This document shows positions 1 to 64,000 of a stretch of DNA of 64,000 nt, piece by piece. Made by a program: the position numbers and the translations under genes. Under the pieces are notes generated by a model that saw nothing but the letters and a program-made list of their open reading frames with translations, was not told the origin of the DNA and searched no databases. Source of the stretch: Eledone cirrhosa (Eukaryota); assembly GCA_964016885.1 (NCBI GenBank), contig OZ024743.1, positions 320,106,001 through 320,170,000 of the forward strand, given 5' to 3'. The number at the start of each line of letters is the position of its first letter. Within the stretch, counting starts at the first letter, position 1.

Positions 1-1103
1 ACAAAAAGAAATGGATAGGAAGACTAGGAAGCTATTGACTATCTACAACATGTTCCACAAGAGGATTGATGTCGATAGACTCTACCTAAGGAGATCTGAG
101 GGTGGAAGAGGTCTTATCAGCATAGAGGACTGTGTTCAGATGGAGAAAAACAACCTATACAAATACGTGACCTATAGTAAGGAGCCAATGCTCAGAACTG
201 TACTGAAGGAGGGGACAGTAGGCCAGGGGATGTCCAAGGAGGAAATAACATCAAGGAGGAAGTGCAGCCTTAAGGGAAAATCCCTTCATAGTACCTTCTT
301 TGAGAAAACTGAATTTAGAGATCCACAGACATGGAACTGGTTGAGAAGAGGAGACCTCAAAAAGGCTACAGAAGGAATGCTAATGGCTGCGCAGGAGCAG
401 GCCCTCAAAACGAAGTGGTTGAAGCACCATATCTACAAGGAGGAGGCTAGCCCACTGTGCAGGATCTGTGGAGAGAGAGAGGAGACTGTGGCTCACATTG
501 TGTCCGAGTGTAAACACCTAGCCCAGACCCACTATAAGGGCTGGAGACACGATGTGATGGGCAGAGTGGTCCACTGGCACCTGTGCAAAGTAAACAATTT
601 ACCACATTCTGAGAAATGGTATGAGCATAGGCCAGAGGCGGTGATGGAGAACAATCAGGTGAAGGTGCTGTGGGATTTTAGGATACAGACGGACAAAAAA
701 TGGAACACAATAGACCTGACCTGGTGGTTGTGGACAAAGAAAAAAGATCGTGTCTGATTGTGGATGTGGCCTGCCCGTTCGACACGAGAGTGCAAGAGAA
801 GGAGAGGGAGAAAATTAACCGATACCAGGACCTAAAGTGGGAGGTGAAAAGGATTTGGAACTGCCATGAAGTCAAAGTGATCCCGATTGTCATAGGCGCA
901 CTGGGGACTATCTCCAAAAGTTTCCAGGGATGGTTAAAGAAAATCGGCCCCTTCACGCTTTTTGGAACGCTTCAAAAGGCATGCTTGCTTGGAACAGCAA
1001 GAACCCTCCGATAGGTCCTGAATATCTGAGGCTGCAGGTAGTGGCTTGATATTCAATCCAACGGACTTTCCAGTTAACCAACATCAATGACTGAGATTCA
1101 AGG
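1..1103 (+). mobile_element. 3' part of an RLE-type non-LTR retrotransposon (R4/Dong-like): RT thumb, CCHC knuckle, restriction-like endonuclease; frameshift near 700
   Basis: ORF 11-757 has GGRGL, CRICGEREETVAHIVSEC and RHD. ORF 700-1014 has RPDLVVVDK...IVDVACPFD...KINRY. A (TAA)n tract follows, as for Dong-type elements. Confidence 0.85.
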
Positions 1104-1136
1104 AATAACAACAATAATAATAATAATAATAATAAT
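1103..1136. repeat. (TAA)n microsatellite shared by the 3' ends of the R4/Dong-like element and Tx1 copy A
   Basis: aataacaacaataataataataataataataat. Confidence 0.9.
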
Positions 1137-4100
1137 GTTTTCTTTATTAACCACAAGGGTTTACATAAAGTAGACATTAAGGACAGTACAGGACAATACA
1201 GGACGGTACAAATGGTCATTTCTGCGTGTAAAAAAAAACAGTGGATGAAATAAAATAACAAAGAAAAATTCCCCACTAGGGGGGAGACTTCCGAGGGACA
1301 TTTGTGGAGAAAGCCCATTAAAAACCACAGTGGCCCTGACCACCAGGGCAAGTGCCCTCTCCCAGTCTTCCACCTTTAATTTACAGACACATACTCAGAG
1401 AAGGCCCATTCATTCGGGCCATACTTGCTTCTCTCACCCATCTTTCAACAAAATGCTGGGAAGAGAGCCCTTCCCTCTCTACCCTGATTTTCCTTTTCAG
1501 ATGAAATTTGAAAAAGTTAATCAGGGCATCACCGAAGAGGTAAGTGCTCGTCTTCAGCCCTTTCAAACGTGTCCACCATACTATCTCTTTCGCCATGGCC
1601 ACCAGACAGATAAAAACTGCCTGCCCTTCCCAGCTAAAGGAAGAGGGCGGGGCAATCCTCACGATGGACTAAGCTGATAGCTGGATCCGTCCTACACGTG
1701 ACAGCAGGTGTTCGACATAAACCCACAAGTCAGCAATGCTCGGACACTGGACGAGTGCGTGCAGGACGGTTTCGTCGCCCTGTGCGCATCTCGGACATGC
1801 CCGGCTGACGGCACCTCCATGCCTGTAAAGTTTATCCCGAACTGGCAAAGCACCCCGGTAGCACTATCAGGCCAGGGATTTCTGGAAGTTGTCCATAGGC
1901 CCCGGCCCGAAAGTCCTTCCGAAGAGATTGGCTAGTTGATTTTCGTCGACGCCTAGAGTTTCTACAAGTACGTCGTCGCTCTTCCCCTCCACTAATCCCC
2001 TATAGAACGCCAAGGTGGAGTTTCCACCGATCACATTGCCCGATTGGTCGAGGGCTGTGAGCGGCTGTAGACATTCCAGTGTCCAACCGCTCCCATCGGA
2101 GCGCGTCCCTTCCACAAGAAGCGAAAGAGCAAACGCTCCAGCGCAGTCAGGCGGGGCTTAGGACAAGGTACGACGGTCAGGCGGTAGTAGATGACGGACG
2201 CGATGTACGCGAGAGCCACCTCCGTTCGACCTTTCAGGGATAGCTTCCTCTCGGCCCATTTCTGGGTGAGAGAAGCCACCCTGCTCGTCACCTCGTCCCA
2301 GTTGTTGTCCGTCTGGAGGTCTGGACCGAACCAGATCCCTAGCAATTTAACCGGTCCGTCCGTCCAGCGCCCGACGACGCTGTTGGACGGCATGGACCTG
2401 CCTCTCCAGGTGCCGAGCTGCAGGCCCACTGACTTTTCCTGGTTGATCATTGCTCCTGTCACCGCTTCGTATTCTCTTAGTGTAGTGCCGATCGCCTCGA
2501 TGTGTTTGGCGTTCGACACCACTACGGTGACATCGTCGGCATATGCTGACACGGATCTTCCGCATCCTAGTTCGCGCGGGACCCCCCTCAACATCTCCAG
2601 TTTGTGCAGTAATGGCTCGAGAGTCAATACGTACAATAGGGACGAGAGGGGACATCCTTGGAGGACCGAGCGCATGATGTTGAACGGTTCCGAAAGGTGA
2701 CCGTTCACTCTCACCACAGAGCAGATATCGCTGTGCATGGCAGCGATCCAGCCTCTGAAGACGGGCCGAAAGCCAGCCGCCCTCAGGACTGCCGCTAGGT
2801 AACGATGGTCGACACTATCGAAAGCTTTCGACTGATCTAAATTGATCAAGGACCCACCCGTGCCAGGTTCCCTAGCTACCCTCTCTACGATGTATCGCAT
2901 GAGGTGGAGGTTGTCGTGGATGGATCTGTCGGGAATGGCGCATGTCTGTGCCTCTCCCACCAGACCACCAACGACAAGCGCCAACCTCTTTGCTAGCACT
3001 TTGGCCAAATTCTTGAACTCTGTGTTTAGCAGAGTTATGGGCCTGAAATTATCTGTTATCCCCATTGTTCGGATCCTTTCTCAGCAGCGCCACAGCTCCT
3101 CGGCTCACAGAGGTGGGAATTCTCCCGTTCTGTTGCCAGTTGCAGTAGACGTCCGCCAAGAGGCCTCCGAACAAGTCTGGCATCTGTACGTAAAGTTCAT
3201 AGGGCAGACCATCCAAATCAGGCATTTACCGCTTGTGCAGCCAGTCATTGCCTCCCGTACTTCAGCGGCTGTTATCGGCTTTTCGCAATGCTCCGCCTCA
3301 GTGGCCGGGAGCCGCGGCAGTCCGTCGAGGTAGACACTAAAGTCCATCCCTCGTTCCGGCCCGCCGCTGCCCACGAACAGCTGTGCGAAATTTCGCTGAA
3401 AAGCTTCACACATTTGCCTGGGATCGAGTAGCATGCGCCCGTCGTGGTCCACCAAAAACCGGATCGTGGCTTTGTTGCCACGATGCGCATCCGCCACTTG
3501 GGCCCATTGAACGGCTTTCGTCCTCTCGTATCTGAGAGCACGCACCTTAGCTCTGACAACGCAGCCTTCGTGCTTTGCATTGAAGAATTGGTCAAGGGCC
3601 AATCTCGTCGCTAGTACCTCGGGCGCGATGCCTTTGCTAAGCGCCTCGTGTAATTTTCTAACTAGTTCTCCCTCTGCTCTATTTTTCTCCATTGCTAATG
3701 TCTTACTAAACCCAATGGACTCTATTCTACTCGCTCTTTTAAGAGCAAACCAAAAACTTGTTGTTGACGATGGCCCCGTCAACGCCCGCTTAACTAGTTC
3801 GCTAATCCGGTCTCTGTAGGCCTTGCGCGCTGGTAAGGAGGCGTTTAGCTTCCAGTAGCCGGGTCCACGTCTATGAAGCCTATCTATGTCAAGCACACAG
3901 ATCACGAATTTGTGGTCCGTCTAGCTGACTATCTTGAATTGTGGACAGCCTATGCTAGACCTATCTATTTCCCAACAAAATACTCTATCTAGATATGATC
4001 TGGATGACCCTATGCGATTTGTCCAAGTCCACATTGGCACATTCGGGAAATCCAATCGGTACATGTCAGACAGTTGAAAACGCCTGAGCAGGTTGGTGAG

Positions 4101-6540
4101 CCTCTTGCACCCTCCTTCCTTATCCGCTAATCCCACACAGTCCCAGCGTGCAACTAAGATCCCGTTCCAGTCGCCCACTAACACTAAAGAGCGGGACGTT
4201 CCAAGAAAGGTCTCCAGACGCCGGAAGAAATCAGGCCGCCCTGCTCCTGTCGGGGCATAGACGGCCACTAGCCTGAAAGCTTGCCCGTCTCCGCTGGTCA
4301 CGTCCAGCACCACCAACATACCTTCTGGGTCCAGGAAGATGGCCCGTATGGCGAGATCTAAACCTTTCTGAAAAAGCACAGCAACTCTTCCCTCCGATCC
4401 AGGACGGCTGGGAGATGCGTACACATCGTAGCCGCCGAAAATCGGTACGAAGGTCCGTGCATCGGAGATACTGCTCTCGCTGATGGCCACTACATCTATG
4501 TTTAGTGACCTGAGGTAGTTGAGCAGGTGGTCCTGCTTCCATGATGACCCCAAGCCACGCGCATTTATGCTGCCTATTCTGAGTGATGTCATGTTGAAAT
4601 GGAGTGGAAAAGATGGGATAGACCACTTACCTTACTTCTCGTAGGGGAAGGATGGTTTTTCCATCCTTTTCACCGCTTCTGGCCGCCTCCGGAAGGATGT
4701 CCTTATAAATCCTCCTGGAGAGTGCTTGTCAGAAGTCTTCGATGTCTTTGGGGAATTTTTGTTTTAGTGTCGTGTACGTTTTCTGTGTGATGCGAGTGAT
4801 CTGTATATGTGGTGGTGGTGTGAACTTTTGGGTTGTTGTGTAGTCTTTTTCTGTGATACTGGTGTTGTGTTGGATGTAATGTAATAATTGGTTGTTGTTC
4901 AAATTTAATGTTGTGAGTGTGTATCGTTTTGGTTGTTTTTTTTGTTTGCGTTTGTTGTGGGTTTGTTTCTGTTTCGCTTTTTGGTGACTTTTGTGCTGTT
5001 GGTGATGGTGGTGTTGGGGTTAATGATGGTGATGGTGTTGGTGTTTGTGGTGATGGGGTTGGTGATGCTGGTGTGGATGGTGGCATAGCTGTCCTAACTT
5101 TTTTGTTTGATATTTTATGTGTTTCCCTCTGTATTTTGTTTTTGGAGGGGGGAGGAAGAGGATTTTTTTCATTTTTGCTTTCTTTTTCTTTGTTTTCTTT
5201 TTTCCTGATACCGTTTCCCACTCCTCTTGTCACAATCTATCTCCAGTTGCGATAGGTCGGGGAGTGGAAAATCCTCCATGGGCGTTGGTTTTGGTTGTGG
5301 CGTGGTGGATGGTGTAGGCGCTGGTGCTAGTTCTGGCGCGTTTTGGTGGTGGTGGTGTTGGTTTTGCTAGTGTTGCTGGGTTTGTTGCTGTTACAGTTGC
5401 TTCTGTTGTTGCTACTACATTTGTTAGTGCCATTTCTGCTGCTGGTGGTGTTGATGGTTGAGTCACTGTTGTGGGTAAGAGAGGTGGCCTCAACCTTTTA
5501 GCCTGAGGGCAGAAAGCCCTTAGGTGGGTTCCTTCACCATAAACGTCACACCTAGGCCTTCTGCCCTCGACGATTACGGTTAGGTGGCTGCCGTCAGTGA
5601 AGTCTATTACCTCTGGTATCTCCTCTTTTTGGTCTGCTTGGATCAGGAGCTCCATCCCAGATCCGGACCAGTTCTCTTGCTTTTCTTTCGCTATTTCGAT
5701 TATTTTGGTGCCAGGGAATTTCGATGGTCGGTGGAACGTGGGTCACCCTGATCTTCACGAGTCTCTGGCCACAATAGCTTGTGAAGTCGTCACTTCTTAA
5801 TGGGGCCATGGAGTGTTCTCTGGTCTCCTGTGGTGTTTCAAAGAACACGTCCACGGTTCCATATTTCTGCCCACGTCTGATGTGAGTTTTTTTTGCCCAC
5901 ACATGTCCCAAAGCTTTTTGGATTTGGGACTCGGATGCCAGTTCCACTCGGCGCGATTTTATGTTAATCGTCCGATAAGACACGGTGCATAGACGCCGAT
6001 GCTTCATTTTATTAGGTGGGGGTGAGGCTGACCATGTACCCATATTCCTTTACCATTCTTTTGGCTTCTTCTAATTCCTCCTGAGTTACCTGTATTGCTT
6101 CGCACTTTTTTGCTACTCTTGCAAAAGACAGGGTTTTCTTATTCTCATTATTGTTGTTGTTGTTATCGTTATTTTTGTTATTGTTAATTTTAGTTTCAGT
6201 TGTGGTTGTGGTGGCGTCAGTGGTATTCGGTGTGGAAGAGTTTATTCTGGGTGAATTCATTTCGATATCACGAGATAATTTATTTTTTTCTTTTGTTTCT
6301 GTTGTCGCTGTGGTGGTGGTGGGGGTGGCGGCTTCAACACTTGCAGTCATTGGTAATGGCGGAAATGAATGTCTGCCTGAGACAAATTTAAAATATTGCT
6401 ACTGCTTATATTTTTAGTGTTGGCAAACGTAGTAATATTTACAATGGTTGTGTCGGTGTGAGGTGTTAGTTTGTGAGGAAGGCTCTCAGCTACTTGGTTC
6501 AGCTGTGAGTCGGCCATGATTTTTCAAGAAAATTATTTTT
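1137..6540 (-). mobile_element. Near full-length Tx1/L1-clade LINE, copy A (disrupted ORF1 about 6517-4627, ORF2 4592-1381)
   Basis: APE motifs (SINARGL, LVGDWN, SRSYLDR, GPGYWKLN), RT motifs (NFRPITLLN, LDQSKAFD, QGCPLS, AYADD), ORF1 knuckle remnant (RPRCDVYGEGTHLRAFCP), AATAAA next to the (TAA)n. The 5' boundary is approximate. Confidence 0.92.
1381..4592 (-). pseudogene. Tx1 ORF2 (APE endonuclease-reverse transcriptase-CCHC), frameshifted
   Basis: Consecutive ORF pieces 3921-4592, 3105-3905, 2031-3065, 1867-2115, 1381-1662. Confidence 0.9.
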
Positions 6541-8382
6541 TTCGATAATTATAAAAGTTTAAATGTTGGGCTCAAGGCCCCAATCTTTTTGATTGTCCTT
6601 TTCAGAAAACAATGTATGTGCACTTATATACAGTTAACAATAAAAATTTTCCATAAATGGCAATTTTAAACAACTGAAAACAACAAACCTTTGTGGAGCT
6701 CACGATGATACGATTTACTACGTAGGTCGCCAATAATAATAATAATAATAAGATATAAGGGAAGAAGGCGCACGTGGTAGATAGAATGGTATGAAATCGC
6801 TCCCGTAAGATTTTGATTTTTAACATATTTAAAACAATTGTGATATAACAATTCTTAGTACAAATGATACATAAAGCACCAGACTCTGCTCTCAGAAAAA
6901 TTCGGATCCATAATATCCTGTTATATAGCTCAAATATTCAATTTTGTATTATAAATTTGATATTGAAAAATGAAAATGGTTATAAATGGAAGAACCCCCC
7001 CCCCCCCCGTCTACACTATATAGAACAGCCAAATAACAGCAATTTCACCAACACCACAAATTAGATACACCACCTATCCCATCACCCCTCTGTGTACACT
7101 AAATACAATAGCCAGATAGCGGCAATTTCACCACCACCACCACCAATCCCAGCATAATAATAATAATTAGTATTATTGTATCTCAAGTTTTCTCAAAATG
7201 TTTAATTCAAATATTAAGAAAATATGTCAACACATATATTAAACATACGCGACAAACCGCATAGATACACAGATCAAACAAACGCATACTACTACAGTCT
7301 ATTCAACAAAACCCAGTAACGACATCACTATAGTCACCGCCGCCACCACGCCATCCATCATTGCTACCACTATCCCATCACCGTCGCCACCACTCCTTCA
7401 TTGCTACCACCACTATTCCCCCACTACATCCTGTTAACTTAAGAAAGGGGAAGGTGGCGGTATCACTAGACAAGGGAGAGGCTAGCAAAAGATATAAATA
7501 GACTGATTTAGTGACTCGGTCAAACGTCAACGACTATAGCATTGCTGGCCCACCAACAATAGAAAAAGCCCCAGCACCACCACCGACATAGCCAACAACA
7601 ATAACAGGCAACTTCAGCAAAAAGTATATTATATTATTAATAATAATTTCATTCTTAAGCCACGCAATGCTCACATTAAGGATCACTCATGATAATAACA
7701 ATTTAAAAAACAACAAAAAAGAAAACCCCGTGACCAAGAAATACCGGGATGGCGACCGGCGGGGAATAGCCGTGTCTCTAGGGGAGGAAGACCCCTCAAG
7801 TCTTGGTTGACACTCGTCCTAGAAGTGGTAACACGAATGATTAAGGATAAAACGCGACAAAATAAAGTAAATGTCAAATGATACACACAAAAAAGCATAT
7901 CACCATTATCAACACAGGCCCAAAGCAGGCACATATACCGAACCACACTCATACATACACGCACACACCAAAACACATAACATCATCAAGAACAAAATGC
8001 AAACTACCAAAACACACATACACGCATACACACTCACAAAAAAGCGCACACAAAAGCAAAAACTAAAACCAAGACGCACACACACTCAGTATACCAGTAA
8101 CAATTATAGATTCCGACACTCCCCATCTACTTTGTCGGCACATCAGCACGCAAGATTGGTTCCTCATGCACCTTACCCAACCTAGTAAACACTCTTTCTT
8201 CCTCTTTTTAACCTTTCAAACCCCCTTCTTCTCTTCACTCTACTTTTCCTAATGAAGGACCCATATCAAATAAATCGAGATATTCCTTTTCTTTTTTCAA
8301 CAAGCCTGAAACTAATACGACTGTGTAATTATATCTCTGTGTTTGTCGTTTTTAATTCTATATATATATATATATATATATA

Positions 8383-8503
8383 TGATGAGGGACTTATTGT
8401 ATTACATGTTATCCATGTGCTACCAGCAGTATTTTTCTCCCCATTTTATCACATATATTTACCTAAACTGCGATTCTGTTTTTTTCTCTCTCTCTCTCTC
8501 GCT

Positions 8504-8573
<70 letters not shown>

Positions 8574-9568
8574 TCTCTCTCTTACTGCTCCCTCATTCTC
8601 TCTGTTTCTCCTACTTTCTTTCGCCCCCTCTGTCATGTCAGTTAACTCTTCCTCACACTTCCACTCACTCACTCACTCACTGTTTCTACTCTCCTCCTCT
8701 CCTCACTTCACCCCGTTCGCAACGAAAGCAATTTATCTCTTTCTTACATTGCATTCGTTCGCGAAAGGTCTTTTTTCTAAGCGCTCATATATTCCCCTAG
8801 CTTATGCTAACAGAATAACTATGAAGCTTGTTTCCTTCCTCTACGGTTAGCTCTACTCTTTGTTGTTTTCCTGTCTCACTCGCTTTACGCGTTTTAATTG
8901 TCCTAATAACTTAATTTAGTTATTATTGCACCGACGTGAGGTATATGATTTTTAATGCAATGAAATATCTATGATCGTCGGCAAATCACTGATGAGGGAC
9001 TTATTTTATTACATGTTATCCATGTGCTACCAGCAGTATTTTTCTCCCCATTTTATCACATATATTTACCTAAACTGCGATTCTGTTTTTATCTCTCTCT
9101 CTCTCTCTTACTGCTCCCTCATTCTCTCTGTTTCTCCTACTTTCTTTCGTCCCCTCTGTCATGTCAGTTAACTCTTCCTCAGACTTCCACTCACTCACTC
9201 ACTGTTTCTCCTCTCCTCACTTCACCCCGTTCGCAACGAAAGCAATTTCTCTCTTTCTTACATTGCATTCGTTCGCGAAAGGTCTTTTTTCTAAGCGCTC
9301 ATATATTCACCTAGCTTACGCTAACAGAATAACTATGAAGCTTGGTTTCTTCCTCTACGGTTAGCTCTACTCTTTGTTGTTTTCCTGTCTCACTCGCTTT
9401 ACGCGTTTTAATTGTCCTAATAACTTAATTTAGTTATTATTGCACCGACGTGAGGTATATGATTTTTAATGCAATGAAATATCTATGATCGTCGGCAAAT
9501 CACTGATGAGGGACTTATTTTATTACATGTTATCCATGTGCTACCAGCAGTATTTTTCTCCCCATTTT

Positions 9569-9572
<4 letters not shown>
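8383..9572 (+). repeat. Head-to-tail about 2.1-mer of a 514-bp non-coding unit, flanked by (TA)n
   Basis: tgatgagggactt... starts at 8383, 8990 and 9504. The first unit is lengthened by a (CT)n expansion. Confidence 0.92.
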
Positions 9573-9608
<36 letters not shown>

Positions 9609-9668
9609 CACATATATAGATAGATATAGATATAACTACAGATATATATATATATACATACATGCATT

Positions 9669-9699
<31 letters not shown>

Positions 9700-9753
9700 G
9701 TGTGTATGTATATCTGCCTGTAGATATAGATATATATACATACATATATATAT

Positions 9754-10025
9754 ATATAATATAAAACGAAAAATCAGTGATGCATCTGAACTCAATTTAT
9801 TGTGTGTTACAATTGTTTCGCCGGCGGCCAGCTGGAGATGCGATCATTGTGTGATCACTGAGAGAATATGCTCCGAAATCATTAGACGTGTCCGTCGAAC
9901 CTGTGGGTCCAGAATCAGACAGATCCACACAATGATCGCGTCAGGAGCTGTCCGCCGGCGAAACAATTGTAACACACAATAAATTGAGTTCAGATGCATC
10001 ACTGATTTTTCGTTTTATATTATAT
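9754..10025. repeat. Long inverted repeat (about 100-bp arms, about 70-bp spacer) next to (TA)n
   Basis: ataaaacgaaaaatcagtgatgcatctgaactcaatttattgtgtgttacaattgtttcgccggcgg is mirrored at about 9952-10018. Confidence 0.9.
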
Positions 10026-10211
10026 CATACTCTGCTCTGTAAGAGCATAGAGTGCTCAACCGGCATACCGCCTATGGAAGCATTTTAGCTACCATCCGAG
10101 ACATATACATATATATACATATATATATATATATAAAATGAGCGGAGCAAGCAATTATCAAACAATTCTCTAAATAAATTAAAAACGATTCAAATAATCA
10201 CCTGTTCTATT

Positions 10212-10291
10212 GCTGTTACTGACGGTTTCACCAATCCAAAGATTGGAAATCCAGAGAATTTCCAATGGAAAGAATTAGATCTTCAGACAGC
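10212..10291 (-). ncRNA. Type I hammerhead ribozyme candidate with long stem II
   Basis: Reverse complement reads GCUGU-CUGAAGA-UCUAAUUC...GGAUUGGU-GAAA-C-CGUCA-GUA-ACAGC. Stem I has 5 bp; GUA cleavage triplet; U.U at the base of stem II. Confidence 0.65.
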
Positions 10292-10409
10292 TTATTTCCA
10301 CACTATAAGGTTGCTAATTTCACAGTAAGTCAATATTTCGCTTCCTGTCTAACGCATGCGGTCAGGCCGTTAAAATGACACACACGCAAAATCAGGTCGC
10401 AAGTAAGAG

Positions 10410-10450
<41 letters not shown>

Positions 10451-10459
10451 TTTCGAATC

Positions 10460-10740
10460 TTCAAAGAAATACAGTTTTAGGAAGCCGTAGCTATGCAAAC
10501 ACCGGGGGGCTAACGACCACTGGTGATGTTCAGCAGAAGCAAGGGGGACAACCGTCTATGCATTTCAGGCTTAACTTCTAGTCCACCAGTCGCAAGCGGT
10601 GGGAGGGACCGTCCTGACGAAGGCCGGTTAAACCTGAAATGCATAGACGGTTGTCCCCCTTCTGCTGGACATAACCAGAGGGCGTTAGCCCCCCGGTGTT
10701 TGCATGGCTACGGCTTCCTAAAACTGTATTTCTTTGGAGA
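10460..10740. repeat. Imperfect inverted repeat (about 115-bp arms) overlapping a hammerhead; pLTR-like foldback
   Basis: aaagaaatacagttttaggaagccgtagc...ccgtctatgcatttcagg versus cctgaaatgcatagacgg...gctacggcttcctaaaactgtatttcttt. Confidence 0.88.
10608..10651 (+). ncRNA. Minimal type I hammerhead ribozyme (PLE-type, palindromic stem III loop)
   Basis: ACCGUC-CUGACGA-AGG(ccggttaaa)CCU-GAAA-UGCA-UA-GACGGU. The core is complete and stem I has 6 bp. Confidence 0.88.
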
Positions 10741-10759
10741 TACGACATATTTATACATA

Positions 10760-13035
10760 TTGTATAAAGCTATGCTTGAAGCGAAATCCTATTTCTTTTA
10801 TATATATTCAATAAACATAATAAAAATTTGAAGACTAAAATCCAAAGAGGGCTCGATAAGGATAAATATATATCAAATATATAAGAACCGTAGAGCAAAT
10901 ATTTATTAAATAACAGATTAAACATGTTTATTTAAAATAGCCCCTACGTACGTTTCGCCCGAATGGGCTTCTCAAGGACATAATAACTAAAAAGCGTTCC
11001 TTACATAACCCGAATGGGTTTTTAGACATAAGTTCACGTCAGAGTTCATTCTTCGTAAAAAAACATGTATTGATTTTGCAGTAGGTCAAGGGAGATAACT
11101 CTGACCCGTGTTATGGCAGTCTTTTGCGGACAAATTTTTTCTCCGTTACCAGTATGTGGCTACTACCTTACCATTGTCGATACGCACAGGGTCAGGCATG
11201 CAACGTTTGTTTCGAGACGTTTGTTTGCAGCGCCTGCCCACCTGGGTCGAATCATGCCGGGTCTAGAAGGCATGGTTAGTTTCCGGATGTTTTTTGCAGC
11301 GCCTACCCGCCGGGGTGTTAAAGCTTGGTGCAGGGAAACCCGGTTTACGGTTTCACTCCTCGTTCTTATTCGATCTGGAGTAGGATATTTTTAAGCGGTG
11401 TGTACAGCCTATCGTCGTTTCAGCTCTGCTGTTGATGAGCTCGTGGGGTGCTGTTATTATGTGGTAGAGCTCCACGAGGCAAAGCTCGCACTTCCTCTTG
11501 AAGTTGTACGGTGTAGCCCTGCCGACAATTTCTCTGTGTGTGGAGAAGCTGATTTTTGAGGCTTTTAATGCTGTGATGTAGTTCGCGAGCGAAGTGGGGT
11601 GTCTTAGTTTCTTGTTTGCGAAAGAGTGGAGATGTGCTCGAAATCTAATTTTGAACGGGCCAGAGGTAGCCCCTATATAATGTTTAACGCTATTATGGCT
11701 AGTTACGGTGCACCTATATATAACCCTATCACTCAAGCAGTTCCCCCTAAGGGGAAACGTCCCCTGTCCCGGCAGTTGCAATTCCTGTCGCGGTCCCTTC
11801 TAGTTCCCACGGTAAGGCTATTATTATTGCTATCTACGTTGTTACCTACGCTCCCACACCTGTCATTAGCCCCCTTATAACCCACTGCGTGCGGGGTGGT
11901 ACCATTATTATTCCGCACGCAGCAGCACCTTCCGTTGCCGCCAGGTGACCCGTGCAGGTCATTTGTATAATCCCCAGTCATGTCGCGGTTATGTTGATTG
12001 CGTCTGTAGTGGCTGTTGCCAGCACTATTGGATGCTGCTAGGGAGTTGTTAAGGCCGATATTGTTGTTGTCAGGTGTGGGTGCGTCTGTGCTAAGGTGCT
12101 GTGTCTTGGTGATTTTACTGTGATTAGTTGTTCCTATGATGTCTGCTAGGTTAGGAGAAGTAGAGAAGGATATTTTTATATTGTTCCTATTAAGGATTTT
12201 CCTATACCTATGGTTGGGTTGGAAGTTCTTCTCTAAGGCTTCGAAGAATATCCGAAGTATGTCGGAGGCCACACTCCGATGGACTCATAGGACGTTACGG
12301 TGGCGGTTACGTATCTTAGTACGTTTGCCACGGGTTGTGCTATCAGGGTGACCGTTCTTATGCATTTTAATGCGCTGTAGCCGGTTACGTGTCCTTTTCG
12401 CTTTATGCTCGGGTGCACTCTTCTTCTTTCTGCTACGTTTATGTATAGGAAGATGTTGGTTGGAAGGCGTTGGTAGTAGGCCGTCGCCTTTGTTGATTTT
12501 ATAGTAGGCGAATAATTCGAGTACGCTACAGTGGTCACTGTCAACGGGGTCGTGATCTTTATTGTGTGGTAAGCTACCTATACTATCACCAGTGTAATTA
12601 GCATTGTGGCCGTGTTCCTTAGTGTTATTTACTATACTATTACATCCGACTCCTTCGAAGCCGCCGCGTGATCGATTATAGATATGGCTTACTATAACGT
12701 TAGTCTTATGAGGGGGGTGGTTTCTGGAGCTAGCATTAGGGATGTAGGAGATTCCTCGGTTAAAACAGGCGCTTATCGTAGTAAGCGGTGTCGTAGTAAT
12801 TGGCCGCTTGGTTGAAGATATCCTCATTGGCGGAGAGCCTCGAGATCCTATGTGAGATGCTATAGACTATGGAGTTGAGAGTCTGCTTAGGGTGGTTGGA
12901 GGCATAATTAATATAAGAAAGGCTCTCTCCAGACTTATGGTATGGCTTATATAGGCCCGTACTCAACTCCAGGGTCACGTGCAGGAAGTTGACAACTTGG
13001 TGGTTGAGGTCTATAGTTACGGATAGGCCGTATGA
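10760..13035 (-). mobile_element. 5'-truncated Penelope-like element (RT thumb, Cys-rich linker, GIY-YIG, pLTR)
   Basis: VNFLHVTL...SNHP (12760-13068); YRKILNRNNIKISFS; CNCR...CL; VIYRCTV...HYIGAT...FKIRFRAH; CELCLVE...LINSR (11353-11781). The boundary at 10760 is approximate. Confidence 0.88.
10940..10980 (-). ncRNA. Minimal type I hammerhead, U3-A8 variant, in the pLTR of the adjacent Penelope-like element
   Basis: Reverse complement reads GUCC-UUGAGAA-GCCC(AUUC)GGGC-GAAA-CGUACG-UA-GGGG. Stem I is short (3 bp). Confidence 0.75.
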
Positions 13036-13129
13036 CTTGTGTTTGTATATATATATACAAACACACACATCTAATTAGTATCCCAACGAAGGGTCCAAAC
13101 TGTTTATGCTGGTCTGGTCTTGCTGAATC

Positions 13130-13790
13130 GTCTAATAAAATTGATCTGCCCAGGGTCCATCCCTGTGAATCAATGTATATTCAGAGTTGGGCGAGTCACT
13201 TGAGAGACGATTTTCTCAGCCCGCCAGCTGATGCAGAATTGTGTTGAGTAGCAAGTGTCGCTGTTCCAATTATTTTTGAAAGTTACTAAAGCATTCGATA
13301 CTGTTAATCGCAGTACACTGTGGGTCATATTGGGTAAACTTGGATGCCTTGAATTTGTTGGAATATAAAAAAGAAAACGTGAAAATATGAAGGCAAAAGT
13401 GAACTTCAATAGAACACTTATAGACCGAATATGAATGGAAAACGGTTTCAAACAAGGCGACATACCTGCAACCATTCGTTCCCCATCTACTTTGCCGTGC
13501 TGCTGACATATGCCTTCCAAGTCTTCGAAATCGATGTCTACTTGCGAATTAGAATCTCTAGCAAAGTCAATAATCTACGACATTTTAACACCAAGTCCAA
13601 AACATTTGATACTCTAGTCAGGGGGTTCCTTTATGCTGATGATGCAGATATTGTTGCACACACAGTAGAAGACATGCAGCCGATATTGAACATCTACAAT
13701 GTATGCACTGCATCTGGGCTAAATAGCATAAATAACACAATGACTATGTACACTCACCAATTTGGGAAATGGATTTGAAGCCAGACATAT
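13130..13790 (+). mobile_element. Decayed RTE-clade RT fragment
   Basis: Plus-strand PESQC.FR..R, ARQL, KAFDTVNR..LW.ILGKLGC, NGFKQG, FLYADDAD. Confidence 0.8.
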
Positions 13791-13884
13791 TGCTTTGAAA
13801 CGTTCACTCTGTAAGCGAGACCCAATCACTTTTTCTCCATTAATTACAGCCTTCAGTCAATGCTCCTCAATTATCCATATAAAT

Positions 13885-14322
13885 TTTCGAGGCAAGCCGG
13901 CACGCTCGCAGCGTTACCTCGGGTGATGGCGCAGCTGAGGTGCTGGAACAACTAAGCACCCCCAGGAGCATCACCAGATAACTCGGTTAGGCGAGCCGCC
14001 AGTGAAGATAAGAACCTCGCAGTTGGTAGGCCGACTCTCCCAAACGTCTCGAACACCACAGGCTGGATAATGTAGTTAGCTGACAGAACACGGTATTTTA
14101 GGATTTTGTTCCGTTCAGCTGCGGATGCTGTAGTTCTCACCCTTACCTCTGCAAATAGGATGTGGGAAGAAGCAAAATAGTCACTAACTGTTACGTCCTA
14201 GGTAAGGCACCTACCTCTTGACCAGGGGCACAGGGTAAGACTGTCAGGTCTTCCCCCATCAATTCTGGACAACCCAGACTCTTCCAAAATTGAGGGGATG
14301 TTTGCCCAGCAAAATCTCTTAA
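13885..14322 (-). mobile_element. 3' fragment of a CRE-like RLE non-LTR retrotransposon
   Basis: Minus-strand GLSRIDGGRPDSLTLCPWSRG, AERNKILKY...PVVFETFG, LFQHLSCAITRGNA. Confidence 0.7.
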
Positions 14323-14408
14323 GTGGTAATAGGACAGGGTGTGTATGTGCGCGCGCGTGAGTTTGTTGGCATTCTTAAATTAGGGACGCGTGTGAATATG
14401 TGCGTGTG

Positions 14409-14411
<3 letters not shown>

Positions 14412-14480
<69 letters not shown>

Positions 14481-14541
14481 ATATATATACATACATACAT
14501 CTATATATATATATATATATACATACATATATATATATATA
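14412..14541. repeat. (TA)n microsatellite
   Basis: Direct inspection. Confidence 0.95.
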
Positions 14542-14624
14542 TGGGTGTGTCACCTTCCTTTTACACACACGTACATTCACACAAACACACACATTGTGTG
14601 ACGGGCGGATGGATTGAAGTCACT

Positions 14625-15250
14625 CAAATTCATATACATGTGAATGGAGTTCAACTGAAGCAGGTAGAGAAGTTCAGGTATCTCGGGGCCGTATTCACGA
14701 GTGATGGAAGGCAGGAGGCTAGTGCAAGAATTGCAAAAGCTGATGCAGTAATGCGCCAGCTTCAGCATTCAGTAATCAGAAGGGAGGTAGGTGTAAAAGC
14801 CAAACGCGCTTTCTTCCTGGTTTTCCTGCCAACTTTTACCTATGGTCATGAATCTTTGGTAATGATCGAAAAAATACGATTGCAAATACAAGCTGCCGAA
14901 ATGGGGTTCCTATGAAGGGTCTTTGGAGTAAATTTAGTCGATAAAGTGCATAGCTCGGAGATCAGAGAGTCACTCCAGGTAGAGCCACTACTTCTCTGAA
15001 TTAAGAGATCACAGCTCCGATACTATGGACATATGGTTAAAATGTCTCAGGAAAGCATCACTGGACAGATTTTACTGGCAAAACCAACTGGTAGGAGACC
15101 CAGATGTAGACCCTGAGCAATATAGTTGGATAACATCCATGATCTTGGCTGGTCACGCTTTGGGATCCAGCTGGATCACTTAGAGATGTTTGATTCTGAC
15201 AGACTCGCTGGAAGGAGTGTTTGAGAAGGACTCTTCCCCTACGACTCTCT
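14625..15250 (+). mobile_element. RTE-clade LINE 3' fragment
   Basis: [43 protein letters not shown]. Confidence 0.85.
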
Positions 15251-15479
15251 TGGAAATAAGTGGGTGAAGAAGATATTGTCAATTTCCTTTTCAATTTACA
15301 TATCAGATCTACATGCATATAATACCAATACGCACACTACACATGTTAGCAGAGAACTGTCCGAATGGCGGATCTTCTGATAGTTTAGTCGACATATCTA
15401 ATAGACTAAAACCTCTGAAAGCTGAGTTGAAAATTTAGATAGAAAAAGAAACACGTAAACAATTGATCGTGTACCGAAG

Positions 15480-16120
15480 CGACACAAAACCTACTACAAA
15501 ATAACAACTGATTGAATAGAAAAAATATTAGAAACATATAGAGGAACACGGATAAATGTGATAACGAAAGAACGTTTTTATATATACAAGCTAACAACAA
15601 ATTAGAAAGCAGAAACAAACAACGCTGAAACAATTTAGATAAAAATACAATAAACAAATTTAGTGCCGAAATATAGCATGAAAACGGATTTACAATACAT
15701 AATAAAGGAGAAACGGTGAGAAAAGCCACACCGCGACCAAATCTCGATAAGGCTTGAAAGAGAAAAAGCAAGTCAAAGTTAATGACAAGAATGATTCAGA
15801 AGCTACGAACTAACGGGAAAAACAGGATTCATTTTCACAATACACGACTAATGTTTGACCCCAATGAAATATAGGAACACGACAATGAAAACGGATCTTA
15901 ACAACAAATGCAGAATGTACAACCAGCACAATGACACGGTTAACTACATCATTTCCGGCTTCCCACATTTACCAAGTCTGAATATATAAACACTAGCATG
16001 CCAAACTTTCGACATGAAATAGGGGAAGAAGAGATATAAGCATATAACAAACACGGTACATAACAATAAACAGGTCACTATAATCTGATAAAGAAATAAA
16101 GATAAAATTGTCAAGGATTG
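15480..16120 (+). mobile_element. Highly decayed R4/Dong-like relic (CCHC region)
   Basis: About 15905-16000 translates KCRMYNQHNDTVNYIISGFPHFTKSEY, a decayed CRxC...ETxxHIISGC. Upstream GFIFTIHD resembles GxIxAxQDQ. Boundaries are approximate. Confidence 0.55.
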
Positions 16121-17255
16121 GAAAGACTGTTGCTCTTTATTTCAAAATTAAAATTTCAGGCGTGATCTTTATTTGATACTACATTCAAATCATTCTATAT
16201 TTAAAGATGCACTATAGTTAAACTAATTTTACAAAATAGTTTTCGTATACAATTATTTTATGAAAAGTTGTTTCAATAAAAAGAGATTATAACAAGATCA
16301 ATATTTGAAATGACAGTCGGAGAAAGGCCGTGCTAAGAGGAATGACAAAAAAATATATATCTCAAAAGTAATTCGTAAGCACTAAAATGATCTATCATAA
16401 GACACCCAAATTCCAAGTCCCCCCACTTTATCTTTGCACTGACAATACAACAGACTAAGTACGAATAAATAAGGAAAATATGTTTATTCAAAAATATAGA
16501 CCAGCATTAAATATAGTTTAATATACATTAACATATTAACACTATAACATGCTACCCATCCACACAGACACATACATACACACACACATAACACCCTCTT
16601 CTATGTTCGAAAATAAAAGACCAGAGCTAAATATACTTCAACATACGTTAATATTTAAACACCTTTACAGGTTAACCATACCTCACACACAAACATAACA
16701 CCCCCCTCCATTTCTACTAATGGAATCATTTTCCTACACACACACACACAAACACACATCCGCACACAAATAAAAATAATTATCTCTATTTTCTACCCTG
16801 CCGCCAGCACCACCGCTATCGACACAATCATTCAATTTATTTCAATAGAAAGTCTGAATTTTGACATCTCAGCACATCAGCCATACTCACTGAACCAGAA
16901 CGATTTCTCCTCATCACTTTTCTTGACCATTATTTTTTGTTTGGCACAAAACCCTCTATGACAAATCATGTGACTGTGAAAATGGCAAATACGAACTGGC
17001 GCGAAAGTTGATGTATTTATTCCCATGACAGTCATCAACTAACCAAATTTCACTTTTATAAGAAAAAAACAAAGATTTGAGCCATTTTTTTAAAACTTTG
17101 TAACGCGAACTGGCGCCAAAGTTGATGTACTTATTCACGTGACAGTCATCAACCAAGCAAATTATTAAAAAAGAAAAAGCAAGCAATTCGAGCCACTTTT
17201 TTCCACATAAAACAGAAGTAAGATCTGAGAAAAACCACAAACCCTCCATCTCAAT

Positions 17256-17299
17256 TCTACTTTTGAAAAGCATAAGAACTGTGAAACCGGTAAAGGAAA
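17256..17299 (+). ncRNA. Minimal hammerhead candidate, U3-A8 variant, in the 5' pLTR
   Basis: CUU-UUGAAAA-GCA(UAAGAAC)UGU-GAAA-CCGG-UA-AAG; identical in the 3' pLTR. Confidence 0.65.
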
Positions 17300-20200
17300 A
17301 AAATAAATATTCTTAAAAAAATTCCAGTTGCATTTTCGATTTCTTTTCCTTATACTTTCACTCGTGTAGGACATCTCACTTTTTTCTTTACCCCCCACTC
17401 ACTTTCTTACTCACACCCACCACACGGGGACCGACAATGCCACCAAAGTCTCAACAAGGACATCTTAAATGAACAAAGTAGACCAAATACATATCTACAA
17501 AAAAGGACTCCATGAAAAAGGAGAAAATACCCAAGAGACGGATATTACTCCAACATATACCAAACTGATCAAAATAATTGAAACAGCAATGCTCCAAAAT
17601 CTGGAACAACCATTAGAACCCATCTACGAGAAGTCCACTCATTGAAAAACACCCTAAACCATATATGGACTCAAAAGCTCACAGCTCGCAAATTTGTCTT
17701 TTGGAATCTCCTAAAAAATAATGGAAAAGTAGATATATATGAAACGTGGCTAAACTCTACCTCAATCATCCTCCCCAAAAAACTCCAAATAAAACCCATC
17801 CCGAATGAACCAGAAAACCAACAAATCTTAGGGAAAAGATGGCCTTAGAAAAGTTTAAAATAGAAATAGAACTGTTGCGGTTAAGAGCCAACTCCAACGA
17901 AGAAAAATTCAAGTTACTCGACCAACAGATGGAAACCGAAATCTCAACGCACTCCGAAGGCCTACTCTATGAAAAAAAGCTTCAAACTTTGGTAAGAAAA
18001 TTGTGAGGACGAAGAACCAACATCCTTTTAACGATGGGAATAAAAACGCCACTTGCTTCAACAACTACGAAATTATTTTCAAAAACAAACACCATACAGG
18101 TACCCCATTTTTAAAACAAAATGAAATTCACACACCAAACTCATAACAAACAACAAAAAAAGCAACAAAATATCCAACATACCCCCAGAAAAAATATGAC
18201 GATAATCCAAGAATCCATAGACAAAACTTTAACCTTACTAAAAAAAACCTAAATGCCCCTTCACACAAGACAGGACCCGATCCGCAGATCACATCCCACA
18301 CAAAACCTGTTCCAAAACCGTAGACCCCAAACCACACAGAACCTGTTCTAAAATCATAGATTCCAACCCACACAACGGAACAAAAATTAGAATCCGGACC
18401 ATCAACAAACCGAACCTCAATACGTCCGAAACCTCTATACAAGACCACACAACAACAGGGAAAATGCCATTAGATATAGTAATACCCATGAATAAACATT
18501 TCAGAAAAATCATTTTTTAGACCAAGGCTACAGGACCCACGACATCTGGTGGCACAAACCGATTTAGAAAAACCGAAAATAGCCAATCTTTCAATTTCAA
18601 ACTTCTCAGCCCAAGAAATTAAAATTCTCTCAAAGAGACTGAAATTCACACAAACACCTCAATACTCTAACCTCAATGAGATAAACGATGATATTTCAGA
18701 CTTCTGTAGAAAATTAGTCAAACAGAGGAATGTTTTGATAAGGAGACTAACGAACAATCAATTGTACTGAATAAAAGCAGCTACAACCCAACAAAGGGCA
18801 GGAACAGAGTTCTTGACAAATGTTGTAACCACGTATCAACTTTCCCATACCATGAACTACCACAATCTAAACCCAAACCCAACACTAGCCGAAGGGAATG
18901 GGAAATTATCCATACATTAAAAAAACAATATTGACATTGTAATTAAGGAAGCGTACAAGGGAAGTACTGTCATCATTATGGATGCTGAACAGTATAAAAA
19001 TTCTATATTCTCTCTCTTACAAGACACTAACTACTATGAAAAAGTAAACAACTACCAGCAATCAAAAAAGGTGACCAGATTAAACGCATTCATTTGTCAA
19101 TACCAGAAAGAGAACTAAAAAGGAACGCGATTATGTAACACATTTGAATACAAAACCATCAACCTTTACGGACTTCCGAAGATCCACAAGTGTAAAACAA
19201 TTAACGATGCCTGTAAAGAATCCACCTCAACCTGTGTAAACACACAACACCCCACTGATCTTAAATTAAGACCAAATGTAGCGGGCACACAATGTGAAAC
19301 TCACAGAAGGAGCAACTTTATAGACATACTACTAAAACCAATTCTCAAACACATACTAAGCCTTGTAAGAGACGACTTGGACCTCTTAAACCACCTCCCC
19401 AAACATGTCAGCAACGACACTATTATTGTGTCTTTCGATGTAGTGAATCTCTACACGACGATCCCACACCAACACGGACTAGAAGCAATAGGATTCTGGC
19501 TAGAAAAATTCCCCAATGAGATACCGGACAGAATAGAAAAAGGCTTCATCACCGAGGGATTAAAATTTATTTCACAGAACAACTTTTTTGATTTTGATGG
19601 CAGCATTTACAAACAAATATCGGGGACTGCGATGGGTACAAAAGTCGTTCCAACTTACGCTAACTTAGTCATGGCATACTTGTAATTCCAAATCAAAATA
19701 CGTCTTGAACTTCCATAAATATTTATCAGAGAATTGGAAACGCAACTTGGATGACTGTCTTATTCTATGGTCTCACACACTCGACCAACTAAATGATTCC
19801 AACAATTTAATTAACAGCATCAATAACCACATCCAATTTACAATGGAATACAGTCAAGACCAACTCCCATTTCTGGACATCTTAATCATAAAAAAAGACA
19901 CAAATATTGAAACTGACATCCATTAAAAACTAACAGATTCCAAGAAATACCTGCTCTTCACCTCCAGCCATCCAAAGCACACGAAGACGAACGCCCCTTT
20001 TAATATAGCAAGAAGAATTTGCACAATTGTCTCCAATTATGAAACGCGAAATAAAAGACTTCAAGAATTAAAGGAAATTCTGCTCGAAAGACAGTATCCA
20101 CCGTTACTATCAGATAAGGGAATAGAAAGGGCTAAAGCAATAGTCATTGATGAATTACGAAAACAAAAACAAATTCAAGGTACGTCCAATATTCTATCAT

Positions 20201-21487
20201 ATATCTCAACACACAACCCAAGAAATACGGAAGCATATAAAATTATTCACAAGAACATTCCACTATTGAGACAAGACCCAAGAATGAAAAAAGTACCTGA
20301 AACACAAAATAATCAAAAGCAAAAGAAAACCTAAATCACTAAAAAACATTACTCACCAATGCCAATTTACCCATCACAACCCCACAACCAACTGTCAAAA
20401 AGTGTGGTCCCTCTAATTACGAAACTTGTACTCTCCTCATTGAAGGTACCATGTATACATTTCAATCAGGACAACATTTTGTTGTGAAAAGTCACTTCAC
20501 TTGCACATCAAAAAATTTACTTTATGCCATTAAATGTAAAGGATGCAATGAAGATTATATAGGTCAAACTAAACTCATGCTCAGAAACAGAATGACAATT
20601 CATCGTCAACAATTACGAGACTATACCTCAAGACCACTCAGTGTACATCTAGACATATGCGCAAGAGATAAGACACCCAAATTCCAAGTCTTCCCACTCT
20701 ATCTTCGCACTGACAATACAACAGACCAAATACGAATAAATAAGGAAAATATGTTTATTCAAAAATATAGACCAGAATTAAATATGGTTTAATATACATT
20801 AATATATTAACACCATAACATGCTAACCATCCACACAGACACATACATACACACACATAACACCCTATTTTATATTCGAAAATAAAGGACAAGAGCTGAA
20901 TATACTTCAACATACGTTAATATTTTAACACCTTAACATGCTCACCATACCGCACACATACACACACAAACATAACATCTTTCTCCATTTCAACTAATAG
21001 AATCATTTTCCTACACACACACACACATACACACAAACACACATCCGCACACAAATAAAAATATATATCTCTATTTTCTACTCTGCCGCCACAACCACCG
21101 CTATCGACACAAACATTCAATTTATTTCAATAGAAAGTCTGAATTTTGATACCTCAGCACATTAGCCATGCTCACTGAACGTTTTCTCCTCTTCCCTTTT
21201 CTTGTACATTATATTTTGTTTGAAACGAAATTTAATATACTTATTCACGTGGCAGTCATCAACCAACCAAATTACACTTATAAAAACAATAATTTGAGCC
21301 ACTTTTTTAAAGTGAAAATGACACTAAAGAACCCTCAAACGCGACTGGCGCGAAAGTTGATGTACTTATTCACGTGACAGTCATCAACCAACCAAAATAT
21401 AAGAAAGAAAACTAGCAATTCGAGTCACTTTTTTCCACATAAAACAGAAGTAACATCTGAGAAAAACCACAAACTCTCCATCTCAAT

Positions 21488-21531
21488 TCTACTTTTGAAA
21501 AGCATAAGAACTGTGAAACCGGTAAAGGAAA
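21488..21531 (+). ncRNA. Minimal hammerhead candidate, U3-A8 variant, in the 3' pLTR
   Basis: Same motif as 17256-17299. Confidence 0.65.
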
Positions 21532-21898
21532 CAAATAAATATTCTTAAAAAGATTCCATTTGCATTTTCGATTTATTTTCCTTATATATATATTGTTGTT
21601 TGAGATTCGTATCAGCAAACTTATAGTTATAAGGTTGGTAATTTAAAACTCTAATTCAGAGATTTGATTCTGACTTAGTTTTTTTGTATTTAATTGTTAA
21701 ACCTGTAGATATTGTTCTCTATACAGTAACGTTAAAACTCACTTGTCATAATTATTTACACACATCTCACTGTGTAACACACTTCTCTTTGTGTAAGATA
21801 TTTGCATTTGAGCTCAGAAGAAAATTCTCTATTCTTCTTTGAGCTAATACTATTATTATTATTACAGTGAACTGCAGAATACTCTTAATTCCGATCTT

Positions 21899-21953
<55 letters not shown>

Positions 21954-21954
<1 letters not shown>

Positions 21955-22582
21955 GTACATTATGAAGAGAGAAGAAACATTAGATATAATTAGTAATAAG
22001 ATATATCATACCTAGCTGGTTCTTCAGTCCCCGACTACGTAGTTTGGTGGCATATTATGTAAAAACACTAGATCATAGAGATATAGAGTTTTTGTGAGGT
22101 TCTGCCGACTTATCAAGGGGATATCTCATTATCTGCAATGCGCGAGATAGAATCTCGAAAAGGCGGAGGGAGAGTCAATAACGTGATACAGCGGTCAAGA
22201 AACAGAGCTAAGCCCCTTATAACCCTGAAAAAAATACCACGGAGGCTGAGGGGGTATTCATATCAAAGCCGTAGAAGAGGTGGTTTGAGGAGGCGAGAAG
22301 TATCAGTAATGGTAGCTATCCAGCAGTCACTACACTTCAAAGGTTACTCGACCAAAGGGAGTTATAAACAATATATAGAGAGAAACACACAGATACATGC
22401 GGACACATACATATACATGAATATATCCACACATATCCCTGTGTTAGTGGTGCCAACCTCAACCGATGTTGCTCTATGAATAACTGGGACAGAACTATCC
22501 GAATGGATTAGACTGATTCAGTATCAGAGCTATAAAGTACATTATGAAGAGAGAAGAAACATTAGATATAATTAGTAATAAG
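21954..22582 (-). mobile_element. ORF-less 582-bp unit with 47-bp terminal redundancy and a hammerhead (pLTR/retrozyme-like), adjacent to (TA)n
   Basis: agtacattatgaagagagaagaaacattagatataattagtaataag at 21954 and 22536; homologous copy at 63197-63620. Confidence 0.75.
22028..22121 (-). ncRNA. Hammerhead U3-A8 variant with long stem II, probably inactivated (GAAA to CAAA)
   Basis: Reverse complement reads UCCCC-UUGAUAA-GUCGGCA...UGCCAC-CAAA-CUACGUAG-UC-GGGGA. Confidence 0.7.
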
Positions 22583-25500
22583 TAACCTTTGAAGGGAAAA
22601 CTTTCACCCACTCTATTAAAAATAACAAAAAGCTGATTAGGGTCCCTATACAAACTTATAGGTCCCTAAAAGAAACATTTGAAAAGGATGTGGGGAATTC
22701 CTGCATTAAACCACTTAACCGCGTCCTTCTCAAATGTCTCCCCACCCCAGACACCCCCATCCCACCAGGCACCCCTCCCCACCAAACATCTCTGTCCCCA
22801 CCCCGCCGGAAATCACCACCCACCCAGACAACCCCTCCAACACCCCCATGGAAATCGTGCAGCCTGGTCCCCTGGAGACGAAAAAGTGAGTGATTTCTTT
22901 TCCTCTTCTTTTAACTTTTCAGCACCAACATGGCTAACATAAGAGTTGGATGTGTGAACGTACGCCGCCTGGGGAAGTCCTGGAAACAGGTCAAACTCTT
23001 AAACGATCTCAGGTCGCGCACTATGGATGTAGTAGCCATTTGCGAGTCCAGGATCCACAGCGAGCGACATCTGGCCCACATCTTCGATGACTTTCAGATC
23101 TACGCATCTCTCTGTCAGCCGGGAGGTGGGGGCAGGGTTGCCGTTTTGCTGCTGAAACACCTGGACCTCGTAACACAGACGGTACATCTGGACCTGGAGG
23201 CTCGACTGGTGGTCCTAGACGTTGACGGTGGTGAAGGTGGAGCCTTCAGGCTGGTGGCCGCATATGCCCCATCCGGGACACCGCGTCCAGACATCTTCAA
23301 ACGTCTAGAGACTTTTCTGGGAACGTCCCGCTCCTTGCTTTTAGTGGGGGACTGGAATGGAATCCTAGATGCACGTTGGGACTATGTGGGCGCATGTCCC
23401 TATAATGGGGGGTGGGTGGGGGGGAGGGGGGGGGGGGGGTAACAACCTCAAACAGTTAATTGGCCGATTTGACCTGGCCGATATAGATTTTCCGACTGTG
23501 CAACTGTGGACGTGGACTAATCGTAGCGGAACATCTAGATCGTACCTAGATAGGGTTCTAGTTAGAAATAAGGATAGGGACATGTTAATCTGTCCACAAA
23601 TGTTCATGGTTGCTTATTCAGATCACAAACTTGTGACCTGCATGGTCAACCTTGATAGAACCCATAGACAAGGACCCGACTACTGGAAGCTGAACTTGTC
23701 CTTACCGACATGCAAAGCCTACAGTAGACGGATTAGCACTTTAGTTAAAGAACACTTGACAGGGGCCATTGTCAACAACAGATGGTGGTACTCTCTCAAG
23801 ATGGCAGTTACATTAGACTCGTTAGTTTTTAGTAAAGAATTAGCGTTAGATAGAAATAGGACCGAGAAGGAACAGGTAGATAAAGTAGAAGAGACAATTA
23901 GAAGTGGCAACGTAGCCAGTGTGGTAGCAACGAGAACGGCCTTGGACCAGTTCTTCGACGCAAAGCACAAGGGCTGCGTTGTCAGAAGCAAAATACGTGC
24001 TCTGGGTACGAGGGAGCCAAAGCTGTTAACTGGGCCCGCGTGACGGAGGGGAAAAGTGGAAACAAGTGCACGATTCGGTCTTTGAAGGACCAAGACGGAC
24101 GCGTGATACGTGAGCCGAAGCAGATGTGCGCGGCCTTTCAGCGGCACTTTGCTCAGCTGTTAGGGCAGGGCGGCGCGCCGGGAGGTGCTATGGATTTCGG
24201 TCCATACCTCGACGGCCTACCGCGACTATCCGACGGCAGGGCGAAGTTCTGCGAAAAGCCGATTTCAGCCGCTGAGATATAGGACGCGGTGAGCCAATGC
24301 GGCAAGCGCAAATCTCCAGGTCTCGACGGTCTACCCTACGAATTTTACGTAGCAATACCGGACTTGTTCTCCAGTCTCCTGAAACTGGCGGCATGACGGG
24401 AGAATTCTGAGTTCTGTGACCAGGGACGTAGACACACTAGCCACGAAATCCGAGAATAAGGGGGATGACATAGGCAACTTCCCGCCCATAACTTTGCTAA
24501 AAACAGAGTTACAGATTTTGGCCAAGGTGTTGGCAAAGAGGCTGGCGCTTGTCGTCGAAAACCTGGTGGGAGAAGCGCAGACATGCGCAATCCCGACCAG
24601 GTCTATACACGACAACCTCCACCTCATGCGATACATCCTAGAGAGGGTAGGGTGTAAACCTGGCTTCGGTGGGGCCTTGATCAACTTGGATCAGTCTAAT
24701 GCTTTCGGTAGGTTTGACAATCATTACCTGGATGCGGTGCTCGAGGCGGCAGGCTTCGGACCCGTGTTCAGGGACTGGATTGCTGCAATGCACAACAGCA
24801 ACATCTGCTCAAGGATCAAGGTGAATGGCTACCTCTCGGAGCCGTTCCATATCACGCGATCCATCCGACAGAGATGCGCTGTCTCCTCCCTTCTGTATGT
24901 ACTGACACTCGAGCCACTACTGCGGAAGTTGGAGCTATTGCAGGGAATCTCTCTAGAACCGGAACCGGGACTGCAAAAAGCGGCGTCGGCCTACGCCGAC
25001 GACGTCACAGTAATGGTGTCGAGCCCCTCGGAAATCGAGGAAGTCGGCACCTTACTGAAGGTATACGAAACGCTGACGTGAGCAAAACTAAACCCGGACA
25101 AGTCTGTCGGTTTGCAACTCGGTACGTGGAGAGGCAAGCCGATGACGTCTGATAGCGTCGAAGGACGCTGGACGGACGGACCGATGAAATTGCTCGGGGT
25201 CTGGTTCGGTCCAGACCTTCAGGTGGAGAAAAACTGGAACGAGATGACGGCCAAGGTGTTTGCACTCACCCAGAACTGGGCAGAGTGCAAACTATCCTTG
25301 AAAGGTCGAGCAGAGGTGGCGAACACTTTTATAGCGTCCGTCATCTACTACCGCTTGACCGTCGTGCCTTGTCCAGCCGAAACAATCACCAAAATGGAGC
25401 ACGCGCTCTTCCAATTCCTTTGGAAGAAGTGGGATCCTCTGGTGAGAAGATCCATCTGCTGGAAACACCCTGCCAACGGAGGGATGGGGATGACGTGGCT

Positions 25501-26474
25501 GATGATGCGAAAACACGCACTCAGGCTGCGGCATCTCTACGTATTCCTGACCGGACAACCTGACCGAGCTCCAGTCCTGGATCAAGCAAAGACCGAGGAA
25601 AATGTGCGACTGGCACATCGAATGTGCTCAGGCGCTCACAGCCCTATGGCAGGTGGACCCGGCGATCAGTGGAGACTCTACTTCGTCATTCTATAGAGGG
25701 TTGATACGCAGCAAGTGCGACGACGCGTTCGGAGAAACTCTAGGCGTAGAGGAAGACGAACTGACCCGTCTGTTCAGTAGGACCTTCCGCCCGGGACCGA
25801 TGGACAACTTGCAAAGGTCCCTGGCCTGGCAGTGCTACCGACGAACTCTACCAGTTCGAGACAAGCTCTACAGACATGGGCGCCCGGGCAGGGACCCTTC
25901 GAAAAAGATCTGTCCGGGTGACACCTACCCGGTTGACCACCGAGTCCATTGTCATGATCAAACCGCCACCCTCCTTCAAAAACGAAGGAGAGAGGCGGTT
26001 TTCCTTTGTGTGATAGCTATGGCGAAATAGGTTGTATGGTGGACGAGGTTTAAAGGGATGAGATCAGGCACCTTTCTCTCCGGCCAACAACTGATTCTTT
26101 TTTTCAAATACCACTTTGGAAGAAGAATCAGGATGGAGAGAGAGGTGCTGTACCCCAGCAAGTTTTATGAAAGGTGAGTGAAAGTGGCGAGAATGGCCCG
26201 AGTGAATGAGCCTTCTTTCTATATCAGCCTGTAGGTTGAGGAAAAAGAGGAAGAGTGGAAATGGGTACAAAGTCTTCGTACTCCTGGAGATGAGGGTTGC
26301 ACATTTTTTCGGGGGTATGTGTTACCCATATAAACTGTCTCCCCCTATTGGGGAAAATCGACTAACTTTTTAAATTGCATTCGCGATAACATTTTACACG
26401 TTTTTTATTGTATGTAAACTTCCCTCTTTGTATTTGTCCCCTTCTTTTGTACCCCTGTGACTAATAAAGAAACA
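22583..26474 (+). mobile_element. Tx1-clade LINE copy B, 5'-truncated (ORF1 tail + ORF2 22930-26234 + 3' UTR)
   Basis: MANIRVGCVNVRRL, LVGDWN, YWKLN, LDQSNAF, AYADD; AATAAA at 26463 followed by (ATCT)n. Confidence 0.93.
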
Positions 26475-26553
<79 letters not shown>

Positions 26554-26575
26554 TTATTTATCTATCTATCTATCT
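26475..26575. repeat. (TATC)n microsatellite between Tx1 copies B and C
   Basis: Direct inspection. Confidence 0.97.
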
Positions 26576-26583
26576 CCCTCGAT

Positions 26584-29548
26584 AGACGTGTGCCAGTTCG
26601 CTGGTAAGTTTTTGTTGATTTTCTAAGTAAGAAATAAAACATTTATTGTTAAATTTGAGACTATTTTATAGCTCGACCGCACGTCTGGACTTTCAAACGG
26701 TGGGTCAACTCATCTTCACCCCTCCCTGGGTGAAATTTTCGTTTGAAAACATTTCTGCGGTGAAAAAAAAAATTGTAATGTTGCATTCAGTCATGGACGC
26801 TGCGTCCAGTACTAGAAGTGGTGGAGAGGTGGTAAGAGTGTTAAGCTCGCACTCATCTCCTCTCACCACCTCATTGAAATACATCGAAAATGTCGTCAGT
26901 TTTGAAAACACGATGTCGAACGTTGATTGTAACATCAACACTAACACAAACACCAATAACATGCAAAATATAAACAACACCAACAAGGACAACAACAACA
27001 ACAACAACAATAATGACAACAAAAAGAACAAGAACAACAGCAACAATGATAACAACAACACCACCAACAACAACAGCAACACGAACAACTCCACGAACAA
27101 GGAAAATATTTTCTTTGCCCAAACTGCGAAAACAACCCTTGAATACCTGCCAGTAGACATAAGCAACGCTAATGAGCTACTGCAGAAGCCAAAAAATACA
27201 TAGTATACGGGGAAAATGGATCAGTCTCGATCCCCCCCCCCCACCGGAACTAAAAAGTCAGCTACTCCTAAACACAGTGATGTTTAGGTCAGTGTTAAAT
27301 AAAACGAAAAAACCAGCTCAACCATCACAGAGTGAGATAGAGATGGTCTTAAAAGATGTAATGTAAGACATTCTGTTCATACAAAAGGATAGACTCTATG
27401 GGAGTCTATCCATTCTCATGAAGGATCAGGACACGTCAAAAAAACTTTCGGTAAACCTATTACATCCACCGCATACACCTTCTACCCTACATACATGGGT
27501 AGAAGGTCACAGAAAATAAAAATACACACAATTCTTCCAATTATGGACATATGGTGGGTGTTAACAGGTTTTCTTGACCTGAACGATGACATATTAATAT
27601 CCATGGGAAAGGTATCGGGTGACGCGTTCAGTGGAACGGGCGTCGAACTTTTAGTTCAAATGAGGCCCAAAAGGATCGCCCTGATGCCCGAACGCGTCAT
27701 ACTGGATGACCGAAATTTTATAAACATTACCGTTGAGGGAAGGCGGCCCTCGTGTTACATCAGTGGAACCAGAGGTCACCTGAAGGCTGTCTGTCCTCAA
27801 CTTAAAAAGAAAACTCCAATTCTGCCCACACCACCAACAACTACACAACCAACACAATCACCACCACGACCACTACAAAAACAACAACCACAAGTTAACA
27901 CAAAACAAAATACTGTCCCCCCCCACCACACACACACACTAAAAGAAACAATTTCCAAAACACCCGCACCGCAAACACTACCCGAAAATGTACCCCTCCC
28001 CTCAACACGGAAGACGATCCGCATTTGTCGTCAGACGAGGGGGAGCATTTCCAAAAAGTCAAAGGAAAGAAAAGAAAACATACCTCAGACACACAAATAA
28101 AAACAACCCCTCCCCAAAACATAACACAGACATCAACACAAAAGAACACACAACAACAGCAAACAAAAAACGGCCACACAAAAATATGCATACACATACA
28201 TAAACACAAGAAACAAAAAACTGTTGAACATTATTTATAATAATAATTTGGTAGAAACCGAAGGGCCTAACTTCACCCAGGCAGGGGATTTCCCCCACCT
28301 CAAAATGATAAAAGTCCCAGAGGACATATACAATTTTAAAGAGGACGTGCCTCCCGCCCTGCGTCGGACCCATTAACCGGGTCCTCCTAAAATAATTCCC
28401 GACTGCGCCAACCTTGACTTGGGCAAACTGCAGCGGATCATTTAGGTCGTACCTAGATAGGGTCCTAGTTAGAAATAATGATAATTTTAAGCTGTCTAAA
28501 GATGCTCATGGTTGGCTATTCGGATCACAAATTAGTAACTTGCATACTCAACCTTGATAGATCCCATAGACAGGGACCCGGTTACTGGAAGCTGAACTTG
28601 TCCTTACCGGCAAGTAAAGTGTACAGGGACAGGATTAGTACTTTAGTTAAGGAGCGGTTGACGGGAGCGATCGTCAACAGCAGGTGGTGGGATCTCTCAA
28701 AAGAGAGATTAAAGTAGTTTCAATAGGATTTAGTAAGGAGTTAGCCTCAGATAGAAATAGGAAGGAAAGGGAGTTGGTAGATAGTGTAGAAGAGGCAATT
28801 AGAAGCGGCGACGTGGCCAGAGTGCTAGCGTCGGGAACGGCCTTGGGCCGGTTCTTTGACGCGAAGCAAAATACGTGCTCTAGGAAACGAGGGGACCAAA
28901 GATGTTAGCTGGGCCCGCGTGCCAGAAACCAGAGGAGGGATTAGATCCACTATCCGGTCTTTGCGAGACCAGGATGGACGGGTGATCCTTGAACCTAAGC
29001 AGATGTGTGAGGCCTTTCAAAGGCACTTTACCCGATTGTTCGGGAGGAGAGGGGGGCCGGATGGGGATGTGGACTTCGGTCCATACCTCGACGGCTTGCT
29101 GCGTCTTTCGGACGAGGAGGCGAAGTCCTGCGAAGGGCCGATTTCAGCTGCTGAGATAGGGGCTGTGCTGAGCCGATGCGGAAAACGCAAATCCCCGGGT
29201 CTTGATGGTCTTCCATCCGAACTATATCTAGCTATGACGGACTTGTTCCCCGAACTCCTCGAAGCGGTCTACTGCAACTGGCAACAGAACGGGAGAATTC
29301 CCTGTTCTGTGACGAAGGGCGTAGTTTCGCTAGTGAGGAAGGACGGGAACAAGGGGGACGAAATAAGTAATTTCAGGCCCATAACTCTGCTAAATGCAGA
29401 GTTAAAGATTTTGGCCAAGGTGTTAGCAAAGAGGTTGGCGCTTGTCGTGGGCAACCTGGTTTGAGATGCGCAGACATGTACTATCCCGTCCAGGTCCATC
29501 CACGACAACCTCCACCTTATGCGATACATTATAGAGAGTGTTGGATCC
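26584..29548 (+). mobile_element. Tx1-clade LINE copy C: 5' end + ORF1, internal deletion near 28395, partial ORF2
   Basis: Its 5' end AGACGTGTG matches copy F. Asn-rich N-terminus; VEGRRPSCY...RGHLKAVCP; then YSDHKL...GPGYWKLN...NFRPITLLN. Confidence 0.88.
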
Positions 29549-32500
29549 AACACGACCCGGAGGGTAGACTGGTAGTCCTAGACGTGAACAGTATTGGAGG
29601 TGGGGGCCTTCAGACTGGTGGCCGTTTATGCCCCGACCGGGCAATCGCAATCACGGCCAGAATTCTTTAAGCGTCTAGAGTCTTTTCTGGGAACGTCTCG
29701 CTCCTTACTTTTAGTGGGGGGACTGGAATGGTATACTAGATGCACGATGGGACTATGTGGGAGCATGTCCCAGTAGAGCGGGGTGCAACAGCCTCAAAAC
29801 TTTAATCGGCCAATTCCAACTGGCCGATAGGTATCGACTGAATTTCCCGACTGCACCACAGTGGACGTGCGCAAACCACAGTGGGACATCTAGATCGAAT
29901 TTAGATAGGTTCTTTATTAGAGAAAGGGACAAGGAGGTGTTAAGCTGTCCACGAAGGCACATGGTTGCCTATTCAGATCACAAGTTAGTCGTCTGCCTAG
30001 TTAACAGTGATATAATACATAGACAGGGTCCCGGATACTGGAAGCCGAACGTGTCGTTGCCGGCACGTAAAGCTTACAGTGAACGGATAAGTAGACTAGT
30101 CAAGCAACAGTTAACGGGAGCCATCGTCAACAATAGATGGTGGTACTGTCTCAAGAAAGCAATTAGAATAGAATCGATAGGGTATAGCAGATAGTTAGCC
30201 TTAGAGAAAAACAGAATAGAACAAGAACTAGTAGCCAAGGTAGAGGAGGCACTTAGAAGTGGCAACGCGGCTAGAGTGTTAGCGTCGAGAACGGCACTGG
30301 ACCAGTTCTTCGAGGCGAAATACGAAGGCTGCGTGGTCAGAAGAAAAACACGTGCTCTAGGAAACGAAGGAGCGAAAGCTGTCAGCTGGGCCCGAGTGGC
30401 GGAGGCAAAAAGTGGCAACAAGTCCACGATTCGGTATTTGGAAGAGCAAAACGGACGTGTGTTACTTGACCCCAGGCAGATGTGTGTGGTCATTCAGCGG
30501 CACTTTGTGCGACTGTTTGAGCAAAACGACGGTGAGCCGAACGGGACAATTGACTTTAGTTCATACCTCGACGGCCTGCCACGTCTCTTGAACACGGACG
30601 CCGAGTTCTGAGAAAGACCGATCACGGACACTGAGATACGGGTCGCTCTGGGCCGCTGCGGGAAACGCAAGTCACCCGGTCTAGATGGTCTACCCTATGA
30701 GTTTTACATAGTCATGCCGTACTTATTCTCTGGCTTCCTCGAAGCCGTTTACTGCAATTGGCAGCAGAACGGGAGATTTCCCAGTTCTGTAGGCAAGGGC
30801 GTATTAACGCTGATCAGGAAAGACGAGAACAAGGGGGACGAAATTAACAACTTCAGGCCCATACCTCTGCTCAACACAGAGTTAAAGATTTTTGCCAAGG
30901 TGCTAGCGACTAGGTTGGCGCTTGTCGTCGAGAACCTGGTAGGGAAAGCGCAAACGTGTGAAATCCCAACCAGGTCCATACACGACAACCCCCACCTCAC
31001 GCGATACATCATAGAGAGGGTGGGTAGTAAACCCGGCTTCGGTGGGGCTCTGATCAATTTGGATCAGTCTAAGGCATTCGATAGGGTCGATCATCGATAC
31101 TTGGAAGCGGTTCTCAAGGCGACCGGTTTCGGTACCGTGTAAAGAGGCTGGATCGAGGCGATGCACACCTGCATCTGCTTGAGGCTCAAGGTGAACGGCT
31201 TCCTATCGGAGCCGTTCGCAATCACGTGTTGCATTCCACAGGAGTGCCCTCTCTCCTCCATTCTCTATGTATTTACTCTAGAGCCACTACTGCGGAAATT
31301 GGAGCTGTTGCAGGGCATCCCTCTAGAACCGGGACTGCGCAAAGCAGCGTCGGCTTATGCCGACGAGTTGACGGTTATGGTGTCGAGTACCTCGGAAATC
31401 TGGGTGATCGGCAACTTACTGAAGGAATACGAAACGCTGACGGGAGCAAAACTAAACCCGGACAAGTCTGTCGGTTTGCAACTCGGTACGTGAAGAGGCA
31501 AACCGATGACGTCCGACAGCGTCGTTGGACGCTGGACGGACGGACCGATGAAATTGCTCGGGGTCTGGTTCGGTCCAGACCTCCAGGTGGAGAAAAACTG
31601 GAACGAGGTCACGGCTAAGGTGTTTGCACTCACCCAGAACTGGGCAGAGTGCAACTGTCCTTGAAAGGTAGAGCGGAGATGGCGAACACTTTCATAGCGT
31701 CCGTCATCTACTACCGCTTGACTGTCGTGCCTTGTCCCCGTGAACACCTCGCCAAGATGGAACGCATACTCATCCAGTTTCTGCGGAAGAAGCAGGCTCC
31801 GCTGGTGAGGAGATCCGTCTGGTGTCAGCACCCTTCCCACGGAGGGCTGGGCCTGCCGTGGCTGTTGGTGCGCAAACATGCGCTGAGGTTGCGGCATCTC
31901 CAGGTATTCCTCACCGGTCCCCAACCGGTGTCTGCATCGTTTGTGACACAGGCTTTCACACAACTCGTCTCGCTGACGGAGCTGCAGTCCTGGGTCAAGA
32001 AACGACCTAAAACGATGGGCGCCTGCCACATTGAAAGTGCTCAGGCGCTCACAGTCCTCTGGCAAGCGGGCGCAGCAATCAGTGGAGACTCCACTTCGAC
32101 ATTCTATAGAGGGATTGTACGTTACAAGGGCGACGACGTGCTCGGAGAGACTCTGGGCGTCGAAGACGATGAGCTCACCAGTCTGTTTGGTAGGACTTTC
32201 CACCCGGGATCTATGGACAACTTCCAGAAGTCCCTGGCCTGGCAGTGCTACCGAGCAGCTCTACCGGTTCGTGACAAGATCTACAGGCACGGCCTCCCCG
32301 GCAGGGATCCTTCCAAGAGGACGTGTCCAAGATGCGCGCAGTACATTGAAACAGTCCTGCACGCAAATGTAAACTGCCCGGGTATAACCGACCTGTGGAA
32401 GTATGCAGAACAACTGCTTCGCGTATGGGACAAATCCAGTTGACTGCCGAGTCCATAGTAAGGATCAAACCGCCAGCCTCTTTCAAAAACGAAAGAGAGG

Positions 32501-32969
32501 CGGTTTTCCTCTGTACGGTGGCTATGGTGAAAGAAGTTATATGGTGAATGAGATTCAGAGGACTGAGGACAGATGCCTTTCTCTTCGGACAACAATTGAT
32601 TCCCTTCTTTAAGTATCACTTTAGAAGGAGAATCAGAATAGAGAGAGAGGCACTGCACCCCAGTAAATTTACTGAGAGGTGGGTGAATGAAGCGAAAATG
32701 GCCGAGTGATTGGGCCTCCTCTGTTTATAAGCCTGTAGGTTGAAGAAGAGAGCAAAAGGAAGAAAGGAGCACTTGCACAACACGCTCCTGGAGTTGAGGG
32801 TTGTTCTATCGACGGGGTATTAAACAACCCATTTGTTGCGCTTCCCCCCTATTGGTGATTTCGATGGTTGTAATTGTTTGTTTTTATATTTTTTACACGA
32901 CTGTATGTAAAATCCCCGGCATGTCTTTGTATTGTCCCCTTTTCTTGTCCGCCATTGTGGCAAATAAAG

Positions 32970-32970
<1 letters not shown>
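29549..32970 (+). mobile_element. Tx1-clade LINE copy D, 5'-truncated within APE, running to the 3' end
   Basis: DPEGRLVVLDV, LDQSKAFD, AYADE, CPRC...ETVLHA; stop TAG 32736-32738; AATAAA at 32963. Confidence 0.92.

Positions 32971-33067
<97 letters not shown>
32971..33067. repeat. (TATC)n microsatellite
   Basis: Direct inspection. Confidence 0.97.
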
Positions 33068-33309
33068 AATCTATATATCTATCAGTTACTAAAGGTCTGT
33101 GATTGCTTGCTGGCTCGCTTGTCTGCGATGCAATAGAGCCAAAAGGGTGCATAATGGGAAAAAGTTTCGCGTAAATTGAAGCACTGGTTCCCGAGATATG
33201 GGTTTTCTCCGGGTAGCTCCATAAACAGAGATAGAAGTATAGAGAGAAAGAGATTGTGGTTGTGAGAGAGTAGATCGAAAGAGAGTCATAGAGAGAGGAA
33301 GAGGAGACA

Positions 33310-34780
33310 GATTTTTTGCCTACATTGGTTTTAACGTTGAGTGAGAAGGGAGGAGAGAACCAGATAGTTTGTGTTTTGTTACGCTTTGTTTTCTTATTAC
33401 TGTTGTTGTTAGTGGGAGAGTAAGTGATAGGTTGCGAGAAGCCGCTGTTAGCTAACACCGTGTTATAGTAGGGTGACGCTCTGTCAAAGAGAGCCTTATT
33501 AGAGGAGAGGTTTGAGACTCTAGTACTGATATTATTCAGCTTCTACCTTCAATGAGTTAGGACTTAGAATAACAGTAGCTACCAACCTCTCTAGCGTAGA
33601 TTTCTTAGACATTAATTTAGACCTTCGCACACACACCTACAGACCCTTCCGTAAGCTTAAAGAAAAACTCAATTACATTCACAAGGACTCATGCCACCCT
33701 CCCATTTGTTTTAGAAACTTCGTAAATAATATTAGTACTAGAATCTCAAACCTCTCCTCTAATAAGGCTATCTTTGACAGAGCAGCACCCTACAATAACA
33801 CGGTGTTAGCTAACAGCGGCTTCTCACAACCTATCACTTACTCTCCCACTAACAACAACAGCAATAAGAAAACAAAGCCTAACAATAGACAAACTATCTG
33901 GTTCGCTCCTCCCTTCTCACTCAACGTTAAAACCAATGTAGGAAAAACATTTCTAGCCCTCTTATATAGACACTTCCCCATAGGTCATAAATACCGCTCC
34001 ATCTTTAACCGTCACAAAGTTAAACTAGGATACTCCTGCGCTAAGAACTTGAAGGCCCACATCACCAACAGCCCTAAGAGCAACACCCCACCAGGGTGCT
34101 CTTGCCGTAAGCCCGAAGCTTGTCCCCTTCAACAGCAATGCATCACACCCGCTGTAGTTTATGAAGCTGTGGTCACTTCCAACCGACCAAATCAACCACA
34201 GGAGGTCAAATCCTATGTGGGTATGGCGGACGGCCGATTTAAAGAACGCTTCCTGAACCACCAGTCGACCTCTAGGTATTCGGACAGACGTTCATCCACG
34301 AAACTCGCTAGCCACGTATGGTCCCTTAAGGACTCAAGTATAGACTACTCCATTCAATGGAAAGCCATCACTAAGTCCAAGCCATACGCAAGGGGCAATC
34401 CGTCGTGTGGACTATGTATTGATGAACGAATAAATATTCTAAAGAGATTACGCAATAGCGACTGCCTAAACTCAAGAAATGAATTCTTTACACGTTGTCC
34501 ACACGTCTCGAAACACCTTACATAACTATAAAGCTCCGGATTGAATTACAACAACATCCTAATTTTCTTATCAACTAGAAACTTTCGGACTTTCGCAGTT
34601 ATCTCCCTTACACCTCTCGCACGCAATTTAGTATTGTCTGAGCAAAGTGACCGTTTCTGCGCATGCGCGTTCGTATGGTTGTCCTTCCTGTTCTGTATAA
34701 CCATGTCCATTACGAGCTGAGGATCCGCTAATATGAAATAATTTTTCTCGGTATGGTGAACTAACTGTTGTGTAACCACT
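33310..34780 (+). mobile_element. 5'-truncated Penelope-like element with an inverted duplicated 5' segment (33310-33535, minus strand)
   Basis: ORF 33803-34525: IWFAPPFS, CSCRKPEACPL...C, VVYEA...YVGM...FKERFLNH, CGLC..E...LNSR. The minus ORF 33066-33458 repeats NSGFSQPITYSP...IWFSPPFS. Confidence 0.9.
34707..34756 (+). ncRNA. Hammerhead candidate in the PLE pLTR, with decayed stem II
   Basis: CCAUUACGAG-CUGAGGA-(uccgcuaauau)-GAAA-UAAUUU-UU-CUCGGUAUGG. Stem I pairs well; stem II does not. Confidence 0.45.
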
Positions 34781-34835
34781 TATATATATATGTGTGTGTG
34801 TGTATGTATAAATATATATATATATATATATGTAT

Positions 34836-35527
34836 ATATTAGAATGATCGAGTATCGAAAAATCGGCGCACGAGTTCACGATAAACAAAATTCGAAATGA
34901 GCGGCAGAGGGCTCAATAATTCAGATAAATCAGAGCTATAACTATCGTTAAAATACCGTCACACATAGAACACGTCTAAAATCAACCGCACGATAAAAAA
35001 TCGATTACAGAAGATTCGGGACAATCAGATAAAAAATATCAATAAATTAATAAATTTAAATGAATGTAAAATCATACCCGGACCCACTAGAAAGGTGTTA
35101 AATCTAGCTTCTTGGGTTTCTGTAAATCCTTAAACTGTACTCTATCAGCTCACATATAAATATATAAGACTTCTAGAATTCAGCGGACTGGAAATTTACT
35201 TCTTCAACGAGCTTTCGTCCGAACGGATAAGATGGCTAAGACCCAGGCAAAATACGCACATGGAATTCAGCAAGGGAGATAACCTCTACATCCGCGAAAA
35301 CTATTCGAAAAAATGTGGAAATACACATATCGAATAAAAGTGCTCAATAGACATGTTAAAATAAAACAGGAGCTATTCATCACTCAATAGAATCGACAAA
35401 AAATGAACAATAAAATTAACTGGTGGATAGCTATGTCCAGAGCTAAAAATATTAGAATGATCGAGTATCGAAAAATCGGCGCACGAGTTCACGATAAACA
35501 AAATTCGAAATGAGCGGCAGAGGGCTC
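34836..35527. repeat. 613-bp non-coding unit with 79-bp terminal direct repeat (about 1.13-mer) between (TA)n tracts
   Basis: 34836-34914 is repeated at 35449-35527; contains AAGGGAGATAAC at 35272. Confidence 0.85.
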
Positions 35528-36375
35528 TATATATATACATATATGTGTGTGTGTGTGTGTGAGTGTGTGTGTGTGTGTCTGTGTACGTGTGTGTGTGCGT
35601 GTGTGTGGTTGTGTGTGTGTGGGCGTTTATATATCTCACTCTATAAAATCTAATCTCTACTGCAGCGAAGCAGCGATCAATGAAGTAGATGTATAAGACC
35701 CGATCGTAACAGTCAAGCTGGGCATATTGACAGTAATCTGTAAACGGGACATTCATGCAGGCCTACACTTTCACTATTGACGACTTTGCTTTCTAAGAAT
35801 GGCTTGAATCTCTAGATTAAAAGAGAAATATTCACTGGATTTTCTGACCGTTAAACTACGAATGTATTGTGAATTTTGCAGTCATTTCTACTTTTGAACA
35901 AACACAAGACGCTAATAAATACACAGTATGTTCATAAAGATGGAATCTGTTCTGTGGTCATGGCAATCGTATAAGAGTGAATGTCTTCGTAATTCGGAGA
36001 GATAAGGTTGTTCCCTAGTATCGGTAATATTATTTTACGCTTTCTAGTTATAAAGGTAAGAAGGACTGTCATTTGTAGGTATGGTCATTGAAAGTATTCA
36101 TTTTACCCCCTTGAATAATTCTATCGTAGTTGATCTTCTGAAATTCTCCTATGTTCTAGGAAGCAAGCAAATGTTACGATATCAACAGCAAGGTAAGGAA
36201 TACTTTTTAAAAAATATGATCTAATCGAACCTTGCATTGATCTGAAAAAGCATTCAATACTGGGAATTGGAGATCATTGTGGAACTTACTCTGGAAACTC
36301 TACTCTGCGTGTATGAAAAAATGTTTTGGTTTTATTATACGATAAATTTATGTTTTACTTCATTTTATTTTCTAG

Positions 36376-36591
36376 AAAGCAAAGTTGCTGTCATCAATTG
36401 AGCAAGTATAATAACTTGTGATCATCTTGCTGAGTTCGGTAACATTAAATCACAAGATCATTGTAAAGAAAAGTGTGTTGTTAATAAATGTACAGCAATG
36501 GAATACGCTCAATTTTACTCCCAATGTAGTGTCACAGACAATAAGCCAAAGAAATACGGCTTGATTGGTGATGATTTCTGGAAATTAACTG
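36376..36591 (+). pseudogene. Candidate host exon encoding a PAN/apple-like Cys pattern, with an in-frame TGA
   Basis: ttttattttctAG|...|GT, 216 nt, symmetric phase 1. It translates SKVAVIN*ASIITCDHLAEFGNIKSQDHCKEKCVVNKCTAMEYAQFYSQCSVTDNKPKKYGLIGDDFWKLT. An upstream 33-nt exon-like segment lies at 36160-36192. Confidence 0.45.
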
Positions 36592-36934
36592 GTAGATATT
36601 ATATTTTTTGTTTTTCCTTTTCTTTCAATTTTGTTTTACATTGATAAGTCATACTATTTTGTTTTACATTGATAAGTCATACAAATATATATAACAGATT
36701 GTTCACGTCACGTACTTTCCACGGATACAAGTATATCATTTGCTTTATACATATGCACATCATGTTTAAAATTGTATTATTATTATTATTAATATCATTA
36801 ATACTTGAAATTTTCTTTGAATTCTGCTTCTTTCGCAAATAAAGGCAAGTGATAACCTGGCACCCGGGACAAAATTTGATAATACATACATTTGACAAGT
36901 CATGCAAATTATACCACAAGGGCACCAGTTAGAA

Positions 36935-38590
36935 AGCTAGACGAGGCACATAGAAAAGGCATCACGACCAATTCTTCAAATCTAAGCACGAAGGCTGCAT
37001 TGTCAGAGCCAAGGCACGTGCTCTAAGACACGAGGGGACGAAAGCCGTTCAATGGGCCCGGGTGGTGAAGGCATGGCGTGGCAACAAAGTCGTGGTCTTT
37101 GGCGCATCACAGCGAGCGCATGTTAGTCGATCCCCAGCATGTGTGCGGCCTTTCAGCTGCACTTCGTTCAACTGTTCATGAATGAGTATTTGCGGGCAGG
37201 ACCATGGAATGGACTTGAGTCCCTATGTCAAAGGCCTGCGCGATTCTCGATGACAGAGGCGGAGTGCTATGAAAAGCCGATAACTGCCGTTGAAATACAG
37301 GAGGCAATGACTGGCTGCGTGAGCAAAATATTGCGGGCTTTATGTACATATGCCTTACATATACGGTGACCTCTTTTCAGACGTCTACTGCAACAACTGG
37401 CATCAGAACGGAAGAATTTCCAGTTCTGTGACTTGAGGATTAGTGGCGTTGTTGAGAAACACCCTAAAAAAGGGGTCAACGTATATAATGTCAAGCCCAT
37501 AACTCTGCTGAGTTATTAGAAAAAGGTTGACGCTTGTCATCGGGAGTCTGGTGGGAGAGGTGCAGACATGCACCATTCCAAACAGATTCATCTACAACCT
37601 CCACCTCATGCGATACATCATGGAGAGGGTAGCTGCGGAACCTGACACGGTTGGGGCCCTGATCAATTTAGATAATTCGAAAGCATTTGATATGGTCGAC
37701 CATCAATACCTGGCGGTTGTACTGAGGGCGGCGGGCTTTGGGCCCGTTGCAGAGGGTGAGTCGCTTCCATGCACAATGACATCAACACTGTTGTTAGAGT
37801 AGATGGCCCCCTTTCGGAACTGTTCATTATTAACCCGGAAAAGGGCGGTGAATTGGCAGTGTCGGTAGAGGGTTGGACGCCATGCTTTCTAGCATAGTTA
37901 CGTCCCTTTACAGTCTGAGTTCAAATCCCACCGAGGTTAACTTTGCCTTTCCTCCTTACGGGGTCGATAAAATAAAGTACTAGTAATGTACTGGGTAATT
38001 GCTGGTCTTATGCCTAAAGTAGAAACAATTATTAACCCGGAAAAGTCGCTGGGCTTGCAGCTCGGTCCATCTGCGGTCCATCTGCTGCCAGCACCCGCCA
38101 CGCGGAGAGCTGGGTATACTGTGGCTAATGATGCGCAGACATGCACTGAGGCTGCGACATCTCCAGATATTCTGCCTAAACGGTGAACAGGCGTGGTCGC
38201 CGTTTATCAGACGGGCCTTTCCGCAGCTCGTCTATTTGACTGAGCTGCAGTTCTGGGTCAAGAAGAGACCAAACTGGGTTACTGGCACCTGGAAAGTTGC
38301 CAGGCACTCACTGCTCTCTACCAGGCGGGCAATGCTATCAGTGGAACTTCCAATCTCGAGTTCTATAGAGGATTAGTAGTGGGTAATTGCGACGACGCAC
38401 TCAGAGAGGCTCTGGGTGTCGACGAAGTCGAACTGACCAGTGTGTTCCGGAGGACTTTTGAGACGGGACGATGGATAACTTCCAGAAATCCTTCGCTTGG
38501 CAGTGCTACCGAGGGACACTGCCGGCCGATTCGAGATAAACTCTACAGGTATGGAAGTGTTTCTCGTGATGTGCGCAGAGTGACGAAACC
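36935..38590 (+). mobile_element. Old, internally deleted Tx1 ORF2 fragment related to copy A, interrupted by a SINE
   Basis: KHEGCIVRAKARALRHEG, QTCTIP..NLHLMRYI, LDNSKAFD, MRRHALRLRHL, IRDKLYR. Confidence 0.85.
37844..38027 (+). mobile_element. tRNA-derived SINE with 18-bp target-site duplication
   Basis: A-box-like tggcagtgtcggtag, B-box gagttcaaatcc, central gcctttc..ccttacggggtcgataaaataaagtac; TSD attattaacccggaaaag at 37826 and 38028. Confidence 0.88.
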
Positions 38591-38625
38591 GTTTTATATA
38601 TATAGTTTCCAATTGTTAATATATT

Positions 38626-38809
38626 GGCAGTGGATTGGCAGTATCGGTAGAGAGTCGGACGCCATGCTTTCCAGCATAGTTACGTCCCTTTACGATCTGA
38701 GTTCAAATCCCGCCGAGGTTGACTTTGCCTTTCATCCTTACAGGGTCGATAAAATAAAGTACCAGTAATACACTGGGTAATTGCTGGCCTTGTGCCTAAA
38801 GTAGAAACA
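38626..38809 (+). mobile_element. tRNA-derived SINE, same family, 11-bp TSD
   Basis: TSD gttaatatatt at 38615 and 38810. Confidence 0.88.
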
Positions 38810-38940
38810 GTTAATATATTGTATATATATATATCTATATATATATATATATATATATATACTATCCAGGAAGTTCCAACCGTTAAGGTTGTCTTTTTTC
38901 AGGGTATGTCAATATTTATTTATAAAACAAATCTGTATTG

Positions 38941-39006
38941 TATTTTATCTGATGAAAACGCACCATAATTTGCCTTGGTGGCCCTTGAAATATGTATAAT
39001 AAAATA
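38941..39006 (+). ncRNA. Type I hammerhead ribozyme candidate
   Basis: UAUUUUAU-CUGAUGA-AA..CACCA..UGGUG..UU-GAAA-UAUGUA-UA-AUAAAAUA; stem I has 8 bp. Confidence 0.72.
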
Positions 39007-40211
39007 AATATGGTTTTATATATATAGTTTCCAATTGTGAATATATTGTGTATATATATGTTCAATCAACACCAAAGTTCTACGTTCATAGCAATAGAAT
39101 TGAATCCAACCACCGACAACATAGTTGGATGACCGATAATCACACCAAACCGGAGTACTGTGATCCTTGTGATTTCGAGATATACAACTACTGATACTGT
39201 TACGAAGACCAGAAAACCATACTCCATAATATTGAACCAAGTGCGACCAAAATAACACCACACACATATTGAACTAGGAATATTGGATCCTCCGTCAATG
39301 TCTGGGTGAGCAAAAACAGATTTCTATCTGCATTGGAATTTGCGAACTTGTGCATCTGCTGTGGTGTCAAAAACAAACGCACATGACCGCACAGATGAAC
39401 AATGGACTATGCCACGTGGGTTGAACCTGCAAGTGAATTGAAGGATGTGTAACTATGATATACAGATTATTTATTATTAAGATGTATAAACTTGACATAA
39501 CTATTATCATCTTATATTCTCTCAACTAATCACATTTGGTTATATTTCTCTATCCTGTTTTCTCCCCCCATATTTATAATATTTTTATTTGAAAAAATCG
39601 GTTTTTTTACATTGTGTTTTTCCCTTTCTAATACTTGCTTATATTTCTTTATATATTCTCTATATATTTTTTTATATATATTTTTTTTATCTTTATTCTT
39701 ATTTTCACTTTTATCCTCCTTTATATTTTACCTTATTCTTACTTTTATACCTTATTATAGTGTAATCTTCCCCATGCCTTATTATACATTATTAATTATA
39801 GATTATTATTATTACTCTTTTTCCATTTCTAATTACCTCATGTACTTTCTCCTCCGTTATATATATATTGTATGCCCTTTGTGTGTGTGTAGCCTCTGCA
39901 CACCCTCTGCACCCTACTATCGACGCCACCCCATCTATGTCTCAACTAACCACTCGACTCCCGGGAATGAATATGACCACAGCTAGTAAACAAGGACCCA
40001 CACCCCACCCTCCCGCACCAAAATTAGACTTATCGTCCCCTGCTTTTGCTCTTTACTCTCTTTACTCTTTGTTCTTGAATGTTTGGTTGGTAGAGTCCAT
40101 AACACCAATCAAACCCCTTTTATAGCTCTGACAAATCCTACGGTTACGTAAGGAAGAAACATTGTAAGCCAATAAAAATCTGTTGATGTTGTAGACGCTC
40201 TTGTGTTCTTT

Positions 40212-40269
<58 letters not shown>

Positions 40270-40334
40270 TCTCCTCCACATATACATCGGAGGCAATATT
40301 AAAAGTTTGCCACCAAGATATCTTTAAGTTCACA

Positions 40335-40449
40335 GAGTTCAAATTCCGCTGAGGTCAACTTTGCCTTTCATCCTTACGGGGTCGATAAAATAAAGTACCA
40401 GTAATGTACTGGTTAATTGCTGGCCTTGTGCCAAAAGTAGAAACAATTA
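40335..40449 (+). mobile_element. 5'-truncated SINE, same family
   Basis: gagttcaaattccgctgaggtcaactttgcctttcatcc...agtagaaac. Confidence 0.85.
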
Positions 40450-40583
40450 TTTATATTTCTACTTGCAGCAACTTTCGATGAAATGCCTACAATGAAGAAT
40501 ATAACTCAATGATTTTTCCTTTGGACTAAAAGCTTTCGCTGATTATGATTTGAAATGTTTCTTTCCTTATTCTCATATAAATA

Positions 40584-40963
40584 CAGTGCATCTTCGCTTA
40601 TCCGGATATCGATTTTCAGAAATTCGATTTACCGGACGGCTATTTCTATACTACTATTTATTCATTTTTAAAAAAGTACTAACTTTTTATGGTTTGACTC
40701 AATTCAGTTTTACCAAGTTTTTAGTTATTCTTATGTTTGTTTAATTAATTTTCCTATAAATTCTAGCTGTTCTTTTGTTATTCTAATAAACTTTCTTTAC
40801 TTAGCATTTGTCTTTTATTTTGACTAAAAGAAGCCAAAACATTAGAAACCACGAGCATTATGTAACAATGGGATTTTAGAATTCACTTATCCGGATATTT
40901 CACTTAACCGGATCTTTTTCGAACTGTTTGGTTTTGACCGTCCGGATAAGCGAAGATTCATTG
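40584..40963. mobile_element. Non-autonomous Tc1/mariner (pogo/Tigger-type) MITE, 380 bp
   Basis: TA flanks; TIRs CAGTGCATCTTCGCTTATCCGGA / TCCGGATAAGCGAAGATTCATTG; subterminal CTTATCCGGA-like repeats. Confidence 0.85.
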
Positions 40964-41117
40964 TATATATATATTTATTAAAAATAGAAGTACCTGCACA
41001 TATAAATACACACATACGCACAAACATACACTTACCCACATCTACACCCATACCCACATATAGATATATGTGTGTGGCGGAGTGTGTATAAAATTATTAT
41101 TATGTATATTGCCTATA

Positions 41118-41334
41118 GGGCGATGGATTGGCAGTATTGGTAGAACGTCGGACACCATGCTTCGCAGCATAGAGTTACGGCACTTTACGTTCTGAGTTCA
41201 AATCCCGCCGAGCTTAACTTTGCCTTTCATCTTTACGGGCTAAATAAATAAAGCACTAGTAATGCACTGGGGTCGATTTAATCGACTTTCCCCTCCCCTT
41301 TAAATTGCTGGCCTTGTGCCTAAAGTAGAAACAA
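41118..41334 (+). mobile_element. tRNA-derived SINE, longer variant with about 30 extra bp near the 3' end
   Basis: Same head and core plus gtcgatttaatcgactttcccctcccc; imperfect TSD ttatgtat(a)attgcctata. Confidence 0.85.
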
Positions 41335-41489
41335 TTATGTATAAATTGCCTATAAATAAAATATCTCAGCGTTGAAATTTGTTTTTGTCGTTTTATTCTT
41401 ATTGTTGTTTTGTTTAAATCCAAAGTATCCTTGATATAGGTGAGCTGATCATAGTCCATTCCAGTATTAATCAATGCATTCTTTACAAG

Positions 41490-42210
41490 CCGAGTGTGTA
41501 TGATGTGGCTGCTATTTCCAGCGGGTCCTCTCAGGAGCAAACTTCTTCAACTTATCCGTCTGAATCCCAAAATGAGACCAGCCAAGCTCATGGATGTTCT
41601 GCAACCATCTTGCTTGGTGGTCTACATCTGGGACTCCTTGTGGGTCTACATTTCGGTTTTGCCAGTAAAATCTGTTCAGCGATTTATTCCTGAGACATTC
41701 TAACCACATGCCTGTAGTATCATAGTTGTGATTTGTCTTCGGAGAAGTAGCGTCTCTACCTGAAGTGACTCCCTGATTTCTGAAAACTGCTGGAACGGAT
41801 TCGGCAATGAGCCAGTTTCAGCATTCAGCAATCAGAAGCAGGGAGGTAGGTGTAAAAGCCAAACTCGCTATCTTCAATTCGCTATTCGCGAAAAACCTTA
41901 CCTATTGTCATGAATCTTAGGTAATGACCGAAAGAATACGATCACGAATAAAAGCGACCGTAATGGGGGTTCCTCCGAAGGGTCCTAGGAGTAATGTTAC
42001 TTGATTGTGCGTAGCTCGAAAATTAGTGAGCCACTCCAACCAGAGTCGCTAATTCTCCGAATTGAGAGATCACTGCACCGATACTATGGACATGTAGTTG
42101 GAATGTCTAAGGAAAGAATCGCTGGACACATTCACAGGGCAAAACCAGCCGGTAGGAGACCCAGTGGCAGAAGAAGAAGAAGAAGAATAAGAAGAAGAAG
42201 AAGAAGAAGA
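41490..42210. mobile_element. Two divergently oriented RTE 3' fragments, same family as 14625-15250; the plus copy ends in (AAG)n
   Basis: The minus piece 41490-41785 and the plus piece 41800-42170 both match 14750-15250. Confidence 0.8.
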
Positions 42211-42952
42211 TATGTTTCAATTGTGTCCGGGTTTATATACGAATACACTCACACACACACACATACACACACACATATACATATGTATATATATATGTAA
42301 ACAAACATATATATGTAAACAAACATTCGTCTCATTCTGACGTCACCAGCCCTGTCTTTCCACATGTGCGTTTTATTTTTCATAATCACGCATGATGGTG
42401 AACTAGCTTGTTTTAAATTCCCTTTTTGGCATATTAATCAGTGAGAAATTTTTTGGTTATCGAGTTGAGCTCTGCTGAGGATCGAATTCCAACCGTGACC
42501 ATCTCCATTAAAAGTTTTCGTGAAATAGTCTTTAAGACTATACAGAGCATTTGAAGTTTTTCCAAATTAAAGGATGAGTATTTTAAACTGTATTTTATCA
42601 TGAGTTATATTGATTTTTCCATGGATTTCACTAAATTCTGTGGATGAATCTATATCCTGATTCTCTTTGAGTTGAGTTTGAATTATTTTTCCCACATCTT
42701 ACGTTAACTATTTTTCCCATTTTGACGCTATAGTCACTTATATATTATGGAATACTGTGGTGGCTTTTTGCTACAATGTTTTCTATACCTTTCATATATA
42801 TATATATATATATATCCAGGGAGTGTAACGTGACGTTACTGTAGGTTCACCCTGATGACCACATTTAGGTTCACGTCAGTGGCGAGGTGTAGAGCTAGAT
42901 AGAGTGTATAATAAAACAAGGACGATTGGTTAAGTATTCATTACGTTTATTG

Positions 42953-43043
42953 ATCACTGACGCGCGTTTCGCTATTAATTAGCCCAAGGTTCGAGTTGTA
43001 TCGATTTGGCCCGACTCTGGAATCAAAAACTCATCGGAACAAT
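42953..43043 (-). ncRNA. Degenerate hammerhead candidate (U4C) in a 260-bp island between (TA)n tracts
   Basis: Reverse complement reads AUUGUU-CCGAUGA-GUUUUUGAUU...AAUUAAUAGC-GAAA-CGCGCG-UC-AGUGAU. Confidence 0.5.
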
Positions 43044-43072
43044 GCTGTTGTAATGACAGAATGAATATATAA

Positions 43073-43158
<86 letters not shown>

Positions 43159-43174
43159 GAGAGAGATATATATA

Positions 43175-44030
43175 TTTCTTTATTTGCCACAGGGGCGTAC
43201 ACAAATGGGACATTACAAGACGTGACGGCGGGGGTTTTACATAAATTCATTAATAAATAACAATAAACTATATATAATAAAATAACAAATGAAATCCCTA
43301 TTCGGTTTTTTTTTTGGGGGGGGGACACGTTACTGTGGGATTGTTTTACACCCCGTGGATAGAACAACCCTCAATACCAGGAACACGTTTTGTAGGTGTT
43401 CTCGTCTTCCTCAACCTACAGGTTTATATACAGAGAACGCCCATTCACTCGGGCCATTTTCGCCACATTCACCCCCCTTTCAACGAATTTACTGGGATGT
43501 AGCACATCTCTCTCCACTCCCACATTACTTCTGAAGTGGTACTTAAAGAAGGGGATAAGTTGTTGTCCGGAGAGAAAGGTGTTTGCCCTCAGTCCTTTTA
43601 ACCTGGTCCACCATATTACCTCTTTCGCCATAGCCACCAGACAGAGGAAAACCGCCTCTCCTTCATTCTTGAATGAAGGCAGCGGGGTGATCCTCATGAT
43701 GGACTCGACTGACAACTGGATGCGTCCAACGCGTGACAGTAGCTGTTCGACATAATTCCATTGGTCAGTCACACCTGGGCCCTGAACAATTGCGTGCAGA
43801 ACAGTTTCGAAGTCCTGCTCGCATCTTGGACAGGTACTTTTGGCAGGATCTCTGCCAGGGCGTCCGTGCCTGTAGATTTTGTCTCGAACTGGTAGAGCTC
43901 CTCGGTAGCACTGCCAGGCCAGAGTCCTCTGGAAGTTATGCATAGGCCCTGGACGGAAAGTCCTCCCAAACAGACTGGACAGTTCGTCCTCCTCCATGCT
44001 TAGAGTTTCCACGAGAACGTAGTCGCACTT
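43175..44030 (-). mobile_element. Tx1 copy E, 3' fragment
   Basis: ORF 43416-44099: LAWQCYRGALPVRD...CPRC...ETVLHA; AATAAA then a (TA)/(TC) tract. Confidence 0.9.
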
Positions 44031-44049
44031 ATAGAGATAGATAGATATA

Positions 44050-47000
44050 TTTTTATTAGCCACAAGGGCGCACAAGAAAAGGGGACAATACAAATACAAA
44101 GGGGGAAGTTTACATATAAGAAAAACGTGTAAAATGTTATCACAAATGTAAGTTAAAAAGTTAGTCGATTTTCCCCAATAGGGGGAGACAGTTTATATGG
44201 GTAACACATACCCCCGAAAAAATGTGCAGCCCTCGTCTCCAGGAGTACGAAGAGTTTGTACTGCTTTCCTCTCCTCCTCCTTTTCCTCAACCTACAGGCT
44301 GATATAGAGAGAAGGCCCACTCACTCGGGCCATTCTCGCCACTTTCATCCACCTTTCATAAAACTTGCTGGGGTACAGCACCTCTCTCTCCATCCCGATT
44401 CTTCTTCCAAAGTGGTATTTGAAAAAAAGAATCAGTTGTTGGCCGGAGAGAAAGGTGTCTGACCTCAGCCCTTTCAACCTTGTCCACCATACAACCTCTT
44501 TCGCCATAGCTATCACACAAAGGAAAACCGCCTCTCCTTCGTTTTTGAAGGAGGGTGGCGGTTTGATCATGACAATGGACTCGGTGGTCAACTGGATTGG
44601 TCCCACCCGCGACAATAGTCGTTCTACATATCCCCACAGGTCAGTGACGCCCGAGCAGTGTATGAATGCGTGCGCGACGGTTTCTTCGTCTCGCACACAC
44701 CTCGGACAGATCTTTTTTGCAGGGTCCCTGCCCGAGCACCCATGTCTGTAGAGCTTGTCTCGAACTGGTAGAGCTCCTCGGTAGCACTGCCAGGCCAGGG
44801 ACTTTTAGAAGTTGTCCATTGGTCCTGGGCGGAAGGTCCTACCGAACAGACTGGCCAGTTCATCTTACTCTACGCCTAGAGTTTCACCGAGCACGTCGTC
44901 GCACTTGATGCGGATCAACCCTCTATAGAAGGACGAAGTGGAGTCTCCACTGATCGCCGTGTCCGCCTGCCAGAGGGCTGTGAGCGCCTGAGCACATTCG
45001 ATGTGCCAGTCGCCCATTTTCCTCGGTCTTTGTTTGACCCAGGACTGCAGCACGGTCAGCGAGACGAGTCGTGGGAAGGCTCGTCTCACGAACGGGGCCC
45101 ACGCCGGTTGTCCGGTGAGGAATACGTAAAGATGCCGCAGCCTTAGCGAGTGTTTGTGCATCGTTAACCACCGCATCCCCAGCCCTCCGTTAGAAGGGTG
45201 TTGGCAGCAGATGGATCTTCTCACCAAAAGGAGCTCGTCTCTTCCAAAGGAACCGGAAGAGCGCGCGTTCCATTTTAGCGAGCGTTTTGGCTGGACAAAG
45301 CACGACGGTCAAGCGGTAGAAGATGGCGGACACTATAACAGTTTTCACCACCTCCACTCGACCTTTCAAGGATAGTTTGCACTCGGCCCACTTCTGGGTG
45401 ACTGCAAACACCTTGCCGTCACTTCGTTCCAGTTCTTCTCCACCTGGAGGTCCGGACCAAACCAGATCCCGAGCAGCTTTACCGGTCCTTCCGTCCAGCG
45501 TCCGACGACGCCATCAGAAGGCATCGGTTTGCCTCTCCACGATCCGAGTTGCAAACCGATGGACTTGTCCCGGTTCAGCTTCGCTCCTGTGAAACTTTCG
45601 TATTCCTTCAGTAAGGTGGCGACTTCCTTGATTTGCGAGGCGCTCGACACCATTACTGTCACGTCGTCGGCGTAGGCCGACGCCGCTTTCCGCAGTCCCG
45701 GTTCCAGAGGGATGCCCTGCAATAACTCCAACTTCCGCAGTAGTGGCTCGAGAGTCAGTACGTACAGAAGGGAGGAGAGAGGGCATCCCTGTCGAATGGA
45801 TCGCGTAATATGGAACGGCTCCGAGAGGTAGCCGTTTACCTTGACCCTTGAGCAGATTTTGCTGTTGTGCATTGCAGCAATCCATCCCCTGAACACGGGT
45901 CCGAAGCCTGCCGCCTCGGGCACTGCATCCAGGTAACGATGGTCAAGCCTATCGAAAGCCTTAGACTGATCCAAGTTGATCAGGGCCCCACCGAAGCCGA
46001 GTTTACACCCTACACCTCTCTATGATGTATCGCCTGAGGTGGAGGTTGTCGTGTATGGACCTGGTCGGGATTGCGCATGTCTGCGCTTCTCCCACCAGGT
46101 TCTCGACGACAAGCGCCAGCCGCTTTGCCAACACCTTGTCCCAAATCTGTAACTCTGTGTTTAGCAGAGTTATGGGCCGGAAGTTGCCTATGTCATCCCC
46201 CTTATTCTCGTCCTTCTTGAATAGTGTGACCACGCCCCGGTTACAGAACTGGGAATTCTCCCGTTCTATTGCCAGATGCAGTAGACCGCTTCCAAGAGAC
46301 CGGAGAATAAGTCCGGTATTGCTACGTAAAATTCGTAGGGTAGACCGTCGAGACCTGGAGATTTGCGTTTGCCGCATTGGCTCAGCGCGTCCCCTATCTC
46401 AGTGGCTGAAATCGGCTTTTTGCAGAACTTTGCCTCGCTGTCTGAGAGTCGCGGTAGGCCGTCAAGGTATGGACCGAAATCCATAGCCTCTCTCGGCGCC
46501 CCCCCCCCCCACCGAACAGCTGAGCAAAGTGCCGCTGAAAAGCCGCACACATCTGCTTCGGCTCACGTATTACGCGTCTGTTATGGTCCTTCAAAGACAG
46601 AATCGTGGACTTATTGCCACTTTTTGCCTCCGTCACTCGGGCCCAGCTAACAGCTTTGGCTCCCTCGTTTCCCAGAGCACATATTTTGCTTCTGACAACG
46701 CAGCCCTCGTGTTTTGCGTCGAAGAACTGGTCCAAGGCCATTCTCGTTGCTATCACGCTGGCTACGTTGCCACTTCTAATTGCCTCTCCTACTTTATCTA
46801 CCAGTTCCTTCTCGGTTCTATTTCTATCTAACGCTAATTCTTTACTAAAAACTATCGAGTCTAATCTAACTGCCCTCTTGAGAGAGTACCACCATCTGTT
46901 GTTGACAATGGCCCCTGGCAAGTGCTGTTTAACTAAAGTGCTAATCCGTCTACTGTAGGCTTTGCTTGTCGGTAACGATAAGTTCAGCTTCCAGTAGCCG

Positions 47001-49882
47001 GGTCTTTGTCTATGGGTTCTATCCAGGTTGGCCATGCAGGTCACTAGTTTGTGATCTGAATAGGCAACCATGAGCATTTGTGGACAGCTTAACATGTCCC
47101 TATCCTTATTTCTAACTAGAACCCTATCTAGGTACGATCTAGATGTTCCGCTACGATTAGTCCACGTCCACAGTGGCGCAGTCGGGAAATCTAGTCGATA
47201 TCTATCGGCCAGGTCAAATCGGTCGATTAACTGTTTAAGGCTGTTACACCCCCCTTTATCAGGACATGCTCCCACATAGTCCCAACGTGCATCCAGGATT
47301 CCATTCCAGTCCCCCACTAAAAGCAAGGAGCCAGAAAAGTCTCTAGACGTTTGAAGAAGTCTGGCCACGGTGTCCCCGATGGGGCATATGTGGCCACCAG
47401 CCTGAAGGCTCCACCTTCACTACCGTCAACGTCTAGGACCACCAGTCGACCCTTCGGGTCCAGATGTACCGTCTGTGTTACGAGGCCCAGGTGTTTCCGC
47501 AGCAAAACGGCTATTCCGCCCCCACCCCCCGGTTGACAGAGAGATGAGTAGATCTCAAAGTCATCGAAGATGGGGGCCAGCTGTCACTCGCTGTGGATCC
47601 TTGACACGCAAATGGCTACCACATCCATACTGTGCGACCTGAGGTCGTTTAAGAGTTTGCCCTGTTTCCAGGGAATCCCCAGGCCGCGTACGTTCACACA
47701 TCCAACTCTTATATTGGCCATGTTGGTGCTGAAAATTTAAAAGAGGAAAATAGATCACTCACTCTTCGTCTCCTGGGGACCAGGCCGCACGATTTCCATG
47801 GGGGTGTTGGAGGGGTTGTCTGGATGGGTGGTAGTTTCCGGCGGGGTGCGGACGGAGATGTTGGTGGGGTGGGGTCTGGTGGGATGTGGGTGTCTGGGTG
47901 GGCAGACATTTGAGAAGGACGCGGTTGAGTGGTCACGCAGGAATTCCCCACATCCTTCTCAAGTGTTTCTTTTAGGGACCTATAATTTTGTATAGGGACC
48001 CTAATCAGTTTTAGCTTCAGTCTTTTGCTATTTTTAATAGAGTGGGCGAAAGTTTTCCCTTCGGTTTTCACCGAAGGGTCGTTCGTGATGGTCTCCATTG
48101 GTGTTTTGTTTTCAGTGTTTATGTAAGTGTAAGTGTAATTTTCTTGTGTTGTGTTTGTTTTTATCTGTAGTTCTTGTGTGTGCTTTCGTTTTGTTGTAGG
48201 TATTTTGTTTTCAGGAGGTGGGGGTTTTGTTTGTGATGTTTTTGTTGTTTGTGTTGGTGGTTGTATGTTTGTGGTAGTGTTTGCTGGTTTTTTGCTTTTG
48301 TGATGTCTTTTCTTTCTTTTCGAGCGATGGGGTTCTCCCTCGTCTTCACTGGGTGATGGCGAGATAGCCTCATCTGTTGTATCGTCTGTGTGATTGGGGA
48401 GCGGTATGTCTTGGGGAGCTGTTGTGGCTGTATGTGATTTTGCAGTGGTTTTAGCTGGAGTGGGGTTGGGTGGGACTGTGTTTGTTGTGGTTATTTTTGT
48501 GTGTTGGTGTTGTTGTTGTTGTGGTGGTGTTGGTGGTTGTATTGTTTTGATGGGTGTCGGCAGAAGAGCCTTTTTTTGGTTCATTAATTTAGGACAGGAA
48601 GCCCTCAGGTGACCCCTGCTAAAGCAATGGTAACATGAAGGCCGCCTACCCTCAACCGAAAAGTTTATGTAGGTGAGTCCGTCCAGGAGTACACGCTGTG
48701 GGATCATAGCTATTCGCTCTGGGCTCATTTGCACCAGAACTTAAATGCTAGTCCCATTGAATACATCTCTGGGGGACTTGCCTACTGACAGTATTCTGTC
48801 TTCATCAAAATTGATGAAGCCGCACAGTATCCACCATATGTTCACCTTTGGTGTGACACTCGTGATTCTGATCTTTTGTGTCATTTTTCCCATGTATGTA
48901 GGGAAAAAGGTGTACAGGTTGGATACAATTGGCGACACAGAGTAATTTTGGGCCGTCAATTGATCCTTCATGAGTACCGAAATACTCCCCAAAAATTTGC
49001 TTCTTTGAATGAATGCAATATCATTCATTGAAATTTTGAAAACCATTTCAATTTCTTTCTGTGACAATTGGACTGGTTTTCGGGTAGAATTGGAAACTGT
49101 CCTAAAAACTATCGTTTTGAGAGCAGTTTCCTTGCGAATTTCTACCGGAGAATTGATGTTGAAAGCACCATTTTTTTCGAAAGTGACATATCTCCTAGCG
49201 TCCTTTAAAAGTTGTTCAGCATTTGTTATGTCGAGATATATCAATTCCTCCTTTTTTTAACTTTCTCTGCAAAGGAGTGTCGGTGTCTTTGTGGAATCCG
49301 TGTTGTTGGTGTTGTCATTATTGTTGTTATTGTTGTTGTTATTCTTGTTGTCACCGATGTTGGTATTATTCGTATTTTCCTTGGTGTTGTTGTTGTCTTT
49401 GATGCTGGTGTTATTGGTGTTGTCTTTATTTTTTTCTTTGTTGTTGTTATCATTGTTGCTTTTATCATCATTATTGGTGTTGCTGTTATTTTTGTTGTCA
49501 TTGAATTTTTTGCTGTCATTTGTGTTGTTTGGATATTAATTCGTTTTTACATTTTCATTTCGTCTTTCCATCTCTAGAGTATCTAGTGAAGAAGACGTTG
49601 TTGACTGCGAGCTTAATAGTCTTACCGCCTCTCCAACACCATTATCATTGGACGCAGCGTTCGTAACGTAATCAAACTTTTACAATATTTTTTCAAAGAT
49701 TCGATGGAGAAAAAATATTTCAAACGGATATTTCGCCCCTGTAGGGGCGAAAATGAGTTGACCCACCACCTGAAGGTCCAGACGGGGAGACAAGTTACAC
49801 AATAATATAAAATTTAACTGAAAACTCACGTTTTCTTCTTACATAAATTAACGGAAACTTCTCCGCGAAGTTACACACGTCT
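44050..49882 (-). mobile_element. Full-length Tx1 copy F (ORF1 about 49650-47755; ORF2 47721-44292), close relative of copy B
   Basis: CYHCFSRGHLRASCP knuckle; APE, RT (QGCPLS, AYADD) and CCHC all present; 5' end AGACGTGTG; GATA repeats on both sides. Confidence 0.95.
44292..47721 (-). pseudogene. Tx1 ORF2 of copy F, multiple frameshifts
   Basis: ORF pieces 47317-47505, 46394-47368, 46003-46377, 45366-45974, 44865-45227, 44292-44696. Confidence 0.9.
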
Positions 49883-49901
49883 GATAGAGAGAGAGAGAGA
49901 G

Positions 49902-49937
<36 letters not shown>
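49883..49937. repeat. (GA)n(GATA)n spacer
   Basis: Direct inspection. Confidence 0.95.
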
Positions 49938-49938
<1 letters not shown>

Positions 49939-50902
49939 TGTTTCTTTTATTTGCCACTAGGGCATCAAAAGTGGGACAAGTACAAAGGGGGGAGTTTACA
50001 CAAAAAGGCGTCCTCAATAAGGAGGAGGCAATAACAAAATATAAAAATAAAATAAGATATAACAAAAAATAAAATTTTTAACAAAATCCTCAATAGAGAG
50101 GAGGCGCCTTGGGGGGTCGCACACACCCCCGAAAAAAGTGTGCAACCCTTCTCCTCAGGAGCACAGAGAAGGGGTGCTGCCTTGGTCTTTCATCTTCCTC
50201 ACCTATAGTCTGATGTAGAGTGAAGGCCCATTCACACGGGCCATTCTCGCCACTTTCACCCATCTTTCATAGAAACGGCTGGGGTGCAGCACCTCTCTCT
50301 CCATCCTGATCCTTCTACCGAAATGATATCGGAAGAAACGGACCAGTTGTTGGCCAGAGAGAAAGGTGCCTGACCTCAGTCCTTTCAGACGCGTCCACCA
50401 TACAACCTCTTTCGCCATGGCTATCACGCACAGAAACACCGCCCCTGCTTCATCTTTGAAGGGGGGAGGCGGCTTGATCATCACAATAGACTCGGTGGTC
50501 AACCGGATCGGTCCCACCCTTGACAGCAGTTGTTCGACATAGCCCCACAGATCGGCTACGCCCGAGCAGTGTACCAATGCGTGTGCAACGGTTTCCTCGT
50601 CAAGTACAATGTCCTACCGAACAGGCTGGCCAGTTCGTCCTCCTCCATGTCTAGGGCTTCTCCGAGGGCGTCGTCGCACCTGCTGCGTACCAGCCCTCTA
50701 TAGAATGTTGTGGTGGAGTCTCCACTGATAACCGGATCCGCCTGCCAGAGGGCGGTGAGCGCATGGGCACACTCAGTGTGCCAGGCGCCCAGTTTTCTCG
50801 GTCTTTGCTTGACCCAGGATTGACCGAGAAAACTGGGCGCCTGGCACACTGAGTGTGCCCAGGCGCTCACCGCCCTCTGGCAGGCGGATCCGGTTATCAG
50901 TG

Positions 50903-50904
<2 letters not shown>
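49938..50904 (-). mobile_element. Tx1 copy G, 3' fragment with an internal deletion and an 83-bp foldback at its 5' end
   Basis: ORFs 50203-50577 and 50556-50870; arms 50721-50803 and 50822-50904. Confidence 0.9.

Positions 50905-50965
<61 letters not shown>
50903..50965. repeat. (GATA)n spacer
   Basis: Direct inspection. Confidence 0.97.
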
Positions 50966-53900
50966 TTCTTTATTTACCATAAAGGCATAAAAAGAAGGGA
51001 CAAATACAAAGGGGGAGTTTACATACAATCGAGTAAAAAGGGTATAACATGAAAATAATCGAAAATAACCTCAAAAGGGAGGGGACGTGATGGGGGTTGC
51101 ACACACCCCCGAAAAAGTGTGCAATCCTTTGCCCGGGGAGCACATGGAGAAGGTGCTCCCCTCTCCTTTACTTCTTTACCTACAGGATGGTATACAGAGA
51201 AGGCCCATTTACACGAGCCATTCTCGCCACTATCACCCACCTTTCATAAAACTGTCTGTGGCCAAGCACCTCTCTCTCCATTCTTATCCTTCTTCCGAAG
51301 TGATATCGGAAGAAGTAGACCAGATTATGGCCAGATAGGAAGTTGCCTGACCTCAGACCTTTCAATCGTGTCCATCAAACAACCTCTTTCAACATGGCTA
51401 TTACGCACAGAAAAACCGCCTTTGCTTCCTTTGTGAAGAGGGGAGGCGGTTTGATTGTCATCACGGACTCGGCGGTCAATTTAATCGGCGCCACCCGCAA
51501 CAGCAGTCGTTCGGCGTAGCCCCACAGATCAGCCACGCCCGGACATTGCACCAATGCGTGCGCAACGGTTTCTTCGTGACGCACGCATCTAGGGCAAATC
51601 TTTTTTGAGGGATCCCTGCCCGGGCGCCCGTGTCTGTAGAACCTCTCTCGAACGGGTAGAGCCCCTCGGTAGCACTGCCAGGCCAGTGACTTCTGGAAGT
51701 TGTCCATTGGTCCTGGGCCGAAATTCCTACCGAACAGGCTGGCCAGTTCGTCTTCCTCCATGTCCAGCGACTCTCCAAGGGTGACATCGCCCCTGCTAGC
51801 CACCAGCCCTCTATAGAATGATGAGGTGGATTCTCTACCGATGGCCTGGCCCGCTTGCCAGAGAGCCCTGAGCGCCTGAGCACACTCAGTGTGCCAGTCT
51901 CCCAGTTTTCCGGATCTTTGCTTGACCCAGGACTGTAGCTCGGTGAGCGAGACGAGTCTCGGAAAGGCTCGTTTTACGAACGGAGCCCACACCGGTTGAC
52001 CAGTGAGGAATACCTGTAGGTGCCTAGCCTTAATGCTTGCCTACGCATCATCAACCACGGCATCCCCAGCCCTCCTTTCGAAGGTTGTTGGCAGCAGATG
52101 GATCTTCTCACCATAGGAGGGCGCTTCTTCCAAAGAAATTGGAAGAGCATGCGTTCCATGGTGGTGAGTGTTTCCTTAGGGCAAGGCACGACAGTCAGGC
52201 GGTAGTAAGTGACGGACGCTATGTAAATGCTCGCCACCTCCGCCCAGCCTTTTAGGGACAGCTTACACTTGGCCCATTTCTGGGTTAGTGCAAACACCTT
52301 GTTCGTAATCTCGTTCCAGTTCTTTTCCACCTGGAGGTCCGGTCCAAACCAGACCCGAAGCAACTTTACCGGGTCCTCCGTCCAGTGTCCGACGACACAG
52401 TCGGGAGGCATCGGTCTGCCTCTCCACGTTCCGAGTTGCAGCCCGATGGATTTTTCCCGGTTCAGTTTCGATCCTGACAACCTTTCGTAATCCTCCAGTA
52501 AAGTACCGATCGCCTCGATCTCCGAGTCGGTCGATACCATTACTGTTACGTCATCGGCGTAGGCCGACACCGCTTTGCTCAATCCTGGTTCCAGGGGGAT
52601 ACCCTGCAACAACTCCAACTTCCTCAGTAAAGGCTCGAGAGTCAATACGTACAGAAGGGAGGAGAGAGGGCACCCCTGTCGAATGGATCGTGTGATTTCG
52701 AACGGCTTCGAAAGGTAGCCGTTCACCTTGATCCTAGAACAGATGTGGTTGCTATGTAAGGCAGTGATCTAGCCTCTGAAAACAGGACCGAACCCAGCCG
52801 CCGCTAGCACCGCATCCAGGTAACCATGGTCGACCCTATCGAAGGCCTTAGACTGATCCAAGTTGATCAGGGCCCCACCGAAGCCGGGTTTGTTGCCAAT
52901 CCTCTCTATGATGTATCGCATGAGGTGGAGGTTATCGTGAATGGACCTGGATGGGATAGCACATGTCTGCGCATCTCCCACCAGGCCACCCACAACAAGC
53001 GCCAACCTCTTGGCTAACACCTTGGCCAAAATATTTAACTCTGTGTTTAGCAGGGTTATGGGCCGAAAATTATTTATACTATCTCCTTTGTTCTCGTCCT
53101 TCCCCACCAGCGTGACTACGCCCTTGGCTACAGAACAAGGAATTCTCCCGTTCTCCTGCCAATTGCAGTAGACCGCTTCGAGGAGTTCGGAGAAGAAGAC
53201 CGGCATTGCTAAATAAAGTTCGTAAGGTATACCATCGAGACCTGGAGATTTGCGTCTGCTGCATTGGCTCAGCGCATCTCCGATCTCATCAGCCGAGATT
53301 GGTCCCTCGCAGGACTCCGCCCCATCGCTCGAGAGACGCGGTAGGCCGTCGAGGTATGGACCGAAATCCACGTCCTCGCCCGGACCTCGGCCTCCCCCGA
53401 ACAATCGGGCAAAGTGCCTTTGAAAGGCTTCGCACATCTGCTTAGGCTCCCGGATCACCCGTCCATCTTCGTCTTGCAACGAACGGATGGTGGATAGATT
53501 TCCACTCTTAGCTTTTCTGGACAGCTCAATATGTCCCTATCCTTACTTCTAACTAAGAATCTATCTAAGTACGATCTAGATTGACCACTGTGGTTTCTCC
53601 AAGTCCAGGTAGGCACAGTTGGAAAATCTAGTCGATATCTATCGACCAAGTTAAAACGGTCGAGTAACCCCTTGAGGCTGTTACACCCCCCTCTATTAGG
53701 ACATGCTCCTGCATAGTCCCAACGTGCATCCAGGATGTCATTACAATCCCCCGCTAGAAGCAGGGAACGCGACGTTCCCAGAAAAGTCTCTAAACGCTAG
53801 AAGAAGTCGGGCCGTTCAGCTCCGAAAGGGGAGTAGACGGCGACCAGTCTTAAGGCCGCACCTTCACTACTGCCAACGTCTAGCACCAACAAACGACCCT

Positions 53901-56303
53901 CCGGGTCCGAGTGCACAACCTGTACGGCAAGACCCAGGTGTTTTTGCAGCAGTACGACAACCCCACCCCCACCTCCAGGTTGACAGAGAGATGCATGCAC
54001 CTCAAAGTCATCGAAGGTAGGGGCCAGCTGCCGCACGACGCTGATCCGAGTCTCACAGATAACCATTACATTTATACCACATGACCTGAGGTCATTTAGA
54101 AGCTTTGCTTGCTTCCAAGTCGAGCCCAGGCCACGTGCATTCAAACATCCTACTCTTAACACATCCATGTGGGTGGCAGAGCCAAAGGAGAGTGTAGAGA
54201 CCTACCTTTCCGCTTCCCGGGGTTCGGGTCGCACGACTTCCATGGGGTCGGGGGTGATGGGTGAAGGGGTGTCTTGTGGTGGTGTGGGGTCGTCAGTGTG
54301 TGGTGGGGTTGGGGTGTTTGGAGTTGTGTTGGGGAGTTAGTAGGACGCGGTTTATGGTGGTCCTACGTCCTCCTTAAAATCCTATTTTAGTTTTTGGTAG
54401 AGGTTCATTGGGATCTTTATTAATTTTAAATGTGGGTAGTTATCTGAAGAAACAAAGTTTACACCTTCGGTTTGTACCGAAGGATTATTGTATATGAGTT
54501 CATTTAATTTATTATTGTTTCTGTTGATGTAAGTATAGTGTAATGTCTTTTTTTCGGATGGTGTGAGTGTTTCGAAGAGGGGAGGGGCAGGTTTGGTTTT
54601 GTTTGTTGCTGGAGGGGTGTTTTCTGTTTTGTTGGATTGTGTTGAGATTTGGGTGGGGGTTGTTTGGCCTTGTGTGTTTTGCACATGTTTTCTTTGTTTC
54701 CTTTTAATCTGTCTGAAGGACTCCGTTACTTCCTCCGAATTCGTTGGGTTATCTTCAGTGTTGGAGGGAAGAGGTATGTTTGCTGGTAAAGTTTCCGTGT
54801 TGGTTTTCTTTGTGGGAAAGATGGATGTCACTATGTTAGACTGTGTTGTGTGTTGTGTCTGCGGTGGTTGTGTTGTTTTATTGAGTGAGGGGTTGGGTGG
54901 GCCTGTATTTTGTTTTGGGGTAATGTGTTGTGACTGTTTGTGTTGTGGTGGTGGTGTAGTTTTACTGAGGGGCGGGTTGGGTGGGACTGAGTTTTGTTGT
55001 TTGTTTATCTGTTGTGGTGGTGGTGGTGGAGCTGGTGTTGGTAGCAGGGTTTTCTTTTTGTTGAATTGGGGACAAGCGGCCTTCAGGTGCCCTCTGCCTG
55101 CACAGATATGACAGGATGGCCTTCTCCCCTCCACGCTAATGTTTATATACCCGTGGCCCTCTAATAGGATTCTGTCGGGTATGTGGGCGATGAGTTCAGG
55201 CTTCATTTGCACTACCAGCTCTATACCTGTTCCACTGAACGCATTGTCTATGGTTTTCCCAATGGAAATCACGTTGTCATTCACTGGATCGATGAAGCCA
55301 ACTATGAGCCAGCAGTAGTCCACATCTGGCATCATTGCATCCAGCCATATGCGTTGAGTTCTTTTCCCCATATAAGATGGATAAAAGGTAAAATTTTTCG
55401 AACGAATCGGTGACAAAGCACATTTTTTTGCCGCCGATTCGTTCTTCATAATAATTGCTAGGCTTCCATAGAGTCTGTCTTTTCTTATGAAAGTGGTTTC
55501 ATTAAGTACTTCTGTGAGTACTGTTTTGATATCTGCTTGAGAAGGCTGTTCAGGTTTTTTTTGAAGTGTTATTGATGGTGCGGAACACGACCGTTCTACT
55601 TTCAATGTCTTTGGTGAGTTCTTGAGGCATTTTAACCGATAAAATACCATTCTCTCCTTCAGTTATGTATTGTTTGGCGTCTGTGATTCTTCGTGCCACA
55701 TCTGAAATATTATCAGGTATATATGTCAAAGATTTCTTTGTTTTTTGTGCAAATGAAATCTTGACTCTGTCGTCTGCTTTGCTTTCTGTTATGGTGTTAT
55801 TTTCAAATGTTATTTTTGTGTTTGTTGTGTCTTTGTTTGTGGTGTTAGTATTGTCATGCAATTTTTCAAATTTTTTTTTTTCGTTGTTGGAATCCATGTC
55901 CAGATTTGTGTTTTCGTCATTTTTCTCCGCAGATTCGTCTGTTTTTATTTTGTTTTTTCCTTCCTTCTCCATGACGTTAGTTGGGAAGGAAGGGGGGACT
56001 AAAGCGTGCGAGCTTACAACTCTTACCGCTGTCCCCCACCACTGTTTTCGTTCGCTTCGTTTAACATTTCTGTCAGAAGATAGAAAAAAAAATTTTTTTG
56101 TTGCCACAAAATTTAAAAAAACAGGTTTTTTACCTATAGGAGGGGTAAAAATGAGCTGACCCACCGTCTGACAGTTCAGACGGGGGGTCAAGCTACACAA
56201 TAGTATCAAAATTAAATTTGAACTCACAAAATTTCCGCAATAAATTTGAACAAAACTTCTGCGCGAAGTGAATTACATCCACACTGTAGAACAGACGACA
56301 GCT
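50966..56303 (-). mobile_element. Full-span Tx1 copy H (ORF1 about 56100-54202; ORF2 54168-51180, internal deletion near 53510)
   Basis: CHICAGRGHLKAACP; MDVLRVGCLNARGL; RT motifs; CPRCVRHEETVAHA. Confidence 0.95.
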
Positions 56304-56309
56304 TGATTG

Positions 56310-56388
<79 letters not shown>
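56310..56388. repeat. (GATA)n spacer
   Basis: Direct inspection. Confidence 0.97.
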
Positions 56389-59300
56389 TTCTTTATTTGA
56401 CACAAAGGCTCACAAAAAAAGGGAAAGATGCTGGCGGTTTGATCCTTACTATCGACTCGGCAGTCAACTGGTTTTGTCCCATACGCGACAGCAGTTGTTC
56501 TGCATAGTTCCACAGGTCGGTTACGCCCGTGCAGTCTACAATTGCGTGCAGGACTGTTTCAATGTCCTGTGCGCATCTTGGACACGTCCTCTTGGAAGGA
56601 TCCTTGCCGAGGCGTCCGTGCCTGTAGATCTTGTCACGAACTGGTAGAGCTCCGCGGTAGCACTGCTAGGCCAGGGACCTCTGGAAGTTGTCCATAGGTC
56701 CCGGGCGGAAAGTCCTACCAAACAGACTGGTGAGCTCATCGTCTTCGACGCCCAGAGTCTCTCCTAGCACGTCGTCGCGCTTGTAACGTACAATCCCTCT
56801 ATAGAATGTCGATGTAGAGTCTCCAGTGATTGCTGCCCCCGCTTGCCAGAGGACTGTGAGCGCCTCAGCGCATTCAATGTGCCAGGCGCCCATCGTTTTC
56901 GGTCTTTTCTTGACCCATGACTGCAGCTCCGTCAGTGAGACGAGCTGTGGGAAAGCCTGTCTCACAAACGATGCCTACATCGGTTGGGGGTCGGTGATGC
57001 CCAGCCCTCCGTTGGAAGGGTGCTGGCAGCAGACGGATCTCCTCACCAGCTCCTTCCGCAGAAACTGGAAGAGTATGCGTTGCATCTTGGCGAGGTGTTC
57101 ACGGGGACAAGGCACGACAGTCAAGCGGTAGTAGATGACGGGCGCTATGAAAATGTTCGCCACCTCCGCTCGACCTTTCAAGGACAGTTTGCACTCTGCC
57201 CACTTCTGGGTGAGCGCAGACACCTTGGCCGTGACCTCGTTCCAGTTTTTCTCCACCTGGAGGTCTGGACCGAACCAGAACCCGAGCAATTTCACCGCTC
57301 CGTCCGTCCAGCGTCCAACGACGCTGTCGGAGGTCATCGGTTTGCCTTTTCCTCTCCACGTCCCGAGTTGCAAACCGACAGATTTGTTTGGGTTTACTTT
57401 TGCTCCCGTCAGCGTTTCGTATTCTTTCAGTAAGTTGCCGATCACCCCGATTTCCGAGGTGCTCGAGACCATTACTGTAACGTCGCTTTGAGAACCGCTT
57501 CCAAGTATCGATGGTCAACCCTATCGAATGCCTGAGACTGATCCAAATTGATCAGAGCCCCACCGAAGCCGGGTTTACTACCCACCCTCTCAATGATGTA
57601 TCGCGTGAGGTGGAGGTTGTCGTGTATGGACCTGGTCGGGATTGCACACGTTTGCGCTTTCCCTACCAGGTTCTCGACGACAAGCGCCAGTCTCGTCACT
57701 AGCACCTTGGCCAAAATCTTTAATTCTGTGTTGAGCAGAGTTTTGGTCCCGAAGTTGTTAATTTCGACCACCTTGTTCTCGTCTTTCCTGATCAGCATTA
57801 CTACGCCCTTGCCTGCAGAACTGGGAATTCTCCTGTTCTGCTGCCAATTGCAGTAGACGGCTTCGAGGACGCCAGAGGACAAATCCGGCACGCCTATGTA
57901 AAACCGTTTCTCAGTGTCCGTGATCGGTCTTTCGCAGAACTTGGCGTCCGTGTTCGAGAGACGCGGCAGGCCGTCGAGGTATGAACTAAAGTCCTTTGCC
58001 CCGTTAGGTTCACCGTCGTTCTGCTCAAACAGTCGCGCAAAGTGCTGCTGAAAGGTCGCGCATATTTGCTTGGGGTCAAGTAGCCCGCGTCCGTTTTGGT
58101 CTTTCAAAGACCGAATCGTGGACTTGTTGCCACTTTTTGCCTTCGCCACTCGGGCACAGCTGACAGCTTTCGCTCCTTCGTTTCCTAGATCACGTGTTTT
58201 GCTTCTGACCACGCAGCCTTCGTGTTTTGCATCGAAGAACTGGTCCAGTGCCGTTCTCGACGCTAACATTCTAGCCGCGTTGCCACTTCTAAGTGCCTCC
58301 ACTACCTTGGCTATTAGTTCTCTTTCTATTTTGTTTTTCTCTAAGGCTAACTCTCTGCTAAACCCTATCGATTCTATTTTAATTGCTTTCTTGAGAGTGT
58401 ACCACCATCTATTGTTGACGATGGCTCCCGTTAACTCTTGCTTGACTAATCTAGTTATCCTTTCACTGTAAGCTTTATGTGCCGGCAACGTCACGTTCAG
58501 CTTCCAGTATCCGGGTCCCTGTCTATGTGTTCTATCACGGTTGACTAAGCAGACGACTAATTTGTGATCTGAATAGGCAACCATGTGCATTCGTGGACAG
58601 CTTAACATCTCCTTGTCTCTTTCTAAAATGAAGAACCTATCTAAATACGATCTAGATGTCCCGCTGCGGTTTGCCCACGTCCACTGTGGTGCAGTCGGAA
58701 AATCCAGTCGATACCTATCGGCCAGTTGGAATTAGCCGATTAAAGTTTTGAGGCTGTTGCACCCCGCTCTACTGGGACATGCTCCCACATAGTCCCATCG
58801 TGCATCTAGGATACTATTCCAGTCCCCCCACTAAAAGTAAGGAGCGAGACGTTCCCAGAAAAGACTCTAGACGCTAAAAGAAGTCTGGCCGTGATTGCGA
58901 TTGCCCGGTCCGGGTATAAACGGCCACCAGTGTGAAGGCTTCACCCCCAATACTGTTCACGTCTAGGACTACCAGTCTACCCTCCGGGTCCAAATGTACT
59001 TGCTGTTCTTCGACGTCCAGGTTCTTCCGAAACATGACAGCCACTCCACCTCCACCTCCTGGCTGACAGAGAGATGCGTAGATCTCAAAGTCGTCAAAGA
59101 TGGGGGATAGTTGCTGCCTGTTGTGGATCCTGGACTAGGTGATGGCTATTACATCCATACTGTGTGACCTAAGGTCGTTTAAAAGTTGGCCCTGTTTCCA
59201 GGGCATCCCTAGGCCACGCACATTCACGCTTCCAACTCGTAAACTAGCCATGTTGGTGAAGAAGAGTTGAGAAAAGGGACGAAAAGTGCACTTACCTGTT

Positions 59301-60280
59301 CGTTTCCTGGAGATCGGGTTGTTCAATCTCCATTTGGGTGTTGGGTGGGGTGGGGAAACATTTCAACAGGACGCGGTTGATGGGTTTCTGGCAGGGTTGC
59401 CCACGTCCTGTGAAAATTTATTTTTAGGTCATTATAGGTTTCCATAGAAACCCTTAGAAGTTTAAGTCTTGGAGACGATTCTGCTTTGACGAAAGTTTTG
59501 CCCTCCGTCTCTACCTTGGGGTTTTGGGAGATGACCTCCATCAAACTCTTGTTGTTTGTGTTGATGTATGCGTATTGTTGTTTGCGTTTTTATTGTGTTG
59601 TTTTAGTTTGTTGTTCGTCCGGGAGTTTTCTTTTTATGGTGGGTGCTTGTGTTTGGGGTGGTGTTGCTGTTGGTTTTGCTGGTAGGGGGATGTTTGATTG
59701 TGGTATTGTTTGTGTTGTTATTTGTGTCTGTGGTTGAGTGTTGGTGTTGGTGATTGGAGTGTTGGGGGTTTTGTTGTGTCTCACTTTATGATTTTTAGAT
59801 TTCCGCGGCTCTCCCTCTTCTTCACTTAAAGCAGGAGAAGCAGCCTCATCTGTCAATGAATAATCATCGTCAGGAGTGTGGGGTAAGGGTATGTTGTGTG
59901 GTGGTGGTGGTGTTTCGGTGTGTGTGTTTGTGGTAGTGTTTTATGGAGTGGGATAGGGTGGGGCTGTGTTCTTCAGGGGTGTTGTCTCTGTTTTTTTCTG
60001 TTGTTGTTGGTTGAGTGGCTGTTTGTTTTGGTGTGGTTGCTCGTTTGGTCTGTTGTACTTGTGGTGATGGTGGTTGTGTTGGTGTTGGTGTTGGTAATAG
60101 TGTTTTTTTAATGATATTGTTGTGTTGTGGTGTGTTTGTGAAGGACAGGAGTCTTTTAGGTGTGATGTGCTACCACAGCGAAAGTAAAGAAATTTACGCC
60201 CTTCTACCGAAATGTTTATTTTGTTGTTGTTGTCGATGATAACTTTTTCGGGTATTTTGGAGATTCTCTCCGGCCTCATT
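56389..60280 (-). mobile_element. Tx1 copy I, 5'-truncated in ORF1; ORF2 starts at 59251, with deletions near 57480 and 56428; close relative of copy D
   Basis: VEGRK...CGSTSHLKDSCP; MASLRVGSVNVRGL; ORF 57472-58608. Confidence 0.92.
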
Positions 60281-60631
60281 GTATTCTCAGATATATTAAG
60301 AACTTGAGAATTAGTATTCGGTACTGCCTCAAATGTGCAATAATTTAAAATCAATAAATTTTTAGGCTGTAACAAAATGTGCTTTAAAAAATTTCCGACA
60401 CAAAATATATAACACTTTATATTACATTTAATGTAACACCTGTGCATCATGTAATATTATTGTTCATATTGATTATAGTTTGGAAAAATTATCCTATATT
60501 TTGTATGAGGCATCTAGTATCGAATGTGATGACAGAAATCGCCAGCATGAATATATCAATATTGATACGCCATTACAGTCACACAGAAACGCAGTCACAC
60601 TTATACACACACCTACATAGATACACACACG

Positions 60632-60672
<41 letters not shown>

Positions 60673-60690
60673 GCAAGCAAGCCACAGACA

Positions 60691-62950
60691 TTTACATCAA
60701 TATACCCCCTCCTGATGACCTTAAATTAAGACCCATAATACCAGGTACCACATGTGAAACCCACCGTCTAAGAAACTTCCTAGATATTCTGCTTAAACCT
60801 TTCCTAAAATACATAAAAAGCTTCATAAGGGATGACCTTGACGTGCTCAACCACCTCCCAACAACACTTAATAATGAACATACCCTACTAGTAACCTTTG
60901 ATGTCATCAATCTATATTCCAATATCCCATACAAACTAGGTATAGAGGCAATACAATTCTGGCTTGAAAATTTCCATAGTTAACTTCCACAACGCATCCC
61001 AAAAGAATTTGTGTTGGAGTGACTCAAATTCATCTTGGAAAACAACTTCTTCTAATTCGATGCCAAATACTACAGACAGAAATCTGGGACTGCCATGGGC
61101 ACGAAAGTAGCCCCCTCATACGCCAACCTTGTCATGGGATATTTGGAAACCATTCTCTACCGCAAATTCCTAGACAAATACGGTAACCACGTCTACCTAC
61201 ACATAGAAAAAACTGGAAGAGATATCTGGACGACTGCTTCTTCCTCTGGCATGAGAGTATAGAAACACTGATTGAGTTTAAAACCCTTCTAAATGGACTC
61301 AACACAAACTTACAATTTACAATGGATTACAGCCATGAACAACTCCCTTTCCTCGACATCCTGATCAAGAAAACAAACAACAAAGTAGAAACAGACATAT
61401 ACTACAAACTCACAGACTCCAAACAATATCTTCCATTTAACTCGTGTCATCCTCGCCATACCAAAATGGCAATTCCTTATAACCTAGCCAGAAGGATCTG
61501 CACAATAGTTTCAGATAAATACACTTGCTAAACATGACTAGAAGTATTAAAGAACACACTTATCAGCAGAAACTACTCACCATCCCTAATCAACAATGGA
61601 TTCCAACGTGCCCTAAAACTCAACATCCAGGAACTCAGACACCCCAAACCCAGGAATGAACCGCAACAGAAAACTCTACCATACATCTCCACACACAACC
61701 CCGTCAACAATGAGGCATTCGATACCATCCTCCAGAACATTCCTTTACTAAAAAGAGACCCAAGAATGAACAAAATCCTCCAAACACACAACATCATAAA
61801 GAGCAAAAGGCAACCTATATCCATAAAAAACATCCTCAGACAAGCCAAAATCCAACCAACCCTCACAATGAAACCTACAGTAAAAGAAATGCGGAAGGCC
61901 CAACTGTGGTATTTGCATAAATCTAATAGAAGGTTCAACATTCCATTTTAAACAAGGACAACATTTCACAGTTAATGTGCATGTGCATCGGAAAATCTAA
62001 TCTATGATTTGACCTGCTCAGGTTGTCGAGAGCACTAAATAGGACAGACAAAAAACAGCCTCCGACAACGTTTGACCGTCCATAGATCACAAATCAAAAT
62101 ACAGGAATACAGAAAGATTGCTTTTAGTGAACATATCGCCAATTGTACACCTAACCAACATCGAAACTTTAAAATTTTCCCCATTTACAAATTCATAGAC
62201 AACGCTTCTTTCATCCATCGTACCAATAAGGAAACGTACTTCATTAACAAATTCCAACCTCTACTTAATGGACTAAACTTCGGACTAAACCAAAATTGGA
62301 ACGAACAATGAACCAAAGCCCAATTCCTATGTTCTCTAAAGAGTTACCTCCCTAACACCCTACCTAATCCTTTTTCTTATATATATGAATTACCCCGTCT
62401 CATTTCTCTCTCCCCTGCCTGACCACCCTGAATTACCCCCTCTCCCCTGTATATTAACTCTCTAAAAAGGGAAATCATATCAAACCCCAGACTGCTATTT
62501 TTCTCCATTATGGACCAACCAAGCGCTCTTGCCATAATAACACATTTTGAACTGCTTATTCTGAAAACTATGCCTGTAAATAATATTCCTTCTTTCCCAT
62601 TACCTTATTATGTTCCACATCACCCCCCTTTTTTTTCTTTTTTCTTTTTTCTTTTTTCTTTTTTCTTTTTTCTTTTTTCTTTTTTCTTTTTTTCTTTTTT
62701 CTTTTTTCTTTTTTCTTTTTTCTTTTTACTTCAAAAACCTTGTTTGTAAATAATATTATTCTTTCTTTCCCATTTATTTAACATGTTCAACATCACGTTA
62801 TTTTCTCTCCAACATTTTATACCAATACAAATTGCCCCCTTTGATAATGCATAAAATGCTGAAACTTGTAATAGACAATTATTAAATATATAAATAAATA
62901 AATAAATAAATGCCATTGTTAATTAATTAATTAATTAACTAATACCTTAA
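60691..62950 (+). mobile_element. 5'-truncated Neptune-like Penelope element
   Basis: LRPII, TFDVINLYSNIP, GTAMGT, LPFLDILI, SCHPRH; GIY-YIG NLIY.LTC.GC...IGQT...R...HR; 3' pLTR region. Confidence 0.88.
62830..62880 (+). ncRNA. Hammerhead candidate, U3-A8 variant, in the pLTR region
   Basis: AAUUG(ccccc)U-UUGAUAA-UGCAU(AAA)AUGCU-GAAA-CUUG-UA-A(uaga)CAAUU; the proximal part of stem I is weak. Confidence 0.55.
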
Positions 62951-63116
62951 CACTTCACACAAAGTAAAATATTTTGTTTTAAACATTTTCTAACCCAGAA
63001 AAAAAGAGAAAAGAATAAAAGGAAAAATATATATTTTTCTTCCTAATAATCGTCTTTTTCTCCCTATTTTCATATATATATATATTCCAACTCGTGTGCT
63101 CCTTCTCCACATTTTA

Positions 63117-63196
<80 letters not shown>

Positions 63197-63199
<3 letters not shown>

Positions 63200-63620
63200 T
63201 ATGAAGAGAGAAGAAACATTTAGATATAATTAGTAATAAAATGTATCATACCTAAACTGTTCCTAAATTCCTCGACTACGTAGTTTCGTGGCATAAACAA
63301 AAACAATATATCAAAGATATAGAGTCCTTGCGAGGTCTGCCGACTTATCAAGAGGATACCTCATTTTACTAGTCTCAAGAACGCGTCTACACGACGTGAG
63401 AAAGAATCCCAAAAGGCGGAGGGGGAGATAGTCACGCGATATAACGGTCGAGAAACAGAGCTAAGCCTCTTATAACCACGAAGAAAATACCACGGAGGCG
63501 GAGGGGGTATTCATATCGAGGCCGTAGAAGAGGTAGTGAAGAAGGCGAGAAGTATGAGTAATGGAAGCTTTCCAGTTGTCCCCACACTTCAAAGATTGCT
63601 CGACCAGAGGGAGTTATTAA
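63197..63620 (-). mobile_element. Second copy of the ORF-less hammerhead-bearing unit (homologous to 21954-22370), between (TA)n tracts
   Basis: Shares acattatgaagagagaagaaacatt...cgactacgtagttt...ctgccgacttatcaag...aaacagagctaagcc. Confidence 0.8.
63269..63356 (-). ncRNA. Type I hammerhead, U3-A8 variant, long stem II, intact core
   Basis: Reverse complement reads UCCUC-UUGAUAA-GUCGGCA...UGCCAC-GAAA-CUACGUAG-UC-GAGGA; GUC cleavage triplet. Confidence 0.82.
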
Positions 63621-63725
63621 TATATATATATATATAATGAAAAATTGAACAGGGACAGAACAGAGAGGCAGTACGATAAATGTTTATTAAATTCACGCTC
63701 AGGAGAGTGGGGGGTAGGTGGGGGA

Positions 63726-63780
<55 letters not shown>

Positions 63781-64000
63781 TATAGAATTAAATGATAATT
63801 GTGAAATAAGCTCAAGAGCACAGTTATACCTGTGTTCTCGGCATTGGCATAAAAGTCAAATCTATCATTAACTTATTTTGCACAATAGCTTGCTAGTGGA
63901 ATTTTCAGTGGGAGAGTATATTACTTGCATGGCTACGCGCGTGCCTGGGAGTAGGCCAGGTCATGTGTGTCTTTCAGCTATGTATTTCAACTAATACGTC

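Follow-up and report, generated by a model that had tools for sequence, protein, structure and literature searches.

A U1-type 5' splice site at the ORF1/ORF2 junction of L1/Tx1-like LINEs in Eledone cirrhosa and a candidate route to an ORF1-only mRNA

The five junctions considered here lie in members of an L1/Tx1-like LINE clade that is present in high copy number and targets (TCTA)n, and at each of them a sequence resembling a strong 5' splice site lies at the end of ORF1. An earlier note on this DNA had proposed that such sites are under selection for U1 binding. Good support for selection on such a U1-type site now comes from the retention of the site in different reading phases, from its rank in pairing with U1 and from its presence in a sister lineage, from another host, whose ORF2 is 40% identical to that of the clade. 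This U1-complementary donor may well be used to splice part of the transcripts to a predicted acceptor 180-250 nt above the terminal poly(A) signal.

Elements and donor sites in the window

The window is the whole stretch of 64,000 nt that was analysed, and the elements that carry the five sites are as follows.

1143..4673, minus strand: element A, aligned part (junction, ORF2, 3' UTR), with ORF1 continuing to about 6100
22591..26472, plus strand: element B, aligned part (ORF1 end, ORF2, 3' UTR)
44046..49602, minus strand: element F, near full length, ORF2 broken
50965..56308, minus strand: element H, close to full length and bordered by (TCTA)n/(GATA)n, with a broken ORF2
56423..60053, minus strand: element I, aligned part, ORF2 rearranged

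In a Pfam search the ORF2 of locus L031 matches RVT_1 and Exo_endo_phos above cut-off and zf-RVT just below it (27 vs 27.5 bits), and the atlas clusters matching ORF2 represent all three families. The separate upstream ORF1 comprises 590-710 codons; its match to zf-CCHC in Pfam is weak and below cut-off (E 0.005-0.3), atlas CCHC clusters are related to it at 0.90-0.91, and a search for ORF1 homologues returned none at E 0.001 or better. No match was obtained when L413, L431 and L031 were searched against Rfam. The Tx1 label is that of the earlier note and is consistent with an apparent APE-RT-zf ORF2, a CCHC-type ORF1 and a repeat target. Having two ORFs and an APE endonuclease, with no LTR seen, the elements do not belong to copia. 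(TCTA)n adjoins element ends in the window copies and in fetched loci, as an informal observation, and A-type copies end in (ATT)n. Six of the first 30 endonuclease-motif matches proved to be an unrelated non-coding repeat and were dropped.

Donor-type 9-mers, previously claimed for A, B, F, H and I, are present in all five elements (a slash marks the putative splice point).

4625..4633, minus strand: donor A, AAG/GTAAGT; ORF1 stop TAA at +2..+4; ORF2 ATG at 4592
22883..22891, plus strand: donor B, AAA/GTGAGT, decayed copy; ORF1 stop TGA; ORF2 ATG at 22930
47757..47765, minus strand: donor F, from a phase-1 subfamily in which the second TGA, at +6..+8, ends ORF1; ORF2 ATG at 47721
54200..54208, minus strand: donor H, AAG/GTAGGT; ORF1 stop TAG; ORF2 ATG at 54168
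59290..59298, minus strand: donor I, CAG/GTAAGT; ORF1 stop TAA; ORF2 ATG at 59251
54168..54199, minus strand: pyrimidine-rich inter-ORF spacer of H with the ORF2 start, as an example

Measured against the 5' splice site consensus, MAG/GTRAGT, the sites score 9 (A), 8 (B), 7 (F), 8 (H) and 9 (I) out of 9. Counting both strands of the window there are only three perfect sites, two of which are A and I, and 25 that score at least 8. The spacing from donor GT to ORF2 ATG, 38 (A), 44 (B), 41 (F), 37 (H) and 44 nt (I), and the pyrimidine-rich character of the spacers (69-79% pyrimidine) likewise agree with what had been described. The spacers of A, H and I contain no AG, and that of B closes with TTTTCAG, an acceptor-like sequence located 7 nt before the ORF2 ATG.

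That the ORF1 stop lies within the donor hexamer is correct for B, H and I, for which it had been claimed, and is true of A as well, but not of F, where the stop is 4 nt beyond. The indels that A and F were thought to need are superfluous: the local frame of A already closes with LREVR on the TAA within the donor, an ending shared by intact A-type ORF1s (704 and 714 codons; L238, L239), and in the F subfamily the second TGA, 4 nt further on, is the genuine ORF1 stop, as in the intact 616-codon ORF1 of L235. F-type copies give about 570 pattern matches, mostly intact, and because their ORF1 stop falls beyond the donor hexamer a rule of G+stop+GT is too narrow. The window copies of B and F are slightly decayed, the family forms being GAG/GTGAGT and AGG/GTGAGT, respectively.

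Donor conservation and pairing with U1

The genome's own U1 genes start ATACTTACCTG. When all GT sites in nine elements with open ORF2 (247-269 sites each) are ranked by pairing with this U1 5' end, the ORF1-end donor is placed first in seven and second in two, and the motif is probably bound by U1.

The donor persists in 18 subfamily copies that between them represent three reading phases, namely phase 2, phase 1 (at three separate places in a tree of subfamily copies built on 600 nt, with row P175 partly unaligned) and phase 0, where ORF1 reads through the donor; the ORF1 stop falls beyond the hexamer in F', N and O and 36 nt further on in M. Positions -1, +1, +2, +5 and +6 are invariant in 9/9 subfamilies, as compared with 60 of 250 four-fold sites (24%) that serve as a neutral yardstick in the same nine. 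A hairpin that hides the donor was considered and rejected: donor-spacer pairing is predicted in most copies, but a shuffled spacer pairs equally well (mean z -0.63, with 12/18 below zero) and the pairing therefore reflects composition only.

In the sister lineage the donor, AAG/GTAAGT, follows the ORF1 stop by one base and precedes the ORF2 ATG by 13 nt. It is present in 71/71 junction readings (from overlapping loci) and, in one element, is the first of 333 GT sites for U1 pairing. A donor that is kept over several phases here and that follows the stop in the sister lineage is more than a side effect of the stop codon. The sister ORF2-start pattern has no match in the E. cirrhosa genome, a sister-type protein used as query retrieved own-clade elements only, and a first metagenome scan and a viral scan found nothing. 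Among 50 distant L1/Tx1-like loci only two have such a donor (0.59 expected), and it is therefore not a general L1/Tx1 trait.

Candidate acceptors and the fate of the RNA

Acceptor-like sequences are found near the 3' ends of the elements, at the end of ORF2.

51180..51205, minus strand: candidate acceptor of H; AATAAA 208 nt on (50974)
44292..44317, minus strand: ORF2-stop candidate acceptor of F, with AATAAA (44057) 237 nt beyond it
32713..32738, plus strand: acceptor-like ORF2 end of a 5'-truncated I-type copy (29554-32969)
50203..50228, minus strand: acceptor-like ORF2 end of a short K-type 3' fragment

In H the pyrimidine-rich end of ORF2 leads to the stop TAG, which supplies the AG of the candidate, and a G and a purine-rich stretch follow. 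When about 100 YAG sites are ranked by pyrimidine tract the AG of the ORF2 stop is first to third in 7/9 own elements; the stretch after it is 63-93% purine, and the distance to AATAAA is 208-254 nt across the clade. The sister lineage has a candidate of its own in 4/4 elements, a non-coding tract with an invariant TAG, ranked first to third of 122-128 and 178-209 nt above AATAAA. The candidate in N262 ranks only eighth, ORF2 of subfamily A closes with TAA, without an AG at that position, and the own-clade pyrimidine tract also encodes protein (PSLY). Purines often follow stop codons for other reasons. A stop occurs no more than three codons past the AG, in the phase of the donor, in 10 of 15 subfamily copies, where 5.7 would be expected (p 0.014 assuming uniform phases and 0.04 by permutation, kinship of the copies being ignored), and the early stops of the phase-1 N clade are three different ones. 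In 5 of the 15 the predicted splice would add 27-95 residues to ORF1p.

Splicing from the ORF1-end donor to the 3' acceptor would remove ORF2 whole and leave a short ORF1-only mRNA, with unspliced RNA serving as the template both for reverse transcription and for ORF2 translation, the latter likely through termination-reinitiation. With the junction located at the ORF1 stop, ORF1p would be left complete and the transcript would be spared a junction lying a long way downstream of the stop, the feature that usually provokes nonsense-mediated decay. ORF1p would then be in excess over ORF2p. We infer acceptor use, the ORF1-only mRNA and its purpose from the sequence.

In subfamily M an ATA overlaps the ORF1 stop in 625 copies and no copy has another base there; these 625 copies are without an ORF2 AUG, and ORF2 is still under selection. 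Coupled reinitiation at ORF2 is described for human L1 (PMC11485995). This deep invertebrate L1/Tx1-like lineage may in effect be a two-exon gene in which all of ORF2 is a retained intron, an independent invention of the copia type in non-LTR elements, with ORF1p made from its own spliced mRNA and ORF2p produced from the unspliced RNA by AUG-dispensable reinitiation.

Retrocopies joined exactly at the donor, which the earlier note had put forward as a check, were not found in targeted genome searches covering the subfamilies other than O and P. Beside 3,754 intact exon-end+donor matches there are no joins of the ORF1 end to the purine-rich exon, and no precise joins occur among 39, 20, 14, 0, 16, 10 and 8 disrupted or acceptor-side matches, so that spliced genomic copies of the SpIRE type are absent from these searches. 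Several candidate joins were rejected: L203 is a 130-nt deletion one base off GT-AG, a single case that microhomology explains equally well, L407 is no more than a short piece, the deletions in L464 and L466 affect the end of ORF2 and are non-canonical, and L450 has a 1-nt insertion. Contigs from X1, X2, X5 and X6 (run kind unrecorded, rare forms dropped), aligned to H over stretches that stop short of its 3' end, show neither a joint nor a loose end at the donor. One X5 contig crosses the H donor unspliced, and a skip of 5545-5814 in X1 begins with TG and not with the donor; these contigs are given no weight for or against splicing. A short RNA with a native 3' end should be easy to copy, provided that trans-mobilisation is at least modest, and the missing retrocopies therefore count against the splice. 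The proposal of a copia-like ORF1-only mRNA has thus gained a candidate acceptor in both lineages and is without a spliced retrocopy.

The alternative that survives best, although we consider it rather unlikely, is that U1 binds without productive splicing, either blocking cleavage and polyadenylation within the A-rich terminal part of ORF1 or helping Pol II through an intronless unit; full-length RNA would result, and the ORF junction would be the only place free for such a site. The same donor conservation fits this explanation, as does the lack of spliced retrocopies, and ORF1 is 36-43% A with AATAAA 220-440 nt above the donor in 7/9 elements. However, the number of upstream AATAAA motifs is about that expected by chance for 40% A (an estimate from composition), and in 2/4 sister elements the 800 nt above the donor contain none. 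In its favour the sister lineage carries a second GTRAGT 14 nt past the ORF2 stop, but AATAAA is absent from ORF2 in 9/9 own and 4/4 sister elements, and the acceptor-like sites are left unexplained. U1 does both jobs in Arabidopsis EVD (PMC5580714), and protection by U1 can therefore coexist with splicing to the candidate acceptor.

It is improbable that the motif is a translation signal aiding reinitiation at ORF2 and resembles a donor by coincidence. It is always found 13-52 nt above the ORF2 start, and the overlapping ATA of subfamily M points to coupled reinitiation; against this, the distance to the start varies four-fold, the variation of the motif follows the donor consensus (A/G at +3 and +4), the site tops the U1 ranking, and the own 18S rRNA has no perfect complement to the 8-mers, GTAAGT or GTAGGT, with one match for GTGAGT. 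Largely refuted, and more improbable still, is the view that an Arg codon, a stop codon and common descent suffice to produce the motif. All own-genome elements are indeed related (ORF2s 67-88% identical to each other) and G-TAG-GT recurs at most ORF2 ends, but the motif persists where the stop comes later than the hexamer, as in F', N, O and M, or, as in the sister lineage, earlier than the GT, and its five invariant positions contrast with the neutral 24%. Finally, an intron of 28-61 nt ending at the first AG after the donor would drop the ORF1 stop and fuse ORF1 to ORF2, as has precedent in Ogre. Its AG is in frame in the five window copies and several subfamilies, but such an intron is scarcely credible and was rejected as a general mechanism on frame and on the retrocopy searches. 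The first AG is out of frame in the intact subfamilies F', M and N262 and in one I copy, and the RNA, carrying the RT sequence in cis, would be expected to give rise to intronless copies, of which the searches found none beside the 3,754 intact. The ORF2 ATG context is conserved, and in the sister lineage the spacer measures 13 nt and the stop precedes the donor.

Implications and comparison with known systems

Splicing to the candidate acceptor would bear on how bicistronic LINEs set a large excess of ORF1p over ORF2p, and the donor bears on how a long intronless LINE RNA escapes premature 3' processing. An ORF1-end donor shared by lineages only 40% alike suggests that some LINEs recruit U1 on purpose, and at least 3,754 intact strong donors over a 3-Gb genome may affect host transcripts too. 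In HIV-1 the major splice donor suppresses an upstream poly(A) site, and the donor described here may likewise act via U1 on a nearby upstream poly(A) signal, although HIV-1 is a retrovirus with one defined site and the upstream AATAAA motifs here are scattered and not conserved in position.

ORF2 translation is not fully understood even for human L1 (PMC11485995), and splicing is regarded as harmful to L1 (PMC5860796); we found no description in the literature of a LINE splice of the copia type that removes ORF2. Human L1 SpIREs similarly involve splice sites within the RNA of an L1-type LINE, but they use harmful donors in the 5' UTR and, for one class, spliced retrocopies amount to ~1.8% of full-length L1s (PMC5860796), whereas the present donor sits where ORF1 ends, shows conservation that suggests usefulness and has no retrocopies that we could find. 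Kibi, Koshi and crocodilian Tx1 are microsatellite-targeting LINEs of the Tx1 clade (PMC4494074) and share with our elements an APE-RT-zf ORF2, a CCHC ORF1 and insertion into microsatellites, the target here being (TCTA)n; the excerpted text of that paper makes no mention of a splice site at their ORF junction.

Closer parallels come from LTR elements. In Arabidopsis EVD and the shGAG RNA of plant Ty1/copia elements U1 both splices and blocks premature termination (PMC5580714), again from a conserved U1-like donor at the border of structural and enzyme regions. There, however, a short intron is coupled to termination early in pol, while the LINE ORF2 is without AATAAA and the predicted acceptor is near the 3' end of the element. 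In Drosophila copia a splice removes the whole pol region (PMC5580714, citing Yoshioka 1990), so that in both cases the enzyme region would be spliced out whole, about 3 kb there and a predicted 3.5-3.7 kb here, and the remaining RNA would encode only the structural protein. Copia is a single-ORF LTR element that needs the splice to make the gag stop; these LINEs, in contrast, are bicistronic and non-LTR, with an ORF1 stop already present and a splice that is predicted.

Setting of the LINE Family

The window lies in an animal genome of 3.0 Gb whose 18S rRNA is ∼2.87 kb, a length typical of cephalopods, and it consists of nested LINEs piled up among microsatellites, with an APE-RT ORF2 in each of its five elements (A, B, F, H and I). 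In intact relatives ORF1 runs to 590-710 codons and includes a weak CCHC knuckle, ORF2 measures ∼1,140 residues, and the 3' end carries AATAAA, lacks a poly(A) tail and adjoins (TCTA)n. Genome-wide, the endonuclease start motif gives 18,588 matches vs 115 with a reversed control, and 24 of the first 30 matches inspected are LINEs of the family; loci L097, L098, L100, L101, L110 and L111 belong to an unrelated, apparently non-coding repeat that matches the pattern by chance.

Full-length elements also occur in head-to-tail trains, of single or mixed subfamilies, with short (TCTA)n runs between them (loci L031-L032 at G000:C1:348914000-348933999, L112-L115 and L239). Near-identical copies of the five window junctions are found ∼300 kb downstream in inverted order (G000:C4:320445881, 320451706, 320458675, 320483184 and 320500986), which places the window within a large segmental duplication of inverted orientation. 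Copies L197-L231 form a recombinant subfamily in which the B ORF1 end is joined to a short end and an ORF2 that are both K-type, a product of template switches from one subfamily to another close to the junction; some have a duplicated ORF1 tail. The 3' UTRs (e.g. L031:9110-9330) hold inverted repeats and motifs conserved across subfamilies, possibly a structure recognized by the RT. Decayed ORF pieces at 11356-12866, 19119-20789, 33530-34522 and 61538-61948 of the window are, as we presume by eye, of Penelope-type RT/GIY-YIG origin; a Pfam scan of 33530-34522, the one of the four scanned, gave no match.

The U1-Type Site at the ORF1/ORF2 Border

Donor-like sites had been described in the earlier note at all five window junctions, and each is confirmed. 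The further statement that A and F need an indel is incorrect, as A stops inside the donor and the subfamily of F at a second TGA; a stop inside the donor is thus found in phase-2 subfamilies such as A, but not in F or in M, where ORF1 passes through the donor in phase 0 to a stop 36 nt downstream. Relative to ORF1 the donor is in phase 2 in H, A, B, I, J, K, P, Q, R and S and in phase 1 in F', O and the N clade, which occupy three separate places in the tree, the phases of decayed copies B, K178, R185, Q176 and N166 being taken from terminal-peptide homology and not from the longest open frame. Subfamily letters other than A, B, F, H and I are designations introduced in this analysis.

The donor is intact in 23 of 24 junctions sampled by their order in the genome. 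Matches out of nine to the donor consensus MAG|GTRAGT were scored for 217 distinct contexts of the motif, a set that takes in loci picked for a broken donor and six unrelated repeats: 176 score 8 or 9, 28 score 7 and 13 lower. Eighteen copies were picked as subfamily representatives, with ORF2 DNA 71-96% identical to that of one of them; 17 score at least 8 and one scores 7, and with a nineteenth copy added the count is 18 of 19 vs 0.26 expected from ORF2 windows. Across the nine elements whose ORF2 is open, 60 of 250 four-fold sites are invariant, yet donor positions -1, +1, +2, +5 and +6 are all unchanged and +3 and +4 are A or G only. The 5' end of the genome's U1 genes is canonical; ranked for pairing with it among the 247-269 GT sites of each element, the junction site comes first in seven of nine elements and second in two.

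A protein with 40% ORF2 identity led to 39 loci of a sister lineage (L411-L449), intact L1/Tx1-like LINEs in tandem arrays with a period of about 6.4-6.8 kb, within a genome record that bears the title of a bacterial MAG and that we infer to hold animal host DNA. Here a single G separates the ORF1 stop from a perfect donor, which lies 13 nt upstream of the ORF2 ATG and lacks a pyrimidine spacer. All 71 readings from overlapping loci agree on this, and this donor is the top U1 partner among 333 GT sites. Because the copies are mutually close (84% four-fold invariance) they count as one independent lineage. A second GTRAGT lies 14 nt past the ORF2 stop (L413:7979-7987, with counterparts throughout L411-L449); a pyrimidine run comes after it and, about 37 nt further, TAG.

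After removal of near-duplicates, only 2 of 50 distant L1/Tx1-like loci (25-38% identity) have the donor, vs 0.59 expected, making it a trait of the own clade and its sister and not of the whole group. L304 and L350, two distant L1/Tx1-like elements on metagenome contigs, have a strong donor 35-40 nt upstream of the start of the ORF2 match, that of L304 overlapping the ORF1 stop as in the own clade. Judged from sequence, this LINE lineage has a real and deeply conserved U1-type site where ORF1 gives way to ORF2.

Candidate Acceptors, Retrocopies and Alternative Roles

In the mechanism that we prefer, which we consider about evenly balanced between right and wrong, the donor would be used in part of the transcripts to splice out ORF2, giving an ORF1-only mRNA, and ORF2 would be made by reinitiation on unspliced RNA. 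Of 51 distinct 3' ends, 48 have TAG as the ORF2 stop, with a pyrimidine-rich run before it and G plus a purine-rich stretch after it, and among about 100 YAG sites the AG of this stop ranks first to third in seven of nine elements and eighth in N262, the exception being subfamily A, which stops at TAA. In all four sister elements an invariant TAG preceded by a pyrimidine tract outside the coding region takes first to third place among 122-128 sites, and the candidate acceptors of both lineages lie 178-254 nt upstream of the terminal AATAAA. Among 26 distant ORF2 ends, no more than 1-2 have a TAG with a similar tract (one as counted, with L284 and L350 at the 0.67 limit and L300 passing). A stop at most three codons past the own-clade AG, in the donor's own phase, is seen in 10 of 15 copies vs 5.7 expected (p 0.014-0.04, relatedness of the copies being ignored); in the other five the predicted splice would lengthen ORF1p by 27-95 residues.

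Spliced RNA copied back into the genome would be recognized by a precise join at the donor. Such retrocopies, which the earlier note had proposed to look for, were not found with patterns for B, H, I, J, K, N, M, A and F' or from the acceptor side, each pattern missing some possible junctions. The exon ends of B, H, I, J and K have an intact donor at 3,754 matches, and altered-downstream patterns gave 39 and 20 matches, all inspected, comprising the recombinant subfamily, F-type copies, small indels and one 130-nt deletion (L203) that is one base off a GT-AG join. The N, M, A and F' patterns gave 14, 0, 16 and 10 matches and the acceptor-side pattern 8, none with a join, and a genome search with a purine-rich second-exon pattern gave 0. 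Within the reach of these patterns, the absence of joins rules out splices that retain ORF2; it also counts against an RNA for ORF1 alone, save under a strict cis preference.

Binding of U1 without splicing is a less probable explanation, if still one of weight, and it need not compete with splicing, since the two can coexist, as in EVD (PMC5580714). ORF1 is 36-43% A and has AATAAA 220-440 nt upstream of the donor in seven of nine elements, at roughly chance frequency, and no AATAAA occurs in the ORF2 of any of the 9 own or 4 sister elements, so that protection by U1 would be limited to upstream action or to non-canonical sites. What probability remains falls to other uses, such as splicing to acceptors outside the element. 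We consider a translation signal improbable, and a by-product of coding and ancestry a little more so, as the donor is kept across three ORF1 phases and in the sister lineage. A short fusion intron is rejected as scarcely credible: running from the donor to the first AG, it keeps the frame in the window copies but not in intact F', M and N262, and intronless progeny would be expected.

The spacers of B-, F-, R- and S-type copies (window 22892-22929 and 47756-47722) and of N262 (L262) close with a strong acceptor-like YAG a few bases upstream of the ORF2 ATG. It ranks top in F' and N262, and five 5' regions showed no conserved donor upstream of it.

ORF2 Translation and Known Systems

In most subfamilies the ORF2 ATG has a conserved CAACATG-like context. 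In subfamily M (L157, L159, L233 and L241; G000:C1:11265460 and 624 more, at least 625 copies) ORF2 starts with ATA overlapping the ORF1 stop, with 625 matches and 0 for any other base there, and its first Met lies downstream of the first endonuclease motif. Variants shared among 8 copies number 15 synonymous vs 9 non-synonymous, well above the roughly 1:3 ratio of neutrality. Since ORF2 is open past the ATA (1,141 codons in L157, 1,142 in L159) and the shared variants are mostly synonymous, it is likely translated without AUG, which fits the reinitiation on unspliced RNA of the preferred mechanism. AUG-independent ORF2 translation is reported for human L1 in a review (PMC11485995).

No description of a splice donor at the ORF1 end of Tx1 or other non-LTR elements, or of a spliced ORF1-only LINE isoform, was found in literature that did not extend to subscription journals and Repbase reports. 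Six papers retrieved on the inter-ORF region concern human L1. Background parallels are the HIV-1 major splice donor, which suppresses an upstream poly(A) site, and Ogre for a fusion intron; nonsense-mediated decay is commonly triggered by a junction well downstream of the stop. The proposed mechanism is plausible, and would be a LINE variant of an already known strategy. For EVD, U1-dependent splicing and U1 binding without splicing are described side by side (PMC5580714), and the two roles of U1 could coexist in these LINEs in the same manner.
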